Shown piece by piece: positions 1 to 32,919 of a stretch of 32,919 nucleotides of DNA (positions within the stretch are counted from its first letter, which is position 1; the number at the start of each line of letters is the position of its first letter). The position numbers and the translations under genes are program-made. The DNA is taken from the IMG/VR virus record IMGVR_UViG_2690316321_000007. The stretch is one strand, 5' to 3'. The notes below the pieces were generated by a model. That model was given only the letters and a program-made list of their open reading frames with translations. It did no database searches and was not told the origin of the DNA. Source of the stretch: a virus (lineage: Duplodnaviria > Heunggongvirae > Uroviricota > Caudoviricetes).

Positions 1-1362
1 ATGTTTAAACCGGAACTCCTTTCCCCGGCGGGAACGCTGAAAAATATGCGTTACGCTTTCGCTTATGGCGCAGATGCTGTTTATGCGGGCCAGCCGCGTT
101 ACTCCCTGCGTGTGCGCAACAACGAATTCAACCACGAAAATCTTCAGCTCGGCATCAATGAAGCCCACGCGCTGGGGAAAAAGTTTTATGTCGTGGTCAA
201 CATTGCACCGCACAACGCCAAGCTGAAAACCTTTATCCGTGACCTGAAACCGGTGGTGGAAATGGGGCCGGATGCGCTGATTATGTCCGATCCAGGGCTG
301 ATTATGCTGGTGCGTGAACACTTCCCGGAAATGCCAATCCACCTCTCGGTACAGGCTAACGCCGTAAACTGGGCGACGGTGAAATTCTGGCAGCAAATGG
401 GTCTGACCCGCGTGATCCTCTCTCGCGAACTGTCACTGGAAGAGATTGAAGAGATCCGCAATCAGGTGCCGGATATGGAGATCGAAATCTTCGTTCACGG
501 CGCGCTGTGCATGGCCTACTCCGGTCGCTGCCTGCTCTCTGGCTATATCAACAAGCGCGACCCGAACCAGGGCACCTGCACCAACGCCTGCCGCTGGGAG
601 TACAACGTCCAGGAAGGGAAAGAAGATGACGTCGGCAACATCGTACACAAGTACGAGCCGATTCCGGTGCAAAATGTTGAGCCGACGCTGGGTATCGGCG
701 CGCCAACCGACAAAGTGTTTATGATCGAAGAAGCCCAGCGTCCGGGCGAATATATGACCGCGTTTGAAGATGAGCACGGCACTTACATCATGAACTCAAA
801 AGATCTGCGCGCCATCGCCCATGTTGAACGCCTGACCAAAATGGGCGTGCATTCGCTGAAAATCGAAGGCCGTACCAAATCTTTCTACTATTGCGCACGC
901 ACCGCGCAGGTTTACCGTAAAGCTATCGATGACGCCGCTGCGGGCAAACCGTTCGATACCAGCCTGCTGGAAACTCTGGAAGGTCTGGCGCATCGTGGCT
1001 ATACCGAAGGTTTCCTGCGTCGTCATACCCACGACGATTATCAGAACTACGAATACGGTTATTCGGTTTCTGACCGTCAGCAGTTTGTTGGTGAGTTTAC
1101 CGGTGAGCGCAAGGGGGAGCTCGCGGCGGTAGCGGTGAAAAATAAATTCTCCGTTGGCGACAGCCTTGAGCTGATGACGCCGCAAGGCAACATTAACTTT
1201 ACCCTTGAGCATATGGAAAACGCCAAAGGTGAAGCTATGCCGGTCGCACCAGGCGATGGTTATACTGTGTGGCTCCCGGTGCCGCAGGATCTTGAGCTAA
1301 ATTACGCGCTGCTGATGCGTAATTTCTCCGGGGAAACCACGCGTAACCCCCACGGTAAGTGA
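1..1362 (+). CDS. yegQ: U32-family peptidase-like protein YegQ; host gene left of the prophage
   Basis: 453-aa ORF starting at window base 1; sequence and length recognised as E. coli YegQ from memory; lies directly upstream of cyaR as in E. coli. Confidence 0.85.
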   Translation: MFKPELLSPAGTLKNMRYAFAYGADAVYAGQPRYSLRVRNNEFNHENLQLGINEAHALGKKFYVVVNIAPHNAKLKTFIRDLKPVVEMGPDALIMSDPGLIMLVREHFPEMPIHLSVQANAVNWATVKFWQQMGLTRVILSRELSLEEIEEIRNQVPDMEIEIFVHGALCMAYSGRCLLSGYINKRDPNQGTCTNACRWEYNVQEGKEDDVGNIVHKYEPIPVQNVEPTLGIGAPTDKVFMIEEAQRPGEYMTAFEDEHGTYIMNSKDLRAIAHVERLTKMGVHSLKIEGRTKSFYYCARTAQVYRKAIDDAAAGKPFDTSLLETLEGLAHRGYTEGFLRRHTHDDYQNYEYGYSVSDRQQFVGEFTGERKGELAAVAVKNKFSVGDSLELMTPQGNINFTLEHMENAKGEAMPVAPGDGYTVWLPVPQDLELNYALLMRNFSGETTRNPHGK

Positions 1363-1395
1363 TTAATTTCGATTATTTTTCCCGGATGGAAAATT

Positions 1396-1417
1396 CTTAG
1401 AAACCGATCACATACAG
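1396..1417 (+). promoter_or_regulatory. Candidate CRP site and promoter of cyaR (one good TCACA half-site, weaker partner; possible -10 TATCAT at 1434..1439)
   Basis: TCTTA-N6-GATCACA pattern centred about 41 bp upstream of the proposed cyaR 5' end; CyaR is known to be CRP-dependent. Assigned by eye only. Confidence 0.4.
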
Positions 1418-1446
1418 CTGCATTTATTAAGGTTATCATCCGTTTC

Positions 1447-1533
1447 GCTGAAAAACATAACCCATAAAATGCTAGCTGTACCAGGAACCACCTCCTTAGC
1501 CTGTGTAATCTCCCTTACACGGGCTTATTTTTT
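1447..1533 (+). ncRNA. cyaR: CyaR (RyeE) Hfq-dependent small RNA; its 3' terminator overlaps the prophage att core
   Basis: 87-nt stretch GCTGAAAAACATAACCC...CACCTCCTTAGCCTGTGTAATCTCCCTTACACGGGCTTATTTTTT matches the CyaR sequence as I recall it, including the anti-SD-like CCTCCTTA seed and a terminal hairpin plus T-run. Confidence 0.8.
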
Positions 1534-1534
1534 A
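1507..1534. repeat. att core, left copy (28-bp perfect direct repeat)
   Basis: AATCTCCCTTACACGGGCTTATTTTTTA is identical at 1507..1534 and 32247..32274; its reverse complement contains the 27-bp P2 att core AAAAAATAAGCCCGTGTAAGGGAGATT as I recall it. Confidence 0.85.
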
Positions 1535-1595
1535 CGTACAACAAATTGAAATAAAAGGATTTATTTCTGGTCACGTCCACACATTGACCACATCG

Positions 1596-1628
1596 ACAAA
1601 AAAGCCCCTCGACTGAGGGGCTATTTTT
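1596..1628. terminator. Bidirectional Rho-independent terminator downstream of ogr
   Basis: GC stem GCCCCTC / GAGGGGC with 4-nt loop, flanked by an A8 run on the left and a T5 run on the right. Confidence 0.65.
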
Positions 1629-1632
1629 GTGA

Positions 1633-1851
1633 TCACATCCACATAATTTGCTGTCCTGACGGCAACGGGTGCGGTCTTACGGCGTGGACTTCTCCCGGCT
1701 TCACGATGTATCGCTGCACCGACTCATAAGTGATGAACGTGGCGCTGCAATTCACGTTCTGGCACTGGTGATAACGCTCTTTTGTCGTGTCAGTGATATA
1801 GCGACTTGTACGCGCATGTGCGGCATGCTGGCATAAAGGACAATGAAACAT
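1633..1851 (-). CDS. ogr: Ogr, zinc-finger activator of late transcription (72 aa)
   Basis: Translation MFHCPLCQHAAHARTSRYITDTTKERYHQCQNVNCSATF... matches P2 Ogr; the six-frame ORF was trimmed to the conserved ATG at 1851. Confidence 0.9.
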   Translation of the reverse strand: MFHCPLCQHAAHARTSRYITDTTKERYHQCQNVNCSATFITYESVQRYIVKPGEVHAVRPHPLPSGQQIMWM

Positions 1852-1932
1852 CGCGAGCACCTCTTCCGGTTTTGTTGATGGTGCCATTTTAGTTAATTTA
1901 TCCTTATAAAACAAACAGATAAATAAAACACA

Positions 1933-3096
1933 TCACTCATCATCTTCGGTTTCGTACTCCACATCAGAAAGCCTGACCTCAAGCTCCAAGGACGTCGTGA
2001 AGCCGCTATTATTCAGAAAATGTGTCACCTTAGTGATTGTCCAGTCCTGCTCGTCTATGACGCGCTTAAAGCCTGACACTTTGACCGGCGTTTCCGTGTA
2101 AATATCTGCCCGACCAGTAGCCAGACTGATGGAGAACTCCGCTACACCCCGTTGCAGTTTATCCCACTTCGCCTGAGCGGCGCGCATGGCCTGTGCTTTC
2201 GTGGCATATACCGTGGTCAGTGCAAAAACGTTGTCAGCCTCACCGGCCATGTATTCACCTTCGCGCGCTTCCGGTACTTTTGGCGCTTTCTTCTGCGTGA
2301 CTGGTTTCGCTTTCGGGTGCTCCAGTGCGCGCAGGTGTTTCTCTTTCTTTTTGCGTTTCAGTTTGACCTTCTGCTTTTGCGGCTTCGGGTCTTTGGTGTG
2401 TAACCACTTTGCCGTTACGCCTGTGTAGGCTCCGCGGTCAGCAATCGCAAAATGATGACGGTCGCCGTCGCTGCGGGTGATGGTAATCTGCGGGATTTTT
2501 TTACCGCTGGCCGTCACCCCCTGCCCCGCTTTGAGAAACAGCAGTTTTCCCATTTTTACCGACACCTCACCGCCGTTGCGTTCTGCAAGACGGGTCAGGA
2601 ATTTCGCATCAGACTCCTGCGACTGGTCGATGTGCGGGATTTTAATTCCGGCCAGTGACGGCGCGACACTGGCTTCCAGCCTGTTACGGGAGGCTATCGC
2701 TTCAACAATCGCACCGAGCGTGGTGTCATGCCAGGAGCCTTCCCGGCGGGAATTGAGCGTCCCGCGAAAATCTGCACTCCGGGCGCGGATGGTGACCACA
2801 TCCGGTGCGCCCCGGTGTTCAACCTCATCAACGGTAAATTTCCCTTTGCATACCAGGGCAAAACCTTTCCAGCCGATATACACCGTCAGGACAGCGCCAC
2901 GAACCGGCAACCCGACCTGCCCGTCGGCATCGTTCAGTTCAATATCAAGCTGGTCAGCCTCAAAGCCCCGGTTATCCGTCAGGGTCATGCTCATCAGACG
3001 GTCGCTGATATTGCCGGTAATATCCCTGCTGTCGAGCATCAGCATGTAATCCGGCGTCAGCGTACTGCCTGCATCAAATGTCAGCGCATCCAGCAT
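1933..3096 (-). CDS. D: Tail protein D (387 aa)
   Basis: Length equals P2 gpD as recalled; position between ogr and U. Confidence 0.85.
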   Translation of the reverse strand: MLDALTFDAGSTLTPDYMLMLDSRDITGNISDRLMSMTLTDNRGFEADQLDIELNDADGQVGLPVRGAVLTVYIGWKGFALVCKGKFTVDEVEHRGAPDVVTIRARSADFRGTLNSRREGSWHDTTLGAIVEAIASRNRLEASVAPSLAGIKIPHIDQSQESDAKFLTRLAERNGGEVSVKMGKLLFLKAGQGVTASGKKIPQITITRSDGDRHHFAIADRGAYTGVTAKWLHTKDPKPQKQKVKLKRKKKEKHLRALEHPKAKPVTQKKAPKVPEAREGEYMAGEADNVFALTTVYATKAQAMRAAQAKWDKLQRGVAEFSISLATGRADIYTETPVKVSGFKRVIDEQDWTITKVTHFLNNSGFTTSLELEVRLSDVEYETEDDE

Positions 3097-3575
3097 TATT
3101 CCGCCCCCGTCATCCCCGTGAATCTGGTCGCCAGACTACCGGCCTTACCGATGAGCGACTCCGCCTGTTTACCGATATCGCCATAAAGCGCGGCCAGTGA
3201 TTCATCAACGCGGGTGAGCGACAGCGTAAAATCAATTTTTCGGGGTGTGCCGTCTGCAAAGAAAATACTCCCTGTTTCACTCACCCTGCTGATGACATAC
3301 ATGCCGTAAATCATGCCGGTGCCATCCAGCAACGGCCACGCCCGTCCCTCATCTGCCATCAGTCTGAGCGTGGTCATCGTCAGCTTGCCGCCGGTCAGTT
3401 CGGGATAAAGCACACCGGCAAGCGTGATGTTTTCCTCGCCCACACCGAGAAACTGAAAGGCATCCCGTTTACCGATACGGGAATTTGACGGCCAGCGATA
3501 ATCTGATTCACGCTGCATGGTCTGGTGTGGCAGCGTCTGGCGCATAAAAACAAACATACCTAACGCGAGCATCAT
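3096..3575 (-). CDS. U: Tail terminator protein U (159 aa)
   Basis: Length and position match P2 gpU; start overlaps the D stop. Confidence 0.85.
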   Translation of the reverse strand: MMLALGMFVFMRQTLPHQTMQRESDYRWPSNSRIGKRDAFQFLGVGEENITLAGVLYPELTGGKLTMTTLRLMADEGRAWPLLDGTGMIYGMYVISRVSETGSIFFADGTPRKIDFTLSLTRVDESLAALYGDIGKQAESLIGKAGSLATRFTGMTGAE

Positions 3576-3589
3576 TTTTCGTCACCTCC

Positions 3590-6037
3590 TTAACCGTCAT
3601 GCATCATGCTGGCACGGGCGCGCGCACGTTTATCCCGCTCGTATTTTTCGAGCGCATCCTGTAACTGGCGGTCGAGCTGAGTCCCCGGCGCAGTACCGCC
3701 CGTCAGACTGATGTGATATTCGTTTTTACTCTGGTCCACATAAGAGCGGCCAGCCAGTGCCGTAACCGGCTGATAAGCCTGATAGCCTGCATAAGAGCTG
3801 GTCGCCGGAATATAACCACCGGTGCCATACGTGGCGGCATGAGTTCTGGCGGCGGTCTGGTCAAGCGTGCCTGACTCTTTGTTGATAACACCGAGTTTTT
3901 CCAGTACCCAGTCAATACCGCTGCGCAGTTTGTTGAACGCATTAAGCGGCAGCATCAACGCGTCAGCCAGTGCCTGCCCGAACATGACGCCCGTATCACG
4001 GCAACGGTTCAGGGTGTCCTGGGTGGCTTTGACCGGGGCAATCAGGTTTTTAAACCACTGCCACGCGGCCTGTAACTTTTCGCCCAGCCAGTCAAACACC
4101 GGCTTAAGTGGCGTGAACAGTTCCCCCACCGGCGCAAATGCCGCTTTCAGCCCTTCAACCACACCGCCAAAGAATGCGCTGACAGGCTCCCAGTATTTAC
4201 GGATAAGTAACGCCCCGGCGACAATGGCGGCCACCACGGCCACAACCGGCCAGCTAATCGCCCCGATGGCCGTCATAACAGCACTGCCAACCGTCGTGAA
4301 GATTGCTCCCATTGCGCCTGCTGCCGCGATGATGGCATTGATGCCGGTGATAACCGGCCAGGCTACGAGGCCAATGGCACCGATGACACCAATCAGCGCC
4401 AGTGCAACACCGACAATGATGCCGATGGTTGACGCCAGTGATTTGTTTTTCTGTATCCAGCCGTCGAGTTTTAACACATACTTTGTGGCCGTCTGCGTGA
4501 GCTTACGCAGTGCGCCTTCCTGCTGGTCAAACAGGTCAGTCCCCACCGCCTCATAAGCGGACTGAAACTCCTTAAAGTCACCGCCGAGGTTGTCCTGCAT
4601 GATATTTACCAGCTCTGCAGTCTTCCCGTCTGAGGCTTTAAACGCAGCGGTCAGTTTGTCCAGCTTTCCGGTTGAGGCGGCAGTCATCAGCACAGCGGCG
4701 GCTGAGCTGGCCTCCTCCCCGAAAATGGTTTTCATGTATTCAGCCTGCTGGGCAGTACCGAGCCGGTTTTTCTCAAAACTGGCCTGCATTTCTTTCAGAA
4801 TGGTAAATACTGGTCGGGTGTTTCCCTTGCTGTCTGAGGTTTTCACACCAAGCTCTTTCAGTGCATCCCATGCTTTTCCCGCCGGTGCCTGCAGGCGGCT
4901 TAACACGGCACGGCTTCCCGTCCCCGCCATTGAACCAGTAATTTTTGCGTCATGCAGCGCCCCGACCATTGCGGCGGTTTCTTCAATGCTGACACCGGCA
5001 TTTTTTGCCACTGGTGCGGCATAGGTCAGCGCATCGCTCATACCGTCAAAATCGGCGGCGGTTTTGTTCATCGTCATGGAGAGAACATCCCCGATATGAG
5101 CGACCTTATCGTTTGAAAGCTGAAAGGCAGATTTCATCCCCATCAGCAGGGCGGCGTTTTCTTCCATCGTGCGGCGGTTCGCCAGCGCCATATTCAGTGT
5201 AACCGGCGTTGCCGCCTGAATGGCATCAACATCCCCACCGGCTTTCGCAATGATAATCTGCGCACCGGCTGCATCATCTGCCGAGGCTGCGGTATTGTCG
5301 CCGAGCCGGCGCGCCTGTTTGCGTAATGCGGCCATTTCGGTGGAGTCTTTTGCCACTCCGAGCACAGCCTGTAATTCTGAGTTTTTCTGCGCAAACTCAT
5401 AACCGGGCATCAGCAGCTTAACTCCGGCCATCGTTCCCGCAGCAGCAATCCCCACACCGGCAGCGCCCACTGAGGCCATATTTCCGGCCAGTTCCTTTCC
5501 TGCCTGATAACGCTGTTTGACTGCGTTAAGTTTTGCCTGTTGTGCACTGACACGCGCCAGCGCGTCACGCTGACGGTTAAGCTGTGCGGTGGTTTCACTG
5601 ATACGGTTTTTCAGTCCCTGCTCATCATGTGCAAGATTGCGGGTATTAATTCCCACAACGGCCAGTTCCCGCTGCTGGCGTTTAACGGAATCCGTCAGGC
5701 GGTTATATTTCACCTGTAAGTCCTCCGCCGCACGCTTTGCGGATTCCAGCACTTTCGCCTGAGCACGGGTCGGTCGTTCGGTATTTTTAAACTGTGTGGC
5801 AAGGGCTTCGGCTTCCTGCCGCGCCTTTTCAAGTGCATGACCAGTCACGGCGAGCTGTGCACTGGTCTTGCGGAACCCCTCAATACGGGATGCGTGACCG
5901 TTCAGCTCGCGCAGTGATTTTTGTGTTTCCCGGATATCCCCCGACAGCGACTTGCTCGCTGTACGGATGGATTTAAACGGGCGGGATGCCTGGTCAACAG
6001 CCCTGAGCAATACCTGTAATTTTACATTGTTACTCAT
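3590..6037 (-). CDS. T: Tail tape measure protein T (815 aa)
   Basis: Long Ala/Gly-rich protein with coiled-coil N-terminus and hydrophobic central segment; length equals P2 gpT as recalled. Confidence 0.9.
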   Translation of the reverse strand: MSNNVKLQVLLRAVDQASRPFKSIRTASKSLSGDIRETQKSLRELNGHASRIEGFRKTSAQLAVTGHALEKARQEAEALATQFKNTERPTRAQAKVLESAKRAAEDLQVKYNRLTDSVKRQQRELAVVGINTRNLAHDEQGLKNRISETTAQLNRQRDALARVSAQQAKLNAVKQRYQAGKELAGNMASVGAAGVGIAAAGTMAGVKLLMPGYEFAQKNSELQAVLGVAKDSTEMAALRKQARRLGDNTAASADDAAGAQIIIAKAGGDVDAIQAATPVTLNMALANRRTMEENAALLMGMKSAFQLSNDKVAHIGDVLSMTMNKTAADFDGMSDALTYAAPVAKNAGVSIEETAAMVGALHDAKITGSMAGTGSRAVLSRLQAPAGKAWDALKELGVKTSDSKGNTRPVFTILKEMQASFEKNRLGTAQQAEYMKTIFGEEASSAAAVLMTAASTGKLDKLTAAFKASDGKTAELVNIMQDNLGGDFKEFQSAYEAVGTDLFDQQEGALRKLTQTATKYVLKLDGWIQKNKSLASTIGIIVGVALALIGVIGAIGLVAWPVITGINAIIAAAGAMGAIFTTVGSAVMTAIGAISWPVVAVVAAIVAGALLIRKYWEPVSAFFGGVVEGLKAAFAPVGELFTPLKPVFDWLGEKLQAAWQWFKNLIAPVKATQDTLNRCRDTGVMFGQALADALMLPLNAFNKLRSGIDWVLEKLGVINKESGTLDQTAARTHAATYGTGGYIPATSSYAGYQAYQPVTALAGRSYVDQSKNEYHISLTGGTAPGTQLDRQLQDALEKYERDKRARARASMMHDG

Positions 6038-6457
6038 TCGTGTTTCCGCTTCGCCGGAGCGCCTTTTCGCGCCATGTGATGAGTTCGGTCAGACTCATGG
6101 GATACAGTTCTGATGGCGGCCAGTGAAATATCACTGCCACATCTGCCATCAGGTCATCGACCGACAGATTTTTCGGAAACGTCACTGCACCGAGTTCGGA
6201 GACAAAAAACCGACCACCTTACCGGCCAGCGCCACAAGGTCAGGCAGTTCCAGCGCGGCGACCTCCTGCTCGGTCAGCATCGGTGCCGTCATGCGCGGCA
6301 GCACCTTAATCAGTGCATCGACTTCGGAGTTTGCGACCGCAGCCAGACTGACACCGCGCAGCGTCCCGGCATTAGGTTTCATCAGCGTGACCTGTTCGAT
6401 AACCTGCTCACCACGCTTGACCGGATTGTCCAGGGTAATCACATTTTCTTTGTTCAT
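6030..6457 (-). CDS. E': E+E' tail chaperone made by programmed -1 frameshift (142 aa predicted)
   Basis: Translated by hand: after slippage at 6203..6209 the -1 frame stays open for 57 codons to a TAA overlapping the T start codon; 85 + 57 = 142 aa, the E+E' length recalled for P2. Confidence 0.75.
6182..6457 (-). CDS. E: Tail assembly chaperone E (91 aa)
   Basis: Length and position match P2 gpE; ends just 3' of the TTTTTTG slippery heptamer. Confidence 0.85.
   Translation of the reverse strand: MNKENVITLDNPVKRGEQVIEQVTLMKPNAGTLRGVSLAAVANSEVDALIKVLPRMTAPMLTEQEVAALELPDLVALAGKVVGFLSPNSVQ
6203..6209 (-). promoter_or_regulatory. Programmed -1 ribosomal frameshift slippery heptamer TTTTTTG
   Basis: Heptamer on the coding (minus) strand covering E codons 84-85 (TTT TTG) and the preceding T; conserved location of the tail-chaperone frameshift. 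Confidence 0.7.
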
Positions 6458-6513
6458 GGTTTTCTCACTTCTGAATCGGGGTTAACCGGTCAGCCAGGCT
6501 GACCGGATGAAAA

Positions 6514-7032
6514 TCACAGGCCGATATTGCGGCGGTGTTGCTCCAGCCGGTCGACGCCGTTCACCTTCTCAATCATGTTGATGGTGTCGATTTCGACCAG
6601 TTCCTTACCGTCCATCGTCAGCCGGAAATAGGTGCAGACCACAGAGATTTTCGACTCGGTATCTTCTCCCTGTTTCCCCTCGCCGGTGTCGATTTCTTTC
6701 TGACGTCCACGCATGATCACTTCGACGGCCACCGTTTCGCCGGTATCGTCGCGCTGGTAAGAGCCTGCAAAACGAATCGGTACGGCATCCACACCGGTTG
6801 CGGCGTAAAGCTCCCAGATAACCGAATCCGGGAAGCCACCGAGCGACCACTCCATTGACAGCGCATCGTCATCAAGGCCGAGGTCTACCGGTGCGCTGCC
6901 GTTCATCCCCGCACCGCGATAGTTTTCGAGCTTACGGGTCAGTTTTGGTAGCGTGACGGACTTCGCGACGCCCTGATAGCTGTAGCCGTTCAGAAAGACG
7001 TTCATTAACTTGAGTTTGCGCGGCATTGCCAT
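6514..7032 (-). CDS. FII: Tail tube protein FII (172 aa)
   Basis: Length and position match P2 gpFII. Confidence 0.85.
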   Translation of the reverse strand: MAMPRKLKLMNVFLNGYSYQGVAKSVTLPKLTRKLENYRGAGMNGSAPVDLGLDDDALSMEWSLGGFPDSVIWELYAATGVDAVPIRFAGSYQRDDTGETVAVEVIMRGRQKEIDTGEGKQGEDTESKISVVCTYFRLTMDGKELVEIDTINMIEKVNGVDRLEQHRRNIGL

Positions 7033-7044
7033 CGGTCAGGCTCC

Positions 7045-8235
7045 TTAATTGCTGTTAACCGAGGTGACCAGATTTGCCAGGTATTTATCGGTAATACGCT
7101 GGCGCAGGGTCAGGTTTTCAAGAGGAGGCACCGGTGTATAGTCGTAGTCGATATACAGTTTTCCGGCCTTGAGGGTTTCCGCATCGTTGGATTCTTCGCT
7201 GAACCAGCAGGTCGCATCCACGATATAGCCGTTTGTTTTCAGCTCACGGAATTTGGCATTGATGCCGTCAACGATGTCGCGAATCAGCGTTGCGGTGATG
7301 GGCTTGTCCACCGCCCACATGTGCGCCTCAGCCATCGTGTCGGCCAGCACCTGCGCGGTGCGGGTGTAGTTTTCAAAGAGGAACAGCGGGTCATCAGAGC
7401 AGGTACGGTTACCCCAGAATCGGAAACCGTCGCGGCGAATCAGCGTTGTGACGCCTGACTCGTTAAGCAGGTCAGCATCGGTGCCGGACTCCTGCAAATC
7501 CCAGAATACAGATGTGCTGATGCCGGTAACACCGTTTACCCCAACGTTGGACAGCGTTTTATGCCAGCCCTGCTCCTGGTCGATTTTAGCGCGCAGACCC
7601 AGCGCACGGGCGGTGGCATACGCGGTGGCGGTGGTGCTGCTGACCGTATCCCATGCGAGGAAATCCGGCCAGATGACCATCAGCTCACGCTGGCTGAAAT
7701 TCTGGCGGTAGGCTTTCACCTCGGAAATGGTTTTACAGCCCCATGCGCTGATATACCCGAAAGCGCGCAGCTTCTGACATACTGATGCCAGTGCAACCGC
7801 CACCTCTTTGGTGTCCAGTCCCGGCACGCCGAGAATACGCGGTTTAACACCGGTAACAGACTCCGCCGCCAGCAGGGCTTTCAGTCCGGTGTACTGACCG
7901 TTTTCGTCGGTGGTGCCAATGATATTGGAAACGGTCTGCGCGAGTTTCGTTTCCTCGTCGTCGCCGGTGCCGTCTTCCACGCGCACAACAACGGTGACCG
8001 GTTTTGACTGGTCAGCGATGGCCTGCAGCGACGCCGCCAGCGTGCCTTTTTTACCGGCCTTTGCAATTGCGCTCTGCACATTGGTAATCAGCACCGGTTT
8101 ATTGAGGGGGAAGGTTTCCGCATCCGCATCGCTGGCCATGCAGACCATGCCAACAATGGCGGTGGATACGGTGGAAATGACGCGGGTGCCGTCGTTAATC
8201 TCCAGCACCTGCACGCCGTGATGATAGTCACTCAT
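7045..8235 (-). CDS. FI: Contractile tail sheath protein FI (396 aa)
   Basis: Length and position match P2 gpFI; SD GGAG upstream of the ATG. Confidence 0.9.
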   Translation of the reverse strand: MSDYHHGVQVLEINDGTRVISTVSTAIVGMVCMASDADAETFPLNKPVLITNVQSAIAKAGKKGTLAASLQAIADQSKPVTVVVRVEDGTGDDEETKLAQTVSNIIGTTDENGQYTGLKALLAAESVTGVKPRILGVPGLDTKEVAVALASVCQKLRAFGYISAWGCKTISEVKAYRQNFSQRELMVIWPDFLAWDTVSSTTATAYATARALGLRAKIDQEQGWHKTLSNVGVNGVTGISTSVFWDLQESGTDADLLNESGVTTLIRRDGFRFWGNRTCSDDPLFLFENYTRTAQVLADTMAEAHMWAVDKPITATLIRDIVDGINAKFRELKTNGYIVDATCWFSEESNDAETLKAGKLYIDYDYTPVPPLENLTLRQRITDKYLANLVTSVNSN

Positions 8236-8326
8236 CCGTTTAACTCCGTGGTTAATGGGTGCAACTATTTTCTGTTGGGCAGTGCATGAGACGCTATTTG
8301 ACCTGGCTGGTCAGTGGATGAAACAA

Positions 8327-8357
8327 CAGATAAAGAAAATGCGGGCAATTCGCCCGC
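8327..8357 (-). terminator. Terminator-like hairpin upstream of FI (GCGGGC-aattc-GCCCGC, U-rich on minus strand)
   Basis: 6-bp GC stem followed on the minus strand by ATTTTCTTTA; lies between the cargo genes and the FI late promoter region. Confidence 0.45.
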
Positions 8358-8645
8358 CTGTCCTGATTTGTACACACTCATTTTCCGACTGACAATTTAC
8401 ATAGCCCAAAATCTATCAAATCTGACAGTCTGCTTTGAGTGAGAAGCGGAAGTTCAATGTGATAAAGCTCAGGAACATTGTCGTTGATGATGATAAAGAG
8501 GATCAGACTAACTAGCACTTCTCATCACGTTGATAAGGCATAGAAATCACAAACACTATTGTGAATATCGTTTTACTATAGTAAATTCAAGTAAGTTCTT
8601 TTCGTTCGTTATTACACAAAATAAAGTTCACTCTAAGGTTGAAAA

Positions 8646-9089
8646 ATGTTAGATATCAGAATGTCACGACCATCTGAAGCAGATGAGATCATACAAATCT
8701 GGAAGAGTTCAGTCGATGCTACCCACGACTTTCTTACAGGTCATGACCGACAAGAAATCGAAAAAGAAGTTGTCGGCTTTTTCTCAGAAACTCCTGTATG
8801 GGTTGCAACAAATCAGGATGACCAACCGCTAGGATTTATGTTTTTGCATGAGGGCCATCTGGAGGCACTTTTTGTAGCAGGCTCTGCTCGCGGACTTGGC
8901 GTCGGAAAACGTTTGATCTCTCATGCACTGGCGCTGCATCCAGAGCTAAGCGTTGATGTAAATGAACAAAACCAGCAGGCTGTAGGGTTTTATCAGCATA
9001 TGGGTTTTCAGGTATTAGGGCGTTCCGATCTGGATAATCAGGGAAGGCCATACCCCTTGTTGCATCTGAGAATGGCCAATAACATGTAA
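8646..9089 (+). CDS. GNAT-family N-acetyltransferase, YjaB-like (147 aa); accessory cargo
   Basis: Motifs IWKSSVDATHDFL, LGFMFL, VGKRLISHAL and NEQNQQAVGFYQHMGF resemble E. coli YjaB from memory; AT-rich upstream region; lies in the G-FI junction. Confidence 0.75.
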   Translation: MLDIRMSRPSEADEIIQIWKSSVDATHDFLTGHDRQEIEKEVVGFFSETPVWVATNQDDQPLGFMFLHEGHLEALFVAGSARGLGVGKRLISHALALHPELSVDVNEQNQQAVGFYQHMGFQVLGRSDLDNQGRPYPLLHLRMANNM

Positions 9090-9109
9090 CCAATGTGGCA
9101 GAGAAGATA

Positions 9110-9694
9110 TCATTGATTTTTTTGGCTAAAAGCCACGATGTAAGAACAGCTCTGCTCACTATCTGGATTGCTCATTTGGTACTCGCTTGCAAAGGTAAGG
9201 GCAAGACAGTCACCGGCACGTAAATGATGGGTCTGATTTTTGACTCGAAAATCAAGGCTACCACTCATCACCCAAAGCGTTTGCCCGGAAAGATGCTCAT
9301 TTGCGGAGGCGGGTATCGTCAGCTCACCCATTGCAGGAATTTCAACTTTGATCAGTTCCGGGCATGCCCCCGCAGGAGACAAAGACCAACGGGTGATGCC
9401 TGATTGCTCATCCGTCCAGTGCTGTTGCTGATGAGCAAAACGAACCAGGGAATTCTGATGTTGCTCAAGCTCTGCAAAGAGTTTAGATAGCGTTACATTC
9501 ATGGCGTTGGCCAGGCGGCTAAGGATAGTTGCACTAGGGCTGGAGATGCCTCGTTCAATCTTACTAATCATGGCCTGACTGACGCCCGATCGTTGAGCAA
9601 GCTCAGTTACAGTCAAATTGCGAGCCTTCCTGTGTTTAAGCAATAAACGTGCAATATCGCTATCTACTATCTGATTTTTAGATTTTTTATCCAT
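9110..9694 (-). CDS. XRE-family HTH transcriptional regulator with C-terminal cupin domain (194 aa); accessory cargo
   Basis: N-terminal LTVTELAQRSGVSQAMISKIERG helix-turn-helix; C-terminal half has cupin-like character. The 305-aa six-frame ORF was trimmed to the ATG at 9694 because the extension overlaps G and lacks a ribosome-binding site. Confidence 0.7.
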   Translation of the reverse strand: MDKKSKNQIVDSDIARLLLKHRKARNLTVTELAQRSGVSQAMISKIERGISSPSATILSRLANAMNVTLSKLFAELEQHQNSLVRFAHQQQHWTDEQSGITRWSLSPAGACPELIKVEIPAMGELTIPASANEHLSGQTLWVMSGSLDFRVKNQTHHLRAGDCLALTFASEYQMSNPDSEQSCSYIVAFSQKNQ

Positions 9695-9929
9695 TTCCGC
9701 CCTCTCTTTCACCAACCTGATTATGCCATTACATAAATTGGCCTGAAATAAATGATTTTGTAAGTCTGTAAATTCACTACTCCTAAGCGTGGTACTTCGT
9801 TTATACGCACCTATGACCTTAAAATATGAGTTGGTAAGCTTAACGTCCGCTTTTGGCACAGAGCGGACTGTCAGATTAGGCTTTACTCTGTGCCATAGAT
9901 ATGTAAGCTCACACCAGAGCTCATACAAC

Positions 9930-10457
9930 TTATTGCGGCATTTCCGGCCATTCAGGATTTGCAGGATCCACACGACTGACCAGAACGCTGTAACGCTCCC
10001 ATGCATCCAGTCGGCTACGCTCCTCATCTGTTGCCATATTCAGTCTGACCGCGCGCTCCAGCGGCAAAATCACGGATTCAGCATCTGCTAGAAGTCTGGC
10101 TTTCCGATTTTCTGCCTGCTGCTGCAATTCCTCCGCCGTATAAATTCGTTTAATCACTGTGCCGTCCTTAAACATCCAGTTCCCTGAAATGTCCGCCCGT
10201 CGGTTAGCAGTAATATCTGGCACTTCAACAACACTTAATCCATCTGGTCTGATAGCTGTCACATCCTTTTCCACATAGCGGATAATATTATCTTTGTCGT
10301 ACGCTATTTTTATCGTGTCATCAGCAAAATACTTTTGTTCTTCGTACCAGTTCTTACCATCTTCTGAAAAAAACCAGACAACATCAAAACCCTTTGTCAA
10401 TTGATATTGTTCAACCGTTTTTGGATTACCCGCTGTTATATTTATCAAATGCTGCAT
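9930..10457 (-). CDS. G: Tail fibre assembly chaperone G (175 aa)
   Basis: Length and position match P2 gpG. Confidence 0.85.
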
Positions 10458-10460
10458 AAA

Positions 10461-12590
10461 TTATACCTGTGCCACGTTATACCATGTCCCGTTAATGTAT
10501 TTCTGCACCGGTCTGTAATATATGCCACCAATGTTATCGGCAGAGTTTGAGCCGGTATCCTGAACAATAATGCCAGAATATACACACCCGGACGGTGCCT
10601 GATGTGTCCATGTCATGCCATTGTTCGCTGGTTTGTATGTGGCAGCACCACCAAGCCGGATATCCCGGACATAGCGGGAATCAAAGTTACCGTAATCCGA
10701 GGGATTAACACGCCCCGTAATATTTATGGTTTTATTACTTTGAATGCTACCGGAGACAAAGCGCATAACATGGACGTTATTAGCATAAACATCCAGATTA
10801 CCGTCGCCATTTTGTTTAAAGCCCGTGTCATTATCACCCAAAACAATCGAGTTACCGCCAAGATCACTGGATGTTCCGATGCCCAGTGCACCATTCAATT
10901 GACCTCCAGATAATGACAACGCCCCAACATCAGCAGCAGTCGGTTTAATGTGCGAACTGTAAATTACATATACAGTTCCATCTGTCAGGCCTGTTGGTTT
11001 ATTCGCTGTATAAGTTGGTGATGTATGAATCGTTACGCTGGCGTTACTGGTATAATCCCACTGAATATTAACACCTGTGGCGTAATTACCTATTTCAACA
11101 TAAACATCATAGGTATCACCGGATGTATTCACCCATGCAAAATTAGTAAATCCAACCGATGTCCGTCGCCATAACGCACCAGTAAGACCTTTTGGATTTC
11201 CATTTCCCGCACGAAGAACAAGTTCAGATATACCAGCCTGCATAGGGGAGTTAACATTATATCCAGCACCACCAATCAGGCTTATGTAAACCACGGAACT
11301 TGCCTGGGGCATGGTTACAGTTGCCAGCCTGAACCATCCTGTACCACCACTAAAAGACATGGTTGTTGAATTTGTTGCTCCAATATTGCGCAGGAATAAT
11401 CTTTTATCAGGAATATCCGCACCGTTCTGATCTTTCTGAAGACGTTTTTCAGCATTGTCATAGGCAGACTTCACCGCTTTTGGTGTTGCGGCCAGCGTTT
11501 CAGAATCACTGTTGGTGGCGCTACTGAGCTGAACAAGCCCTTTTCGCGCTGTGGTGGCATCCTGTGCAGTGTATTTCCCGTTAGCAAGGTCATACGCGAC
11601 CTTTACCGCCTTTGGCGTTGCCGCAAGCGTTTCAGAATCGCTGTTTGTGGCGCTACTGAGCTGGACAAGACCTTTTCGCGCCGTGGTGGCATCCTGTGCG
11701 GTATATTTCCCGTTAGCGAGGTCATATGCTGTCTTAACCGCCTTTGGCGTTGCGGCCAGCGTTTCAGAATCGCTGTTGGTGGCGCTACTTAGCTGGACAA
11801 GACCTTTTCGCGCGGTGGTGGCATCCTGTGCGGTATATTTCCCGTTAGCGAGGTCATATGCTGCCTTTACCGCCTTTGGCGTTGCCGCAAGCGTTTCAGA
11901 ATCGCTGTTGGTGGCGCTACTGAGCTGAACAAGGCCTTTTCGCGCTGTGGTGGCATCCTGCGCGGTATATTTCCCGTTAGCAAGATCATAAGCGGCCTTT
12001 ACCGCTTTCGGCGTTGCGGCCAGTGTTTCAGACGTGCTGTTGGTCGCACTGCTTAACTGAGTAAAACCTTTTGCGGTCAGCGAGGCGTCCGGGTGACGTC
12101 GTGACTGTTCGTGCTCTGCAATTTTGTCATCAACGTAATCCTGCGTCGCCATCACCGTTGTGGTGTCAATGGTCAGCGCCACTGAGGCCACACTGCTGAC
12201 GATGATGACCATGCGGCAGGTCTGCGAACGCCCTGAGCCTTCGGCAAGAGCTGGCTTATAACTTTCGGCCATGTTCGCCACGGCAATTAACGTTCCAGCA
12301 TCATCGTACAGGCCAAGCTCACGCATCCAGAAACCGCCCACCTCCGGCGGAATAACCAGCTCTGCGATAATATAATTACTGTTTCGTTTGTCCTGGCTGA
12401 TTTTGTTCAGCGCATGTCGCCAGACTTCATGGATAAGCCCGGTCTGTCCGGCATCCGGGACAGGCAATTTACCACCGCCATCCCCGACGGCCATCGTGGT
12501 AATGTTGACCTTCCGCCCTCCCGGTGCGGTTGCCGCTGCCAGCTTTGCTGCACCGGCAGTGGTGATAACGGTTTTGAATTTTGTGCTCAT
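10461..12590 (-). CDS. H: Tail fibre protein H (709 aa) with expanded internal repeat and divergent C-terminal region
   Basis: Conserved N-terminus and the C-terminal IVLGDNDTGFKQNGDG...QKYINGTWYNVAQV block; five copies of a 44-aa repeat in the middle. Confidence 0.85.
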   Translation of the reverse strand: MSTKFKTVITTAGAAKLAAATAPGGRKVNITTMAVGDGGGKLPVPDAGQTGLIHEVWRHALNKISQDKRNSNYIIAELVIPPEVGGFWMRELGLYDDAGTLIAVANMAESYKPALAEGSGRSQTCRMVIIVSSVASVALTIDTTTVMATQDYVDDKIAEHEQSRRHPDASLTAKGFTQLSSATNSTSETLAATPKAVKAAYDLANGKYTAQDATTARKGLVQLSSATNSDSETLAATPKAVKAAYDLANGKYTAQDATTARKGLVQLSSATNSDSETLAATPKAVKTAYDLANGKYTAQDATTARKGLVQLSSATNSDSETLAATPKAVKVAYDLANGKYTAQDATTARKGLVQLSSATNSDSETLAATPKAVKSAYDNAEKRLQKDQNGADIPDKRLFLRNIGATNSTTMSFSGGTGWFRLATVTMPQASSVVYISLIGGAGYNVNSPMQAGISELVLRAGNGNPKGLTGALWRRTSVGFTNFAWVNTSGDTYDVYVEIGNYATGVNIQWDYTSNASVTIHTSPTYTANKPTGLTDGTVYVIYSSHIKPTAADVGALSLSGGQLNGALGIGTSSDLGGNSIVLGDNDTGFKQNGDGNLDVYANNVHVMRFVSGSIQSNKTINITGRVNPSDYGNFDSRYVRDIRLGGAATYKPANNGMTWTHQAPSGCVYSGIIVQDTGSNSADNIGGIYYRPVQKYINGTWYNVAQV
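11459..12059. repeat. Tandem 132-bp (44-codon) repeat, about 4.5 copies, inside tail fibre gene H
   Basis: Unit encodes QLSSATNS(D/T)SETLAATPKAVKxAYDLANGKYTAQDATTARKGLV; the nucleotide period of 132 is visible directly in the sequence. Confidence 0.85.
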
Positions 12591-12600
12591 TATTCCTCAC

Positions 12601-13131
12601 TTATCCGGGGTAAACCGTAATTACATCGCCGTCATAAGCCACACCACCGGCGAACAGGTAGCCGGGAATGTCCCGGGTAATGTTCAGGCCAATAAGGTGG
12701 CGGCTTGCAGGTTTGGCATCAGCAATCAGCCGTTCCATTTCCTGATACATTGCCTCCGTGATGCCACTTTCCAGTACACCAATATCAAGCCGGAAGGTGC
12801 CGGGCGGGTCACTGTTTTCCCACCACTCCGTCACGTTGATGAGATAGCCGAGCGGCTCCACCACACGCCGGATTGCGCCGACAGTGCCTTTATGACAATG
12901 AATGAAATACGCATCGCGGATAACGGCGCGTTTTGTCGCTTCCGGCCACTTTTCATCCCACCTGTCGACCGAAAACGCCCACGCCAGCCACGGCAGCAGA
13001 TTTGCCGGACAGGTATCCGGGTTCCACAGCTCACGAATACTGACCGGCGTTTTTTCAATTTCCGCACAGGCTTTTGCGGCAGCAACTTCAAGCGGTGATG
13101 AGCCGGTCGGCAGCAGTCGCGAATCACTCAT
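12601..13131 (-). CDS. I: Baseplate assembly protein I (176 aa)
   Basis: Length and position match P2 gpI. Confidence 0.85.
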   Translation of the reverse strand: MSDSRLLPTGSSPLEVAAAKACAEIEKTPVSIRELWNPDTCPANLLPWLAWAFSVDRWDEKWPEATKRAVIRDAYFIHCHKGTVGAIRRVVEPLGYLINVTEWWENSDPPGTFRLDIGVLESGITEAMYQEMERLIADAKPASRHLIGLNITRDIPGYLFAGGVAYDGDVITVYPG

Positions 13132-14032
13132 CCGAGCCTCCGGTCACGACGCGGTATTCGGTACAGAAAGACGCCTGCGTACTGTTGAGCACGATGTCAG
13201 CCAGTGGTGCAGTCAGTTCGACACGCTGCACGCCTTCCACATGCAAAGCGGCATAAATGGCAGACAGACGGATGTCGCGCCCCAGCCGGTGCTGTGCCGT
13301 GATATACGCTTCCAGTTTTTTCACGGCGGCAGCGCGGATGGGTTCGCTTTCGGGACCAGGGTAAAGATACAGCGTGGCGTTTATCTGGTATTCAACGATG
13401 GCGGCAGACTGCACGGTCACGCGGTCGGCCACCGGCCTGACGTCCTCGCCATTAAGGGCGTTACGCACCACGGCCAGCAGGTCTTCGGATGCGACGCCGT
13501 TATTTTCACGTGACAGCACAGAGATAGTGACGCAGGCCGGAGACGGACTGGTGACAGAGATATCCGCGACACGCCCGTCGGCACTGCGGCCATGATACTG
13601 ATAGGCACCCACCGACCCGGCGACGCTTAAACCTTCAAACGCCTGCTGAATACGCAGACGATAATCGGTGTCAGACTCCATCACTGCCGGTGTCGGCGGG
13701 AGGGTCGAATCATCTGCCGGGGTGATAGTCAGGCGCGTGGTGTTGTAATTGGCACCCATCACATCAAGGTCATTACCGGCAGCACAGGCCAGCATCACCG
13801 CCCGTGCGGCCTCATTCACACGCTGACGCCAGATAAGCTCACGATAAGCATTTTCCTCCAGCAGTTTGACGAGAGGCTCGGATTCCAGCATCAGGGTACG
13901 GGCGACCGCCTCCTGCTGGTCTTCCGGGTAAAGGGAAATCAGTGTCGCCTTGCGTTCGGCAAGAATGGTTTCAAAGTCCAGCTCCTCGACCACATCCGGT
14001 GCGGGTAGCTGGTTCAGGTCGATAATCGGCAT
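13124..14032 (-). CDS. J: Baseplate assembly protein J (302 aa)
   Basis: Length and position match P2 gpJ. Confidence 0.85.
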   Translation of the reverse strand: MPIIDLNQLPAPDVVEELDFETILAERKATLISLYPEDQQEAVARTLMLESEPLVKLLEENAYRELIWRQRVNEAARAVMLACAAGNDLDVMGANYNTTRLTITPADDSTLPPTPAVMESDTDYRLRIQQAFEGLSVAGSVGAYQYHGRSADGRVADISVTSPSPACVTISVLSRENNGVASEDLLAVVRNALNGEDVRPVADRVTVQSAAIVEYQINATLYLYPGPESEPIRAAAVKKLEAYITAQHRLGRDIRLSAIYAALHVEGVQRVELTAPLADIVLNSTQASFCTEYRVVTGGSDE

Positions 14033-14036
14033 GGTT

Positions 14037-14384
14037 TCAACTCACAGGGATGGTTAACGAAAGTGGCTGGCCGGTGTCGTTGTGCTGACCGGTTAACGTG
14101 ACCGTCATTCGCCCGTCAAAACTGCGCGCCGTGGTGACGGATGACAGGGTGACGCGGGGTTCCCATTTCAGCACCGCCATGTAACAGGCGACCTTAATCT
14201 GCAACTCAAGCGCCGGGGTCTGCGGCTGGTCAATCATTGATGCCAGCAACGAGCCGTAATCACGACGCATCACCCGTGAGCCAACCGGCGTGCGCAGGAT
14301 ATCGCCGATACTCTGGCTGATATGTTCAAGGTCAGTGACAGTCAGGCCATCACTGCGATTCATTCCGAGATAACGCGCTGTCAT
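14037..14384 (-). CDS. W: Baseplate wedge protein W (115 aa)
   Basis: Length and position match P2 gpW. Confidence 0.85.
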   Translation of the reverse strand: MTARYLGMNRSDGLTVTDLEHISQSIGDILRTPVGSRVMRRDYGSLLASMIDQPQTPALELQIKVACYMAVLKWEPRVTLSSVTTARSFDGRMTVTLTGQHNDTGQPLSLTIPVS

Positions 14385-15016
14385 AGAGGGCTCCCGGTTG
14401 TGCCGCCGCTGTCGCCGGGGTGTTTATGGGTATGCAGTACCTTACCGTTTGATGAGAGTTCACCGCCGGTGTGTTCAATGTTGCCGCGCATCGTCCCGCC
14501 CTTCTGCACTTCCAGCGTGCCGGTAATCAGCCTGTTGGTGCAGACCACCTCCGGGGTGTCCAGGGTGACGCGGGTTGATGCTTTCACCATGACCACCGGC
14601 ACCGTGGCGGTAACAGAATCAGAAGCCGTCACGCTGGCCGTTTTAATTCCGCTTACCGTGAGTGCACTGGTTTCAGGTTCATACTCAATCACCGCCCCGT
14701 CAGGGAAACGGATATGCAGAGCATCCGCCGACACAGACGGCGAGGGGTTATCGCCGGAATAAATCCCCGGCAGAACGAACGCCGTGTCGAGTTCACCACC
14801 CACGGCCAGAATCAGCACCTGTTCCCCCACGGAAGGTGCCCACCATGTGCGCGAACGTCCTGCGCGATGGGTCAGCCACTGAAGCCAGTCGGTGCACATG
14901 CCGCCGGTCTGCACGCGGCAGCGACCGGCGTTAAGGTCGGTTTCGACGATAATGCCGGTGCGAATCATGTTGCGCAGTGCGCGCGCGAGTTCCTGAATAT
15001 TTGCGAGAGTGTTCAT
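14381..15016 (-). CDS. V: Baseplate spike/hub protein V (211 aa from conserved MNTLANIQ start)
   Basis: The ORF extends to 15034, but the conserved P2 gpV N-terminus begins at the ATG at 15016. Confidence 0.8.
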   Translation of the reverse strand: MNTLANIQELARALRNMIRTGIIVETDLNAGRCRVQTGGMCTDWLQWLTHRAGRSRTWWAPSVGEQVLILAVGGELDTAFVLPGIYSGDNPSPSVSADALHIRFPDGAVIEYEPETSALTVSGIKTASVTASDSVTATVPVVMVKASTRVTLDTPEVVCTNRLITGTLEVQKGGTMRGNIEHTGGELSSNGKVLHTHKHPGDSGGTTGSPL

Positions 15017-15099
15017 GCATGTGAGATTGCACAATATATAAAAGTTATGCTATCTGGATTCATTTGTAGAACTACCAGACAACATTCAAGGAGAGCGTA

Positions 15100-15885
15100 A
15101 TGGTCAGCTATAATGTGACTAATGTGTGGGGGCTAATCGTTTTTTTCCTTTGTAGCTTTGCAGTATTAGCATTTTTTAGCTTTGGTAAAAGTAACCTTAT
15201 GAGGCTTATTGCACATTATTTCAATTTTGGATATTCAGACAAAAAATTAAAAAGACTTGACCGCGAGTGGCGCGACATTCAACTATTTAAAATAATTAAC
15301 GGAATCAATGTATCAGGCATTGAAAATGTGAGAATGATACAGCAGGGACTGATTGATGGAAAACTAAAAACATCGTATTTTTTCCTTACTCGCATCTGGG
15401 GTGACATAACAAAACCACCACACATAATTAAAACAATAATTGTAATTCTGGCCAGTATTTTTTACATTCTCCTCGCATGTTACATACACAACGAACAATC
15501 CGTTATAGTAAGGGATGCCATAGGCATACCATATAAAAACATGATGTACTATGTTTATAGTGACAAAGTTCTTTTATCCTTCAAAAATAAAGCAGTTGAA
15601 TTTAATAAAACTTATAGCCTTGCCGATTGCAAGAGACTGCAAAACGTATTTATAAAAGACACACTTCCTGAGATCGCCTGCAATAAGCTCTTACAGCTAA
15701 ACGAGGAGGACTCCGAATGGTTAAGCCAGGAGATTAAAGATAATAACAGTCACAAAAAAGCATTGTTAATACTATCCCTCGTCTATTTCACTTCAGGTCT
15801 GGTTATATTCCTGTCATATACAAAATTCTTTTACGCCAATAAGAAGGTTTTAGAATACAAAGCATCAAATAAAAATCACTCATAA
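15100..15885 (+). CDS. Hypothetical membrane protein (261 aa, three predicted TM helices); AT-rich moron between V and S
   Basis: Strong SD AAGGAG 8 nt upstream; opposite strand to the flanking late genes; markedly AT-rich; hydrophobic segments near residues 9-28, 110-130 and 222-242; no domain I recognise. Same position as P2 orf30. Confidence 0.7.
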   Translation: MVSYNVTNVWGLIVFFLCSFAVLAFFSFGKSNLMRLIAHYFNFGYSDKKLKRLDREWRDIQLFKIINGINVSGIENVRMIQQGLIDGKLKTSYFFLTRIWGDITKPPHIIKTIIVILASIFYILLACYIHNEQSVIVRDAIGIPYKNMMYYVYSDKVLLSFKNKAVEFNKTYSLADCKRLQNVFIKDTLPEIACNKLLQLNEEDSEWLSQEIKDNNSHKKALLILSLVYFTSGLVIFLSYTKFFYANKKVLEYKASNKNHS

Positions 15886-15891
15886 ACCTCT

Positions 15892-15926
15892 AAACATTGA
15901 GCGACCAGCATGGCCGCTCAATGTTT
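15892..15926. terminator. 12-bp-stem hairpin between the convergent moron and S (weak U-tract)
   Basis: AAACATTGAGCG ... CGCTCAATGTTT perfect inverted repeat with 11-nt loop. Confidence 0.4.
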
Positions 15927-15956
15927 AATTGCGCATCAGCCTCTGCCTGGATAAAA

Positions 15957-16409
15957 CTAACGCTCAAGGTGAGCCAGGATAATTTCTTCAATCATCTGCA
16001 CATCCTCACCGGTAAAGCCGAGCAGGGGACGCGCCGGATAATCAATTTTCTTACCGTCTTTCCGGTTTTCTTCCGACAGACCAAACTGATGCACACTGGC
16101 GATTTTCGGTGACTTCCCGCCGTAAAATTCCATTGATGCCTGTTCCGGGCTGGCGCGGATATGCAAAAAGCGACTGGTGATAAGTTTCGCAAACATTTTT
16201 CGCTTAACGCGACCGGTCTTTTTTCTGGCGCTCTGCTGCTGGCGTGGCGCGTAGGGTGTGCCGTCCGGGGCTTTCTGTGCCATCACCCGACGCTGCTGAT
16301 TCTGACGCAGACGTTTCGCCAGTTCGGCACTCAGTCGTCGACGCCCTGACGGTGACAGCGATTCAGTCAGTCCGGTCAGCCGGTCTTCAAAACGCTTAAA
16401 CTCATTCAT
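15957..16409 (-). CDS. S: Tail completion protein S (150 aa)
   Basis: Length and position match P2 gpS. Confidence 0.85.
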   Translation of the reverse strand: MNEFKRFEDRLTGLTESLSPSGRRRLSAELAKRLRQNQQRRVMAQKAPDGTPYAPRQQQSARKKTGRVKRKMFAKLITSRFLHIRASPEQASMEFYGGKSPKIASVHQFGLSEENRKDGKKIDYPARPLLGFTGEDVQMIEEIILAHLER

Positions 16410-16869
16410 CCCACTTGCTCACCAGTTCGCCATTGATATAAAGCTCCATCGGGCGGGTGACCGGCTCCGGCGGCGGAGGTTCCGGGATATTCTTCACATG
16501 CAGCGCGCCGTCCACCTCACTGACCAGCGTGCGCTCGGTCAGCATCAGGCTGATACTGATATCAAAGCTGCTGTCATTGTTGATGTCTGCATAAAACGTG
16601 AAGCCCTTTTTCTGGCCTTCGTCGGTGGTCATGATGTCGGGCTGATTTTCCCGCAGCCACGCCAGCACCGGCACGATGAGCAGGTCAAAATCACCGGTAA
16701 AGTCGGTCACAATGACATTGAGCGTGTAACGCTTTTCGAATGACAGCGACGTCGCCAGTGTGGAGGCAATATTCCCGTTATCCACGAATATCCGAAGCAT
16801 CTCGGGACTGGTTTTCAGCACCGTGACGGCATCAGTCAGCGCCCTGCGCAGGCTGTCGGGTTTGAGCAT
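16402..16869 (-). CDS. R: Tail completion protein R (155 aa)
   Basis: Length and position match P2 gpR. Confidence 0.85.
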   Translation of the reverse strand: MLKPDSLRRALTDAVTVLKTSPEMLRIFVDNGNIASTLATSLSFEKRYTLNVIVTDFTGDFDLLIVPVLAWLRENQPDIMTTDEGQKKGFTFYADINNDSSFDISISLMLTERTLVSEVDGALHVKNIPEPPPPEPVTRPMELYINGELVSKWDE

Positions 16870-17122
16870 CGTTTTCGTCCTGACAGTGTTTAATCATTTT
16901 TACCTGGCTGGCACAGCGTGCCAGCGCGTTCTCAAGCTGCCGGATATCAGCACTTAAATCGCCGTTCGTCTGCGGGTCACTGCCCGGCATCGGGCAAAGG
17001 CTCACTTTCGGGCAGGCGCTGGGGACAATCACTGGCGTCGGTGCAGGCCGGGCGCTGGTGCAACCGGCGCACAGCATCAGGCAGGTCAGCACCGTACCAG
17101 CGGCGAAAATCTTCGTTTTCAT
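16832..17122 (-). CDS. lysC: LysC, Rz1-like outer-membrane lipoprotein spanin (96 aa)
   Basis: MKTKIFAAGTVLTCLMLCAGC signal peptide with lipobox; overlaps the lysB 3' end in another frame and the R start. Confidence 0.75.
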   Translation of the reverse strand: MKTKIFAAGTVLTCLMLCAGCTSARPAPTPVIVPSACPKVSLCPMPGSDPQTNGDLSADIRQLENALARCASQVKMIKHCQDENDAQTRQPAQGAD

Positions 17123-17402
17123 TGAGTAACCTCGTGATGGTTTTCTCGCGCTGTGCTTCACGCTTCGCGGCGTTCTCCAGTTCCTGACGCAGTGCCACCT
17201 GCGCCAGCTCGTTTTTGTCTGCCCTGGTGAGGGCAACATGAAGCTGATTTTTCAGCATGGTGATGGTCGTCTGCTGCCCGCTGGCGACATTGTTTGCCCT
17301 GTCCAGCGAGGCGCGCAGGCTGGCGTTTTCATGCTTCGCCAGAAACAGACAAGCCACCGCCAGTGATAACAACACAACCAGCACAATCATCAGCTTTGAC
17401 AT
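16977..17402 (-). CDS. lysB: LysB, Rz-like inner-membrane spanin (141 aa)
   Basis: N-terminal TM segment then coiled-coil-like region; length matches P2 LysB. Confidence 0.8.
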   Translation of the reverse strand: MSKLMIVLVVLLSLAVACLFLAKHENASLRASLDRANNVASGQQTTITMLKNQLHVALTRADKNELAQVALRQELENAAKREAQREKTITRLLNENEDFRRWYGADLPDAVRRLHQRPACTDASDCPQRLPESEPLPDAGQ

Positions 17403-17815
17403 AATTCCCGCCCCTCAAAACGCTGACGGCAGGCCGTACGTATCAGCCGGAAGAACACCGACGCCACGAGATAAATCAGCGCGGTAAAAATCCACCCGGC
17501 AGCGACCAGCGAGATAAACGTCGCCACCATCACCACCAGAGCCGCCGCCCGTCTGCGCCACGGCACCGGCTGCAAAAACAGCGACGCGACAATCTTCACG
17601 GCCAGCGATTCCGGCGGCAGCTCCCGCCCGTAGCGTTCCAGCACATACTCCGTGGCATACACGCCGACACCACCGGCAACCACACAGATAACCGTCGCCA
17701 GAATCGCCCAGGTGGCGACAAAACTGACGGCCACGCTCTGCGGATAAATCAGGGACAGTGCCAGCATCAGCGCCAGCGACACGTTCAGCATCAGTGAAAG
17801 GGATAATTTCTTCAT
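17390..17815 (-). CDS. lysA: LysA, membrane protein of the lysis cassette (141 aa)
   Basis: Multi-TM hydrophobic protein; length and position match P2 LysA. Confidence 0.8.
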   Translation of the reverse strand: MKKLSLSLMLNVSLALMLALSLIYPQSVAVSFVATWAILATVICVVAGGVGVYATEYVLERYGRELPPESLAVKIVASLFLQPVPWRRRAAALVVMVATFISLVAAGWIFTALIYLVASVFFRLIRTACRQRFEGRELCQS

Positions 17816-17829
17816 GGTGTTTACTCCGT

Positions 17830-18327
17830 TTAAGCCGGTACGCCGCCAGCGGTACGCCAGACGGTGGCCAGTTTTTCCAGTGAATGCTCACGCTGACCGT
17901 AACCGGCACCCGGCAGGGACGCCCAGATATTGCGACAGCGTGAAATGGCGCGCTCAATGCGTCCCGCCCGGATGTCATCCAGTGCACCGCGTTCGCGGAT
18001 CAACTGAATGGTGAGTCTGTCCTGCGACAACGAACTGAAATCCGGCAGGGCAAGCTGTTTGCGGTAGTGCGGCCAGAACAGGTAAAGCTGCTGATAGCGA
18101 CCGGAGGCAGTGGATTTTTCACCGCGACGGTTAAACACCTTCGCCGGTCGGCCATGCGCGAACGGGTGGTCACTGTAGTCGGTGAAAATTTCCGGCTTTC
18201 CGTCCAGTCCGGTGACTATCACGTCATAGCCCCGGTTTTTCGTCAGCGGATGATTCGCCGTCCCTTCGGACACGGCCAGCATGTCGAGAAAGGCGGCGAT
18301 ATTCTGATGCGTGTTAATTACCGGCAT
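17830..18327 (-). CDS. K: Endolysin K (165 aa)
   Basis: Length and position match P2 gpK. Confidence 0.85.
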   Translation of the reverse strand: MPVINTHQNIAAFLDMLAVSEGTANHPLTKNRGYDVIVTGLDGKPEIFTDYSDHPFAHGRPAKVFNRRGEKSTASGRYQQLYLFWPHYRKQLALPDFSSLSQDRLTIQLIRERGALDDIRAGRIERAISRCRNIWASLPGAGYGQREHSLEKLATVWRTAGGVPA

Positions 18328-18608
18328 TACGGTTTCCCCCTGCCCTTAAAGCGGCGCTGAATGGCAATCTCAATCACCTGATAACCGGCGATACCCAGCA
18401 TGGAGCCGATGCCGCACACCGCAGGCAGTGACAGGTCAGGAAACTGCACCAGAACAACACCGGCAACCATCGAGACAAAACCACCGAGCAACATGCGCCC
18501 GATAAACAGACGCGGGGTGATGGGTTCACCACCGGCAAGCACCTTGCCGACAACAATCAGCACCCCAATCATGAAAAGCGACAGGACGCTTTTTTCTTCT
18601 GCTGTCAT
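18327..18608 (-). CDS. Y: Holin Y (93 aa)
   Basis: Small protein with hydrophobic segments; length and position match P2 gpY. Confidence 0.85.
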   Translation of the reverse strand: MTAEEKSVLSLFMIGVLIVVGKVLAGGEPITPRLFIGRMLLGGFVSMVAGVVLVQFPDLSLPAVCGIGSMLGIAGYQVIEIAIQRRFKGRGKP

Positions 18609-18611
18609 GCG

Positions 18612-18815
18612 TTACTCCCACAGATTGACAGTTTCAGCCACGGGCGCGGTCTGAACGTCGGGCAGTTCGACGGCGGTGCCGTGCGGCAGCACCGCACCCA
18701 GTTCAGCCAGTCCCGGATTTGCGGCGAGCACGGCTTCAACCACGCCCTCAGTGCGCCCGTAATACCGGACACAAATGGCGTCGAGCGTGTCGCCCTGTAG
18801 CGCAAAGGTCTTCAT
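18612..18815 (-). CDS. X: Tail protein X (67 aa)
   Basis: Conserved MKTFALQGDTLDAICVRYYG start; six-frame ORF trimmed; start overlaps the L stop. Confidence 0.8.
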   Translation of the reverse strand: MKTFALQGDTLDAICVRYYGRTEGVVEAVLAANPGLAELGAVLPHGTAVELPDVQTAPVAETVNLWE

Positions 18816-19324
18816 CAGATTTGACTCACGATGCAACGCGGCTTGTCCTGGATGCGCGCCACTGCCCAGCGCATATCCCGCCACAGTTCATCAATGGTGC
18901 TGTCAATGCTGTCAGCCTTCTTGTCGCCTTTCGCACTGGCATCCACGCCGCGATAACGCTCATAAAGCGACGCGGTCGCCATCGCACACACGGCGCGCTC
19001 GTAGTAAAAAACTTTGATGCTTTCACCGTCGATGTCGTCCGCCGGGACGTCCGCCAGACGCGTAAAACCGGCGGCAATTTTCTGTTCGCGGTACTCGTAC
19101 AGATCCGCATTTGTTTCCGCCATACCTGACTTGATGGCCTCACGCAGACGGGCGGGGGCGACGGTCTGCTCAAGGCGCATACGTTCCCGGACGCGCTTCG
19201 GGTCGATATCGGGAAAAAAGAACGTGTTTTTAATCACCGGCTCGTCGCCTGCCGGTTGCGGGATGACCACCGTACCCTCACCGGACACGGGAGCCTCCTT
19301 TCGCGGAATAATCAGCGTCATCAT
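18815..19324 (-). CDS. L: Capsid completion protein L (169 aa)
   Basis: Conserved MMTLIIPRKEAP start; six-frame ORF trimmed by 20 codons. Confidence 0.8.
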   Translation of the reverse strand: MMTLIIPRKEAPVSGEGTVVIPQPAGDEPVIKNTFFFPDIDPKRVRERMRLEQTVAPARLREAIKSGMAETNADLYEYREQKIAAGFTRLADVPADDIDGESIKVFYYERAVCAMATASLYERYRGVDASAKGDKKADSIDSTIDELWRDMRWAVARIQDKPRCIVSQI

Positions 19325-19423
19325 GACTACCTCTGAAAAGTCGGGCGGTGGACGCCGGTGCAGTGTCAGGTGATTCACCCTCACTGACCGGCGTGCCGCC
19401 CTGGCGCGGGGCGCATTCGGTTG

Positions 19424-20167
19424 TTAACTGGCTTTCTTTTTCGGGCGTCCACGTTTTGCCGGTGTCGCACTCCGGGTCTTACGCGTGGCACGGGTGGCCG
19501 CTTTGGGTTGCGGCTCCGGCTTCGGTTTCAGCTCCCGCTCCAGTCGTTCAATCTCTTTTTTGACGCCTGCCTGACAGTCGAGCTGTGTCGCACGTTGCAG
19601 GTGCGCCAGCGCACCGGCGGCATCACCAGCGTCACGCAGAAACAGACCGGTGATTTTGTGCAGCTTTGCGCGCACTTCATCAGGCATGTCTGCCGTGGCG
19701 GTCAGTTCAAGGGTCTCCGTCAGCAGGCGGGGAGCCACAGACTCACCGGCAGCGTGGGCGCGCATGGCCGCGAGCGCGACCTCCTCGGTGAACATGTACG
19801 GCGGGGTGCGGCGGTGTTTACCCGGCATGGTCAGACCGTACTTCAGGGCATAACGGGCAATCTCCAGCGCACCGGCAATATCGCCGGTATCCAGACGCCA
19901 CAGCATGACCGTCATCAGAATGTCATCCTGTGCACCTTTTCCCTGCTCCAGCACGCCGTTCACCCACGGCAACCAGAACGGCAGCAGTTCGCGTTTTTTC
20001 GCGGCCTTCAGCTCTTTTGAATAAATTGCTTTCAGTGTGCGCTGGTCTGCGGCCAGCTTGACCAGCATCTGCTCATAGACAGTTGCATGTCGCAGCGGGG
20101 CGGCTTCCCGCTGCGCGGTCATCGCAGCCGAGACCCGCATCATGTGGCGCTGTGCGGGACTCGTCAT
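19424..20167 (-). CDS. M: Terminase small (endonuclease) subunit M (247 aa)
   Basis: Length and position match P2 gpM. Confidence 0.85.
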   Translation of the reverse strand: MTSPAQRHMMRVSAAMTAQREAAPLRHATVYEQMLVKLAADQRTLKAIYSKELKAAKKRELLPFWLPWVNGVLEQGKGAQDDILMTVMLWRLDTGDIAGALEIARYALKYGLTMPGKHRRTPPYMFTEEVALAAMRAHAAGESVAPRLLTETLELTATADMPDEVRAKLHKITGLFLRDAGDAAGALAHLQRATQLDCQAGVKKEIERLERELKPKPEPQPKAATRATRKTRSATPAKRGRPKKKAS

Positions 20168-20170
20168 CGG

Positions 20171-21243
20171 TTACGCTCCCGGCTCTGCGGTCGCCTTAGC
20201 CGGTGTGGAGAAATCACCGACCTTAATTTTTTCCACCAGACAACCGGCGGCGTAGTCTTCCACCACGTAATCAATGTTCATTGACTCGTAGTTCTCCACG
20301 CGGTCGAGTTTCGGGTTTTCCTCAATCACGCGGCGATGGCTGTCATCCATGTAGTAGATGGACAGGTTTTCCAGCTTCGTGATGAGCATCGCATCCGCCG
20401 GGAAGTACGGGACGCGTACCGCCGGCAGGTTACCGATGCGTTTCTGGCTGATGATGACGTCAGCGGCCAGCATCTCGCTGTTGTCCTGCTCCCTGTTGAC
20501 GATGGGGAAATACTTGTCCGCCAGTAGCTGGCGACCCACAATCACCACAAGGTCAGGGTCTTCCTGATACCACGGTTCAATCAGGTTGTTGGTCGCATCC
20601 ATCACCAGTGCATCAAGGCTGGCATAATCACCGCCCTTACCCACGCGGATAACCTCAGAGGTCGTGCGGCCTTCCTCGTCAGTGACCTTGCTCATCACGC
20701 GCGCCGGGGCTTCATTGCGGTATTTCTGCAGCCAGCCGACCGCCACATCCTGCAGCATCGGGTTACTGCTGCGGTCAGAGGTTTCGGCACGCTTCACGCC
20801 GTTAAAACCGGCCATGATGAAATCAAGGGACTGGCGTTTGATAATGGCGTTACGGACACGGAGCTGGAAATCCTGATAACGCGCCCACAGGTCCAGCGTT
20901 TTGTCGCGGATATAAAAATCGAAGTTAATCTGGTCGCATTCGTACTTGTTTGACGCCAGCTTCGAGAAGTCCTTCGGCTGACGCTCGGTGCCACCGGCGG
21001 TGTCGGTGGTGCTGGCGATGGAGCCGGTGACACCGATGCCAATTTTTTCCCTTTCATTTCGCTGACCGGCACAATGTTGATGCGGGTCAGAAAGTCAGAG
21101 GACTCCTGCATGGTGTTCATCAGGGTCTGGGTGACCGACGGTTCAACGGTGAATTTTTTCGACACATCACCGGCGTCGATGCCGTTCAGTTCGGCAACAC
21201 GGGACAGGTAAGCATTAAATTTAAAGCGGGTTTCCTGGCGCAT
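20171..21243 (-). pseudogene. N: Major capsid protein N, disrupted by a 1-bp frameshift in a homopolymer near 21046..21052
   Basis: Span is 1073 nt (1074 expected for 357 aa). The N-terminal 65 codons read in one frame to SEMKG, then the conserved continuation EKIGIGVTGSIASTTD... is in the -1 frame and stays open to the stop at 20171; the junction is GGG-AAAAAA on the coding strand. Confidence 0.8.
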
Positions 21244-21301
21244 AGTTTTTCCTGAAATTAAGGGTTAATCGTGAAGGTTTTCCCGGACTGACTGACGCCG
21301 G

Positions 21302-22156
21302 TCAGCAGTTCGTCAGCAGGGCATCACCGCCACCGCCGGTGGCTTTACTGCGGCGCTGCTGGGTCAGACTTTCGGTGTGGTCGAGACTGTTTTTCAGGCG
21401 GGTGAATGCCTGGCTGGTTTCATCCGCCCTGTCAGTCACCTCCTGCTTAAGAGTGGAAAAGGCAGTTTCCATCTCAGCGAGGCGCTGCTCAGTGGCACTC
21501 AGTTTTTCCTGCACATGTTCAGCAACAGCGGTCACCGCTTCATGCACGTCATTCAGACGGGCGTCATCGCTGGCCTGTTTGCGGCCAAAAATGGATTTCA
21601 CCTTTTCGGTCAGGGCGGTGAACACGGTTTCAGGCAGGTCTTCAAATTCCAGCTCAACGGGCGTTGCCACTGAAATCAGGTTTTCAGGGCTTAATTTGAA
21701 GCGGTTCAGGGGGTTGTGTTTTGCCGTGCGGCAGAATTCCAGGTATTCCGTGCCGAGGCTTGCCGGGTCATCGGTGACGGCCAGCCCCACCAGATAACAT
21801 TTGCCGGTGTTGGCAAAGTTCGGCTGAATTTCCATTGAGGTGTAGACCTTCTGCGCGGCCTTGTTCATCGCGATAAGGTCATCTGTCGGGGTGATTTTCG
21901 CAAACAGCGCCCATTTGCCTTTCAGCGCCGAATCATCGTCAATCTTTTCGGCCTTCAGTTCGGCCACATCGCCATAACGTTTAAAAATACCGTCAGGCAG
22001 GATGCCGCGCAGATGTTCCAGGTTAATACGGCAACCATAGACACGCGGGTCAAAGGTTTCGGCCATTTCCTGAATATCCTGCGCACTGATGACACGCCCG
22101 TCACAGGTGTCACCCTCAACGCCGATACGAAAGAATTTTGAGACTTTTTTTGCCAT
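21302..22156 (-). CDS. O: Capsid scaffolding protein O (284 aa)
   Basis: Conserved MAKKVSKFFRIGVEGD start; six-frame ORF trimmed by 22 codons. Confidence 0.85.
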   Translation of the reverse strand: MAKKVSKFFRIGVEGDTCDGRVISAQDIQEMAETFDPRVYGCRINLEHLRGILPDGIFKRYGDVAELKAEKIDDDSALKGKWALFAKITPTDDLIAMNKAAQKVYTSMEIQPNFANTGKCYLVGLAVTDDPASLGTEYLEFCRTAKHNPLNRFKLSPENLISVATPVELEFEDLPETVFTALTEKVKSIFGRKQASDDARLNDVHEAVTAVAEHVQEKLSATEQRLAEMETAFSTLKQEVTDRADETSQAFTRLKNSLDHTESLTQQRRSKATGGGGDALLTNC

Positions 22157-22329
22157 TGTCAGGAGTCCTGAATAGTGATTAGAGGAGTCACATGTCGGCA
22201 TCAGTTTCCCGACGATGCGCATCCTCCGCCATCAGTCCCGGATGGCTTATCACTGACACAACAGCACCTTAGCGAATCGCGGGGCGCGACTCAGTAGCCT
22301 TGCCGTGTATTCATCACGGCGAGGTATTC
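22157..22329. promoter_or_regulatory. Divergent late promoter region between O and P (expected Ogr-dependent)
   Basis: 173-bp intergenic region between divergently transcribed late operons; individual promoter elements not mapped. Confidence 0.4.
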
Positions 22330-24102
22330 ATGACCATCACCACAGACACCACTCTTTTACACGACCCGCGTCGTCAGGCGGCGCTGCTGTACTGGCAGGG
22401 GTTTTCCGTGCCGCAGATTGCCGCCATGTTGCAGATGAAACGCCCGACGGTGCAGAGCTGGAAACAGCGCGACGGCTGGGACAGCGTTGCCCCCATCAGC
22501 CGTGTCGAAATGAGTCTGGAAGCGCGGCTGACCCAGCTCATCATCAAACCGCAGAAAACCGGCGGTGACTTCAAGGAAATTGACCTGCTCGGACGCCAGA
22601 TTGAACGACTGGCACGGGTAAACCGCTACAGTCAGACCGGCAACGAGGCAGACCTTAATCCGAACGTCGCTAACCGCAACAAAGGCGGGCGTCGCAAACC
22701 GAAAAAGAATTTTTTCAGTGACGAGGCCATCGAAAAGCTGGAGCAGATTTTCTTTGAGCAGTCTTTCGACTATCAGTTGCACTGGTATCGCGCCGGGCTT
22801 GAGCACCGCATCCGCGATATCCTGAAATCCCGCCAGATTGGCGCGACGTTTTATTTTTCCCGCGAGGCGCTGCTGCGTGCCCTGAAAACCGGTCATAACC
22901 AGATTTTTCTGTCGGCCAGTAAAACGCAGGCGTATGTATTCCGCGAATACATCATCGCCTTTGCCCGGCTGGTTGACGTTGACCTGACCGGTGACCCGAT
23001 TGTCCTGGGCAATAACGGCGCAAAACTGATTTTTCTCGGCACCAACTCCAACACCGCGCAGAGCCATAACGGCGACCTGTACGTCGACGAGATTTTCTGG
23101 ATCCCGAATTTTCAGGTACTGCGTAAGGTGGCATCAGGTATGGCCTCACAGAGTCACCTGCGCTCGACCTATTTCTCCACCCCGTCCACGCTGGCGCACG
23201 ACGCCTACCCGTTCTGGTCGGGTGAACTGTTTAACCGGGGACGCGCCAGCGCCGCCGAACGCGTGGAAATCGACGTCAGTCATAACGCACTTGCCGGAGG
23301 TCTTCTCTGTGCGGACGGCCAGTGGCGGCAGATTGTCACCATTGAGGACGCCCTGAAAGGTGGCTGCACACTGTTCGACATTGAGCAGCTCAAACACGAA
23401 AACAGCGCCGACGATTTTAAAAACCTGTTCATGTGTGAATTTGTTGACGACAAGGCATCGGTGTTCCCGTTCGAGGAGCTGCAACGCTGCATGGTCGACA
23501 CGCTGGAAGAATGGGAAGACTATGCGCCGTTTGCCGCCAATCCGTTCGGCTCCCGCCCGGTATGGATTGGTTACGACCCGTCACACCGTGGCGACAGCGC
23601 CGGATGCGTGGTGCTGGCACCGCCGGTGGTGGCCGGTGGCAAATTCAGGATACTTGAGCGTCACCAGTGGAAAGGCATGGACTTTGCCACCCAGGCTGAA
23701 TCCATCCGCAAACTCACCGAAAAATATAACGTCGAATACATCGGTATTGATGCCACCGGCCTCGGTGTCGGCGTGTTCCAGCTCGTGCGCTCGTTCTATC
23801 CCGCCGCGCGCGATATCCGCTACACACCGGAAATGAAAACCGCAATGGTGCTCAAGGCAAAAGACGTTATCCGTCGTGGCTGTCTGGAATATGACGTCAG
23901 CGCCACCGACATCACCAGCTCGTTTATGGCTATCCGCAAGACCATGACCAGCAGCGGACGCAGCGCCACCTATGAGGCCAGCCGCAGCGAGGAAGCCAGC
24001 CACGCCGACCTCGCCTGGGCGACCATGCACGCCCTGTTAAATGAGCCACTCACCGCCGGTATCAGCACCCCGCTGACATCCACCATTCTGGAGTTTTACT
24101 GA
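22330..24102 (+). CDS. P: Terminase large (ATPase) subunit P (590 aa)
   Basis: Conserved MTITTDTTLLHDPRRQAALLYWQGF start; six-frame ORF trimmed by 10 codons. Confidence 0.85.
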   Translation: MTITTDTTLLHDPRRQAALLYWQGFSVPQIAAMLQMKRPTVQSWKQRDGWDSVAPISRVEMSLEARLTQLIIKPQKTGGDFKEIDLLGRQIERLARVNRYSQTGNEADLNPNVANRNKGGRRKPKKNFFSDEAIEKLEQIFFEQSFDYQLHWYRAGLEHRIRDILKSRQIGATFYFSREALLRALKTGHNQIFLSASKTQAYVFREYIIAFARLVDVDLTGDPIVLGNNGAKLIFLGTNSNTAQSHNGDLYVDEIFWIPNFQVLRKVASGMASQSHLRSTYFSTPSTLAHDAYPFWSGELFNRGRASAAERVEIDVSHNALAGGLLCADGQWRQIVTIEDALKGGCTLFDIEQLKHENSADDFKNLFMCEFVDDKASVFPFEELQRCMVDTLEEWEDYAPFAANPFGSRPVWIGYDPSHRGDSAGCVVLAPPVVAGGKFRILERHQWKGMDFATQAESIRKLTEKYNVEYIGIDATGLGVGVFQLVRSFYPAARDIRYTPEMKTAMVLKAKDVIRRGCLEYDVSATDITSSFMAIRKTMTSSGRSATYEASRSEEASHADLAWATMHALLNEPLTAGISTPLTSTILEFY

Positions 24103-25136
24103 TGAGCAAGAAAAAAGGGAAAACACCGCAACCTGCGGCAAAAAAAATGACCGCCAGCGCCCCGAAAATGGAGGCATTCACCTTTGGTGAGCCGGTGCCG
24201 GTACTCGACCGCCGTGACATTCTGGATTACGTCGAGTGCATCAGTAACGGCAGATGGTATGAGCCGCCGGTCAGCTTTACCGGTCTGGCGAAAAGCCTGC
24301 GTGCTGCCGTGCATCACAGCTCGCCGATTTACGTCAAACGCAATATTCTGGCCTCGACATTTATCCCGCATCCGTGGCTTTCCCAGCAGGATTTCAGCCG
24401 CTTTGTGCTGGATTTTCTGGTGTTCGGTAATGCGTTTCTGGAAAAGCGTTACAGCACCACCGGTAAGGTCATCAGACTGGAAACCTCACCGGCAAAATAT
24501 ACCCGCCGTGGCGTGGAGGAGGATGTTTACTGGTGGGTGCCGTCCTTCAACGAGCCGACAGCCTTCACGCCCGGCTCCGTGTTTCACCTGCTGGAGCCGG
24601 ATATTAATCAGGAGCTGTACGGCCTGCCGGAATATCTCAGCGCCCTTAACTCTGCCTGGCTGAATGAGTCGGCCACGCTGTTCCGCCGCAAGTATTACGA
24701 AAATGGCACACATGCCGGATACATCATGTACGTCACCGATGCCGTGCAGGATCGCAACGATATCGAAATGCTTCGCGAAAACATGGTCAAGTCGAAAGGC
24801 CGCAACAACTTTAAAAACCTGTTTCTCTATGCCCCGCAGGGGAAAGCTGACGGCATTAAAATTATCCCGCTCAGTGAAGTGGCAACGAAGGACGATTTTT
24901 TTAATATCAAAAAAGCCAGCGCCGCTGACCTGCTGGACGCACACCGCATCCCCTTTCAGTTGATGGGCGGCAAGCCGGAGAACGTCGGGTCACTGGGAGA
25001 TATTGAGAAAGTGGCAAAGGTCTTTGTCCGCAATGAGCTTATCCCGTTACAGGACAGGATCCGCGAGATAAACGGCTGGCTCGGTCAGGAGGTCATCCGC
25101 TTTAAAAACTACTCACTGGACACTGACAACGACTGA
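24102..25136 (+). CDS. Q: Portal protein Q (344 aa)
   Basis: Length and position match P2 gpQ; start overlaps the P stop. Confidence 0.85.
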   Translation: MSKKKGKTPQPAAKKMTASAPKMEAFTFGEPVPVLDRRDILDYVECISNGRWYEPPVSFTGLAKSLRAAVHHSSPIYVKRNILASTFIPHPWLSQQDFSRFVLDFLVFGNAFLEKRYSTTGKVIRLETSPAKYTRRGVEEDVYWWVPSFNEPTAFTPGSVFHLLEPDINQELYGLPEYLSALNSAWLNESATLFRRKYYENGTHAGYIMYVTDAVQDRNDIEMLRENMVKSKGRNNFKNLFLYAPQGKADGIKIIPLSEVATKDDFFNIKKASAADLLDAHRIPFQLMGGKPENVGSLGDIEKVAKVFVRNELIPLQDRIREINGWLGQEVIRFKNYSLDTDND

Positions 25137-25141
25137 ACATC

Positions 25142-25163
25142 GCCGCCTGCGGGCGGCTTTTTT
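25142..25163 (+). terminator. Rho-independent terminator after Q
   Basis: GCCGCC-tgcg-GGCGGC stem-loop followed by T6. Confidence 0.7.
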
Positions 25164-25305
25164 ACACCCCGTCATCACCCCCTCACACGCTCACCACCGC
25201 ACAAAACACCCAGCAGACACACCAACGCCTCAACGGGCAGACTAAGCGCCGTCACGACGCGCTGAGACGCTGAAAAAATAAAATCAGCACCACCGCCAGC
25301 GCGCA

Positions 25306-25324
25306 GTGCTTTCCCCGCCTCGCC
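25306..25324. other. cos site: 19-nt cohesive-end sequence
   Basis: GTGCTTTCCCCGCCTCGCC is the reverse complement of GGCGAGGCGGGGAAAGCAC, the P2 cohesive end as I recall it; lies about 170 bp after Q, as expected for the Q-proximal genome end. Confidence 0.65.
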
Positions 25325-25895
25325 CGCCCGCTTCATGTGGCGGTTTTAATGCAGTTGCATAGATACTATGGATCCGCACCAGCTCTGACCGCGAGCAGCT
25401 GGAACGGGCATCCCCGACGCATGCAAAAACATTCACTTGTTGCATGCACGGCTTATTAAATGACAAATCAACTTAAGCGTCACCGCAGCTCCCACAAAAA
25501 AACGTAACACCATGATTTTAGTGATATTTATGACTTTTTCAATTGCTTATTTAAGTCCGCCATATTGAAACCGTGCATTTTTTAGCCACCAATAACTTTA
25601 AAAAATTTACATTGCTTTCAATACCTTATCATCCGTAGTCCCTGCTTTTTACTTTGAGCTATATCAAAAAAAGCTCAAACATCCTTGATGCAAAACCAGT
25701 ATTACACAACATAAAATGCAACCAGAAACAACGACATACTATATGTTGTGTTGTTCAGGCTCTCTGTTCGGTGATATGCCAGATCACTTTGCGTTTAAAC
25801 AGAGCATTATTTCAGGGCAAGACTTCGCTAAATAGTAACTCCGCCTCAGAAGCGCATATATCGGCGGAAATTGCCCTCTGCTTACAGGAGGAGAT

Positions 25896-26009
25896 ATGAA
25901 GAAGTGCTATTACTGCATTCTCGTTCTGGCCCTCTTTGGCTATCCATATGGTAGTCCAAGTGGTTTGTCAGTAAACGTCAGTAATATCCATGTAAGTATT
26001 ATTCTTTAG
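25896..26009 (+). CDS. Candidate small hydrophobic protein (37 aa, MKKCYYCILVLALFGYPYGS...)
   Basis: ATG 4-5 nt after a strong SD AGGAGG; ends 11 nt before a strong terminator; lies in the AT-rich region at the P2 old/tin position. Could equally be the N-terminal stub of a lost gene. Confidence 0.35.
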   Translation: MKKCYYCILVLALFGYPYGSPSGLSVNVSNIHVSIIL

Positions 26010-26020
26010 TATGCTTCAAA

Positions 26021-26051
26021 CAAAAAAACCACCTGCCAGGGTGGTTTTTTT
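26021..26051. terminator. Bidirectional Rho-independent terminator (A7-CCACCTG..CAGGGTGG-T8)
   Basis: GC-rich hairpin flanked by an A-run and a T-run; ends both the small ORF (plus) and the early operon ending with A (minus). Confidence 0.7.
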
Positions 26052-26311
26052 GCGCCTGTCATCATTCCGATGAAAGACTAGCAAGACTTCGCTCGAGATG
26101 AATTATGCTTCGACAAAAGGTCACTCGCAATGGTTTTATTAGCCGAAATAGATGCTCTTTTATGACTCGAATCAAATAGCTACCTTAAATTACATGCTAG
26201 CGATTCAATACAATTTAGCCTTCTACTTCAGCATGCTATTGCTCCTCATCTGCCTTAGAGGCGCTCCGCATAATCCATTCAAAGGCATATAAAATCACGC
26301 TGCATTTTTAC

Positions 26312-28588
26312 TCAAATGGGTAACAAAAATCCAGGCCACTCATCAGCGACCGGATACGTGAATTTTTTCCCGTCATAATTTACGGTCGCGCCACGCGCCA
26401 GCGCCTCAAGCTCCCATCGCTGCGGCCTGATACCGTTCTGAGCAAGGTCAACGCGGATACGGGTAATTTGCATTCTTTCCGACCGGGTCAGTCTGGCCGA
26501 TGGTGCAATTTCATGTGGTTTTAACGGGCTTCCGTTTCTTTGCTGACGATTTGGTGTTCTCAGGTCGTGTTTTAATGCCCCCCTGAGCGCCCTCACGACC
26601 TCCGTGTCGTTCCATTCGATAACACCGTCATCAACCAGATTAAGCACTGCTGCGGCGTGTTCAGAAGGTGTGGGAGCCGGTAACGAAGTATCACCACCGG
26701 TGAGCTTTCCACAGTTATTGACAGGACTCCGAGGCGCGGCGATGCCGCTTTTTAAAGTCAAAGGCTCAACGACCGGAACTTTCGGCACAATGCGCCAGTC
26801 CGTCGTTCTGGTGATATGAATATGACGCGCGCCGAGATGCGGCGCGTAAATGCCGACCACTCTCTCGACTTCTTCCTCGTACTCGTTAACGTCATCCGAC
26901 GGGCTACGGGCAACCCTGACAGTCTGACAATCGCGCGGGACATTTGCCCCACCCTGCGCGCTGATATACAACGCAAAATCACCACTGTCTGCGGCAGCGC
27001 GAGCAGCCTCGACGCGTTCGTCAAACTCATCAGCAATACTGACGCCGCGAGGCAATTTGCGTAGTTCACGGTAAGCCCCCATTGTCGGCAGTCCAACCGT
27101 TTTAAATTGCGGGATGCGCCACGTTGACGCCCATGCGGTAACAGCCGCGGCAGTATCTTTAAGCGGCTTACCGGTATCGTTATCGAGCTGACCATCCAGT
27201 GCATAGCCGTCGATATTTTTTGAAATGTATTTCGCGATATATCCCGCAGCACCGCCCCGGTTAAGGTGCTTTGCCTGAAAACGGTTTCGCGCGGCTCCTC
27301 TTTCGTCACCATCCTCTTTGAGCGCATAGCGACGCATGATTTCGATAATCTGGTTACGCTGGCGTGGATTACAAAAAAGCATCATATGCCAGTGCGGCGT
27401 TCCGTCGTGGTGTGGCTCGACGACACGCAAACCGTAGACCTGTAAATCATTATCCTTGAATGCCGTGCGCATCAGGCTCCAGATGCGGCAGAGATAACGC
27501 TGCGCATCCTTTGGATTAAATGCCTCATCGTTCCAGCCGTGATTAAGCTGAACGGTTTTACTTTCGCCTTTTCTGACCTGACGAGTCGGGTGATACTTTG
27601 ACGGCGCGGTCAGCGTGATAAACATCCCCACATCACCCTCTGCGGCGGCGTAACGCTCAATACCGGCAATGGTGTTCATCAGCTCCATCCGGCGAATTTC
27701 AGGATTAGAAATACTGCCCATCACCTTACTGATAAGGTCGATGCGCTCGCCGGTTTCCCTGTTTTCAAGGTCACACGATTTAAGAAATTCCAGATTTGCC
27801 TGGCGGCGTGCACGCACATCACGAATGGCATGTTTACTGGCATAAGGAGAACGGTCTTTATTCACCTCCCCGACAGCAATCAGTAACGCCTCATGCCAGC
27901 GCATACGCTGGCCTTTGAGCTGATGAGTCCACCACTCATCGTTAAACAGACGGGCAATGGCAGAATATGCCTGCCTCGTGGTCATCTGTCCTTTACGGTA
28001 TTTTTTCCAGTAAAGCGGGGAAATATTGAAAGCACGTGCAGCGCCAGCAACATGACCATAGAGGTGAGCCTGCGCCTCATCCGTAAACAGCGATTCTTTT
28101 TCGCCATGTGCATCCACCCAGGCATCGCTGAGTTCCTCATACATCATGAAAAGCTGCGATGAGATACGGGCAGCAAACTTTTTCAGCTCCTTGTCATTCA
28201 TTCCCGGCAGGCGCGCATAGTGGTCACGCTCTGCCAGAAACAGTAACGACGCGTCGGTGTTCATTTCATGGCGCTGATTCACACGCTCAATGCGCGGCCA
28301 TAAACGACGCTGAAAAGTGGATGTGAGGAAATAAAACCCGTGCACCGGGCTTTTATTGCGCCTGATGTAGTCATAGCGTGAAGTAAACAGCGAGCGCAAA
28401 AAGTAAGGCAGGCGGTTAATCGTGGATAAAACACCTTGCACCTGACGCATCTCGTCACGTGTAAGGGGTCTTTCGCGCCCGACGGCCTCGCGTGGCGCGT
28501 TCCATGCATAAGCACCGGTAAACGCCTTACCGGTGCCTGCAGCAAATGCTGACGGAGGGACAAAACGCCCGGAGGCTTTAACGGCCAT
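26312..28588 (-). CDS. A: Replication initiation protein A (rolling-circle nickase); start uncertain, ORF open to TTG at 28630
   Basis: Conserved MAVKASGRFVPPSAFAAGTGK N-terminus at the ATG at 28588; the ORF extends 14 codons upstream to a TTG. Confidence 0.85.
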   Translation of the reverse strand: MAVKASGRFVPPSAFAAGTGKAFTGAYAWNAPREAVGRERPLTRDEMRQVQGVLSTINRLPYFLRSLFTSRYDYIRRNKSPVHGFYFLTSTFQRRLWPRIERVNQRHEMNTDASLLFLAERDHYARLPGMNDKELKKFAARISSQLFMMYEELSDAWVDAHGEKESLFTDEAQAHLYGHVAGAARAFNISPLYWKKYRKGQMTTRQAYSAIARLFNDEWWTHQLKGQRMRWHEALLIAVGEVNKDRSPYASKHAIRDVRARRQANLEFLKSCDLENRETGERIDLISKVMGSISNPEIRRMELMNTIAGIERYAAAEGDVGMFITLTAPSKYHPTRQVRKGESKTVQLNHGWNDEAFNPKDAQRYLCRIWSLMRTAFKDNDLQVYGLRVVEPHHDGTPHWHMMLFCNPRQRNQIIEIMRRYALKEDGDERGAARNRFQAKHLNRGGAAGYIAKYISKNIDGYALDGQLDNDTGKPLKDTAAAVTAWASTWRIPQFKTVGLPTMGAYRELRKLPRGVSIADEFDERVEAARAAADSGDFALYISAQGGANVPRDCQTVRVARSPSDDVNEYEEEVERVVGIYAPHLGARHIHITRTTDWRIVPKVPVVEPLTLKSGIAAPRSPVNNCGKLTGGDTSLPAPTPSEHAAAVLNLVDDGVIEWNDTEVVRALRGALKHDLRTPNRQQRNGSPLKPHEIAPSARLTRSERMQITRIRVDLAQNGIRPQRWELEALARGATVNYDGKKFTYPVADEWPGFLLPI

Positions 28589-28853
28589 ATGAGCCAAAAG
28601 CCTCTGAACAACGCCTGCTGAGTTGCTCAACCTGCGCGTTTAAATCAGCAAAAGACTTTGCGCTTCCGGTCAGAATATCGTGATGCATCAGGCCGGAAAC
28701 GAGCTGGCTTAATTTCGGATAATAACCAACCACCGCCAGCCATTCCTGACCGGCGTTTTTACCGCTTTCCGCTCTCTTTTTCTCGTGGAGAATAAACTGA
28801 AAGCTGTCACTGGTAACGACATAACGTTCGCCAATTTCAATACGAATACTCAT
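28578..28853 (-). CDS. Early-operon hypothetical protein (91 aa), P2 orf83 position
   Basis: ORF with coupled overlaps in the early operon between A and orf82. Confidence 0.65.
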   Translation of the reverse strand: MSIRIEIGERYVVTSDSFQFILHEKKRAESGKNAGQEWLAVVGYYPKLSQLVSGLMHHDILTGSAKSFADLNAQVEQLSRRCSEAFGSYGR

Positions 28854-29074
28854 GCCGTTCTCCGGTAATGTTTGTTTTTTGCTTCAAAGACTGACTGGCA
28901 GGAAACACAACGCGTGGCTGACGGATAAGCCGCACGACGGGCAGCAGGTATTGGCGCGTCACACTCTTCGCAAACCAGCGCAGAAGCACCGCAATGTTTT
29001 ACCCTTGCCGCGTTAATCTGACGCTCCAGTAATTCAGCCTGTTGTTCCTGAATAAAATCTACGTTGTCCGGCAT
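28850..29074 (-). CDS. DksA/TraR-family C4 zinc-finger protein (74 aa), P2 orf82 position
   Basis: CxxC...CxxC motif (CEECDAPIP...RCVSCQ) typical of TraR/DksA C4 zinc fingers. Confidence 0.7.
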   Translation of the reverse strand: MPDNVDFIQEQQAELLERQINAARVKHCGASALVCEECDAPIPAARRAAYPSATRCVSCQSVFEAKNKHYRRTA

Positions 29075-29379
29075 TACCAGCTCCTTTTGTCGTTAAGTTT
29101 TTTAAATTCATCAGCGCAATAGCTGGCAATTTCTGTCGTTAATTTCGTCAGTTCATCCACGGAGGAGATTTGCTTGTGAAATACAGCGCGTTTAACAAGT
29201 AAATTGACCACATCAGACAGGAGATTTAATTCGTTCTGATAAATCGCGATAACAGACTCAGTTATTTCGCGTTTTTCTTTATCAAGACCAAGTTGAATAA
29301 GAGATAAATCGCCATTTTTCATAACGGTGATTTTTAAGGCGTTATTCAGTAATACAACTGAACGAGAACAGGACATCAA
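29074..29379 (-). CDS. Early-operon hypothetical protein (101 aa), P2 orf81 position
   Basis: ORF with start/stop overlap coupling to its neighbours. Confidence 0.6.
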
Positions 29380-29633
29380 AGCACCTCCCCGCGAGACAAT
29401 CCGATATTGTGAAATTTTTCCGACTCCTGACTGAGCAGCTCGACTATCTCTACGCGGGATAACTCCGCCTTTGTGATGTGGCGAATCATGGCGTCAAGAT
29501 GAGAAGAAAAGCGCGTCGCTGCGTCGGCCTGTGCTTCGGTTCTGGCCTGTTGCAGCAGTAATGCGTATTTACCGCACTGATTTTCAGAAACTGTATGCAT
29601 GACTTTCTCCAGGCAAAAAGAAGCCCCGCACAA
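29376..29633 (-). CDS. Early-operon hypothetical protein (85 aa), P2 orf80 position
   Basis: ORF with start/stop overlap coupling to its neighbours. Confidence 0.6.
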
Positions 29634-29663
29634 TTAAGTGCGTTAAAAACTCTGGTTAATTAC

Positions 29664-30164
29664 TTAATGCAGATATTGCTCTGGTTTTACCGACGTCAGA
29701 ATTGTCGGTGCATACTCAAACAGGCTGAATAATTCACGTAATGCACGGAATAAGGCATCACGCCAGTAACATGATTCTTCATTAATTCGCCAGTATGGCT
29801 GGTTGAATTCTTTTTCAGTCAATCCGGCATGCATAAATAAAGTACGGCGCTGACTGACAGTTAAAAAGCTAATATATGCATACTCACTTGCACCGACCTG
29901 ACGGCGTTTTGAGAATGCCCCACGCAGTTCATCAATTGCACAAACCAGCCGTTCACGTTCGACGTCGTTCATTTCTTCAAAACGTATCGTTGCGTGACGC
30001 TGTTTTAACTGCGCATGGAAGCAAACCGTTAGCCGTTCGCGTTCCATCATCTGATTATAATAATCGCATGTCTCCTGCCAGCGAGGGACGGCCAGATGCT
30101 TACCAATTATCCGGCGCATAGCTGCTGGCTGTTTTTCAACGAGATTGAGCGTCATCACTGTCAT
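29664..30164 (-). CDS. B: Replication protein B (166 aa)
   Basis: Length and position match P2 gpB. Confidence 0.8.
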   Translation of the reverse strand: MTVMTLNLVEKQPAAMRRIIGKHLAVPRWQETCDYYNQMMERERLTVCFHAQLKQRHATIRFEEMNDVERERLVCAIDELRGAFSKRRQVGASEYAYISFLTVSQRRTLFMHAGLTEKEFNQPYWRINEESCYWRDALFRALRELFSLFEYAPTILTSVKPEQYLH

Positions 30165-30355
30165 TTCCAGACCCTCCGGCTTTTCAGAAAGGTCAGAGCC
30201 TTTTTTAACGGACTCTGTTTTTTGGTGCGGATAATGATTCCCTTACGCCCCTTACCGTGGGTGATGGTGAAGTCAATCGCCCTGGGGCTTTCGTTACGCA
30301 ATAACTGAGCAATACAACGAGGCTCATTCATACGGTTCTCCTTAACGTGGTTCAC
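30161..30355 (-). CDS. Small early protein (64 aa), P2 orf78 position
   Basis: Short basic ORF between cox and B. Confidence 0.55.
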   Translation of the reverse strand: MNHVKENRMNEPRCIAQLLRNESPRAIDFTITHGKGRKGIIIRTKKQSPLKKALTFLKSRRVWK

Positions 30356-30617
30356 CGAGACCTAACCACATCAACCAGCCGTCACGAATCTCTTTAGGAC
30401 GGCTTTCATAAGCCAGTTTTAGTCCGTTATTCCATGCCGGAAGGTATACCCAATATTCACCAGCACGCCCCGATACTGACTGAGGGTCAGTAATCTCAAT
30501 AACTGGTAATTTCCCTTTCTCAATCATGCCCCTTACAGCTCTTGGAGTTTTACCAATGAGTTTTGCAAACTCCTGATAAGGCACGGCATCAGTCACGCTT
30601 ACAAGCTGTCTATTCAT
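30342..30617 (-). CDS. cox: Cox, excisionase and repressor of the lysogenic promoter (91 aa)
   Basis: Length and position match P2 Cox; first gene of the early operon, divergent from C. Confidence 0.8.
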   Translation of the reverse strand: MNRQLVSVTDAVPYQEFAKLIGKTPRAVRGMIEKGKLPVIEITDPQSVSGRAGEYWVYLPAWNNGLKLAYESRPKEIRDGWLMWLGLGEPR

Positions 30618-30738
30618 CTGCTACGATTCTCCCTTAGTGCTTCTAATGGCTCCTAATGGCTAATTATTGCCTAAAAGGATAACTCCAGAAGCACAACATT
30701 TCACACTATCAGCAAGAAATTACGCAATCGGAGTAATT
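30618..30738. promoter_or_regulatory. Immunity switch region (divergent Pe/Pc) with tandem 10-bp direct repeats CTAATGGCT at 30643..30651 and 30653..30661 as candidate operator
   Basis: Intergenic region between divergent cox and C; two exact 9-of-10-bp direct repeats spaced one helical turn apart. Confidence 0.45.
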
Positions 30739-31038
30739 ATGTCAATAGACGTTTCGGAGAAGTTGAAGCTAATCCGTGAATCTGAAAGGTTAAACCGTAA
30801 AGAATTCAGTGAATTAACTGGTGTAGCCTACAGCTCACTTTCGAGCTATGAGAGCCGGTCAAAAAACGCTGGAGTTGAAGCCATAATGAAGGTCTTACAA
30901 CATCCCAGATTTACTAAATATACTTTGTGGTTCATGACTGATCAGGTAGCTCCAGAAGCCGGGCAAATTGCGCCCGCTCTCGCACACTTTGGGCAAAACG
31001 AAACAACGTCGCCCCACTCCGGTCAAAAGACTGGTTAA
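30739..31038 (+). CDS. C: Immunity repressor C (99 aa)
   Basis: Start chosen at the ATG with SD GGAG 8 nt upstream; length equals P2 C as recalled; a longer ORF from 30667 was rejected. Confidence 0.75.
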   Translation: MSIDVSEKLKLIRESERLNRKEFSELTGVAYSSLSSYESRSKNAGVEAIMKVLQHPRFTKYTLWFMTDQVAPEAGQIAPALAHFGQNETTSPHSGQKTG

Positions 31039-31153
31039 CAATTTATCGTGAATATATTCATCACAAGTGCCTACTATTGGTGGCTAAATTTCAGCCACCA
31101 CGAAAAAAGCGATTAGTAGTAGCAAAAAAAAGTACCACTCGGAGGGTTTTCTG

Positions 31154-32167
31154 ATGGCAATCAAAAAACTCGATGATGGTCGATATGAAGTGGACATCCG
31201 CCCTACTGGACGTAACGGAAAACGCATCCGTAGGAAGTTTGATAAGAAAAGCGAAGCTGTCGCTTTCGAAAAATACACGTTGTACAACCACCACAATAAA
31301 GAATGGCTATCAAAACCAACAGACAAACGACGTCTGTCGGAACTGACACAGATCTGGTGGGATTTAAAGGGTAAACACGAAGAGCATGGGAAATCTAATC
31401 TTGGAAAAATTGAAATCTTCACAAAAATAACGAATGACCCATGCGCATTTCAAATCACGAAATCCCTTATCAGCCAGTACTGCGCCACCCGAAGAAGTCA
31501 GGGTATTAAACCTTCGAGTATCAATCGTGATTTAACATGTATTAGCGGCATGTTTACAGCCCTGATTGAAGCGGAGTTATTCTTTGGTGAGCACCCTATC
31601 AGAGGGACAAAGAGGCTTAAGGAGGAAAAACCAGAAACAGGCTATCTCACACAGGAAGAAATTGCCTTACTGCTTGCAGCACTTGACGGCGACAACAAAA
31701 AGATTGCGATTCTTTGCCTGAGTACAGGAGCACGTTGGGGAGAAGCAGCTCGTTTGAAAGCAGAAAATATCATCCATAACCGCGTCACGTTTGTTAAAAC
31801 GAAAACAAACAAACCACGCACCGTCCCGATCTCAGAGGCTGTTGCCAAAATGATCGCGGATAACAAACGAGGTTTTTTATTCCCTGATGCTGATTACCCT
31901 CGCTTCAGACGAACAATGAAAGCAATAAAACCGGATTTGCCAACGGGGCAAGCCACACATGCACTAAGGCACAGCTTTGCCACTCATTTCATGATTAATG
32001 GAGGAAGTATTATCACGCTACAACGGATACTAGGTCACACGCGGATTGAGCAAACTATGGTTTACGCTCATTTTGCGCCAGAGTACCTTCAGGACGCCAT
32101 TTCTCTTAATCCGCTAAGAGGTGGTACTGAAGCCGAGAGTGTCCACACAGTGTCCACAGTAGAGTAA
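31154..32167 (+). CDS. int: Tyrosine integrase (337 aa)
   Basis: C-terminal catalytic signature (...HALRHSFATH...LGHTRIEQTMVYAHF) typical of tyrosine recombinases; adjacent to the att core. Confidence 0.9.
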   Translation: MAIKKLDDGRYEVDIRPTGRNGKRIRRKFDKKSEAVAFEKYTLYNHHNKEWLSKPTDKRRLSELTQIWWDLKGKHEEHGKSNLGKIEIFTKITNDPCAFQITKSLISQYCATRRSQGIKPSSINRDLTCISGMFTALIEAELFFGEHPIRGTKRLKEEKPETGYLTQEEIALLLAALDGDNKKIAILCLSTGARWGEAARLKAENIIHNRVTFVKTKTNKPRTVPISEAVAKMIADNKRGFLFPDADYPRFRRTMKAIKPDLPTGQATHALRHSFATHFMINGGSIITLQRILGHTRIEQTMVYAHFAPEYLQDAISLNPLRGGTEAESVHTVSTVE

Positions 32168-32246
32168 CGTTTAAGGGCTTTCAGTGGTAATTTATGCCGC
32201 TCAAACCCGCATTGTACCGTTGAAAGCCCCTACTGGTGACACCCTA

Positions 32247-32274
32247 AATCTCCCTTACACGGGCTTATTTTTTA
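32247..32274. repeat. att core, right copy (28-bp perfect direct repeat)
   Basis: Identical to 1507..1534. Confidence 0.85.
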
Positions 32275-32601
32275 TGCATAAGCCCTATCCCTGGTCACCG
32301 TCTTCCATTGACCACATCGATAGAATCCTCCTTCATAGCACGATGCTTTTCACTTATCGACATCGTGCTCGCACAGGTTCCGGTTACGCACAGCCAGAAC
32401 GCGCATGTTTGACGCTTACCAAAAAATGAACCTAAAGCATTGGAACATTTTTGACATCATTTTCTGATGGCTGCATAAAATAAAAATTCTGCTTTAGTTT
32501 CATCTATCTGTTTGTCATTATTACTCACATTCAATAATGGTGTTGAAGAATATCCCATCACAGATAAAATAAATATGTGCATGGTAGTCTTGAATCTATT
32601 C
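32275..32601. other. Degenerate remnant resembling ogr-proximal phage DNA (possible relic of an older P2-like insertion)
   Basis: 32283..32320 (CTGGTCACCGTCTTCCATTGACCACATCGAT) resembles 1561..1596 (CTGGTCACGTCCACACATTGACCACATCGAC) immediately right of the left att copy; no intact ORF. Confidence 0.4.
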
Positions 32602-32919
32602 TCACTCTCCACATTTGAATGTCAGACGAGCGACGCCATGTAATCCTGCACCTTCTGTCTTCAGGTCAACTATCTGCATTTTTTTGCCCTGAGTAACACA
32701 GAAATGAGTTGCATCATTTTTTACTATATTTTCTGCACCAGATATTCTACCCCTGGCTAAAGAAGCTTCGGCTTCGGTGTAGTATTGGTTATCGAGTTTA
32801 CGCTGAATATTACTTTTATATGCAAGGCCAAATTTACCGATACTTGTCTCATCATTATGCACAGCACAACCAGACATAAGAAAAACACTAATTAATGATA
32901 TAGCAGCTATCTTTTTCAC
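32602..32919 (-). CDS. yegR: Small lipoprotein (105 aa, signal peptide with LMSGC lipobox); probably host yegR
   Basis: GTG start exactly at the window edge; MKKIAAISLISVFLMSGC signal/lipobox; size and position after the yegQ-cyaR locus fit E. coli yegR from memory. Confidence 0.55.
   Translation of the reverse strand: MKKIAAISLISVFLMSGCAVHNDETSIGKFGLAYKSNIQRKLDNQYYTEAEASLARGRISGAENIVKNDATHFCVTQGKKMQIVDLKTEGAGLHGVARLTFKCGE

Follow-up and report, generated by a model that had tools for sequence, protein, structure and literature searches.

We take the preferred attachment site of phage P2 in Escherichia coli to be locI (Barreiro & Haggard-Ljungquist 1992). The cyaR RNA is the insertion site of Wphi2 (P2) in E. 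coli W, of ogr-D′ in K-12 and of P2*B in E. coli B (PMC3032704 Table 2). Integration at the 3′ end of structured RNA genes is also known from 186 in tRNA-Ile and Fels-2/SopE-phi in ssrA, while P2-type elements at rybB occupy another RNA-gene 3′-end site (PMC3448106, PMC3032704).

Here we describe a P2-type prophage (Peduovirus) within a 32,919-nt stretch of DNA, the whole of which is referred to as the window. Its integration was almost certainly into the 3′ end of cyaR, which P2 prefers as an attachment site in E. coli. Like 186, Fels-2/SopE-phi and the rybB elements, it carries the 3′ end of its target gene, so that the gene is rebuilt on integration. In contrast to those elements, its target is the terminator of an Hfq-dependent sRNA and not a tRNA-like fold, and the core that it shares with cyaR is short (27-28 nt). 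Wphi2 and P2*B are P2-type and share the insertion site; they reside in other strains and are likened to the prophage by site. The cryptic remnant ogrK-D′ (yegZ) of K-12 has the same left junction, running from cyaR through a full core, P arm and terminator to ogr. While this remnant is reduced to ogrK and part of D and ends in the truncated core TACACGGGCTTATTTTTTTA, the prophage described here is full-length and has two complete cores.

The cyaR insertion is a known P2 attachment site and not a new example, as documented by the P2 record and by PMC3032704 Table 2. With the P2 core, the cyaR overlap and the W, B and K-12 elements already described, the locus has little weight as a discovery; its value lies in a clean and fully resolved map of the two junctions (attL and attR), of the arm, IHF and Cox sites and of the terminators (Table 1).

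Prophage, att core and rebuilt attP

The prophage (30.7 kb, 1507..32274) is collinear with phage P2 (NC_001895), with a DNA identity of 94.7-97.7%; ogr lies at its left end and int at its right end. It shares the P2 gene order and cos, and its Int is 99.7% identical. Apart from Fun(Z), Orf91, Tin and Old, all P2 proteins were recovered by tblastn in P2 order, mostly at 95-100% identity. The late region reads D U T E FII FI, cargo, G H I J W V and orf30, followed by S R lysC/B/A K Y X L M N O and P Q, with low identities to P2 for LysA (92.9%), G (74.9%) and the diverged C-terminal part of H (36%). The immunity region also differs from that of P2: identities of 64.6% for C and 83.5% for Cox, the latter with a Pfam Phage_Cox match, imply a different immunity type. 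In a set of 5426 complete E. coli genomes from RefSeq, the best match covered 91% at 96.5% identity.

An exact 28-bp direct repeat, AATCTCCCTTACACGGGCTTATTTTTTA, is located at 1507..1534 and again at 32247..32274, and the match stops at its edges on both sides. It corresponds to P2 24355..24382, a span that includes the annotated 27-nt attP, and 28/28 bases are identical. P2-like sequence spans 1507 to 32274; where genomes lack the insert, alignment of the left flank breaks off at 1533/1534 and that of the right flank begins at 32247. The initial annotation had taken the repeat to bound the prophage, with the right copy next to int, and both placements agree with these breaks at the core edges and with the position of the int-side junction.

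Joining the two prophage ends reproduced the P2 attP region at 251/257 bases. In the P2 record the core sequence is annotated as attP/Int core site, lying between the P arm, the IHF site, the Cox sites and the P′ arm. In the prophage, the core, both arms and the Cox region are essentially the same as in P2, and the predicted IHF site differs by 1 nt; the P′ arm has one mismatch to P2, while both of its arm-site repeats are identical. The published consensus for Int arm sites is tgTGGaCa (PMC3448106). A P2-type Int together with tgTGGaCa-type arm sites on both sides of the core, the combination by which a P2-like phage is recognised, was found here.

Table 1. Positions of host, prophage and attachment-site features in the window
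Feature	Coordinates	Strand	Basis
yegQ (trhP), host gene upstream of cyaR	1..1362	+	ORF; annotated yegQ/trhP in matching E. coli genomes
cyaR (ryeE) sRNA gene, intact	1447..1533	+	Rfam match; same sequence as unoccupied alleles
CyaR intrinsic terminator, stem-loop 1498..1525 then T-tract	1498..1533	+	Terminator scan; fold
att core, left junction (ogr side), overlapping last 27 nt of cyaR	1507..1534	+	Exact repeat
Predicted IHF site of attP	1532..1565		Position transfer from P2 24324..24357; 1 mismatch to P2
P arm, two Int arm-type sites (reverse complements TGTGGACG, TGTGGTCA)	1569..1596		P2 24293..24320; identical
P2 terminator for ogr and F operon	1601..1624	-	P2 24265..24288; T-runs on both strands
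ogr, late-gene activator	1633..1851	-	100% amino-acid identity to P2 Ogr
P2 late region, tail/lysis/head genes	1933..25136		tblastn of P2 proteins
Cargo region in place of P2 Z/fun	8455..9840		Without P2 match; Pfam, PHROGs, PADLOC
GNAT acetyltransferase, cargo	8646..9089	+	Pfam/PHROGs/PADLOC
HTH-cupin regulator, cargo	within 9110..10027	-	Pfam/PHROGs/PADLOC
cos, 19-nt cohesive end sequence	25306..25324		Exact match to P2 cos
AT-rich filler, ~1 kb, in place of P2 orf91-tin-old	25354..26327		Without P2 match
Early operon: A, orf83-80, B, orf78, cox	26312..30617	-	tblastn vs P2, 95-100%
C immunity repressor, diverged allele	30739..31038	+	64.6% amino-acid identity to P2 C; PHROG 147
int, tyrosine integrase	31154..32167	+	99.7% amino-acid identity to P2 Int; Pfam Int_N, Phage_integrase
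P′ arm, two TGTGGACA arm sites within int 3′ end	32133..32159		P2 24470..24496
Cox binding region of attP	32157..32230		P2 24399..24472; identical to P2
att core, right junction (int side)	32247..32274	+	Exact repeat; unoccupied-genome alignments start at 32247
P-arm-like stretch, host flank, possible scar of older P2-type prophage	32286..32325		P-arm alignment
yegR, host gene downstream	32602..32919	-	ORF; annotated yegR in matching genomes

The cyaR terminator and its new 3′ flank

The sRNA gene lies downstream of yegQ, both on the + strand, in a conserved position; a Salmonella table shows the same neighbour. The identification of the 87-nt stretch 1447..1533 as CyaR was borne out by Rfam, in which RF00112 (CyaR/RyeE) matched 1445..1530 on the + strand along all 85 positions of the model (100.7 bits, gathering cut-off 47 bits; E 3e-19). 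The terminator scan returned an 11-pair stem with a 6-nt loop and TATTTTTT directly after the stem, and folding yielded the identical hairpin. About 98 nt, from 1439 to the core end at 1534, agree at every base with the empty alleles of AR_0017 and O157 and with K-12; on the promoter side, the comparison comprised the 8 nt upstream of cyaR (1439..1446). Two traits of CyaR, cAMP-CRP-dependent transcription and Hfq binding, are predicted for this copy. The left copy of the core thus completes an intact cyaR, as had been proposed.

Only the final two bases of the ascending arm of the CyaR terminator fall within the repeat, which starts there; the core therefore comprises the loop, descending arm and T-tract. 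The earlier statement that the repeat covers the last 27 nt of cyaR holds for these three elements but not for the whole terminator stem: the ascending arm at 1498..1506 is host DNA, present at the left junction only, and no CyaR-type hairpin was formed when the right junction was folded.

An alignment to the unoccupied yegQ-cyaR-yegR locus, suggested as a check by the initial annotation, showed the joined host flanks as one uninterrupted piece with a single core in E. coli AR_0017, at 99.8% identity. The flanks are contiguous or nearly so in 4565 of the 5426 complete E. coli genomes. The int-core-yegR junction was found in 805/5426 (~15%) and the yegQ-cyaR-core-ogr junction in 1125/5426, remnants of the K-12 type being counted with the latter. 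The core is present in more than 120 viral contigs of IMG/VR; an exact-core scan of one genome per species returned Escherichia only, namely E. ruysiae and two E. coli genomes. Sequence identities, prophage boundaries, the empty allele and the rebuilt attP are shown directly and all support the original proposal of a prophage integrated in the CyaR terminator, with the att core restoring the sRNA.

We infer the recombination mechanism from the known biology of P2 Int, IHF and Cox. P2 is not SOS-inducible, so mitomycin or UV would be the wrong trigger for the excised circles that the initial annotation proposed to seek after induction. The phage carries a copy of the last 27 nt of cyaR, comprising the terminator loop, descending arm and U-tract, and Int would have mediated site-specific recombination between the attP core and the identical bacterial sequence at the cyaR 3′ end. 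Since the crossover would fall within shared sequence carried by the phage, each junction would receive one core: the left would consist of the 5′ part of host cyaR, the core and the phage P arm and ogr, and the right of int and the P′ arm, the core and the host flank. As judged by the alignments, the sRNA sequence is unchanged by integration, with the change confined to DNA past the U-tract.

That DNA had been described as phage sequence of the ogr side containing a second terminator at 1596..1628. The flank does run from host cyaR through the core and P arm to ogr, and the hairpin is real (1603..1622; called as a terminator on the + and - strands by the scan; fold -26.4 kcal/mol, z -5.3), but it is P2's own two-way rho-independent terminator, which serves ogr and the F operon. 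Read-through from cyaR could, incidentally, be halted there as well.

Two other readings bear on this model. The repeats might be a chance match, or a target duplication made by transposition, rather than att sites. With up to three mismatches allowed, the 28-mer has two matches in the whole window and 0 in 100 shuffles; the free P2 genome contains the core as annotated attP, the unoccupied site holds a single copy, and the joined ends rebuild attP. These results rule out such an origin with near certainty. Integration at genuine att sites might nevertheless alter CyaR output, if the new flank shifts termination efficiency or permits read-through antisense to ogr. The bases immediately after the U-tract do go from TGCATAAGCCC to CGTACAACAAA, and in the unoccupied allele GGGCTTAT of the core can pair in the fold with ATAAGCCC downstream. 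However, the terminator hairpin and T-tract are wholly unchanged, a strong two-way terminator stands ~70 nt downstream, ahead of ogr, and K-12, the usual strain for the study of CyaR, has the same phage-type flank, leaving an altered output very improbable. By analogy with K-12, CyaR expression is probably unaffected by the new 3′ flank. The textbook K-12 cyaR locus already carries a phage-derived 3′ flank (core, P arm, ogrK), and CyaR was characterised in this strain; the northern blot that had been suggested has in effect already been carried out.

Swapped regions and the capsid gene

The P-arm-like scar, the cargo without recognised defence genes and the frameshifted N are small leads rather than findings. 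Where P2 has Z/fun, the prophage has the GNAT and HTH-cupin genes, a cassette found in 53/5426 E. coli genomes. At the position of P2 orf91-tin-old it has ~1 kb without an evident gene, present in 183 genomes and carrying no gene annotation there. No ORF longer than 81 aa was found in this filler (25354..26327), nor any Rfam match above gathering score; with a permissive threshold, Rfam returned only sub-threshold matches at chance level across 25300..26350. The two filler ORFs (81 and 37 aa) had no PHROGs or PADLOC match, and the 81-aa ORF had no Pfam match. PADLOC detected no defence system among five ORFs (GNAT, HTH-cupin, orf30 and the two filler ORFs), with generic HTH matches only. The tail-fibre gene H differs from that of P2 in holding an expanded 132-nt repeat (4.7 copies).

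The capsid gene N has a 1-bp deletion in a G run at ~21044 that splits it into two frames. This frameshift could be either a real mutation or a sequencing error. The prophage copy may consequently not produce virions, which raises the possibility of an element that integrated correctly at the cyaR core and has lost particle production. The break in the major capsid gene favours such a loss, as does a recent survey in which 98% of P2-like prophages had at least one pseudogene (PMC13586616). Against it, all P2 core genes except N are full length with high identity to P2, cos, int, cox and both att arms are intact, and a one-base homopolymer difference is a typical sequencing error. We regard a defective prophage as plausible, though somewhat the less probable outcome.

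A P-arm-like stretch in the right host flank

Twelve nucleotides beyond the right core begins a 40-nt stretch of host flank with 33/41 identity to the P arm (~80%), including an exact 15-mer and one of the two Int arm-type sites intact, at a spacing from the core similar to that of the P arm. The empty loci of AR_0017 and O157 have the stretch as well, and in K-12 it lies to the right of the remnant; megablast coverage in most genomes suggests that the right flank carrying it is widespread.

One reading of this likeness is that the ‘empty’ cyaR attachment site is itself the scar of a much older P2-type prophage, which we consider unlikely on present evidence. A sensitive blastn search of 50,697 phage records with flank 32275..32470 found no diverged P2-like phage as its source. 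There were two matches, a 2.4-kb record and a partial prophage-derived genome; the latter, the one inspected, runs into host yegR. An ogr relic was also sought in the right flank and rejected, as local alignment beyond the 41-nt stretch gave only non-collinear 8-14-mers. If the Int N-terminal domain can still bind to the arm site in the stretch, this site could partly explain the attachment preference; and if the scar reading is true, the locus would record repeated rounds of occupation, represented by the scar, the K-12-type remnant and the present prophage.

The att core and the 3′ end of cyaR

The P2-type prophage is bounded by two exact copies of the 28-mer AATCTCCCTTACACGGGCTTATTTTTTA, a direct repeat with no matching base beyond either end. 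No further copy was found in the window with up to three mismatches allowed, and none in 100 shuffles. With junction queries, the alignments of insert-free genomes stopped at 1533/1534 on the left and began at 32247 on the right. Because these breaks fall exactly at the edges of the core, the repeats are the true prophage boundaries, as the initial annotation had proposed. Alignment against an unoccupied yegQ-cyaR-yegR locus agreed with this placement: the joined host flanks (901..1534 plus 32275..32919; 1279 nt) formed one uninterrupted match of 99.8% identity in E. coli AR_0017, where yegQ and yegR are neighbours. Of 5426 complete E. coli genomes, 4565 have the two flanks directly or almost directly joined.

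The 87-nt stretch overlapping the left repeat had been assigned to CyaR, and the Rfam covariance model for CyaR/RyeE matched there over its full length (100.7 bits; gathering score 47). With CyaR taken as an 87-nt RNA, the repeat corresponds to its last 27 nt and one further base. The repeat was also said to cover the terminator stem and U-tract. This holds for the loop, the descending arm and the T-tract, but not for most of the ascending arm: since the core begins at 1507, it contributes the last two bases of that arm, the loop, the entire descending arm and the T-tract. The remaining ascending arm is host DNA present only at the left junction, and folding produced no CyaR-like hairpin at the right junction. 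At the left junction the host 5′ part of cyaR is joined to the core and the phage P arm, so the RNA sequence is unaltered. The left core copy does complete an intact cyaR: over the 98 nt from 8 nt upstream of the gene (1439) to the end of the core (1534), the window shows no difference from AR_0017, an O157:H7 strain or K-12.

A second terminator had been placed downstream at 1596..1628. The hairpin was confirmed (−26.4 kcal/mol, z −5.3, a T-run on each strand), but its P2 counterpart is annotated as 'rho-independent terminator for ogr transcript and F operon', so it is the phage's own element, on the minus strand. Because the hairpin is symmetric, it could also stop read-through from cyaR ahead of an antisense run into ogr.

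Features of the prophage and its host flanks (window coordinates)
Feature	Position	Strand	Remarks
yegQ/trhP	1..1362		ORF, 85 nt upstream of cyaR; so named in the annotation of matching genomes
CyaR/RyeE, Rfam match	1445..1530	+	
CyaR, as taken here	1447..1533		87-nt RNA
CyaR terminator stem	1498..1525		11 pairs, 6-nt loop; fold and terminator scan
Core, left copy	1507..1534		ogr side
ogr/F-operon terminator hairpin	1603..1622	−	
Cassette at P2 Z/fun position	8455..9840		
GNAT acetyltransferase	8646..9089	+	convergent with XRE-HTH/cupin regulator (−)
Tail-fibre gene H	10461..12590		
Tandem array in H	11457..12072	−	
Major capsid gene N	20171..21243	−	
cos	25306..25324		19 nt
AT-rich DNA at P2 orf91-tin-old position	25354..26327		~1 kb
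37-aa ORF	25896..26009		hydrophobic
Strong hairpin	near 26025..26060		
Cox	30342..30617	−	
C (repressor)	30739..31038	+	
Core, right copy	32247..32274		int side
8-bp inverted repeat	32261..32284		GGGCTTAT ... ATAAGCCC
P-arm-like host stretch	32286..32325		
AT-rich host stretch	approx. 32428..32597		~170 nt

Integration at cyaR

In the P2 record (NC_001895), the sequence of the repeat bears the attP / Int core site annotation. To one side of it lie the IHF site, P arm and ogr/F-operon terminator; to the other lie the Cox sites and, within the int 3′ end, the P′ arm. An attP rebuilt from the right end (32121..32274) and the left end (1535..1640) agreed with the corresponding region of P2 at 251 of 257 bases. 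There is no mismatch to P2 in the core, the P arm or the Cox region, and a single one in each of the IHF site and P′ arm stretch; the arm-site repeats are identical and agree with the published P2-type consensus tgTGGaCa (PMC3448106). The phage genome carries its own copy of the cyaR 3′ end, and the junction structure is the expected product of a crossover inside the shared core. In P2, Int and IHF recombine attP and attB, and excision is directed by Cox. By analogy, Int with IHF would recombine the two sites here and Cox would direct excision; a crossover inside the core would generate the left junction with the RNA sequence kept. Taken together, these results confirm the observation of a prophage at the cyaR att core and, with minor corrections, support its interpretation.

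The site is the P2 attachment site called locI, and the arrangement is already known rather than new, so its interest is low. Of the 5426 complete E. coli genomes, 805 have the int-core-yegR junction and 1125 the yegQ-cyaR-core-ogr junction, the latter count including K-12-type remnants. Over 120 IMG/VR contigs contain the core; in a scan of 185,579 species, each represented by one genome, exact copies of it occurred only in Escherichia. K-12 shares the left junction of the window, running from cyaR through core, P arm, terminator and ogrK into a D fragment, a remnant reportedly described by Barreiro and Haggard-Ljungquist in 1992. The ogrK-D' remnant of K-12 / DH5a joins D gene sequence at its right end to an incomplete core, TACACGGGCTTATTTTTTTA (with an additional T), so the deletion that formed it had one endpoint within D and the other in the right-hand core. 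K-12 work routinely uses the gene order cyaR-ogrK-yegR (PMC9765468). In Table 2 of the E. coli W genome paper, three elements share the insertion site 'cyaR RNA': Wphi2 (P2) of strain W, ogr-D' of K-12 and P2*B of strain B (PMC3032704). Integration into other small-RNA genes is documented too, at rybB, ssrA and the sdsR locus (sources including PMC3032704 and PMC3448106).

The right host flank

Host DNA 12 to 51 nt right of the core is identical to the P2 P arm at 33 of 41 positions; in P2 attP, the P arm lies 28-67 nt from the core. This stretch includes the exact 15-mer CATTGACCACATCGA and one intact predicted Int arm-type site, and it is also found in unoccupied alleles and right of the K-12 remnant (compared loci L002, L003 and L004). 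On the simplest reading of the sequence, it may derive from the left end of a far older, since decayed P2-type prophage, in which case even 'empty' sites are scars. A sensitive blastn search of 50,697 phage records found no diverged phage matching the rest of the flank (32275..32470).

Two further features were observed. The 8-bp inverted repeat, formed between the core's right edge and the host flank, is kept in the unoccupied site and the right junction and broken at the left junction. The AT-rich stretch between the P-arm-like sequence and yegR occurs in the window and AR_0017 but not in O157 or the majority of other genomes, which accounts for the 87% coverage of the joined-flank query common there.

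Differences from P2

The prophage (1507..32274) is collinear with P2 at 94.7-97.7% DNA identity. By tblastn, all P2 proteins except Fun(Z), Orf91, Tin and Old were matched in P2 order, mostly at 95-100% identity (Ogr 100%, Int 99.7%), and the cos sequence is exact. Instead of Z/fun, the window has a GNAT/HTH-cupin cassette, which occurs in 53 of the 5426 E. coli genomes and in which PADLOC recognised no defence system. Instead of orf91-tin-old, it has AT-rich DNA that is shared by 183 genomes, none of which has a gene annotated there. No ORF in this DNA exceeds 81 aa, Rfam gave nothing above the gathering score, and neither of two ORFs tested had a PHROGs or PADLOC match; the small hydrophobic ORF and the strong hairpin lie within it.

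Major capsid gene N is divided into two reading frames by the loss of one G from a run around 21044 (GGG, where P2 has GGGG). This may reflect either a defective prophage or a homopolymer base-call error. C and Cox are 64.6% and 83.5% identical to their P2 counterparts, whereas their neighbours Int and B are 98-100% identical. The divergence of C and Cox implies a different immunity type, and the pattern resembles an exchange of the immunity module. In gene H, a 132-nt (44-aa) unit occurs in 4.7 tandem copies (88% identity), an array absent from P2 H. A different receptor specificity is suggested by divergence from P2 in the C-terminal part of H (36% amino acid identity) and in the chaperone G (75%).

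Follow-up and report, generated by a model that had tools for sequence, protein, structure and literature searches.

Between the tail-fibre assembly gene G and the tail sheath gene FI, P2-like phages have a variable site known as 'moron position 2' or Z/fun (PMC3573123; bioRxiv 10.1101/2024.10.15.618418), two of whose occupants are Z/fun, which blocks phage T5, and neaT, a non-defence cargo that encodes an acyltransferase_3 protein and is a proven fitness gene (PMC3573123). The mechanism by which P2 and P4 hotspots exchange cargo with other mobile elements was left open by a 2026 survey (PMC13586616). For the two genes considered here, the closest described proteins are Escherichia coli YjaB (PDB 2KCW), a lysine acetyltransferase on experimental evidence that loses its activity on mutation of Tyr117 (PMC6199490), and the regulators PuuR and 1Y9Q, the latter from Vibrio cholerae. 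The closest described gene pair is 'OVR-C', comprising yjaB and puuR, one of four plasmid regions restricted to Pantoea ananatis that is pathogenic to onion (Stice et al., 2018, PMC5817063).

The stretch of DNA analysed here, called the window below (32,919 nucleotides), holds a G-FI junction of this kind (Table 1). What lies there has the attributes of P2 hotspot cargo, or a 'moron': a position between conserved G and FI, variability among P2-like phages, and atypical composition, with a GC content of 0.36-0.43 at 8300-8900 and 0.40-0.43 at 9500-9950, as against 0.55-0.59 in the tail genes. The original prediction had described this junction as the Z/fun-equivalent variable site of P2, filled by two convergent genes, a YjaB-like GNAT and an XRE-HTH regulator with a cupin domain, in surroundings more AT-rich than the structural genes, and in all of this it agrees with the flanking Pfam genes and the literature, the ORF calls, the protein comparisons given below and the GC profile. 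Its 1.7-kb cargo (8236-9929) has to be trimmed to the 1.46 kb from 8419 to 9877, both edges being conserved P2 backbone. On the FI side, the segment 8236-8418 is ~95% identical in P2-like phages with other cargo, H57 aligning to query positions 1-215 and the Z region of P2-EC67 to 8206-8453; on the G side the same Z region, with a different cargo inside, matches 9842-9959 at 95%. The FI-side backbone presumably also houses the late promoter from which the FI operon is read. Against Rfam, with a permissive E-value threshold, the region 8150-10050 has chance snoRNA-like matches only. The insert resembles Z/fun and neaT in its insertion site and in being AT-rich, non-essential and equipped with its own promoters, but is unrelated in sequence to either.

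Table 1. Features of the G-FI junction and its cargo, with positions numbered along the window.
Feature	Position	Strand	Basis or detail
Tail sheath gene FI	7045-8235	-	Pfam
P2 backbone, cargo to FI	8236-8418	-	~95% identity in P2-like phages with other cargo
Terminator-like hairpin	8341-8357	-	Terminator scan
Left arm of inverted repeat	8419-8454	+	Core hairpin 'B' 8428-8451 (GTCTGCT-TTGAGTGAGA-AGCGGAA)
Pair of near-palindromic operator-like sites, ACACTATTGTGA and TTACTATAGTAA	8553-8586	+	Consensus TCACTA.TAGTGA
YjaB-family GNAT N-acetyltransferase, 147 aa	8646-9089	+	NCBIfam PRK10514, Pfam, phmmer
Gap between both convergent stop codons, 20 nt	9090-9109	.	ORF calls
XRE-family HTH and metal-free cupin transcription regulator, 194 aa	9110-9694	-	Pfam, AF2 model, homologues
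Conserved block TTTATGTAATGGCATAATCAGG upstream of regulator gene	9716-9737	-	Kept in E. coli, Pantoea and Serratia copies
Right arm of inverted repeat	9842-9877	-	Core hairpin 'A' 9845-9868 (GTCCGCT-TTTGGCACAG-AGCGGAC)
P2 backbone, G to cargo	9878-9929	-	P2-EC67 Z region match
Tail-fibre assembly protein gene G	9930-10457	-	Pfam

Over its whole length the GNAT scores 229.9 bits against the NCBIfam equivalog PRK10514 (curated cut-off 134), with the Pfam domains Acetyltransf_10, _7 and _1, and it can be aligned with E. coli YjaB over the full length of both (phmmer, E = 5e-49). Tyr116 is the counterpart of YjaB Tyr117 in that alignment, the translation contains the acetyl-CoA motif R82-G-L-G-V-G87, which fits the loop pattern R/Q-x-x-G-x-G/A, and the catalytic residues are, as judged by these comparisons, intact. 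The two proteins, each of 147 aa, thus share the catalytic Tyr and the acetyl-CoA loop, but the cargo GNAT is a separate, horizontally mobile paralogue whose gene invariably has an XRE-cupin gene as its partner, in contrast to yjaB of K-12, described as monocistronic (PMC6199490).

The mechanical minus-strand ORF of the partner gene extends to 10027, and its product is counted from the Met that matches its homologues, which have the same start and 194-196 aa. HTH_3 is found with E = 7e-17 (61.7 bits, Pfam), while Cupin_2, at 21.3 bits, falls below its cut-off of 27.2; the AF2 model (pLDDT 85) consists of five helices followed by a beta-barrel, and among solved structures Foldseek matches it best to 1Y9Q and HppE, both of them HTH-cupin proteins, along with single-domain cupins. 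The overall plan, an N-terminal Cro/C1-type HTH and then, at the C terminus, an equally large cupin barrel, is that of PuuR and 1Y9Q. Unlike these, the regulator lacks the metal-binding His/Glu motif (across a 35-sequence alignment, no His or Glu is conserved at the positions of the canonical cupin metal ligands, HxH...E...H), and it forms a family of its own marked by conserved W93, D95 and R102 and a G-D-C motif; invariant residues are W93, D95, R102, G161, D162, N176 and Y185, and conservation of C163 is 90% or higher. The regulator shares only 22% identity with 1Y9Q and, with 44.5 bits against a cut-off of 211, falls outside the PuuR equivalog of NCBIfam.

The gap between the stop codons measures 19-24 nt in Enterobacterales copies and 63 nt in Acinetobacter, and the conservation of the convergent layout in Serratia, Acinetobacter, Klebsiella aerogenes, Pantoea and E. 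coli argues for functional coupling of the two genes. The operator-like sites have their centres 20 bp apart and overlap the likely GNAT promoter; their consensus gives 3 matches, against 0.34 expected, and is absent elsewhere in the 32.9-kb window. A 33-nt block, CACTATTGTGAATTTAATTTCACTATAGTAAAT, is nearly invariant across six loci from E. coli to Acinetobacter amid diverged surroundings, and although the Acinetobacter regulator is only 60% identical, this block upstream of the GNAT gene is near-unchanged. Such a pattern of conservation suggests that an acetyltransferase is under the control of a repressor released by a ligand. The block upstream of the regulator gene probably serves as the promoter of that gene, in which TGgCATAAT would be an extended -10. 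In the circuit that we infer, regulator dimers would occupy the two operators over the convergent GNAT promoter and keep the gene silent until a small ligand, lodged in the metal-free cupin barrel, made the repressor let go; the GNAT would then be produced and pass acetyl groups from acetyl-CoA to a small amine compound or, as YjaB does, to protein lysines. The two genes are convergent and not divergent, an uncommon arrangement where a regulator acts on a local target, and this speaks against a circuit of this type. The explanation that we prefer, with moderate confidence, is that a self-contained 1.46-kb cassette entered a P2-like prophage at its non-essential G-FI site, that its inducible acetyltransferase circuit is general accessory cargo (for stress, detoxification or metabolism) and not a dedicated anti-phage system, and that any benefit to the lysogen is at most indirect.

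The distribution of the pair extends well outside phages. In Serratia marcescens the convergent genes occupy a fixed non-phage chromosomal site, lying between nrdDG and arsP/phn (four assemblies), and they occur likewise on the chromosome of Acinetobacter haemolyticus, in K. aerogenes and on Pantoea plasmids. Among 5426 E. coli genomes, the sit/e14 locus has ~117 full and ~280 truncated copies; here the pair, an 80% copy, lies beside sitABCD in genomes of ExPEC type, and the truncation affects the GNAT gene in ~280 O157:H7 genomes. High-identity copies in E. coli are today mostly in prophages, a bias that could reflect selection in a phage context. The original prediction was right that the pair matches no named defence system (PADLOC) and is not a GNAT toxin-antitoxin operon; its proposal of a candidate anti-phage module specific to prophage hotspots finds no support, given the occurrences in Serratia, Acinetobacter, K. 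aerogenes, Pantoea plasmids and the E. coli sit/e14 locus, and a common chromosomal module outside prophages, which it had itself named beforehand as counting against that proposal, is what was found. Since the pair resides in ordinary chromosomes and plasmids too, hitch-hiking cargo is a more probable description of it than an anti-phage system.

A benefit to the host through lysogenic conversion is possible. The more specific claim that the acetyltransferase alters the physiology of the host within a given niche, for instance through tolerance of toxic plant or host compounds, and acts as a fitness or virulence factor strikes us as rather unlikely; it overlaps the preferred explanation and differs in asserting a niche-specific, selected phenotype. 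Its main attraction is OVR-C, confined to onion-pathogenic P. ananatis (PMC5817063; locus L013), which has the same two genes at 87% DNA identity, in the same convergent layout and between the same flanking hairpins, but on a plasmid, within an array of bracketed cassettes, instead of in a prophage. However, OVR-C is known solely as a presence/absence correlate, and the link to pathogenicity is correlative. The neighbours of other copies are suggestive as well, namely sitABCD in E. coli, an ArsP-family permease gene in Serratia, an ars operon in Acinetobacter, and glutathione peroxidase and reductase genes in Pantoea agglomerans, but they vary between genomes; and if neaT offers the precedent of a fitness gene at the very same P2 site, the GNAT truncation in O157:H7 suggests a dispensable gene.

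That the pair provides anti-phage defence or abortive infection, with infection causing the regulator to free the GNAT, which would acetylate a phage or host component (such as charged tRNA or a phage protein) and block growth, we judge improbable. The pair lies in a recognised P2 cargo hotspot and also in a lambdoid one, in which cassettes with identical brackets carry TIR and DarT/macrodomain genes, and most previously untested, uncharacterised cargos of P4 hotspots proved to defend in the 2026 survey (PMC13586616), in which, on the other hand, predictors mark only 15-32% of uncharacterised P2 proteins as defensive. Several defence systems are under XRE-type HTH control, hence the generic character of the PADLOC-DB 2.0 matches of the regulator, limited to HTH parts (HTH_VI, RmrA, CapH and control-protein models) with no specific defence match; the GNAT has 0 matches in the same database, and PHROGs returns only 'acetyltransferase' and 'transcriptional regulator' for the pair. 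Against defence, too, the GNAT is closest to housekeeping YjaB and not to GNAT toxins, and the pair is fixed in Serratia chromosomes and elsewhere lies amid metabolic genes. A type II toxin-antitoxin module of the TacAT, AtaRT or KacAT type, in which a translation-blocking GNAT toxin and an HTH-cupin antitoxin would stabilise the prophage, is extremely improbable and was rejected, for although GNAT toxins are known, some antitoxins have XRE-type HTH domains and there are weak HipB and PezA matches (20-33 bits, NCBIfam), the genes converge, have promoters of their own and form no operon, no small upstream ORF encodes an RHH/DUF1778 partner, the GNAT belongs to the equivalog family of YjaB, a protein over-expressed in E. 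coli for substrate mapping (PMC6199490), and in a true DUF1778-GNAT pair from one of the bracketed plasmid arrays the genes overlap and run in the same direction, as is classical.

An unexpected part of the insert is its boundary. The cassette is flanked by a 36-nt imperfect inverted repeat, 81% complementary and built on two 24-nt hairpins, A and B, which have the common stem GTCCGCT/AGCGGAC and differ in their loops (TGAGCGA-type on the left, TGGCAC-type on the right). The bracket pattern has two matches in the window and 0 in shuffles, and the right arm, folded as DNA, reaches -9.1 kcal/mol (z = -2.0). In other locations, copies of the cassette start at positions corresponding to 8422-8427 and end at 9852-9913. 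The exact A-type pattern recurs in genome stretches (at least 120) and viral contigs (at least 120), and the same hairpins flank many unrelated cargos at the P2 G-FI site, at the lambdoid hok-DUF977 site and on hundreds of Enterobacterales plasmids; among these are a WYL-HTH gene with an SDR, a MarR gene with oxidoreductases, a glyoxalase, and a HAD with a NUDIX gene, cargo of a regulator-plus-enzyme or detoxification type that favours the accessory-cargo explanation. B-type hairpins flank other cargo as well. Genuine defence genes, TIR and DarT, also sit in the same brackets, so the location of the cassette is compatible with defence. The hairpins number up to 12 per Pantoea plasmid and 1-2 per E. 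coli genome, and inverted doublets of them occur in Pantoea plasmids and Alphaproteobacteria. Double T-A changes in the stem number 14, against ~17 expected from single changes, so that this comparison gives no sign of structure, as opposed to sequence, being conserved. A role of the arms as intrinsic terminators was rejected, as they have no T-run and the terminator scan makes no call there, and a literature search with the hairpin sequences as literal text gave no match. Inverted repeats in the P2 Z region were reportedly described earlier, by Nilsson et al. in 2004 and Odegrip et al. in 2006; our own basis for them is the GenBank annotation of AJ512685.

Short conserved palindromes that bound interchangeable gene modules, with inverted hairpin doublets at the module junctions, recall REP/REPIN doublets, the pdif modules of Acinetobacter and integron attC sites, but no integrase, Xer site or RAYT has so far come to light for the hairpin cassettes, and the module boundary here falls between two hairpins and not at a GTT core. 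Copy number, which is high per replicon in REP/REPIN elements, is low in E. coli (1-2 per genome) and reaches 12 on Pantoea plasmids. Integron attC, defined by RYYYAAC...GTTRRRY cores, a cassette boundary inside GTT and a nearby intI gene, was rejected: the cores are inconsistent, AAC/GTT triplets standing beside just a subset of the copies, the break in homology lies between the two hairpins, and the arrays inspected contain no annotated integrase. Of the traits of a MITE or mobile insertion cassette, terminal inverted repeats and a target-site duplication, the inverted repeats are present; beside 8419 and 9877 no direct repeat is evident, and at the lambdoid locus no clean empty site was recovered, only sites with other cargo or a 230-bp remnant. 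The hairpins may mediate cargo exchange. We advance as a tentative possibility the fuller reading that they are the functional ends of an unnamed class of portable gene cassettes, recombination or mobilisation sites through which defence and non-defence cargo would be swapped among the P2 G-FI hotspot, the lambdoid hok-DUF977 hotspot, and Enterobacterales plasmids and chromosomes.

A pair this widespread, on chromosomes as well, cautions that location in a phage 'defence hotspot' counts for little as an argument for defence. As an uncharacterised YjaB paralogue with an obvious candidate operator, the cargo GNAT offers a practical system in which to find the signal and the substrate for this acetyltransferase family. 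The bracketing hairpin repeats may nevertheless be a more interesting feature than the gene pair, for they are a concrete, testable candidate for the exchange of cargo between hotspots and, if they are indeed cassette ends, would answer how P2-type hotspots trade cargo with unrelated mobile elements.

A complete P2-like prophage fills the window, adjoined by a U32-peptidase gene, and its minus-strand genes run in the order H, G, a 1.7-kb gap, FI, and then FII, E, T, U and D. The G-FI gap contains exactly two genes, convergent and separated by 20 nt, with the open reading frames and coordinates originally predicted (see table), and its DNA has 36-45% GC versus 55-59% in the tail genes, which bears out the described contrast between AT-rich cargo and GC-richer structural genes. 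The pair, a GNAT acetyltransferase gene and an HTH/cupin regulator gene, falls with Z/fun and neaT among the cargo of P2 "moron position 2". The regulator frame can be read upstream to 10027 (305 aa, by a minus-strand extension over window 9695-10027 that overlaps the end of gene G), and public gene calls in lambdoid contexts give a 254-aa version; the Met at 9694, with which all homologues begin, together with the conserved ribosome-binding region, indicates that the 194-aa form has the true start. Elsewhere in the prophage, the old/tin cargo site between Q and A (25137-26311) spans 1.2 kb with no ORF of at least 90 aa (the longest has 81 aa), and could be a hotspot that is empty or has decayed, a state very rare in a 2026 survey of P2/P4 hotspots. 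Tail fibre protein H includes five tandem copies of a ~44-aa unit (…ATTARKGLVQLSSATNSDSETLAATPKAVKAAYDLANGKYTAQD…; window about 11420-12080, minus strand), and a 261-aa ORF (15100-15885, plus strand), which runs opposite to the baseplate and tail-completion genes that flank it, matches PHROG 2407 (unknown function, E = 5e-149), has no Pfam domain, and is also carried by the nearest E. coli prophage, where it is annotated as a hypothetical protein.

Features of the G-FI region and hairpin sites in other loci (window coordinates unless a locus is named)
Feature	Position	Strand	Remarks
Tail sheath gene FI	7045-8235	-	Phage_sheath_1
Hairpin B (left arm)			loop TTGAGTGAGA
Operator-like palindromes	8553-8586		conserved 33-nt block
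GNAT gene	8646-9089	+	147 aa
HTH/cupin regulator gene	9110-9694	-	194 aa
Conserved block	9716-9737	-	resembles regulator's own promoter
Hairpin A (right arm)			loop TTTGGCACAG
Fibre assembly gene G	9930-10457	-	Caudo_TAP, E = 2e-34
Tail fibre gene H	10461-12590	-	
Hairpin sites, Pantoea ananatis plasmid locus (L013)	3690-3750, 6630-6695, 7745-7807		
Hairpin sites, lambdoid prophage (L139)	3303-3326 and 4311-4334		

By all sequence tests applied, the GNAT protein is a member of the YjaB family: it scores 229.9 bits against PRK10514, the NCBI equivalog model for YjaB (cut-off 134), aligns end to end with E. coli YjaB (solved structure 2KCW, E = 5e-49), keeps the acetyl-CoA loop R82-G-L-G-V-G87 intact, and has in Tyr116 the equivalent of YjaB Tyr117, whose replacement in Y117A and Y117F abolishes lysine-acetylation activity in vivo (PMC6199490). 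The regulator belongs to the XRE-cupin proteins without being a PuuR equivalog. Its N-terminal Cro/C1-type HTH is strong (E = 7e-17), and the cupin fold of its C-terminal domain comes from a weak Pfam signal (Cupin_2) and an AlphaFold model (pLDDT 85) of five helices followed by a beta-barrel, whose closest solved structures are the HTH-cupin proteins 1Y9Q and HppE, with single-domain cupins next. The barrel resembles a ligand-sensing domain more than a catalytic one, since an alignment of 35 regulator sequences lacks the metal-binding His/Glu motif and has W93, D95, R102, G161, D162, N176 and Y185 invariant (C163 is at least 90% conserved).

Alignment of the GNAT upstream regions from six loci revealed a 33-nt block, CACTATTGTGAATTTAATTTCACTATAGTAAAT, nearly invariant from E. 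coli to Acinetobacter amid diverged surroundings, and holding two near-perfect 12-bp palindromes (consensus TCACTA.TAGTGA), with centres 20 bp apart, that overlap the likely -35 and -10 elements of the GNAT promoter. Within the prophage, matches to the palindrome occur only in this block (three overlapping hits against 0.34 expected), and a second conserved block looks like the promoter of the regulator gene. The simplest reading, resting like the promoter assignments on sequence conservation, is that the HTH-cupin protein would repress the GNAT promoter and that a ligand would release it. Neighbouring genes hint at a role in stress or detoxification, though inconsistently among genomes: arsenic resistance is encoded there in two genera, and peroxidase and reductase in Pantoea agglomerans. 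The arsenic-related genes directly adjoin the pair, as an ArsP-family permease gene in Serratia (L008 7262-8317) and an arsC/arsR/ACR3/arsH cluster in Acinetobacter (L012 2594-5650), an adjacency in two distant genera that could be a coincidence or a hint as to the ligand or substrate.

The decisive evidence on what the pair is lies in its distribution outside prophages. Four Serratia marcescens assemblies carry the convergent pair on the chromosome, flanked by nrdDG on one side and an ArsP-family permease/phn operon on the other, with the regulator 91% identical. In Acinetobacter haemolyticus (regulator 60% identical) its neighbours are an ars operon and dusA, in Klebsiella aerogenes it sits among metabolic genes, and it also occurs on large Pantoea plasmids, where the P. 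ananatis copy is the published "OVR-C" region, annotated yjaB plus puuR and present only in onion-pathogenic P. ananatis strains (PMC5817063). In a survey of 5426 complete E. coli genomes, about 117 have an 80%-identical pair beside sitABCD, at the e14/icd end, and about 280, mostly O157:H7, have a copy with a truncated GNAT gene. In that O157:H7 copy (80%, for instance in genomes H113-H137), which an autotransporter gene adjoins, the first ~340 nt of the GNAT gene are missing, so that the regulator is apparently orphaned. Only 13 of the 5426 genomes have a copy at least 95% identical. This high-identity copy has three different locations: the P2 G-FI site, a lambdoid prophage (as in phage Evi and others) with the DUF977 gene and hokD on either side, and a chromosomal island flanked by an iron-uptake cluster and by dynamin/patatin genes. 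The pair is a commonplace, widespread module of regulator plus acetyltransferase that has ended up in a prophage cargo site, and it probably constitutes ligand-controlled acetyltransferase cargo with no dedicated anti-phage role. That it confers a niche-specific benefit through lysogenic conversion seems unlikely, and phage defence more doubtful still, given that defence models yield no specific match to either protein (in PADLOC, zero hits for the GNAT and HTH-level ones only for the regulator), and that the pair is widespread outside prophages; PHROGs labels the two simply "acetyltransferase" and "transcriptional regulator". A GNAT toxin-antitoxin system, rejected on gene layout, is highly improbable. 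Of the original prediction, the site, the domains, and the exclusion of a toxin-antitoxin operon and of any named defence system stand, while the candidate anti-phage module is countered by the very finding named in advance as its refutation, a common chromosomal module outside prophages.

An imperfect inverted repeat of 36 nt (8419-8454 and 9842-9877, 81% complementary) delimits the cargo, the core of each arm being a 24-nt hairpin with stem GTCCGCT/AGCGGAC. Cassette copies in other contexts start at 8422-8427 and stop at 9852-9913, and the Z region of P2-EC67, with a different gene inside, matches the window to 8453 and resumes from 9842; cargo exchange therefore falls inside the arms, which travel with the cassette. 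The GenBank record of the P2-EC67 Z region already annotates a "left/right inverted repeat". Hairpin A clearly adjoins the pair both in the chromosomes of Serratia and on the Pantoea plasmids, and hairpin B is intact in P. ananatis and degenerate in Serratia and P. agglomerans. In one genome (E. coli 2015C-4136CT1, L007 7427-8700) an IS110-family element sits within hairpin A, at the equivalent of window 9852, which suggests that this hairpin is a target for the family. No stem covariation was found for the hairpins, no family in an Rfam scan around the cassette (8150-10050), no integrase in the cassette arrays inspected, and no clean empty site was recovered. Cassettes could move by homologous recombination on ~36 nt of portable homology, or by a site-specific or single-strand transposition activity; the 2026 hotspot survey left exchange with other mobile elements unexplained and found transposable elements almost absent from hotspots (PMC13586616). 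In function, the brackets are akin to REPIN doublets, pdif modules and attC cassettes, but they fail some of the features by which these classes are defined.

The same brackets surround other cargo. The P. ananatis plasmid carries a series of small modules (GNATs, NUDIX, ASCH, metallophosphoesterase and the pair), each delimited by B...A, and hairpins A and B lie 15-20 nt apart at the junctions, forming inverted doublets where neighbouring cassettes meet. A 96-nt junction element matched 970 plasmids, to which Klebsiella contributes 402, Enterobacter 250 and Pantoea 127 as the main genera; a single Pantoea plasmid can hold as many as 12 copies. Other cargos are bracketed likewise at the lambdoid hok-DUF977 site. 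In a sample of 120 viral contigs with the exact hairpin A pattern, none of which carries the GNAT pair, the context was P2 G/FI in 33, lambdoid DUF977/DUF968 in 48 and elsewhere in 39. Of the P2 and lambdoid contigs, roughly three in four have hairpin B upstream of A. By sequence, the cargos bracketed in the sampled contigs fall into at least 48 clusters, and they include TIR and DarT-HD/macrodomain genes, HAD with NUDIX, glyoxalase, MarR with oxidoreductases, and WYL-HTH with SDR. A second shared cassette, with a gene for a 270-aa protein that has no Pfam domain, is 94.5% identical between the P2 site of phage pro147 (L142 773-1747) and a lambdoid prophage (L139 3361-4334), with a match that runs precisely to the 3' terminus of hairpin A. 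Alphaproteobacteria (Pseudolabrys, Xanthobacteraceae, Hyphomicrobiales and Methyloceanibacter; contigs L018-L137) likewise have the exact A pattern, GTCCGCTNNTGGCACNNAGCGGAC, in abundance, usually with a second same-stem hairpin ~17 nt downstream, giving doublets, and from such patterns these hairpins look like a REP/REPIN-type family common to two proteobacterial classes. The pair itself is of modest interest, and it is the hairpin brackets that merit dedicated follow-up.

Follow-up and report, generated by a model that had tools for sequence, protein, structure and literature searches.

Tail fibres containing units of the family PF03406 (Phage_fiber_2) have been described in P2-, Mu- and lambda-type phages, and the fibre protein H encoded in the stretch of Caudoviricetes DNA analysed here (IMG/VR record IMGVR_UViG_2690316321_000007; 32,919 nucleotides, hereafter the window) can be compared with each of them. 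P2 gpH (NP_046775, 669 aa) resembles the window protein in having a near-identical N-terminal domain followed by PF03406 units. However, P2 gpH has two units, of which the second breaks off after AVK, whereas the window has five; its middle of about 190 aa (TVMDETNKKAPLNSPALTGTPTTP...) does not occur in the window, and its distal module and tip are unlike those of the window, although the last residues, QKYINGTWYNVAQV, are alike. A mosaic gpH is also known from the Yersinia phage L-413C, for which the part of PMC7460101 that cites Garcia et al. (2008) gives identity to P2 over the N-terminal 207 aa. As described there, a P2-like N-terminus is followed by a foreign middle, as in the window, and the identity to P2 ends near the end of window unit 1 (aa 211); the L-413C protein nevertheless has other middle modules and a different length, with a tblastn match of 2739 nt (~912 aa).

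Mu S/S' (PDB 5yvq, 9ki1, 8ju3) and the fibres of vB_YpM_5 and vB_YpM_39 have one to three PF03406 units, after which comes a junction motif shared with the window. In Mu-type fibres, however, the module lies within an invertible segment beside hin/gin, whereas the window has neither a gix-like core nor an inverted copy near H; their N-terminal domain is unlike that of the window, where H is surrounded by genes in the P2 order. Lambda-type side tail fibres (P0121, P0122, P0125) carry a tandem PF03406 unit with 77-78% identity to that of the window, but in 7-12 units that alternate between 44-aa and 53-aa forms, and with a different N-terminal domain and tip. The C-terminal ~70 residues of the short tail fibre of Pectobacterium phage phiTE (9cuy/9mjn) resemble the window tip, whereas the remainder of that protein is unrelated to H and no PF03406 match was found in it.

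The window H gene (10461-12590, minus strand) encodes 709 aa and was assigned to the P2 gpH type from its ORF, Pfam matches and gene order. The N-terminal baseplate-attachment part (aa 1-167; 12090-12590, minus strand) includes a PF12571 tail-collar fibre domain (aa 1-151, 197 bits) and is near-identical to that of P2 H, the late-operon order V-W-J-I-H-G is kept around the gene as in P2, and the extreme C-terminus, P(V/I)QKYINGTWYNVAQV, is common to H and P2 H, with the preceding 45 residues differing. Thus all three of the sequence features that define P2-type gpH, namely the N-terminal domain, the operon position and the extreme C-terminus, were found in H. The next gene downstream is G (9930-10457, minus strand), a tail-fibre assembly protein (PF02413 Caudo_TAP, 119 bits). 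An NCBI entry (P0021) with the title 'putative tail fiber protein (GpH) [Escherichia coli]' shows 100% identity to the H protein, and no NCBIfam model matched H. Taken as a whole, the best explanation, which we consider highly probable, is that H is the predicted trimeric tail fibre of a P2-like (Peduovirus) E. coli prophage and consists of four segments: an N-terminal anchor, a shaft of five PF03406 units, a short conserved junction, and a two-part exchangeable receptor-binding end with G as its chaperone.

The repeats form a single tandem array at 11457-12072 (TRF: period 132, 4.7 copies, 88% matches, no indels, score 910), and a second repeat search recovered the same 132-bp spacing. A period of 132 (3 x 44) keeps the copies in frame. 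The initial annotation had described about 4.5 in-frame copies of a 132-bp unit encoding a 44-aa motif at 11459-12059, which lies inside the TRF array and agrees with it. Alignment in register resolved five consecutive 44-aa units covering aa 168-387 (11430-12089), all on the minus strand: unit 1, the conserved proximal edge unit (aa 168-211; 11958-12089), the inner units 2 (aa 212-255; 11826-11957), 3 (aa 256-299; 11694-11825) and 4 (aa 300-343; 11562-11693), and unit 5, the conserved distal edge unit (aa 344-387; 11430-11561), whose final 10 residues (DNAEKRLQKD) diverge into the junction. Pfam matched PF03406 to five stretches of H with 328 bits against a cut-off of 22, the best stretch being aa 170-210 (profile positions 1-41 of 42); H therefore scores above the gathering cut-off and has tandem units of about 40 residues within a tail-fibre protein, the two marks of this family. 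A 125-aa ORF on the plus strand of the array (11551-11928) was rejected as a real gene and is a by-product of the repeat, because one stop-free antisense frame in the unit stays open through all similar units.

Arrays of this kind are liable to collapse or expansion during assembly, and the tandem structure itself, with its 132-bp period and 88% matches, as well as the identity of the window to a draft assembly contig (L085), would be compatible with a copy number created in that way. Near-identical repeats had been flagged as an assembly-error hotspot, a concern that the comparison with other assemblies removes. The same H protein is encoded in two NCBI assemblies, GCA_001286605.1, which is identical to the window across 8130 bp, and GCA_039857135.1, which agrees exactly with the window throughout the H gene but has 32 differences in the flanks; the latter suggests a different genome carrying the same array. 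Matches occurred in 2117 complete E. coli genomes, of which 65 had one over at least 80% of the H gene, and 38 of the 40 best of these carry an allele of exactly 2130 bp (95.7-97.7% identity), the other two having a 1998-bp allele that is one unit shorter. Furthermore, 93 of the 120 closest protein clusters are 709 aa long with five units, some of them on 60-206 contigs, and no two units agree exactly, in register, over more than 49 bp, a length below that of an ordinary read. An assembly artefact consequently has a negligible probability, and the assembly of five units can be relied upon.

The units are much more alike in protein than in DNA. Units 2-4 differ by 1 residue, so the statement that there are few substitutions between copies holds at the protein level; it is weaker for DNA, with 8-13 differences per 132 nt among units 2-4 and 31-33 per 132 nt between unit 1 and units 2-4. 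Unit 5 (first 102 nt) shows 10-14 differences from units 2-4, and the overall DNA likeness between units is 76-94%. Pairwise comparison of units 2-5 (Nei-Gojobori) gave dS of 0.25-0.7 with dN of 0.01-0.03 (0.25-0.69 and 0.010-0.027), with dS of 0.25-0.43 among units 2-4 and 0.45-0.69 from those to unit 5, while dS between unit 1 and the other units is about 1. Because such synonymous divergence accompanies so little nonsynonymous change in units 2-5, the five units are old paralogues kept near-identical in protein by purifying selection. Across 451 inner units (184 distinct proteins), appreciable variation was confined to positions 19 (D/T) and 32 (A/V/T). A diversity-generating retroelement is an improbable source of variation, given this limitation to two positions and an ORF layout that is the P2 gene order.

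The initial annotation read the array as a repeat expansion in the fibre shaft, and a recent, lineage-specific expansion by replication slippage from a P2-like two-unit ancestor could draw on the two units of P2 and on the fact that units 2-4 are the most alike of the array. However, the synonymous divergence among units 2-4, and still more that from these to unit 5, exceeds by far what a recent event would leave; negligible synonymous divergence between copies, as in a slippage-type, contingency-locus-like array, was not what we found (dS 0.25-0.7). The inner units of the window are closer to units of other alleles (1-3 differences) than to those of their own array, and arrays of 4-6 units occur in many alleles with differing distal modules. 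We therefore regard a recent slippage expansion as very improbable, contradicted both by the divergence of the units and by the wide distribution of the five-unit allele.

The range of copy number among relatives was assessed in the best 80 of 426 IMG/VR matches ranked by N-terminal similarity, which are not a random sample, and in which the H N-terminal domain is 98-100% identical to that of the window. Among the 76 complete H genes in these best 80 of 426 loci, 46 have four units, 16 have two, 12 have five and 2 have three. The 120 closest protein clusters, all with the window's junction, comprise 21 with four units (665 aa), 93 with five (709 aa) and 6 with six (745/753 aa), such that one distal module type occurs with four, five or six units. 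Five units are thus ordinary, and P2 lies at the low end of a range of 2-6 in P2-like fibres. P2 H (669 aa) does have fewer copies than the window, two against five, as the initial annotation had stated, but it cannot serve as the norm: four is the commonest count and five is frequent, which makes P2 a poor yardstick for normal copy number. The converse proposition, that P2-like fibres generally carry five copies, was borne out in part, five being common (12/76) but not the rule. No specific published copy-number survey of P2 H repeats was found in the literature, and the survey figures, with 2-6 units, conserved edge units and shuffled inner units, offer a small reusable description of variation in this fibre family.

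Selection on copy number might underlie this distribution, with fibre reach matched to receptor depth (the LPS core under O-antigen), rather than copy number being a neutral by-product of recombination. Every unit is strongly conserved in protein and the distribution is discrete with a mode at four. Among the loci surveyed, every allele with the P2-type middle has two units, whereas those with the array directly joined to the QNGADIP junction have 4-6, which suggests a constrained shaft length. Total H length nevertheless still spans 642-816 aa in the IMG/VR loci surveyed, and the occurrence of four, five and six units with one distal module would fit near-neutral variation equally well. Selective tuning of copy number is therefore possible but rather doubtful.

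Beyond the array, the window protein departs from P2. The junction motif LQKDQNGADIPDKRLFLRNIG (aa 384-404; 11379-11441, minus strand) links the array to the distal module, as identified by alignments to Mu S, where it corresponds to residues ~150-175, and to vB_YpM_39, where it falls in the inner portion of the inverted-repeat arm that bounds the invertible segment. The distal module itself (H nt 1153-1940, aa ~385-647; 10651-11438, minus strand) is absent from P2 by alignment, in keeping with the observation in the initial annotation that the region following the repeats differs from P2. At the nucleotide level, it is 93.3% identical to Muvirus vB_YpM_5/6 and 92.1% identical to vB_YpM_39, which are Mu-like Yersinia phages, and it was also found in pro147 and P2_AC1. 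The suggested mosaic exchange is likewise supported, both by this 92-93% identity to Mu-like phages and by a tip and a gene G that are common to other peduoviruses.

A hin invertase gene adjoins the homologue of the distal module in vB_YpM_5/6 and vB_YpM_39. At either end of the invertible segment of vB_YpM_39 lies an 83-nt inverted repeat with a gix-like core, and homology to the window begins just inside the inverted-repeat arm. The gix-like core present in both arms of vB_YpM_39, AAAACCTCGGTTTACAGGAA, was not found in the window even with 3 mismatches allowed, and other crossover-site sequences did not match at the junction (best 11-12/26 mismatches). No inverted copy was found near H, the only inverted repeat of at least 25 nt in 8200-13200 being 8419-8454 / 9842-9877, which does not flank H, and no serine invertase was present among the genes beside H and G, namely I, an XRE-cupin regulator and a GNAT acetyltransferase. 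An invertible segment of the Mu G, P1 C or Hin-Gin type was consequently rejected for this locus, which has neither flanking inverted crossover sites nor an adjacent invertase. Given the absence of the gix-like core from the window, the distal module is fixed here rather than invertible. The receptor-binding end is nonetheless of the type carried in Mu-like invertible segments.

The fibre tip (aa 648-709; 10461-10650, minus strand) differs by alignment from both P2 and Mu-like tips. Taken together with G, the tip (encoded by the final 190 nt of H) recurs at 93-97% identity in P24E6b, D8, P22H1, P24C9, fiAA91-ss and P22H4, and the peduoviruses with this tip and G have differing H middles. The tip is also similar to the C-terminal end of the short tail fibre of phiTE (9cuy; E value 2.7e-18), and G is 75% identical to P2 G. 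This distribution indicates that tip and G are a further module in which G travels with the tip. The distal replacement may alter host range, as the initial annotation had proposed, and host range would be better predicted from the distal module and the tip/G pair than from P2.

The units at the two edges of the array behave differently from those within it. In each of the other alleles examined, it is the first unit that comes closest to window unit 1 (0-13 differences per 102 nt), and the last unit matches window unit 5 best in most of them, whereas the inner units are shuffled across these alleles. Two types of allele were compared with the window unit by unit, L041 and L012, which have four units and other distal modules, and L004, L011 and L027, which have the architecture of the window. 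Units 1-3 of the window are closest to the first type, with 0-2, 2-3 (2 for L041) and 4 mismatches per 132 nt, respectively, against 3-9, 12-18 (15 for L004) and 10-12 (10 for L004) to the second. The pattern is reversed in unit 4, with 1 mismatch per 132 nt to the second type and 9, in a shifted register, to the first, and in unit 5, with 1-2 (2 for L004) and 5, again in a shifted register. In this comparison of a handful of alleles, the window array looks like a hybrid in which one array type contributed units 1-3, and a second type units 4-5 together with the distal module. The simplest reading would be an unequal exchange near a probable breakpoint at the unit 3/4 boundary, although the loss of one unit combined with the duplication of one unit would fit the pattern equally well.

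These observations would be consistent with a mechanism in which the array is both a structural element of the fibre and a site of exchange. If H works like the homologous fibres of P2 and Mu, docking on the baseplate would fall to its N-terminal domain, the proximal part of the shaft would consist of the units, and the receptor would be bound by the distal module and tip, with G folding the tip and probably staying associated with it. Being in frame and similar in DNA, the units could act as a substrate for unequal homologous recombination, which their 76-94% DNA likeness makes possible; because the unit is 132 bp, changes in copy number would remain in frame. Such recombination would generate both in-frame copy-number polymorphism (2-6 units) and hybrid arrays, and the array could then be a shared stretch where P2-, Mu- and lambda-type phages re-join proximal and distal halves. 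From the unit-by-unit alignments, we infer that recombination in the array produced the window allele.

The units may serve as a rigid spacer that sets fibre length. Structural information on them is limited to Mu: in PDB searches with the whole protein and with an eight-unit profile, the unit was found only in Mu S chains. In the Mu paper, the cryo-EM model covers the N-terminus of gp49 only, the C-terminus being known from a crystal, and a 2021 paper listed PF03406 among repeat families without known structure. An AlphaFold2 single-sequence monomer model of aa 141-431 was unusable (mean pLDDT 44.6, pTM 0.28). Tentatively, and with less than even confidence, the PF03406 array might be viewed as a tunable length module and recombination adapter, in which the edge units preserve the joints with the anchor and with the distal module and the inner units (0-4 in P2-like fibres) set the reach, for example to O-antigen thickness. 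The fold of the unit and its rise per unit would also be new information. All of the observations are consistent with known P2-type tail-fibre biology, and the array and the swapped-in end are common, already catalogued features of the P2-like group; the discovery value of the locus is small, since PF03406 is curated in Pfam, the exact protein is in NCBI as GpH, and mosaic fibres of P2 relatives have been described before.

The unit itself is widespread. A single-unit search of 1.84 billion representative proteins returned 2145 clusters at E <=0.001, with up to 18 matched stretches per protein. Of three of the top matches, two have a different N-terminal region and carry 11 and 7 matched units, and the third, which starts inside the array, has 12.

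Across hundreds of PF03406 units, residues 19 and 32 were the only appreciably variable positions of the kind of inner unit found in the tail-fibre gene H (window positions 11430-11957). Residue 19 of the inner units is either D or T, and residue 32, which directly follows AVK, is A, V or T, with S, Y or F in the last units. An antisense ORF of 125 aa on the plus strand (11551-11928) crosses three repeat units of H, and most likely exists only as a side effect of the repetition: because one unit has no stop codon in that frame, the frame is open across all of the similar units.

Units of the same family were also found in fibres of other architectures. In the 49-kb Yersinia phage vB_YpM_39, a Mu-like phage, the fibre combines three PF03406 units with a P2-type middle and the distal module of the window. 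The invertible fibre segment of this phage is bordered by inverted repeats of 83 nt (90% complementary; phage positions 3954-4036 and 6932-7014) that contain a gix-like core (AAAACCTCGGTTTACAGGAA), with hin adjoining. In three lambda-type side tail fibres from the representative library (P0121, P0122, and P0125), the PF03406 units number 7-12 and come in two alternating lengths, 44 aa and 53 aa, the longer of which has an additional APSSHTHPWNQITGVP.

Gene content also differed from that of P2 between the tail-fibre assembly gene G and FI, where P2 has fun(Z) whereas the window has a convergent gene pair (8646-9694). This pair consists of a GNAT acetyltransferase gene on the plus strand (8646-9089; NCBIfam PRK10514 equivalog, 230 bits) and, on the minus strand, a gene for a regulator with XRE-HTH and cupin domains (9110-9694). 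A comparison of the pair with PADLOC matched no defence system and returned generic HTH models only. On either side of this cargo lie the arms of an imperfect inverted repeat of 36 nt (8419-8454 and 9842-9877; 81% complementary). The FI-side arm is kept in P2, upstream of pF, with 3 mismatches; for the G-side arm, the P2 stretch examined contains no counterpart of its own. In the interval that separates Q from replication gene A (25137-26311), the window contains no ORF longer than 81 aa; if this is where P2 carries old and tin, the slot looks empty in the window.

The major capsid gene N (20171-21243, minus strand) is broken by a frame shift near 21040-21055, where 1 nt is missing in a GGGG/AAAAAA run (window sequence GAAATGAAAGGGAAAAAATTGGC). 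The Pfam match to PF05125 is divided over two ORFs, at 20794-21243 (profile positions 1-63) and 20171-20815 (profile positions 136-327), and the same stretch of N measures 344 nt in the window versus 345 nt in the intact N of phage records. Either the homopolymer was misread in sequencing or the prophage is defective. A U32-family peptidase gene occupies one end of the window (1-1362, plus strand) and a prophage integrase gene lies near the other (31154-32167, plus strand), which implies that the window represents a nearly whole prophage together with host flank.

Follow-up and report, generated by a model that had tools for sequence, protein, structure and literature searches.

Orf30 of phage P2: a candidate anti-phage membrane protein encoded antisense at the V/S junction

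Phage P2 is a textbook phage, and orf30 is among the few of its genes that are still without a function. The gene has long been known and has never been explained. It is met again here in a stretch of viral DNA of 32,919 nucleotides (IMG/VR record IMGVR_UViG_2690316321_000007; hereafter the window), in which an AT-rich gene runs against its late-gene neighbours V and S and encodes a protein with three predicted membrane helices. Three of the four genes lying antisense to P2 operons (old, tin and fun) are anti-phage genes, and they opened two productive defence hotspots. The question raised by this locus is whether orf30 serves the same end and, if so, in what manner.

The gene and its setting

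The window holds an integrated P2-like prophage (about 1507..32274, with an att core at each end) that is 96-98% identical to P2 across most of its length. It departs from P2 in having lost old/tin and in carrying other DNA at the Z/fun locus, where a GNAT-like ORF and an HTH ORF form cargo that does not look like defence. Between V and S, on the strand opposite to both, lies an ATG-initiated ORF of 261 aa plus stop (15100..15885, + strand), as a first-pass annotation of the window had described. At the gene's own base composition, 261 stop-free codons would arise by chance with a probability of 1.9e-9. The strikingly low GC content that had been remarked upon is equally evident: 0.341 for the gene and 0.353 for the interval 15017-15956, against 0.528 for the rest of the prophage and 0.55-0.61 in the 400-nt windows on either flank.

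The first-pass annotation had also stated that the gene corresponds to P2 orf30, which proves to be an understatement. Alignment with P2 Orf30 (AAD03281.1) reveals a difference of 3 nucleotides and 1 amino acid (99.6% amino acid identity), and the surrounding 1.2 kb (14900-16100) is 99.6% identical to positions 9224-10424 of phage P2 (AF063097). Position and strand are the same in both phages and nothing material differs between the two genes. By sequence, the window gene is orf30 of phage P2 itself, in an allele carrying T141I. PHROG 2407 ('unknown function') matches the protein over its full length (1-261 of 261, E 5.5e-149), and the gene lies, as in P2, on the opposite strand in the S/V interval of a P2-like genome. 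The assignment of the coding sequence draws on the ORF, the P2 match, PHROG 2407 and the dN/dS values given below. The P2 record labels orf30 "nonessential". In the reachable literature it is listed as being of unknown function, and no paper giving one was found there.

The two neighbours, assigned from their ORFs, the P2 record and conservation, are the anchors of the junction comparisons described below. V (14381..15016, - strand), the baseplate spike gene, opens the V operon and is followed by W, J and I; the true start is the ATG at 15016, and the TTG at 15034 is a mere upstream extension. S (15957..16409, - strand), a tail completion gene, closes the O operon; R and the lysis genes lie on its far side. 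It had been proposed that orf30 interrupts the late-gene run. This holds for its antisense position between V and S but not for the operons, since the P2 record places orf30 at an operon boundary, between the end of the O operon with its terminator and the pV promoter.

The divergent intergenic region of 83 bp between V and orf30 (15017..15099), to which the P2 annotation was transferred at 99.6% identity, contains the Ogr-dependent late promoter pV on the - strand. The Ogr activator binding site for pV, of the TGT-N12-ACA type (15058..15085, - strand; feature 10239-10266 of the P2 record, mapped via our locus L001), is only 15-42 bp upstream of the orf30 ATG. The Shine-Dalgarno sequence of orf30, read directly from the window, is as strong as had been claimed: AAGGAGAG at 15088..15095 (+ strand) places GGAG 6 nt before the ATG. 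The orf30 promoter must lie in, or just upstream of, 15017..15099. A sigma-70 scan gave no consensus promoter on the + strand upstream of orf30. By eye, TTGCAC (15027-32) and TATAAA (15037-42) are candidates, both of them weak, and the upstream regions of 18 family members aligned on their start codons have no common -10/-35 elements.

At the other end of the gene, the hairpin that had been noticed after the stop codon is present in the convergent interval between orf30 and S (15891..15927; P2 annotation and folding). It has a stem of 13 bp and begins 5 nt past the orf30 stop codon. The predicted folding energies are -21.3 (+ strand) and -26.8 kcal/mol (- strand), each with z = -5.3, and 0 of 200 shuffles are as stable. 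In the P2 record it is the putative rho-independent terminator of the O operon. It is without a clean T-run on the + strand and probably also terminates orf30 transcription.

A divergent three-helix protein family

Hydrophobic helices had been located at the N-terminus, in the middle and at the C-terminus of the protein, and these are recovered as three Kyte-Doolittle peaks above 2.2 (19-residue window) at about aa 9-28, 109-128 and 221-240. Its loops had been described as rich in lysine and asparagine; both residues are indeed frequent (25 and 19 of 261, respectively), in counts that apply to the whole protein. An AF2 model based on a 28-sequence alignment (pLDDT 84, pTM 0.73) has helical TM segments. 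TM1 (aa 9-28; 15124..15183, + strand; hydropathy, AF2 and dN/dS) is preceded by an uncharged N-terminus of 8 aa, predicted to be periplasmic. Loop 1 (aa 29-108; 15184..15423, + strand; hydropathy, alignment, AF2 and charge) is predicted to be cytoplasmic and helical. It carries the motif D-x-Q-L-[FY]-[KR]-x-x-N-G-[IV]-N-V...D...G, with W/F-G-x-[IV]-[TG] ahead of TM2, and is the most conserved region at the level of the family. TM2 (aa 109-128; 15424..15483, + strand; hydropathy and AF2) leads into loop 2 (aa 129-220; 15484..15759, + strand; alignment, AF2 and charge), which is predicted to be periplasmic and is modelled as a four-stranded beta-sheet plus helices. The protein ends with TM3 (aa 221-240) and a basic tail (aa 241-261), predicted to be cytoplasmic (15760..15882, + strand for both; hydropathy, AF2 and charge).

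The charge distribution, together with the cysteine pair of loop 2, argues strongly for a predicted N-out/C-in topology of the three helices, with loop 1 and the tail in the cytoplasm and loop 2 in the periplasm. Loop 1 of Orf30 has a net charge of +7 and the tail one of +4. Over 25 non-redundant representatives of the family, the mean net charge is -0.8 for the N-terminus, +5.1 for loop 1, -0.2 for loop 2 and +2.0 for the tail. Loop 2 contains exactly two cysteines in 24 of these 25 representatives and three in one, and loop 1 usually contains none. C194 is invariant; its partner, C177, is shifted by 2 columns in three members. Loop 2 is predicted to be held by one disulfide. Comparison with solved (PDB) and predicted viral (BFVD) structures gave no convincing structural likeness, with nothing below E 0.05 in the Foldseek search of BFVD, and a profile search of PDB sequences returned nothing meaningful.

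The protein had been said to contain no recognisable domain. Pfam gives no match to Orf30 even at E 10, NCBIfam a single match of 15 bits against a cut-off of 120 bits, which is noise, and PADLOC (PADLOC-DB 2.0) 0 matches. A remote-homology search nevertheless brought out a divergent family. A word-seeded search of 5.8 billion proteins yielded only five clusters; an exhaustive search of 1.84 billion representatives with a profile gave 44 sequences, about 23 of them full length (250-270 aa). The sequences from the profile search are only 16-31% identical to P2 Orf30 (16-39% for the family overall), and reciprocal tblastn against P2 Orf30 gave E 1e-10 for member P0017 and E 6e-7 for member P0026. 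All members have three TM helices and share the loop-1 motif. G68, G87, C194 and I212 are invariant, and G29, Q61, D76 and K254 nearly so. Applied to 28 family members, PADLOC gave a single marginal match (HamA, E 0.0067).

The family borders Pfam DUF6216 (PF19723), which is touched by 5 of the 28 members. A Sodalis protein (P0030) matches DUF6216 over its full length at 28.9 bits, above the gathering cut-off of 27.3, and P0038 scores 24.3 bits, below that cut-off. On this profile evidence, Orf30 is best described as a divergent relative of DUF6216 and not as a scored member. E. coli BL21(DE3), B and C carry a defective P2-like prophage (872-893 kb in BL21(DE3)) with a gene annotated by PGAP as 'DUF6216 family protein' at the same junction and in the same orientation. 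Its product (WP_000115390.1; 44.5 bits against the DUF6216 model) is like Orf30 in several respects: it has 268 aa, three TM helices and the loop-2 cysteine pair, and it is encoded at 33% GC, antisense in the S/V interval. However, its sequence similarity to Orf30 is marginal (blastp E 0.067; hhalign E 0.0015, probability 16%), and its loop 1, of about 40 aa, is without the D-x-Q-L-F-[KR]...N-G-I-N-V motif of Orf30. The orf30 type is present in 464 of 5426 complete E. coli genomes, with 461 copies covering at least 80% of the gene and none located on a plasmid; the BL21 type is present in 111.

Alleles of orf30 are recombinant mosaics. Compared pairwise, they give a dN/dS of 0.40-0.55 for the whole gene, 0.25-0.35 for loop 1 and 0.10-0.39 for loop 2; the N-terminus and TM1, with a value of about 1, are the fastest-evolving part. 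Both loops are under purifying selection, and orf30 encodes a functional protein whose soluble domains are constrained.

The V/S junction in P2-like prophages

Of 21 loci examined in Escherichia, Enterobacter, Serratia and Sodalis, 20 have the homologue exactly at the V/S junction and on the opposite strand. These loci include Serratia nevei (L002), S. ureilytica (L102), Sodalis (L104), an Enterobacter MAG (L100) and fifteen IMG/VR sequences (L004-L018). The one exception, from Enterobacter (L003), has the homologue at a contig end, beside chromosomal genes. V, J and R of the loci with the homologue at the junction are 60-85% identical to those of P2, against 22-39% for the Orf30 homologue. 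In a decayed remnant in Serratia rubidaea (L101), Ogr and V survive together with an intact homologue and part of S. The junction gene overlaps S convergently in Serratia, Sodalis and BL21. The gene had initially been regarded as an inserted moron. Its distinct composition and patchy presence fit this description, but a recent insertion is rejected, because distant homologues fill the same V/S slot across genera. As judged from these comparisons, the family has long occupied the V/S junction, and its sequence changes, by evolution or exchange, at a far higher rate than those of the flanking genes.

The same junction was compared in 80 relatives from IMG/VR, chosen for a V with at least 95% identity to that of the window; both anchors are present in 78. 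The junction is empty (69 bp) in 53 of these, orf30 occupies it in 16, and the remaining 9 carry other AT-rich cargo, of GC 0.34-0.39. The 16 orf30 alleles are 80-99% identical, while V and S are 95-99% identical; in the relatives without orf30 (68%), V and S are still 96-99% identical. Where the cargo differs from that of P2, S is unusually divergent (41-56% identity). The 53 empty junctions and the label of the P2 record show that orf30 is a dispensable accessory gene, and it has the marks of a moron: a GC of 0.34 against 0.53, absence from most junctions and its own hairpin terminator. A virion or assembly role is rejected for a gene that is missing from 68% of close relatives, nonessential and antisense to the late operons.

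The other cargo found at the junction in sister phages comprises a complete Pycsar system (PycTM and PycC, E 1e-128), an AAA+TIR protein, an ATPase matching the candidate system PDC-S59, a toxin-like protein with a RelA_SpoT domain (PDC-S33), an HNH-like ORF and two unknowns. Conserved core genes here flank diverse, exchanged AT-rich cargo that includes known defence systems, and the gene content marks the V/S junction as a defence-type hotspot. More distant loci may combine several genes at this site. The Orf30 homologue is accompanied by an additional TM protein in L012, and by an ORF6N protein and a HigB/HigA-type toxin-antitoxin pair, recognised by eye, in L013 and L015.

In P2-like phages, the orf30 locus has been counted among three sites that harbour horizontally acquired genes, the others being TO (tin/old) and Z (fun) (PMC3091744). 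The TO and Z loci have been validated as defence hotspots (PMC9122126, PMC9519451). In phage R18C, an unrelated ORF of 741 bp replaces orf30 (PMC6823313). A hotspot survey of 2024 names TO, Z and a site near the CI gene (bioRxiv 10.1101/2024.10.15.618418), and a study of 2026 places defence systems 'within the tail genes' and 'downstream of GpL', at a level that does not resolve the S/V junction (PMC13586616). In relation to the searchable literature, the breadth of the family, its strict V/S position across genera and the topology model appear to be new, as does the demonstration of Pycsar, TIR and RelA/SpoT cargo at the S/V junction. These points make a long-standing small question directly testable and would not surprise a P2 specialist.

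Possible roles of Orf30

Three observations lend indirect support to a role in defence through superinfection exclusion or abortive infection, as had been suggested. Established or candidate defence genes fill the V/S slot in sister prophages; purifying selection acts on the two soluble loops; and fun, tin and old are antisense too, with fun(Z) also at an operon boundary. Indeed, the parallel with these annotated exclusion genes extends further: like orf30, they are nonessential, AT-rich and antisense to neighbouring operons, and fun(Z) is flanked by an operon terminator on one side and the next Ogr-dependent promoter on the other. However, neither size nor annotation relates Fun(Z), Tin and Old to Orf30 (Old, for example, is an exonuclease), and each has a demonstrated exclusion phenotype, whereas Orf30, a predicted integral membrane protein, has none. 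Given the slot that it occupies, Orf30 probably protects the host cell from other phages, and an anti-phage role can be proposed with moderate confidence. We consider the chances that it acts in defence, by exclusion or by abortive infection, to be slightly better than even. Location is a weak argument in such a case, since this family keeps to a single slot and the usual defence cargo turns over rapidly.

If Orf30 is a defence protein, it would be made from the resident prophage and not during late lytic growth. Expression of orf30 in lytic growth is disfavoured because convergent transcription of the O operon would oppose it, and expression in lysogens can be suggested tentatively. At the cell envelope, in the inner membrane, the protein would protect the lysogen against incoming phages. 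It could do so by interfering with the entry of their genomes across the inner membrane, which would amount to superinfection exclusion. Such an entry block is slightly favoured over an abortive pore because two sizeable constrained soluble domains flank the membrane and there is no partner gene; it may be the most likely mode of action. An envelope-level block of the exclusion type is our best guess, with a likelihood somewhat short of even.

SieA of P22 provides a functional analogy for a block to entry. It is expressed from the prophage and resides in the inner membrane. Its gene, like orf30, is a prophage-borne gene for a multi-TM protein located antisense just after a late gene; sieA has its own promoter. 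There is no sequence relationship between the two (hhalign of the Orf30 family profile against P22 SieA, probability 0.3%), and SieA, with 164 aa, is without the large disulfide-bonded periplasmic domain predicted for Orf30. If the analogy is right, Orf30 would work like SieA-type exclusion proteins, although it belongs neither to these nor to any characterised defence family. Inner-membrane defence at the site of phage entry is also exemplified by SNIPE, a membrane-bound nuclease that acts during genome injection (PMC13190303). SNIPE differs in having a nuclease domain, of which Orf30 has no recognisable counterpart, and no homology was detected between them.

Against any anti-phage role stand the lack of homology to known defence or exclusion proteins in the PADLOC and SieA comparisons, the lack of a sigma-70 consensus promoter upstream, and the history of the gene. 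We know of no exclusion phenotype for orf30 in decades of classical P2 genetics, which provided such phenotypes for old, tin and fun. P2 lysogens, moreover, admit superinfecting P2 DNA. Together, these points suggest that the target of Orf30 would be neither P2 nor the common T phages or lambda. Selections against T4, lambda-vir and T7 yielded other P2 cargo, in a report whose accessible part makes no mention of the S/V junction (PMC9519451). In addition, a preprint of 2026, which deals with immunity genes silenced by H-NS, names DUF6216, P2-like elements and BL21 (bioRxiv 10.64898/2026.09.05.749240). Silencing by H-NS of orf30, at 34% GC, could reconcile a protective role with the absence of a phenotype, and, if it occurs, would account for decades of P2 genetics without one. 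A more specific proposal, which we put forward as speculative, is that Orf30, together with its DUF6216 relatives, represents a new class of anti-phage proteins that act singly in the inner membrane and have long resided at the S/V junction of P2-like phages across Enterobacterales. In such a class, the variable TM1 segment and the disulfide-bonded periplasmic domain would recognise phages, the cytoplasmic loop would execute the block, and H-NS would silence the gene in the laboratory.

Alternatively, Orf30 could be a lysogenic-conversion factor unrelated to phages that contributes to host fitness (stress tolerance, colonisation, or resistance to colicins or tailocins). We regard this as improbable. 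Such a role would suit a gene that is found widely, and in intact form, among E. coli of many hosts and whose homologue is still intact in the heavily decayed Serratia remnant, and the cargo at the Z locus of the window prophage itself, with its GNAT-like and HTH ORFs, does not resemble defence either. However, the family is found only at the P2-like V/S junction (21 loci, with L003 at a contig end) and never on a plasmid, a restriction that argues for a role in phage biology, and the recognisable types of cargo at this junction in relatives are defence or toxin genes. [quoted passage not shown]

Slightly less probable is that Orf30 is a membrane effector of abortive infection. It would then sense infection through its periplasmic or cytoplasmic domain and respond as a gated pore, or by collapse of the membrane potential, so that the cell is killed or arrested. 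Conserved glycine-rich segments are found at both cytoplasmic interfaces, G29 after TM1 and W/F-G-x-[IV]-[TG] before TM2, and small TM effectors such as PycTM fill the same slot. AT-richness, too, fits the silencing by H-NS of toxic immunity genes discussed in the accessible part of the preprint (bioRxiv 10.64898/2026.09.05.749240). On the other hand, orf30 stands alone, without a partner sensor or enzyme, PADLOC gives no match to 2TM, PycTM, SLATT or Rex-type effectors, and the large conserved soluble loops resemble interaction domains more than a minimal pore. A part in P2's own cycle (lysis timing, DNA exit or entry, or shielding of the lysogen membrane from the phage's own tail or spike) is the least likely of these alternatives and quite doubtful: the invariant place beside V and S across genera, the overlap with S in Serratia, Sodalis and BL21 and the divergence of S (41-56% identity) where cargo differs from that of P2 are offset by a gene that is annotated as nonessential, missing from 68% of close relatives whose V and S are 96-99% identical, and poorly placed for late expression in its antisense position, and by the location of the P2 lysis genes elsewhere.

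Should Orf30 and its DUF6216 relatives prove protective, as the preferred reading of an envelope-level block to other phages would have it, the S/V junction would become a third hotspot. About 10% of complete E. coli genomes would then carry a new membrane-level defence family (464 and 111 of 5426 for the two types), among them those of the workhorse strains B, BL21 and C.

Cargo and gene S at the S/V junction

The junction between the tail completion gene S and the baseplate spike gene V carries different cargo in different P2 relatives. In four close relatives it is occupied over 2998-4900 (L091), 3392-4918 (L039), 3776-4876 (L081) and 3650-4894 (L080), and across these loci the cargo comprises a complete Pycsar system, an AAA+TIR protein, a RelA_SpoT (toxSAS-like) protein and an ATPase that matches the candidate system PDC-S59. 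In the related IMG/VR loci L004-L018, in the other relatives L029, L061, L080 and L091 and in the Enterobacter MAG L100, S is only 41-56% identical to its P2 counterpart, compared with 60-85% for R, V and J. This high divergence of S is seen wherever the junction cargo is neither P2-type orf30 nor empty, which suggests that the recombination tracts replacing the cargo also bring in S.

A cargo gene whose product is marginally similar to Orf30 is found in the defective P2-like prophage of E. coli BL21, B and C strains. Annotated as a 'DUF6216 family protein', it lies antisense between S and V (15114-15920 in the prophage locus L107, corresponding to BL21(DE3) 885114-885920) and shares 59 bp with the 3' end of S. 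In the same BL21 prophage, a retron occupies the TO hotspot.

Orf30 homologues and a comparable layout in P22

Two homologues of Orf30 occur in unusual settings. The Serratia rubidaea locus L101 is a heavily decayed P2-like remnant that still retains Ogr, V, a fragment of S and an intact Orf30 homologue of 253 aa (3001-3762); the integrity of this gene within such a remnant hints that it was kept beyond the death of the prophage. The second, 39% identical, is located at the end of an Enterobacter sp. CPE_E222 contig (L003), where the genes that come after it are one for an OMP beta-barrel and then ordinary chromosomal genes, not S. The locus could be a remnant, or else a rare case of the gene outside a P2 context.

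The layout of orf30 is shared by sieA in phage P22 (L099 1337-1831, antisense): in both cases, an antisense gene for a multi-TM protein directly follows a late gene. The late gene preceding sieA encodes an ejection protein, and sieA has its own promoter.

The host prophage and its other variable regions

With P2 attP-core sequence at each end (window 1507 corresponding to P2 24382 and window 32274 to P2 24355), window 1507-32274 is an integrated P2-like prophage in reversed orientation relative to the P2 map. Identity to P2 is 94.7-97.7% across most of its length and just 78-85% in the distal H/G region (9841-11865).

Little is left at the TO defence hotspot (25353-26328), which separates gene A from cos/Q: 3.2 kb of P2 is replaced by about 1 kb, in which the longest ORF is 81 aa, so that the prophage lacks both old and tin. 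The Z/fun locus (8454-9841) carries cargo different from that of P2. By eye, a 147-aa ORF (8646-9089, + strand) resembles a GNAT acetyltransferase, and an ORF on the - strand (within 9110-10027) seems to combine an XRE-type HTH with a cupin-like domain after it.

In the region of the tail-fibre gene H (11457-12072), several overlapping blastn matches fall on one P2 segment (13252-13459) with an offset of about 130 bp, which suggests that a unit of about this length is repeated in tandem more often in this tail-fibre gene than in that of P2.

Follow-up and report, generated by a model that had tools for sequence, protein, structure and literature searches.

The major capsid protein gpN of phage P2 is required in several hundred copies for a T=7 head, and N-defective mutants are head-defective in established P2 genetics. 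The loss of a morphogenetic gene is also seen in decaying E. coli prophages, where one essential gene is lost while cargo, regulatory and lysis genes are kept; other P2-like prophages in complete genomes have a frameshifted D, P, M or N gene, or a truncated A gene. R-type tailocins, in turn, comprise P2-type contractile-tail and lysis modules without a working capsid gene. The locus described here was found in a stretch of viral DNA of 32,919 nt (IMG/VR virus record IMGVR_UViG_2690316321_000007), referred to below as the window. It resembles the P2 N mutants in its O-N-M gene order and in the full-length match of the repaired protein to gpN, and by analogy with them a truncation at codon 66 should act as in a head-defective N mutant. 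In contrast to those mutants, the window carries a 1-nt deletion that arose naturally in a resident prophage; it is found together with the private substitution Y114D and is known from its sequence. Compared with the other decaying prophages, the window shows the earliest recognizable stage, a single frameshift. Unlike the tailocins, it keeps the head genes Q, P, O, M and L intact and is without dedicated regulation, which gives no indication of domestication and makes the lesion look fresh. The reading preferred here is that of a real, recent and isolate-private inactivating G4 to G3 deletion in gene N of the E. coli 200499 prophage, which is probable from the sequence comparisons below. This is an ordinary example of a prophage in early decay, hit at the position of the gene most prone to slippage, a pattern well known in kind.

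Gene N, which encodes the P2-family major capsid protein, was located at positions 20171..21243 on the minus strand, between the scaffold gene O and the small-terminase gene M of the late operon, as expected for the family. Its length was 1073 nt, while the matching phage N genes had 1074 nt in every case. The alignment with the N gene of phage HK111 had 142 columns and was identical except for one gap, HK111 having AAAGGGGAAAAAATTGG where the window has AAAGGGAAAAAATTGG; both comparisons bear out the loss of one base that had been claimed in the initial annotation. The deletion fell in a homopolymer tract at 21043..21051 (minus strand), in which the coding strand has GGG at 21051-21049 and AAAAAA at 21048-21043, that is, GGGAAAAAA. 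In the intact relatives this tract reads GGGGAAAAAA (G4A6) and encodes Gly65-Glu66-Lys67, so that the window is short of one G. The extra base was present in 109 out of 112 aligned relatives, and a specific one-base difference from 109 sequences is not a chance pattern.

The first 65 codons of N were in the native frame, with ...SEMKG as their final residues, while residues 66-357 of P2 gpN were encoded in another frame that ended at 20174 (tblastn frames -1 and -3). Translation and tblastn thus agreed with the continuation in the −1 frame that had been read by hand. The position given for the junction (21040..21053) was wrong, however, as the corresponding string (GGGAAAAAATTGGC; GCCAATTTTTTCCC on the plus strand) was found at plus-strand positions 21038..21051, and the earlier coordinates were therefore 2 nt too high. 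As a result of the frameshift, the N-terminal ORF (20794..21243, minus strand) had 149 aa, made of 65 native and 84 out-of-frame residues before a TGA stop. The rest of the N frame, which corresponds to gpN residues 66-357 (20171..21049, minus strand), showed 98.97% identity to P2. The first start codon of this downstream frame was an ATG at 20815, which opened a 214-aa ORF (20171..20815, minus strand). The 149-aa ORF covered positions 1-63 of the Pfam profile PF05125 (profile length 327; E = 1.7e-19), and the 214-aa ORF covered positions 136-327 (E = 4.8e-91). When the frameshift was repaired, the protein matched the gpN of PDB entry 7jw1 over residues 1-357 (E = 8.6e-237), with three residue differences (Y114D, I129V and K250R). 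Instead of an uninterrupted ORF of about 357 codons, N was thus distributed over two frames split at codon 65/66, which makes it a pseudogene within the P2 capsid family (PF05125). The allele is undescribed in the literature, although it was already deposited in GenBank as two CDSs, the 149-aa ORF as CUA06823.1 and the downstream-frame product as CUA06820.1, both labelled 'major capsid protein'.

The remaining structural genes had been regarded as intact, and a tblastn search with the P2 proteins gave the same result, with only N appearing in two frames and all 40 of the 40 other P2 homologues being intact. In particular, a single frame of essentially full length was found for Q, P, O, M, L, X, Y, K, lysA, lysB, lysC, R, S and orf30, for V, W, J, I, G, FI, FII, E, T, U, D and ogr, and for int, C, cox, B, orf78, orf80-83 and A, and the E/E' region was gap-free in the alignment to P2. 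The late region, including the O-N-M order, had 93-100% amino-acid identity to P2, except for the variable tail-fibre genes H and G. On either side of N, gene O (scaffold/protease, 284 aa; 21302..22156, minus strand) was intact upstream and gene M (small terminase, 247 aa; 19424..20167, minus strand) was intact downstream in the same operon. Gene H was a single ORF of 709 aa (669 in P2) at 10461-12590, which aligned to P2 H as three segments in the same frame because of repeats within the gene and a diverged C-terminal region. Offset self-matches at about 11451-12075 (minus strand) revealed tandem repeats in H with a unit of about 132 nt and 84-88% identity.

Both attachment-site flanks and the integrase were intact, and the prophage was without deletions. 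A CyaR/RyeE sRNA (Rfam RF00112, 100.7 bits) was identified at 1445-1530 (plus strand), with trhP on one side and the ogr end of the prophage on the other; the prophage therefore lies in the trhP/cyaR-yegR site. The same chromosomal site was occupied in E. coli ECamp52 by a related prophage with a frameshifted D, a truncated A and an intact N (positions 601-1763 and 26897-28915 of locus L110); damage to single genes is accordingly no rarity among the P2-like prophages of complete genomes.

The 149-aa product had exact matches in two contigs only, namely CYGJ01000007.1 of GCA_001286605.1 and the Logan assembly of run ERR178148. The window was 100% identical to the former over 20,450 bp and to the latter over 13,437 bp, deletion included. 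The CYGJ01 genome is that of E. coli 200499, the retron-Eco8 strain (PMC8934634). The exact frameshift allele was absent from IMG/VR (vs. 107 wild-type matches) and from 5,426 complete E. coli genomes searched with a 46-nt query, which was confirmed not to be masked by the low-complexity filter. Among the GTDB species representatives, it gave two chance matches only, both in unrelated MAGs, and a scan of metagenomes with the exact allele gave one match. Moreover, no other public genome contained gpO, gpQ, K or FI proteins identical to those of this isolate, while the flanking host proteins were common. The prophages with an identical gpP had N intact in all cases and differed by about 2% at the DNA level; with the nearest comparable prophages at this divergence, the comparison is looser than one between strict sister prophages. 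That the mutation is recent is supported by the allele being found in no other public genome and by all neighbouring genes being intact.

A singleton in all public data is also what a sequencing error would look like, and both a recent mutation and an error, the two options given in the initial annotation, stay serious candidates, with the agreeing assemblies, the lack of private indels and Y114D favouring the mutation. If the missing G were a homopolymer sequencing or consensus error, the gene would be intact in the living strain; such an error would be in keeping with an allele confined to the data of one isolate and with the undamaged state of all neighbouring genes, which a prophage without real defects should show. 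However, the GenBank and Logan ERR178148 assemblies, built with different pipelines, agreed base for base over 13.4 kb. Both presumably derive from the same reads, so their agreement excludes an assembler artefact and leaves room for one of the library or the chemistry. In addition, the deletion in N was the only indel separating the window from nearly all its relatives (up to 112 aligned, over the prophage parts that they covered), and these covered parts contained no other private indel. In contrast, error-laden assemblies had several indels in or next to N: strain 1442 had three in N alone, and FDAARGOS_448, CP120715 and CP121426 had broken neighbouring genes, with O and P split in the last two. 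Frameshifts at the same tract were found in such indel-rich assemblies (strain 1442, CP120715 and CP121426), which speaks for an error and marks the tract as an error hot spot as well. On the other hand, runs of three or four G and six A are short for consensus-level errors in short-read data, and a second damaging change private to N is unexpected for an intact gene under selection. Overall, a sequencing error is an unlikely explanation, though one to be taken seriously, and the preferred reading is a real deletion.

The second change in N was the private substitution T340G at position 20905 (minus strand), which replaces Tyr114 by Asp. All 109 relatives had T at this site, and a 55-nt probe centred on T340G had no match in the 5,426 complete E. 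coli genomes. Furthermore, Tyr114 was invariant in nine divergent P2-family capsid proteins with identities down to about 50%, a comparison that included P2, PSP3 and SEN4 and the Yersinia, Klebsiella, Ralstonia, Pseudomonas and Burkholderia homologues. The frameshift-repaired protein keeping D114 was absent from a collection of 15 billion proteins, while the repaired protein with Y114, in which both lesions are reverted, was found in 15 other contigs. It follows that N has been hit exactly twice with respect to the nearest sampled protein allele, and both hits, the frameshift and Y114D, are damaging as judged from the sequence. Across genes K to Q (17830-25136), the singleton substitutions of the window were 7 nonsynonymous and 6 synonymous, compared to 79 and 267 in 27 other haplotypes (Fisher P = 0.017). 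This excess is modest and consistent with relaxed selection in the window; the test was post hoc, with 13 sites, and a few other haplotypes had similar ratios. A GC→AT bias of the private substitutions was also considered as a sign of decay and was dropped, as the control haplotypes showed the same bias (243/346).

The tract in which the G was lost proved to be a recurrent site of breakage. The frameshifted N-terminal fragment had 44 members in its 90%-identity cluster, and 17 further proteins were recovered by a search with the out-of-frame tail, while the cluster of intact N had 13,109 member sequences. Among the 31 frameshifted N fragments from public data that were inspected, 22 were broken in the GGGGAAAAAA tract and 9 elsewhere. 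The breaks in the tract were 17 changes from A6 to A5 (…KGEKL…), four from G4 to G3 (…KGKKL…, window counted) and one A8. The same loss of G was found in the allele of Logan run ERR10913423, which was about 2% divergent, differed at 20 other sites and kept Tyr114, and it is therefore an independent event. Among the complete E. coli genomes carrying N (about 1,500), G4A5 was present in two and G3A6 in none.

The recurrence of A5, G3 and A8 length variants in different allelic backgrounds could be read as a reversible contingency switch at the G4A6 tract that lets P2-like prophages stop and resume the production of capsids. Such a switch is extremely improbable, however, as known phase-variable tracts are far longer than 4-6 bases, and here the runs had 3-4 G and 6 A instead of a long repeat with frequent on and off variants. 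The off alleles were very rare in the complete genomes and missing from IMG/VR as given above, some of the variants lay within error-prone assemblies, and the nucleotides of the tract were not conserved beyond the close relatives of P2. Instead of a switch, the GGGGAAAAAA tract at codons 65-67 represents the weak point of P2-type capsid genes, affected by real mutations as well as by sequencing errors, and breaks in it are worth checking before a prophage is named intact or defective. A second A6 run was observed near the 3′ end of N, at 20227-20232 (minus strand; coding position about 1013, GGTGGAAAAAATTA); it reads A5 in one IMG/VR relative (L081) and is a minor second frameshift-prone spot. 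Another route to the same defect was seen in GCA_958326715.1, where an IS21-family IstB gene at the contig start lay directly upstream of an identical C-terminal part of N (positions 1-1163 of locus L120), suggesting the insertion of an IS21-family element into N.

Regarding the origin of the deletion, the most likely mechanism would be replication slippage in the homopolymer, by which the four G of GGGGAAAAAA at codons 65-67 would have become three. Translation would then depart from the native frame after Gly65 and halt after 84 wrong residues; since codon 66 precedes the HK97-fold body of gpN, no capsid protein should be made. By analogy with P2 genetics, head production would almost certainly be lost, and the prophage would provide heads neither for its own phage nor for a P4-type satellite, while its replication, tail, lysis and cargo genes could still be expressed. 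Moreover, about 620 nt separate the end of the 149-aa ORF from M. Some polarity on M to S, the downstream genes of the O operon, might result if translation is not resumed at the ATG at 20815, 19 nt ahead of the stop. In practical terms, the P2-like prophage of strain 200499, from which retron-Eco8 comes, is to be treated as head-defective and as unlikely to give plaques or to help P4-type satellites, while its genes for tails, lysis and cargo appear functional. The current understanding of prophage decay remains unchanged, the only slightly unusual aspects being the recurrence at one tract and a chance likeness to a frameshift site.

This likeness concerns the programmed −1 frameshift sites of dnaX, of the IS3 and IS911 family and of P2 E/E', with which the N tract shares an A-rich tRNA-Lys stretch and a hairpin at 6 nt. 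The predicted mRNA hairpin (20985..21036, minus strand) has a 14-bp GC-rich stem with arms at 21036-21023 and 20998-20985 and begins 6 nt past the A run, within the 5-9 nt expected between a motif and its downstream structure; the 93-nt stretch had a predicted energy of -43.1 kcal/mol (z = −3.54). Unlike the programmed sites, the N tract has only a tetramer, with a low expected efficiency, and the intact relatives need no shift, as they encode N in one frame instead of the two-frame arrangement with conserved motif and structure. In the zero frame, GGG_AAA_AAA_UUG offers A_AA.A with an imperfect P-site (G_AA), and the canonical X_XXZ_ZZN heptamer is absent (motif rules in PMC4066793). The hairpin was retained in close relatives, while both the homopolymer tract and the hairpin were absent from eight homologues (PSP3, SI22, Yersinia, Klebsiella, Ralstonia, Pseudomonas, Burkholderia and SEN4). 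An evolved recoding signal was rejected on this basis, and the resemblance to the programmed sites is incidental; the tract and hairpin could allow at most an incidental and weak −1 slippage.

Leakage would be a way for the allele to yield some capsids, if a −1 slip on the A run, helped by the hairpin, produced full-length gpN with E66K. The downstream frame is indeed −1 with respect to the upstream one, and a zero-frame A_AA.A tetramer is followed by the predicted hairpin at a suitable spacing. In E. coli, Z_ZZN tetramers with a strong stimulator (a pseudoknot) gave 0.26-5.6% frameshifting, and A_AA.A was among the responsive ones; however, it was the weakest of the six, and without a stimulator the values were about 0.15%, which is background (PMC4066793). 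Against a leaky allele, the P-site re-pairing from AAA to GAA is imperfect, the rescued protein would still carry Y114D, and the tract and hairpin show no sign of selection for recoding in distant homologues. A yield below 1% would be unlikely to nucleate the assembly of a head that needs several hundred gpN. From these predictions, the formation of some capsids by slippage is very unlikely, and the allele is better regarded as the inactivating deletion proposed above. Slightly more doubtful still is the broader idea that the tract and hairpin might make N alleles with one-base deletions partly self-correcting by −1 slippage. If this were true, a slip would give back the unaltered wild-type protein from G4A5 alleles and yield the E66K form from G3A6 alleles, and such prophages would persist as low-yield phages, explaining both the recurrence and the tolerance of deletions at the tract.

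Further observations were made in the variable parts of the prophage. The immunity repressor gene C (30739-31035, plus strand) had 64.6% identity to P2 C and cox had 83.5%, compared to 95-100% for most other genes, which indicates, at the sequence level, that the immunity type differs from that of P2. In the slot of the P2 Z/fun genes, the cargo (8646-10027) comprised a GNAT acetyltransferase ORF (8646-9089, plus strand) and an opposing ORF with an HTH_3 and a weak cupin match (9110-10027, minus strand), for which the overlap with gene G makes an internal start probable. Finally, the slot of the P2 old/tin defence genes contained about 0.9 kb (25400-26300) with a G+C content of 32-44% and without any ORF of at least 90 aa. 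Helicase, GmrSD or DUF7380 genes occupied this slot in relatives. E. coli E24377A and other genomes carried the same DNA with an identity of at least 99% and without any annotation.

Follow-up and report, generated by a model that had tools for sequence, protein, structure and literature searches.

A conserved cassette resembling type I toxin-antitoxin modules in the old/tin hotspot of a P2-like prophage

The interval between genes Q and A

We analyzed a stretch of 32,919 nucleotides from a tailed phage (IMG/VR record IMGVR_UViG_2690316321_000007; hereafter, the window), focusing on the interval between the 3' end of gene Q (position 25136) and the end of gene A, which lies on the minus strand (26312). 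The analysis covered sequence conservation, selection on coding sequence, the layout of promoters and terminators, RNA complementarity, and covariation in the structure of the leader RNA. In P2, the gpQ-cos-gpA interval is the old/tin hotspot, a site of anti-phage systems (Rousset et al. 2022, PMC9122126). The first-pass annotation had described the interval of the window as a minimal version of this hotspot in a P2-like prophage. This was borne out, since near-identical prophages have no RefSeq gene annotation between Q and A. The cos match, the AT-rich DNA, the 37-aa ORF with its AGGAGG, the hairpin, and the 13-bp repeat that it reported are all present where it placed them. Homology to P2 cosL covers positions 1-188 of the query and ends near 25324. 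The GC content is 0.32-0.44 across 25400-26300, against 0.52-0.60 in the flanks, and there is no recombinase gene in the 1.2 kb between Q and A. The features of the interval are the following:

25142..25163, plus strand: intrinsic terminator of the portal gene Q (hairpin 25142-25157, GCCGCC-TGCG-GGCGGC then TTTTTT); context, outside the cassette
25306..25324, no strand assigned: P2-type cos 19-mer in its joined prophage form (reverse complement GTGCTTTCCCCGCCTCGCC), identical to GGCGAGGCGGGGAAAGCAC once that is reverse-complemented; context
25598..25723, plus strand: nrdDG-like promoter of the small-ORF mRNA, with -10 TAAAAT at 25712-25717 and a predicted transcription start near 25724
25654-25667, plus strand: FNR-2-like site TTGAGCTATATCAA, within the nrdDG-like promoter
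25685-25698, plus strand: FNR-1-like site TTGATGCAAAACCA, within the nrdDG-like promoter
25704..25751, no strand assigned: pair of NrdR-box-like sequences, ACACAACATAAAATGC (25704-25719, weak) and ATACTATATGTTGTGT (25736-25751, strong), with a 16-bp linker; the pair coincides with inverted repeat I6
25724..25895, plus strand: structured 5' UTR of ~172 nt, folding into hairpins 25762-25804 and 25840-25868 and a long-range stem (25815-25821 with 25877-25882)
25816..25829, plus strand: predicted target site of the sRNA within the leader of the mRNA, consisting of repeat copy 1 and an additional G.U pair and ending, on its 3' side, 66 nt before the AUG
25886..26009, plus strand: Shine-Dalgarno AGGAGG (25886-25891) and 37-aa ORF (25896-26009 including the stop) with a hydrophobic, signal-like product
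26021..26052, no strand assigned: bidirectional intrinsic terminator, common to the convergent mRNA and sRNA (arms 26021-26033 and 26040-26052, 13 nt, 100% complementary)
26019..26094, minus strand: predicted sRNA of ~74-76 nt, a candidate antitoxin, with a 5' seed, hairpin 1 (26054-26078), and the terminator hairpin
26095..26130, minus strand: sRNA promoter (-35 TTGCGA at 26130-26125, 17-nt spacer, -10 CATAAT at 26107-26102, 7-nt discriminator)
26144..26311, no strand assigned: non-coding spacer separating the cassette from the gene A stop codon

Positions ~25640-26143 form a conserved cassette of ~500 bp. It is found in about 150 of the 5,426 complete genomes of E. coli (~3%), always adjoining gene A of P2-like prophages, and it is kept as a block at this place whether or not extra cargo is present. 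Full-length homologues, 65-75% identical, are present in a telomere phage of the N15/phiKO2 type, in 388 plasmid records, mostly conjugative IncFIB/IncFII plasmids of Klebsiella, and in inovirus-like prophages, where they lie beside inovirus genes (Secretin, Zot, DUF2523). Carriers include E. coli E24377A (NC_009801.1, ~1006.7-1007.1 kb), E. coli W, and the Klebsiella IncFIB(K) plasmid pKP64477a. Scans of genome contigs and one metagenome match gave only spurious matches (L040, L043); hence, the GTDB species representatives are evidently without the element. The cassette is also absent from the first 150 kb of pKPN3 (K. pneumoniae MGH 78578, the strain of PMC10907235). Our search of the literature, whose coverage was incomplete, found no published description of the cassette, the peptide, or the seed, and an earlier one may exist. 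Among phages, the spacer 26144..26311 accompanies the cassette in P2-like ones only, being found just in cassette-carrying peduoviruses, and we found no conservation of its plus-strand ORFs. The other ORFs of the region (25716-25835 and 26152-26292 on the plus strand, 26062-26175 on the minus strand) are unconserved or drift like neutral sequence.

The small gene, its putative promoter, and its predicted leader

The peptide encoded by 25896-26009 is MKKCYYCILVLALFGYPYGSPSGLSVNVSNIHVSIIL. The ORF has 37-38 codons in every copy found, in every lineage, with a dN/dS of 0.14-0.41. Variable columns number 18/10/27 at the three codon positions, the third being the most variable. It is thus a gene for a small (<60 aa) hydrophobic protein under purifying selection, in line with a type I toxin. 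The N-terminus resembles a signal peptide (MKK and ~13 hydrophobic residues); after it come a GYPxGSxSG turn, which is conserved, and a tail of alternating polar and hydrophobic residues. The hydrophobic stretch is short (~13-15 residues), which counts against a toxin. The peptide matches no family in Pfam, NCBIfam, PHROG, or PADLOC, and the same searches gave no similarity to the known type I toxins Hok, Ldr, Ibs, TisB, ShoB, ZorO, and DinQ. Among the options offered by the first-pass annotation, a toxin-like peptide gene fits best, and we treat the product as a predicted toxin.

The putative promoter of this gene is homologous among all cassette lineages in our alignment. A 66-bp stretch of it (25629-25694) is 89-94% identical to the treC-nrdD intergenic region in the records listed, and a match is present in 5,426 of 5,426 E. 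coli genomes. The nucleotide homology with the E. coli nrdDG promoter, which is activated by FNR and repressed by NrdR, spans ~-125 to -10 and includes both FNR-like sites 5' of the -10, as expected for a promoter of nrdDG type. At nrdDG itself, Roca and colleagues reportedly placed the FNR sites in 2008 at -64.5 and -33.5. Several cassette lineages also share two 16-bp NrdR-like boxes, judged against the NrdR probes that PMC12176259 gives for nrdDG and nrdHIEF of E. coli. A promoter of nrdDG type would have its two boxes 15-16 bp apart. The boxes are better in L055, where the linker is 26 bp, and in L017 and L060, and have decayed in L056. In the window, in contrast to nrdDG, the upstream box has degenerated and the spacing is shifted by an insertion of ~10 bp. 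The weakness or decay of boxes in some lineages counts against the proposed control by NrdR. The homology ends just past the -10 or box 2, and the transcribed region of the cassette is unrelated to nrdD. Downstream, the helices of the predicted leader have four base pairs with compensatory double changes, and the observed covariation score was reached in 0 of 500 shuffles.

One could also imagine that the peptide is not toxic, being instead an sRNA-regulated small membrane or secreted protein that a lysogen or a plasmid would make under anaerobic or nucleotide stress, as a conversion or fitness factor. The signal-peptide-like N-terminus, the turn, and the alternating tail would suit such a protein, as would a promoter resembling that of a regulated metabolic operon. 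The endogenous expression of TimP/TimR, a comparable case, is said to be tolerated. On the other hand, the carriers are plasmids, a plasmid-prophage, and prophage defence hotspots, a distribution typical of addiction or exclusion modules, and we regard a non-toxic peptide as possible but rather unlikely.

The predicted convergent sRNA gene and the direct repeat

On the strand opposite to the small ORF, the predicted sRNA promoter scores 9/12. The arrangement TTGCGR-17-CATAAT, followed after exactly 7 nt by GAGCGAAGUCUUG, is kept in all lineages, with varying spacer and discriminator sequences. The sRNA would begin with the seed GAGCGAAGUCUUGC, complementary to repeat copy 2 (26081-26094). With 13 nt unchanged in every lineage, the seed ranks second in length among the invariant blocks of the cassette, behind the terminator, of which 31 nt are invariant in all lineages. 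The predicted fold of the sRNA has an energy of -31.9 kcal/mol (z = -5.1), and hairpin 1 is retained in different lineages with unrelated sequences. The terminator hairpin has a 6-nt loop and is flanked by runs of A7 and T7, one to either side. It was not listed by the consensus terminator scan, probably since the stem takes in the T-run. In an Rfam search, no family (Sok, IstR, OhsC, OrzO, or others) reached its gathering score, and the best matches were driven by the terminator. Two loci, L016 and L025, were rejected as relatives, having only the terminator hairpin in common; L025 is a ColE1 RNAI region, which accounts for a sub-threshold Rfam match to RNAI.

The sequence GCAAGACTTCGCT occurs exactly twice in the window, at 25817-25829 (copy 1) and 26081-26093 (copy 2). 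With one mismatch allowed, at least two matches were seen in 0 of 100 shuffles, and we estimate the chance of any exact 13-mer pair within 1.2 kb at ~0.01. The two copies have fixed positions relative to the promoter and to the AUG in seven lineages from four kinds of mobile element: copy 2 starts exactly 7 nt downstream of the conserved minus-strand promoter and copy 1 is 64-67 nt upstream of the AUG. Since the two predicted transcripts converge, a direct repeat in the DNA gives 14-17 bp of complementarity between the RNAs. From these positions, the repeat is best read as the consequence of a convergent sRNA gene, which the first-pass annotation overlooked, as it did the nrdDG-like promoter.

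Every lineage has this adjacent predicted sRNA, with its conserved promoter, seed, hairpin, and terminator, together with the complementarity to the leader. The distance between target and AUG is 64-67 nt in 10 of the 12 cassette copies (the ten measured), and the RNAs are complementary over 14-16 contiguous bp in the copies measured and, by hand count, over 17 bp in L060. No disruptive change affects the 14 core pairs of the sRNA-mRNA helix. All differences between the repeat copies inside the helix are G.U-compatible, with one position running from G-C through G.U to A-U. Covariation in this helix is indistinguishable from shuffled controls (261-305 of 500), so that the support for pairing comes from conservation and geometry. 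The helix of the window has 13 Watson-Crick pairs and one G.U, under the 15 continuous nt that suffice for OrzO and zorO (PMC3919570), which counts against the pairing. The idea that binding of the sRNA frees the anti-Shine-Dalgarno strand was dropped, as constrained folding of nine sequences gave no uniform change in Shine-Dalgarno accessibility.

The sRNA might instead be the main product, regulating genes of the host or of other phages in trans, with the small-ORF mRNA as one target or as a sponge. Its seed is the most conserved element besides the terminator and lies at the extreme 5' end, and the terminator has a long U-tail, as in many Hfq-dependent sRNAs. However, the leader site is the sole match to the seed complement (up to two mismatches) in the 32.9-kb window, and the ORF and the target always accompany the sRNA, which makes a primary role in trans distinctly improbable.

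The first-pass annotation had suggested that the ORF and terminator might be a small inserted cassette bounded by duplication or recombination scars. The ORF and terminator do appear to be part of a small autonomous cassette, but not one of which the repeats are the scars. We ran a synthetic deletion-junction query, from which the 264-bp unit between the repeats had been removed, against the complete E. coli genomes. It matched 150 genomes, and all 15 records listed matched as two pieces 264 bp apart. Hence, presence or absence of the unit as a block, which the annotation had proposed to look for across related prophages, was not seen, there being no empty site among the records listed. An exact direct repeat flanking an ORF and its terminator does invite an explanation by target-site duplication or crossover points bounding a 264-bp insert. 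We consider this very improbable: there is no empty-site or single-copy variant among the matches inspected, both copies have fixed functional positions in all seven lineages, neither a transposase or integrase nor a terminal inverted repeat is present, and the unit that moves between elements is ~500 bp and reaches well beyond the repeats.

Finally, it is scarcely credible that the ORF represents what is left of the 3' end of a deleted cargo gene, as had also been proposed, or that it encodes the leader peptide of a transcription attenuator. The ORF is short, with a terminator 11 nt downstream, and Rfam gives sub-threshold Phe_leader matches, but these are terminator-driven and far below gathering scores, and the ORF has a constant length, its own Shine-Dalgarno and promoter, and a dN/dS below 1. 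The longer gene calls of 68-97 aa found in databases arise from upstream read-through at the same locus. No co-directional gene follows the terminator in any context, the downstream gene being convergent or unrelated.

A candidate type I module and its likeness to known systems

We conclude from the sequence comparisons that ~25640-26143 is probably a self-contained cassette of two genes that moves horizontally and belongs to the type I toxin-antitoxin systems. The nrdDG-like promoter, which may be activated by FNR and possibly repressed by NrdR, would start an mRNA of ~330 nt near 25724, consisting of the structured leader of ~172 nt and the 37-aa peptide with its hydrophobic N-terminus. A constitutive-looking sigma-70 promoter on the opposite strand would start an sRNA of ~74 nt at about 26094, and both transcripts would converge on the single bidirectional terminator. 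The first 14-17 nt of the sRNA would pair with the leader site 64-67 nt upstream of the AUG and block synthesis of the peptide, through occlusion of a standby site and/or cleavage by RNase III, as in the pairs OrzO-zorO and IstR-1-tisB. Synthesis of the peptide would set in once the mRNA outruns the sRNA, be it in anaerobiosis, upon disturbance of the nucleotide pool, or upon loss of the element. Such a cassette might serve the maintenance of the element and/or the exclusion of phages in the P2 old/tin hotspot.

A more specific proposal seems unlikely. It would make the cassette a new family of type I toxin-antitoxin systems in which the toxin gene is driven by a copied promoter of the anaerobic ribonucleotide reductase and the toxin is gated by FNR (oxygen) and NrdR (dATP/ATP pool). 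The result would be an addiction or abortive-infection device sensing anaerobiosis and the nucleotide pool, traded among P2-like, N15-like, and filamentous phages and the IncF resistance plasmids of Klebsiella, and the minimal occupant of the old/tin defence hotspot of P2.

If confirmed, these observations would reveal an unannotated family of small-protein/sRNA modules in ~3% of the complete E. coli genomes and in IncF plasmids, numbering in the hundreds, of clinical Klebsiella. A P2 defence hotspot that seems to contain no gene, with nothing annotated between Q and A in RefSeq, would then turn out to be occupied, and the expression of a peptide from a mobile element would be tied to the FNR/NrdR logic of the host nrdDG. 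We found in the literature no earlier association of FNR or NrdR input with type I systems. A rule for scanning genomes may also follow: a short direct repeat around a tiny ORF and a bidirectional terminator can mark a convergent sRNA and its target.

The cassette has several points in common with known systems. Like the anti-phage cargo of P2, it sits in the gpQ-cos-gpA hotspot, and in relatives it adjoins defence-associated genes encoding CapP-like M78 peptidases. It differs from the described systems in being far smaller, with no PADLOC match and no RefSeq gene annotation. With hok/sok and other plasmid type I addiction modules, it shares a compact combination of a small peptide and an antisense-type RNA; its carriers are conjugative plasmids, plasmid-prophages, and prophages, and this distribution is consistent with roles in maintenance or exclusion. 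In contrast to hok/sok, it has no lineage-conserved mok-like overlapping reading frame and no match to the Hok family, and the overlap of its predicted sRNA in cis is confined to the terminator of ~32 nt, leaving out the 5' region. [quoted passage not shown] The predicted transcripts of the cassette share this arrangement, whereas their 3' overlap is the terminator hairpin only, and their conserved complementarity is a separate seed-leader contact arising from a direct repeat in the DNA.

The nearest likeness is to zorO-orzO and, with their limited, trans-like complementarity, to tisB-istR-1, shoB-ohsC, and dinQ-agrB. The zorO mRNA has a UTR of ~180 nt, and its pairing with 18 nt at the 5' end of OrzO takes place 73-91 nt upstream of the AUG (PMC3919570). 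Neither the peptide nor the sRNA of the cassette resembles these toxins and sRNAs in sequence, its genes are convergent on one bidirectional terminator whereas the known loci are divergent, and its promoter is nrdDG-like rather than LexA-controlled or constitutive. Yet both have a small hydrophobic peptide behind a structured 5' UTR of ~170-180 nt, and a short adjacent sRNA whose 5' end pairs, or in the cassette is predicted to pair, with the leader over 14-18 nt, at a site ~65-90 nt upstream of the AUG and far from the Shine-Dalgarno. By this analogy, the predicted geometry of the cassette closely matches that of zorO-orzO.

The repeat-bounded unit in the gpQ-cos-gpA interval

The window carries a P2-like prophage whose P and Q genes are read from the + strand and whose A gene is read from the - strand. 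The cassette (about 25640-26143) occupies the interval from Q to A, which in P2-like phages is a defence hotspot (gpQ-cos-gpA; PMC9122126). The DNA is AT-rich (GC 0.32-0.44) from about 25400 to 26300. The first-pass annotation had noted here cos, AT-rich DNA, an ORF with its AGGAGG, a bidirectional terminator and a 13-bp direct repeat thought unlikely to arise by chance. All are real and form a non-chance pattern: there are exactly two copies of the repeat GCAAGACTTCGCT, one at 25817-25829 and the other at 26081-26093, and two hits were found in 0 of 100 shuffles.

Features between the ends of Q and A in the window
25136, + strand: end of Q
25142-25157: Q terminator, directly after the end of Q
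25306-25324: P2 cos 19-mer
25654-25667: TTGAGCTATATCAA, inside the nrdDG homology
25685-25698: TTGATGCAAAACCA, inside the nrdDG homology
25712-25717: TAAAAT, the -10, inside the nrdDG homology
25886-25891, + strand: AGGAGG preceding the 37-aa ORF
25896-26009, + strand: 37-aa ORF
26021-26052: bidirectional terminator, a perfect 13+13 nt hairpin with A7/T7 flanks
26130-26102, - strand: predicted sRNA promoter, TTGCGA-17-CATAAT
26312, - strand: end of A

The same annotation suggested comparing relatives to see whether the 264-bp unit bounded by the repeats is present or absent as a block. We searched with the synthetic junction expected after deletion of the 264 bp between the repeats. This query matched 150 genomes, and in all 15 records listed it aligned as two pieces separated by 264 bp. 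Among the relatives compared, we found no polymorphism in which the unit between the repeats is present in some and absent from others. The unit common to all lineages extends well outside the 264 bp, from a promoter upstream of the ORF to an opposite-strand promoter just past the second repeat copy. The repeat most likely reflects an sRNA seed and its target and not a scar.

RefSeq/PGAP annotates no gene across the Q-A interval of these prophages (related loci L003 and L004; window 25137-26311). A 2026 survey found no P2 genomes with both main defence hotspots gene-free (PMC13586616); small-ORF/sRNA occupants of this kind may escape protein-based hotspot censuses. Immediately to the right of cos there is also an 11-nt inverted repeat, GCATGCAAAAA / TTGTTGCATGC (25419-25447), and the relatives at 85% identity lack about 25460-25541, with the gap starting precisely after it.

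The peptide gene and the predicted convergent sRNA gene

The ORF has 37 codons in every lineage, except for 38 in one. Its pairwise dN/dS is 0.14-0.41, its variable columns number 18, 10 and 27 at codon positions 1, 2 and 3, and the peptide follows the pattern M(K/N)(K/R)..(Y/L)CIL(V/L)L(A/T)L(F/L)GYPxG(S/G)(P/Q)SG(L/W)S... By these signatures of conservation the ORF is a gene; the remaining small ORFs of the region are not conserved across relatives. Annotating sources label the peptide a hypothetical protein (e.g., ECW_m2278 of E. coli W), its Klebsiella variants are absent from a collection of 15 billion proteins, and searches of Pfam, NCBIfam, PHROG and PADLOC gave no match to it.

The region with the promoter of the peptide mRNA (25598-25720) is homologous to the host promoter of nrdDG (anaerobic ribonucleotide reductase); in the alignment the homology reaches from about -125 as far as the -10. 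All lineages of the cassette share it, so it is ancestral to them. The 66-bp core (25629-25694) is 89-94% identical, among the matches listed, to part of the treC-nrdD intergenic region, which holds the nrdDG promoter, and each of the 5,426 E. coli genomes has a match. The FNR sites of nrdDG are at -64.5 and -33.5. According to the NrdR probe, the E. coli nrdDG boxes are GCACTATATATAGACT and ACCCAATATGTTGTAT, with a 15-bp linker (PMC12176259). Close copies of both occur in two cassette copies (L055 and L060) and in the telomere phage copy L017; in the window one box is strong (ATACTATATGTTGTGT, 25736-25751) and the other, 16 bp upstream of it, is weak, and in the copy L056 the boxes have decayed. 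We infer a transcription start near 25724, and the promoter is possibly controlled by FNR and NrdR.

In all lineages the predicted sRNA promoter has TTGCGR and CATAAT 17 nt apart and a discriminator whose length is always 7 nt; spacer and discriminator vary in sequence from lineage to lineage. The predicted transcript starts at 26094/26093, the first base of the second repeat copy, and ends at the shared bidirectional terminator after about 74 nt. In its fold (-31.9 kcal/mol, z = -5.1) a 5' region is followed by a first hairpin and then by the terminator hairpin. Every lineage has the first hairpin, built from unrelated sequences (UCAUC/GAUGA, GUCCUAA/UUAGGGC, UCCUCU/AGAGGA, UUCUUU/AAAGAG). 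Ten representatives of the twelve copies examined were aligned. The terminator gives the longest run of invariant positions in the cassette, at 31 nt, ahead of the sRNA 5' end CAAGACTTCGCTC at 13 nt and the -10 of the sRNA promoter at 8 nt.

Two further observations concern this gene. A TTG-start 37-aa ORF (26062-26175, - strand) overlaps its promoter and 5' end. All four P2-like groups have this ORF at constant length, with 9 of 37 residues changing where the DNA is about 88% identical, and L017 lacks it. It probably persists only as a side effect of constraint acting on the sRNA gene. The terminator hairpin core AAACCACCTGCCAGGGTGGTTTTTT (26021-26052) is identical to the RNAI/ori-region hairpin of one ColE1-type replicon (L025, 5920-5946), which explains a sub-threshold Rfam RNAI hit.

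Distribution across phages and plasmids

The cos-proximal 220 bp have matches in more than 2,100 E. coli genomes. Fewer contain the AT-rich part: 152 of the 5,426 complete genomes have at least 80% of 25600-26311, and 71 have the complete minimal 1.17-kb arrangement. P2-like relatives cluster at about 99, 95, 91 and 85% identity, and every one of them has both repeat copies, the ORF and the hairpin. In other peduoviruses the same stretch of about 770 bp adjoins A, and additional cargo, including CapP-like M78 peptidase genes, lies between this stretch and cos (e.g., Salmonella phage MET_P1_103_31 and P2DC1). Where the hotspot is fuller, an IrrE/M78 peptidase gene adjoins the cassette (L001, 1948-2433, and L002, 1017-1502, both - strand). 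Its best PADLOC match is CapP (E = 1e-30) and the accompanying ORFs have no family match; together they are possibly an uncharacterised defence system.

Beyond P2-like phages, the IMG/VR contig L017 has a 72%-identical copy covering 25642-26141. A protelomerase gene on one side and a 1,383-aa Toprim replication gene on the other identify this contig as an N15/phiKO2-type telomere phage. A distant BLAST search of PLSDB with 25640-26143 gave near-full-length matches at about 74% identity in 388 plasmid records, the majority of them conjugative IncFIB/IncFII Klebsiella plasmids; in the records examined no gene is listed in the matching stretches (the PLSDB gene table is incomplete). An exhaustive HMMER search with the peptide added two relatives (37/38 aa), on contigs where the complete cassette sits beside inovirus genes (Secretin, Zot, DUF2523). 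The seven lineages are 65-73% identical in pairs, except for two P2-like groups (89%) and two plasmid variants (83%). Going by this distribution, the cassette is mobile between unrelated elements.

Its placement recurs in P2-like and N15-like phages. In both, the replication gene (A in one, the Toprim gene in the other) has the cassette about 200 bp downstream of it (window 26021-26312; L017 5464-6276), and the sRNA points the same way as that gene. In lytic growth, transcripts reading through from the replication operon could raise antisense or sRNA levels.

Predicted seed-leader pairing and known systems

Transcription of the mRNA converges with that of the sRNA, so a repeat that is direct in the DNA yields complementary RNAs, and the sRNA 5' end would pair with the first repeat copy in the mRNA leader. 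The contiguous helix has 14 bp in the window (13 Watson-Crick pairs and one G.U) and 15-16 bp in other copies measured; counting by hand gives 17 bp for L060. In the ten copies for which the distance was measured, 64-67 nt separate the 3' edge of the helix from the AUG that follows. Differences between repeat copies inside the helix are G.U-compatible only, one position running through G-C, G.U and A-U. Variation in the helix is very low, so that shuffled controls equalled the observed covariation in 261-305 of 500 cases; support for pairing thus comes from joint conservation and geometry, not covariation.

Structure within the leader itself is clear, with compensatory double changes at four base pairs and a score reached by 0 of 500 shuffles. 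Its hairpin loop AAGCGCA (25851-25857) is conserved in every lineage, as is UGCGUUU in the internal loop of the upstream hairpin (25790-25796); these invariant segments could pair over 7 bp, one of them G.U, which might make a pseudoknot or a kissing contact. Constrained folding with the target blocked gave no consistent change in SD accessibility. Any repression might act through occlusion of a standby site, through cleavage by RNase III or through refolding.

The earlier suggestion of a small toxin-like peptide gene or small cassette pointed in the right direction. We are confident that a small protein gene and an sRNA gene together form a functional cassette here. The sRNA probably regulates the ORF through the repeat; that the two behave as a toxin-antitoxin pair is a more tentative proposition. 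The role could be plasmid or prophage maintenance, phage exclusion, or anaerobic or nucleotide-stress physiology.

None of the family models searched links the peptide or the sRNA by sequence to a described toxin or sRNA family, and we found no published description of peptide, seed or cassette in a literature search of incomplete coverage. The closest functional analogue is zorO-orzO, with a leader of ~180 nt and pairing 73-91 nt upstream of the AUG; OrzO pairs via 18 nt at its 5' end, of which 15 continuous nt suffice, and repression is RNase III-dependent (PMC3919570). Unlike in zorO-orzO, the genes of the cassette are convergent and share a terminator, and the peptide promoter is nrdDG-like.

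Follow-up and report, generated by a model that had tools for sequence, protein, structure and literature searches.

In the P2-type developmental switch, the C repressor and Cox act on different operators, each of which overlaps the promoter under its control (PMC1904268). In the mapped C operators, each half-site is occupied by a whole symmetric dimer (PMC1904268, PMC2995052). The P2 operator consists of 8-bp half-sites located 22 bp apart and flanking the -10 element of Pe; that of Wphi consists of 10-bp half-sites 34 bp apart, also flanking the -10 element; and that of P2 Hy dis consists of 8-bp half-sites 26 bp apart, flanking the -35 element of Pe, one of them with a natural mutation (PMC1904268, PMC2995052). 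The cox-boxes of P2 have the consensus TTAAA(G/C)NC(A/C) with one start per 10-11 bases, and overlap both the -10 and -35 elements of Pc; the targets of P2 Cox contain at least six such boxes (PMC3936717). Cox polymerises as a filament, wrapping about 70 bp of DNA (PMC3936717).

We analysed here a stretch of 32,919 nt (hereafter the window), the right end of which is the arm of a P2-like (Peduovirus) prophage carrying cox, a spacer, C and int in this order. Two tandem copies of the 9-mer CTAATGGCT in the spacer had been predicted from the sequence to be operator half-sites of C, on the premise that P2-type C repressors bind direct repeats. The premise was confirmed by the literature (PMC2995052, PMC1904268). 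The comparisons below suggest that the repeats are probably an operator, for Cox rather than for C.

The cox-C region and its immunity class

The gene order, the Pfam matches and the matches to P2 all agreed with the original prediction of a P2-type switch region with divergent cox and C genes (Table 1). Cox matched the Pfam family Phage_Cox (PF10743, E = 1.7e-42) and was identical to P2 Cox at 76 of 91 residues (84%). C matched Pfam HTH_3 as well as P2 C in the PDB (2xcj/2l49, E = 2.5e-39). A 123-aa ORF beginning with TTG at 30667 was considered as an alternative start of C and was rejected as an over-extension of the 99-aa protein. The range 30618-31038, to which the prediction referred, corresponds to the spacer and the C gene.

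Table 1. Features of the cox-C switch region and of the attachment site in the window
Feature	Position	Strand	Remarks
cox (91 aa)	30342..30617	-	P2-type Cox, repressor of Pc and excision directionality factor; from the ORF list
cox-C spacer			121 bp between the divergent genes cox (-) and C (+)
Candidate Cox-box array	30638..30676	- (cox-sense)	Four boxes phased at 10 bp; contains both CTAATGGCT copies
Box TTAGAAGCA	30646->30638	-	6/8 vs cox-box consensus
Box TTAGGAGCC	30656->30648	-	5/8 vs cox-box consensus
Box TAATTAGCC	30666->30658	-	4/8 vs cox-box consensus (counted by hand)
Box TTTTAGGCA	30676->30668	-	6/8 vs cox-box consensus
Repeat copy 1, CTAATGGCT	30643..30651	+	Exact match
Repeat copy 2, CTAATGGCT	30653..30661	+	Exact match
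Candidate Pc -10, AATTAT	30662..30667	+	Placed by homology only; third box in the multi-locus alignment
Putative Pe -10, TAATTT	30717..30722	-	17 bp downstream of TTGACA; P2 Pe layout TTGACA-17-TAGTAT
Putative C half-site TCGGAGTA	30728..30735	+	Between Pe -35 and -10; overlaps the C Shine-Dalgarno GGAG
C immunity repressor gene (99 aa)	30739..31038	+	ATG at 30739, stop at 31038
Pe -35, TTGACA	30740..30745	-	Overlaps the C start; same position as the annotated Pe -35 of P2
Putative C half-site TCGGAGAA	30754..30761	+	Upstream of Pe -35, in C codons 6-8; one natural mismatch to TCGGAGTA
int	31154-32167	+	
Cox-binding region, attachment-site P' arm	32157..32230		Identical to P2

C was identical to P2 C at 64/99 residues (64.6%). 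The C-terminal 40 residues of the two proteins were nearly the same, and the changes clustered in the N-terminal HTH half, where positions 30, 32, 33, 36, 40 and 41 of the recognition helix differed. These differences bear out the earlier suspicion that the immunity specificity of this C is not that of P2, to which C is expected to be heteroimmune. Neither C nor the operator region was identical to its P2 counterpart, the latter differing in sequence, spacing and position.

The 812-bp cox-C-spacer segment was 100% identical to that of Escherichia phage vB_EcoM-720R8. When the complete genomes of E. coli were searched with the 401-bp switch core, 349 of the 5426 (about 6%) carried it at an identity of at least 95%, and 339 records showed at least 99%.

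The class of this switch was examined by comparison with published data on P2 Hy dis. Plasmids bearing C, Pe and Pc of Hy dis have served as templates for amplifying the P2 Hy dis operator with the primer A3-44 (CCTTTCAGATTCACGG; PMC1904268). This primer matched the C gene of the window at 16/16 bases (30774-30789, minus strand) and had no other match in the window. The published identity between Hy dis C and P2 C is 63%. The identity between C of the window and Wphi C was 49.5%, the published figure for Hy dis and Wphi being 44%. Cox of the window has Glu33, as does Hy dis Cox (PMC3936717). At residue 25, Thr is given for Hy dis Cox and Pro for Wphi Cox (PMC3936717), whereas Cox of the window has Thr24-Pro25 and the Pro of Wphi falls at position 24 in the alignment; this conflict is probably a one-position numbering offset in PMC3936717. 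The Hy dis class has been defined by a C at least 95% identical to Hy dis C (Karlsson et al. 2006, as quoted in PMC3448106). The primer match, the identity of C, Glu33 and the operator geometry described below strongly indicate that the switch belongs to the P2 Hy dis immunity class, and it is presumably identical to the deposited P2 Hy dis sequence (AJ306907). The cluster names for C and Cox contained no mention of Hy dis. The developmental switch of P2 Hy dis was reportedly characterised, and its operator mapped, by Renberg-Eriksson et al. in 2001 (Virology 290:199), whose data were used again in PMC1904268 and PMC2995052.

The strain AS19-RrmA-, which we take to be a derivative of E. coli B, possesses C and Cox proteins and a cox-C spacer identical to those of the window, along with the same yegR junction. 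An origin in E. coli B was not confirmed by BL21(DE3), another B strain: the yegQ-yegR site of this strain was empty and its P2-like remnant at 872 kb was of the 186 type with CI/CII. BL21 and REL606 probably trace back to a B line that had lost the P2-like prophage by curing.

Pe and the candidate C operator

The scan for consensus promoters and terminators found neither Pe nor Pc in the window. Pe was missed because its -10 element fails the 4-of-6 rule of the scan. The sequence ATGTCAA or GTGTCAA at the start of C was conserved in nearly all related loci.

A repeat finder detected TCGGAGTAATT and TCGGAGAAGTT at 30728 and 30754 with a spacing of 26 bp (direct-repeat family D1). The pair of 8-mers within them, TCGGAGTA and TCGGAGAA, turned out in an exhaustive check to be the only pair with at least 7/8 identity that flanks Pe -35 at spacings of 15-40 bp, and the 33-kb window held no copy of TCGGAGWA apart from these two. 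The arrangement, 8 bp in length, 26 bp apart, around Pe -35 and with one mismatch, is the geometry published for P2 Hy dis. The same reading of geometry was applied to known operators as a control, and recovered the annotated O1/O2 of P2 (ATCTAAAC twice, 22 bp apart and adjoining the C start); the operator of Wphi (GTCACCAATA twice, 34 bp apart around the -10 element) was recovered as well. In close relatives of C (L019, L031, L032, L038 and L042), the upstream half-site read TCAGAG or TCTGAG, indicating that TCGGAG is not strictly conserved. The pair TCGGAGTA/TCGGAGAA is thus put forward as the candidate C operator of the window, with its assignment at the base level taken from the published geometry.

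The tandem repeat and the candidate Cox-box array

The predicted pair of CTAATGGCT copies between the divergent genes was found as exact matches, starting 10 bp apart and separated by one base, and the window contained exactly these two copies. In first-order Markov simulations, an exact 9-mer repeat at a lag of 9-12 occurred 0.44 times on average per 33-kb window (34% of the windows had at least one), whereas in the 121-bp spacer, with all lags of 9-40 allowed, such a repeat arose in only 2% of the simulations. When one mismatch was allowed, CTAATGGCT was not enriched in the window (4 found vs 5.7 expected). The base identity within 30625-30680 peaked at lag 10 (0.52) and lag 20 (0.47), while other lags gave about 0.1-0.4. 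A longer array with a period of 10 bp is thus present, and it is most clearly seen in the two perfect copies.

Read on the opposite strand and in another register, the two 9-mers correspond to a candidate array of Cox boxes, in which four phased units were visible at 30638-30676 and six clear boxes were not. The boxes of the window alone were near the background, with 2 matches to the consensus at 6/8 or better per 54 nt vs 1.2-1.6 expected. The array aligned with TTTAATGTCT TATAATGCCT TTTAGTGCC of P2, which carries Pc -10, and the boxes on the cox-sense strand of P2 were TTAAACGCA (8/8), TATAAGACA (6/8) and TAAAAGGCA (7/8) at 9-10-bp steps. In the pairwise alignment with P2, the CTAATGGCT repeats fell on GCGTTTAATGTCTTATAATGCC, the bearer of the annotated Pc -10 of P2; this stretch formed an island of similarity, and the rest of the spacer aligned poorly. 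The pairwise alignment set the TATAAT of P2 over 30652-30657, one 10-bp register off the multiple alignment, in which the third box holds the annotated Pc -10 (TATAAT) in P2 and a perfect TATAAT in L025, L032, L038 and L042. This ambiguity of the Pc -10 by one register arises because the array is periodic.

Related switch loci were collected by scanning one genome per species, which gave 30 loci encoding a P2-type Cox. Twenty-six of them, one identical to the switch of the window, were kept and combined with P2 to give 27 sequences, from genera including Escherichia, Klebsiella, Kluyvera, Enterobacter, Citrobacter, Buttiauxella, Erwinia, Rahnella and others. In all 27, ttAATtGCTcttAATggctt.TAATtGcc was conserved with a constant spacing to the start codon of cox, and the consensus of the 85 nt upstream of this ATG was CATcTG.TAc..tTCTcc.tTaG..tgtt.ttAATtGCTcttAATggctt.TAATtGcc, beyond which conservation collapsed towards C. 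The C protein was recognisable in 21 of the 27 (20 loci and P2) and fell into 16 classes at an identity of at least 95%, or 11 at 85% or more. The homologous TTAAT(T/G)GC boxes were kept in P2 and across the 16 C classes, and an array common to so many classes tracks Cox and not C. In Wphi and L-413C, which have a different type of Cox, the cox-proximal half of the spacer had a different sequence as read by eye. The arrays of the 27 loci contained 5.2 matches to the cox-box consensus (at least 6/8) per 54 nt, when compared with 1.2 in random pieces of the window and 1.6 in shuffled sequences, corresponding to a 3- to 4-fold enrichment. These matches were located mostly on the cox-sense strand at offsets 5/15/25/35. 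A weight matrix derived from the other loci only ranked copy 1 of CTAATGGCT second and copy 2 third among about 66,000 positions of the window.

These results bear directly on the predicted role of the CTAATGGCT copies as half-sites of C, whether as its main operator or as an additional one for autoregulation of Pc by C. Such a role agrees with the binding of direct repeats by P2-type C proteins (PMC2995052), with the rarity of an exact repeat in simulated spacers and with the size of the two units, as 9 bp lies within the expected 8-10 bp; a secondary C site of low affinity may also reside there. However, the spacing of 10 bp differs from the 22, 26 or 34 bp measured centre to centre in the mapped operators (PMC1904268), and the copies are located 79-102 bp from Pe -35, on the Pc side facing cox, where they flank neither Pe -10 nor -35. 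They align with the Pc -10 zone of P2 and not with its O1/O2, and have no resemblance to TCGGAG(T/A)A, the pair located around Pe -35. No further operator-like pairs have been found in the P2 and Wphi genomes (PMC1904268). Moreover, the motif is shared by P2 and by all 16 C classes, which is incompatible with immunity specificity; given that P2 and this phage are heteroimmune, a motif common to both cannot be the immunity-specific operator. We consider it very unlikely that the CTAATGGCT copies are half-sites of C, and this part of the prediction was not sustained.

The periodic motif could instead be merely the core promoter of Pc (AT-rich TAAT elements resembling a -10, spacer and -35) or a site for a host factor, duplicated by chance and with no direct role of Cox. 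The homologous array of P2 indeed includes its Pc -10, and the third box holds a perfect TATAAT in several relatives. Most relatives carry TTAATTGC as box 1 and TTAATGGC as box 2, so that about two substitutions suffice for the identity in the window. Box 1 of the window differs at two positions from TTAATTGC, and its variant of box 2 also occurs in some relatives. About two substitutions in the lineage of the window appear to have made boxes 1 and 2 identical over 9 bp, and the perfect tandem repeat is conspicuous here because the two units were equalised in this way. However, three or four repeats of a single motif at even spacing are not required for a promoter, and the 10-bp phasing with enrichment on one strand is the known signature of Cox binding, which overlaps Pc in P2 (PMC3936717). 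A role confined to the promoter thus seems unlikely, although it overlaps in part with a Cox operator and both functions are expected to coexist; it is hardly a true alternative, because the P2 boxes cover Pc by design.

The specificity of Cox was considered from the attachment site. The window at 32129-32274 matched P2 attP at every position but 32131, and 32157-32273, which spans the annotated Cox site and the core, was identical to P2. With the att Cox site identical, this Cox must recognise the boxes of P2 itself to excise the prophage; as the two Cox proteins are also 84% identical, they are expected to share one box specificity. In agreement with this, Hy dis Cox has been reported to complement a P2 cox3 prophage (PMC3936717). 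We also attempted to link the Pc array to the att Cox site by the weight matrix of the Pc array, which was abandoned as the matrix gave only one strong match at att. That the matrix barely marks this site speaks for a promoter function of the motif, and the motif of the Pc array probably mixes promoter and Cox constraints.

It was also considered that the repeats act in RNA, for example as part of a regulatory stem-loop, either in the cox leader transcribed from Pe or where the convergent transcripts of Pe and Pc overlap. They are located in the cox leader, some 50-70 nt past the putative Pe start, and the array is enclosed by a perfect inverted repeat of 8 bp (30637-44 / 30687-94). Against such a role, the 95-nt cox leader folded no better than shuffled sequences (z = -1.5; 16/200 were as good), no Rfam match was obtained at E <= 1, and the bracketing inverted repeat was not conserved in related loci. 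An RNA function seems exceedingly unlikely.

Taken together, the CTAATGGCT copies are most likely the best-matched units of a Cox-box array overlapping Pc in a P2 Hy dis-type switch, as judged from the position on Pc, the 10-bp phasing, the conservation across C classes, the enrichment of consensus matches, the shared att Cox site, the presence of a candidate C operator elsewhere and the signs of the Hy dis class.

Implications and comparison with known switches

In the switch proposed here, Cox expressed from the early promoter Pe would polymerise on boxes one helical turn apart, wrap the DNA and block RNA polymerase at Pc. The blockage of Pc would turn off C and int, leading to lytic growth. 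Two C dimers on TCGGAGTA and TCGGAGAA, around Pe -35, would in turn repress Pe.

The identity of boxes 1 and 2 might be adaptive, providing either a site of high affinity and unusual cooperativity for the nucleation of Cox or a second, non-canonical C site that autoregulates Pc. In either form, the Hy dis-type switch would be mechanistically unlike that of P2. The complexes of Hy dis C with DNA have shown anomalous migration and three-phase dissociation (PMC1904268). Such an adaptive origin nevertheless appears distinctly improbable to us.

The switch represents already known biology of the P2 family, with little import beyond annotation. For this class, the C operator should be annotated at 30728-30761, about 80 bp from the tandem repeat, and not on the repeat, and tandem repeats beside cox at a spacing of one helical turn should be read as boxes for Cox, the directionality factor. 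The TTAAT(T/G)GC array, found in 27 loci from many enterobacterial genera, allows the Pc/Cox operator to be defined by comparison, whatever the C class, and could aid the automated annotation of switches in P2-like prophages.

Among the described systems, the P2 Hy dis switch resembled the window in the 7/8 direct repeat spaced by 26 bp around Pe -35 with one natural mismatch, and in Glu33 of Cox. The Pe-Pc switch of P2 (GenBank AF063097; PMC3936717) shared the gene order, the face-to-face promoters, the TTGACA of Pe -35 over the C start and the identical att Cox site. The two switches differed in the C operator, which is TCGGAG(T/A)A in the window and ATCTAAAC in P2, with a spacing of 26 bp flanking the -35 element in the former and 22 bp flanking the -10 element in the latter. 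The candidate Cox boxes of the window fit the consensus less well than those of P2, and two adjacent units are identical over 9 bp. Apl of phage 186, acting at pR-pL, and lambda Xis are small winged-helix excisionase/repressors like Cox, and likewise use direct-repeat arrays at about 10-bp spacing, at att and between the switch promoters (PMC7498355), although they differ from Cox in protein subfamily and recognition sequence. The 186 switch depends on a lambda-like CI acting on inverted repeats, unlike the P2-type C.

Repressor gene and inferred operator half-sites
The 123-aa TTG-started form of the immunity repressor gene C was rejected, as P2 C was matched end to end by the 99-aa ATG form starting at 30739. 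The E. coli W deposit ADT75726, annotated as 'repressor protein C', corresponded to the over-extended TTG form.

The putative half-sites of C overlap a translation signal and coding sequence of the gene itself (table below), and operator evolution in this class, the P2 Hy dis-type immunity, would therefore be constrained by both the translation signals and the coding sequence. Among the compared loci, the Ser codon TCG within the half-site was confined to the class of the window, and the relatives used TCA or TCT at this codon.

Three loci encoding close relatives of C (L032, L038 and L042) had recognition helices nearly the same as that of the window. The C-adjoining part of their spacers carried ACTACGA units repeated at intervals of approximately 20 bp, together with a TAGGAGTA/TCAGAGAA pair, instead of the two copies of TCGGAG seen in the window. 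These spacer sequences suggest that the operator arrangement in the three loci may differ from that in the window despite the similar helix 3.

The array of inferred Cox boxes was bracketed by an inverted repeat with perfect 8-bp arms, GTGCTTCT / AGAAGCAC (30637-30644 and 30687-30694). The inverted repeat was not conserved among the related loci compared, and the fold of the leader RNA was not significant.

Features located in the window
Feature	Position	Strand	Remark
Inferred C operator half-sites	30728-30735 and 30754-30761		Overlap C Shine-Dalgarno GGAG and C codons 6-8 (Ser-Glu-Lys)
TTG-started ORF, 123 aa	30667-31038		Upstream extension of C across the switch
GTG ORF, 81 aa	32184-32429		Spans att core and host junction
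yegR	32602-32919	minus	Host gene past the prophage junction

Attachment site and host junction
The comparison of P2 attP (P' arm, Cox site and core) with 32129-32274 identified a single mismatch, at 32131, and no difference from P2 in the Cox site and core (32157-32273). Host DNA began beyond this match, with the junction at approximately 32274. The attP match followed by host DNA with yegR indicated that the prophage is located at the P2 attachment site yegQ-yegR.

At the 3' end of int, which it overlaps, AGTGTCCAC occurred twice (32138-32146 and 32149-32157; lag 11). Apart from the pair in the cox-C spacer, no other 9-mer in the whole window was repeated exactly in tandem at lags of 9-12, and the two copies of AGTGTCCAC fell on the annotated Int P' arm-type binding sites of P2.

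The 81-aa GTG ORF, probably spurious, was annotated as 'hypothetical protein' in the record of the phage vB_EcoM-720R8 (ON470606.1; locus L002, 3343-3812). As that record also continues into host yegR, it looks like prophage-derived sequence plus host flank.

Comparison with BL21(DE3)
The yegQ-yegR attachment site was unoccupied in BL21(DE3). The P2-like remnant of this strain at 872-885 kb (L014) was a 186-type element with CI/CII, encoding a retron St85-family reverse transcriptase and effector, and had no relation to the C-type switch of the window.

Follow-up and report, generated by a model that had tools for sequence, protein, structure and literature searches.

The DNA immediately right of attR in the window (the whole stretch of DNA that was analyzed, 32,919 nt) most likely forms the left end of a P2-type relic, old and presumably inert, that lies at the 3′ end of the small RNA gene cyaR and predates the diversification of E. 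coli. A sequence-only reading of this DNA had proposed that the intact prophage in the window sits beside the decayed relic of an older one; outgroup genomes and a second junction support that proposal, but the relic is not the remnant known from K-12. It is also larger than had been proposed, as it includes yegR and extends ~0.6 kb past the window end. Because no phage gene survives in the relic, we file it as a P2-type att element and not as a proven P2 phage or Peduovirus; the label of P2-like phage would rest on ~50 + 70 nt of arm/core similarity.

Layout of the window

The features of the host locus and the intact prophage used as reference points are as follows.

1–1362: yegQ/trhP, the first gene of the window
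1445–1530, plus strand: cyaR sRNA gene (Rfam RF00112, 100.7 bits, E 3e-19)
1507–1533: attL core of the intact P2-like prophage, 27 nt, corresponding to the attP feature of P2 (AF063097)
1534–1597: ogr-side phage arm, the reference for the relic comparison (homology to P2 AF063097 protein_bind features)
1633–1851, minus strand: ogr of the intact prophage (Pfam Ogr_Delta, 1.1e-21; same sequence as P2 Ogr)
31154–32167, plus strand: integrase gene (int) of the intact prophage (Pfam Int_N and Phage_integrase)
32133–32246: int-side phage arm, the reference for the right junction of the relic (homology to P2 AF063097 Int "P' arm" and Cox features)
32247–32273: attR core of the intact P2-like prophage, 27 nt
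32602–32919, minus strand: yegR (RefSeq annotation of matching genomes; PF27694), with its start codon at the window end

The intact P2-like prophage occupies 30.7 kb between the two cores, which are identical over 27 nt (28 if the next A is counted); the att core makes up the 3′ half of the cyaR terminator. At its left end the prophage carries ogr and then D, and at its right end int. Reading away from attL, the ogr-side arm consists of an IHF site followed by two integrase arm-type repeats (GTCCACA / GACCACA), and it matches the IHF (24324–24357) and Int "P arm" (24293–24320) features of P2 record AF063097. The int-side arm contains two GTGTCCACA repeats at 32139–32158 and a Cox-site region.

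Within the prophage, cargo at 8646–10027 lies between the tail sheath and tail fibre assembly genes; it comprises genes for a GNAT acetyltransferase (8646–9089, plus strand) and an HTH_3 and cupin protein (9110–10027, minus strand), which may be a toxin/regulator pair. The tail fibre gene (10461–12590, minus strand) contains ~5 tandem 132-nt repeats at 11457–12116 that are 75–91% identical and correspond to five Phage_fiber_2 repeats. A 261-aa ORF at 15100–15885, on the opposite strand among baseplate and tail genes, occupies the position of the P2 orf30 slot; it had no Pfam match.

A decayed ogr-side arm beside attR

Local alignment paired 32291–32320 with 1567–1596, and 27 of the 31 aligned columns are identical. 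Its score of 38 is far above that of shuffled sequences (19.0 ± 2.5, maximum 29; blastn E 2.5e-4), and a repeat search of the window recovered the pairing as an ungapped match of 32286–32325 to 1562–1601 at 75% identity. An alignment forced to begin where the core stops, so that the core itself did not count, scored 19 versus 3.3 ± 1.7, and 0 of 2000 shuffles reached that score. The earlier observation that the DNA just right of attR resembles the phage DNA right of attL is thereby borne out.

The matching phage stretch (1567–1596) is the annotated integrase binding site of the ogr-side arm in P2 (AF063097), where an IHF site precedes it and the ogr terminator follows it. The arm match is offset from the core by 17 nt in the relic versus 33 nt in the phage, a difference of 16 nt; alignment of the relic arm with its counterparts in P2-like prophages of six other species places a 16-nt gap at the position of the IHF site. 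Mutation has turned the first Int repeat of the relic arm from GTCCACA into CGTCTTC; the second, together with its flank, is preserved (CATTGACCACATCGATA). Beside the left core, then, lies an ogr-side arm that has kept one repeat intact and has lost both the IHF stretch and the other repeat.

The interval originally put forward as the relic, 32275–32601, is not one unit, since 32274–32429 is near-universal in E. coli and 32430–32597 is a 168-bp indel. We divide it as follows.

32274–32325: putative decayed ogr-side arm of the older element (anchored alignment and alignment with the arms of P2-like prophages)
32326–32456: remaining relic DNA, ~130 nt at ~49% GC, with no match found and not detectably ogr
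32430–32597: 168-bp segment, carried by 948 of 5426 E. coli genomes but lacking in K-12 and O157
32457–32597, minus strand: putative N-terminal remnant of a second lipoprotein gene (tblastn versus the 110-aa ORF of locus L092, 15/37 identical, E 1e-6)

Weaker similarities to the 3′ region of ogr had also been described further into the segment, and these proved insignificant at both the DNA and protein levels. The best colinear element shared by the segment and the ogr region is a 10-nt exact word (blastn E 1.6), and the local score of 11 for 32326–32460 against the terminator and ogr was equaled by 337 of 1000 shuffles. An ogr pseudogene at 32300–32460 was considered on the basis of a tempting CxxC-x18-CxxxxC pattern and rejected. 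The minus-strand peptide of the segment had no match to Pfam Ogr_Delta (the true Ogr scores 1e-21) or to a PHROG Ogr family, tblastn of this ogr-like peptide against prophage loci found no match, and the Ogr HMM with all filters off gave ~0 bits in six frames.

Distribution of the segment in E. coli

The segment and yegR were matched in 5418 of 5426 complete E. coli genomes, with or without a prophage at the site. In strain N12, which has no prophage, the stretch from cyaR through the core and segment to yegR is 99.9% identical to the window; O157 and K-12 lack 32430–32597. This 168-bp piece is single-copy, and its carriers include the type strain ATCC 11775, S88, NRG 857C, and ST95 strains. 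The junction of int end, attR, and segment seen in the window occurs in 812 of the 5426 genomes.

This conservation bears on a rival explanation, namely that the segment is ordinary host intergenic DNA and that the arm match arose by chance or by the phage copying its arm from the host locus. The sequence-only reading had itself taken conservation in strains that lack any P2 remnant as evidence of host DNA, and by that criterion the relic idea would fail, because nearly every E. coli conserves the segment, the prophage-free strain N12 and O157 among them. Nevertheless, we regard a host origin as highly improbable. The P2-like arms of six other species conserve not only the motif shared with the segment but also the IHF site and both repeats, which have been lost in E. 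coli, and the relic reading is rescued by the outgroups and the far junction of the insert, as described below.

The empty site in outgroups

Loci around yegQ were taken from 80 species of Enterobacteriaceae, with two non-coli Escherichia genomes as the close outgroups. cyaR and its core were detected in 79 of the 80 species at 85–100% identity, whereas DNA and protein searches of the 80 loci found neither the segment nor yegR, which counts against a host origin. We also looked for more divergent copies of the island by way of YegR homologues 76–88% identical; those at the yegQ–yegS locus were in assemblies with fragmented genes, probably sequencing errors, and were left out, and the others lie at unrelated loci.

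Both the core and yegS could be placed in 47 of the 80 loci, and in 34 of these 47, yegS follows 73–115 nt after the core. The loci with this short cyaR–yegS spacing include those of Escherichia sp. E1V33, Klebsiella, Citrobacter, Kosakonia, and Trabulsiella; an empty site is thus found in related genomes. By comparison with the short spacer in outgroups, the ~1 kb that E. coli carries from the core to just before yegS is an insertion exactly at the P2 att site. It had been suggested that the older relic left a reusable core behind, and this does not hold: the core is the cyaR terminator (RF00112), which is conserved across the surveyed species.

The far junction of the relic

The right junction lies ~0.6 kb past the window end, and we read it in N12, K-12, and O157. 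In all three, homology to the outgroup spacer resumes at CGACTTTCATCC (longer: CGACTTTCATCCTGTTCTGAC). The 27-mer that ends 6 nt before the spacer resumes is identical to the att core at 16–18 of 27 positions (binomial P ~3e-5 for 18/27), and the 18/27 copy ranks third in the whole K-12 locus, behind the copies with 27/27 and 22/27. The insert is therefore bounded by a direct repeat of the core, with 27/27 positions at the left end, in cyaR, and 16–18/27 at the right end, outside the window.

The 70 nt ending at this 27-mer aligned to the int-side arm plus core (window 32204–32273) with an anchored score of 17–18, compared with 3.4 ± 1.8 for shuffles (0/2000), and by this alignment an int-side arm lies beside the right core. 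We also considered the right junction as a duplication of cyaR. The same 70 nt scored 11–12 against the cyaR 3′ end, below the score for arm plus core, and the phage int-side arm upstream of the core has no resemblance to cyaR; therefore, the junction is phage-like, and a duplication of cyaR was rejected. The right-arm similarity fades past ~70–95 nt and the Int repeats are not recognizable; its extension toward the repeats and the int 3′ end is insignificant past ~95 nt. The right-junction similarity is significant only when anchored by position (in an unanchored stringent search, 71 of 500 shuffles were as good), so its weight comes from its exact position. The int-side arm and decayed core at the far end of the insert are a further argument against the segment being host DNA.

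Comparison with the K-12 ogrK/D' remnant

In 1992, Barreiro and Haggård-Ljungquist reportedly described a P2 remnant, ogrK and yegZ (D'), at locI, the attachment site that P2 prefers in E. coli K-12. The segment might be a shorter, further-decayed allele of that remnant, as the sequence-only reading had supposed in calling it a much-shortened counterpart; both lie between cyaR and yegR, and the arm-like motif is real. We aligned the yegQ–cyaR–ogrK–D'–yegR region of K-12 to the window. The K-12 remnant matches window 1246–2147 at 96% identity and thus represents the left end of a prophage like the present one; ogrK/D' itself corresponds to window 1534–2147. A deletion has fused the remnant to the attR core at 32256, with the junction in TACAC microhomology. 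The deletion of ~30 kb runs from TACAC in D (window 2143–2147) to TACAC in the attR core (32255–32259). Downstream of the remnant, K-12 has the same right-hand segment (32256–32427) at 95% identity. Because the remnant aligns to 1246–2147 and the segment follows it, remnant and segment are not a longer and a shorter allele of one another; the two stand side by side in K-12, and the segment shows neither an ogr signal nor the homology to ogr and the D 3′ end found in ogrK/yegZ. The shorter-allele explanation is refuted by this alignment. The alignments proposed with it give a divided result, in that 32275–32601 matches the ogr-side arm but not, to any significant degree, ogr itself, and the K-12 remnant aligns to the prophage left end instead.

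The K-12 locus (L002) contains three successive core copies, at 2363, 2992, and 3787, that match the core at 27/27, 22/27, and 18/27 positions, respectively, and represent two generations of relic. The structure of the GenBank record "phage TP" is the same as that of the K-12 region. The K-12 remnant and the older relic share the att site in the cyaR 3′ end, and the K-12 remnant is likewise a P2-type prophage shrunk by deletion with the cyaR-side core intact; however, it is a separate, younger event that retains ogr and 213 nt of D and lies left of the older relic, in which no phage gene remains and both arms are decayed. Moreover, the K-12-type D'/core junction occurs in 359 of 5426 genomes, whereas the older relic is nearly fixed in the species.

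Other insertions at the cyaR site

E. albertii NBRC 107761 carries a comparable island at the same cyaR–yegS site (locus L008, 5534–8903), with the toxin genes cdtA, cdtB, and cdtC at 6509–8651 (Pfam). On its left side is an ogr-side arm of P2 type that includes the first repeat and an IHF-like stretch; on its right side are an int-side arm, a second core that is nearly intact, and then the same host spacer. A run of 39 nt (L008 8828–8866) is identical to window 32199–32237 in the int-side arm. A P2-like origin of cdt loci is known, and the E. albertii island is a younger cargo-only relic. It resembles the E. coli relic in its site, in the ogr-side arm after cyaR, in the int-side arm and second core before the spacer, and in that cargo genes alone remain; it differs in being younger, with arms and second core nearly intact, and in having a toxin operon of known function as cargo. 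Other species have relics of 1.7–2.7 kb, or full prophages, at the cyaR site. Together with the E. albertii island, these show that P2-type elements at the cyaR site have repeatedly decayed to islands that hold cargo alone.

The 3′ end of cyaR is also a recurrent insertion hotspot. Inserts between cyaR and yegS measure 633 nt in Enterobacter loci L006, L066, L071, L074, and L081, 625 nt in L079, and 746–831 nt in Kluyvera loci L030, L036, and L050; no arm motifs were found in these Enterobacter and Kluyvera inserts. Those of L067 and L077 have a P2-type arm and a 201-aa membrane ORF common to both. In locus L006 (4001–6852; labeled Enterobacter hormaechei B17-3), the YegQ protein and cyaR DNA are 100% identical to the window, and after the 633-nt insert, yegS is of Enterobacter type (71–75%); this is either a recombinant locus or a labeling problem.

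The interior of the relic

In N12, the GC content is 49% in 32274–32429, 30% in the 168-bp piece, 39% in yegR, and 30% upstream of yegR, compared with 54% in yegQ and 49% in yegS. The relic interior, at 30–39% GC versus 49–54% in yegS and yegQ, is compositionally foreign.

YegR is a 105-aa predicted lipoprotein (PF27694) with a lipoprotein-type signal peptide ending in LMSGC, and it is nearly restricted to E. coli and Shigella. Distant homologues of yegR occur at unrelated loci, in an IS-rich region of an Enterobacter and between glsA and a nitroreductase gene. At the latter locus, a gene for a 108–110-aa lipoprotein follows 3 nt after yegR (L092 5001–5654; L094 169–816). The remnant at 32457–32597 corresponds to the N-terminal 37 residues of this second lipoprotein, with the lipobox Cys changed to Tyr and a stop at 32457. 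The 168-bp piece is thus a pseudogene stub. Most simply, the long form is ancestral and the K-12/O157 form arose by a later deletion; in E. coli, the second gene of the two-gene lipoprotein cassette is present as a 5′ stub or is wholly deleted.

In the remaining ~130 nt, tests for RNA structure in 32326–32429 were insignificant on both strands (z −1.45 and −0.8). An inverted repeat at 32337–32367 (GCACGATG...CATCGTGC), of 8 bp in the window and 10 bp in K-12 and O157, was considered as a terminator and rejected, as it has no T-run and no significant fold.

DNA and protein searches against ogr, the rest of the prophage, and phage records identified no remnants of P2 genes (ogr, D, int, or structural genes) in the insert. 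A phage database search with 32240–32610 returned only core matches and host flanks inside phage records, and no YegR homologue was found inside sequenced phage genomes. YegR as a known phage protein was also rejected: host flank carried along in phage or prophage records best accounts for its full-length match to phrog_21109, and the only two phage-database records that match YegR both also contain the host segment.

No phage gene remnant is detectable inside the insert, and the arms show the attP type alone. A small non-phage element, such as a satellite or integrative island with a P2-type integrase and attP, could have carried yegR instead of a full P2-like prophage, and yegR homologues do also occur in IS-rich and unrelated contexts. 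Full P2-like prophages, however, do decay to islands at the cyaR site, as in K-12 ogrK/D' and E. albertii cdt, and the 130 nt at ~49% GC differ from the AT-rich cassette; we judge a small element to be quite unlikely.

It is also conceivable, though rather unlikely in our assessment, that the relic consists of the two arm fragments alone and that the yegR cassette was inserted later, into or beside it. The cassette is far more AT-rich than the flanking arm fragments, and the same gene pair is found at another chromosomal locus in other Enterobacteriaceae. On the other hand, no target duplication or IS end is present at the cassette borders, and the E. albertii island shows cargo retained between arms. 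Phage cargo genes are, in addition, typically AT-rich. We favor yegR and its partner gene as cargo of the older element; because YegR is without a homologue in sequenced phage genomes, their status as cargo is stated as a presumption. The older element may have been a complete P2-like phage.

Proposed history and significance

Our preferred reading is that of an old P2-type relic. An element with P2-type arms entered the cyaR terminator in a forebear of E. coli and then decayed to ~1 kb, with both arms and the distal core degenerating and the proximal core staying intact. The surviving order is the degraded ogr-side arm, ~130 nt, the AT-rich two-gene cassette, the degraded int-side arm, the degenerate second core, and the cyaR–yegS spacer. 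The left core stayed perfect as the cyaR terminator, presumably kept by selection on cyaR, and the site remained a working attB. Each integration may restore the proximal core from attP, which would keep the site usable. Later P2-like phages, namely the present 30.7-kb prophage and the ancestor of K-12 ogrK/D', entered between cyaR and the old relic.

The relic is probably inert now, with no role in recombination. It is very unlikely, judging from sequence, that P2 recombination is influenced by the retained arm-type repeat (GACCACAT), or that yegR came from a phage and was domesticated for a role in the host. If the former were true, the retained repeat, 33 nt from the core, would make the E. 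coli attB (attR after integration) a partial mimic of attP with arm-type sites on both sides, and this mimicry could shape the strong preference of P2 for the cyaR site or bias excision. If the latter were true, yegR would encode a phage-derived lipoprotein kept species-wide for host benefit, for example in surface or exclusion functions.

Remnants of prophages are already known, as are att sites in RNA genes that are occupied in tandem and the P2 remnant that K-12 carries at the cyaR site, and the relic reveals no new mechanism. As in grounded or domesticated prophage remnants and in the tandem re-use of attB sites in RNA genes, the phage replaces the 3′ end of an RNA gene, the core is kept by selection on that gene, the site can be re-used, and remnants pile up distally. 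There is no difference in principle; here, a named, species-wide "core" gene, yegR, sits within the relic. In the literature, of which our coverage was incomplete, we found no account of the yegR island as an older relic.

The conservation of the segment in prophage-free strains is a caution in its own right, as such conservation is no proof of host origin. If our reading is correct, the site that P2 prefers in E. coli is no pristine attB; it would adjoin a relic that an earlier P2-type insertion left throughout the species. Within that relic would sit yegR, which is generally taken for an ordinary chromosomal gene whose function is unknown. The locus would then illustrate layered re-use of one RNA-gene att site, first by the element that left the old relic and then by the one that left the K-12 remnant or by the intact prophage.
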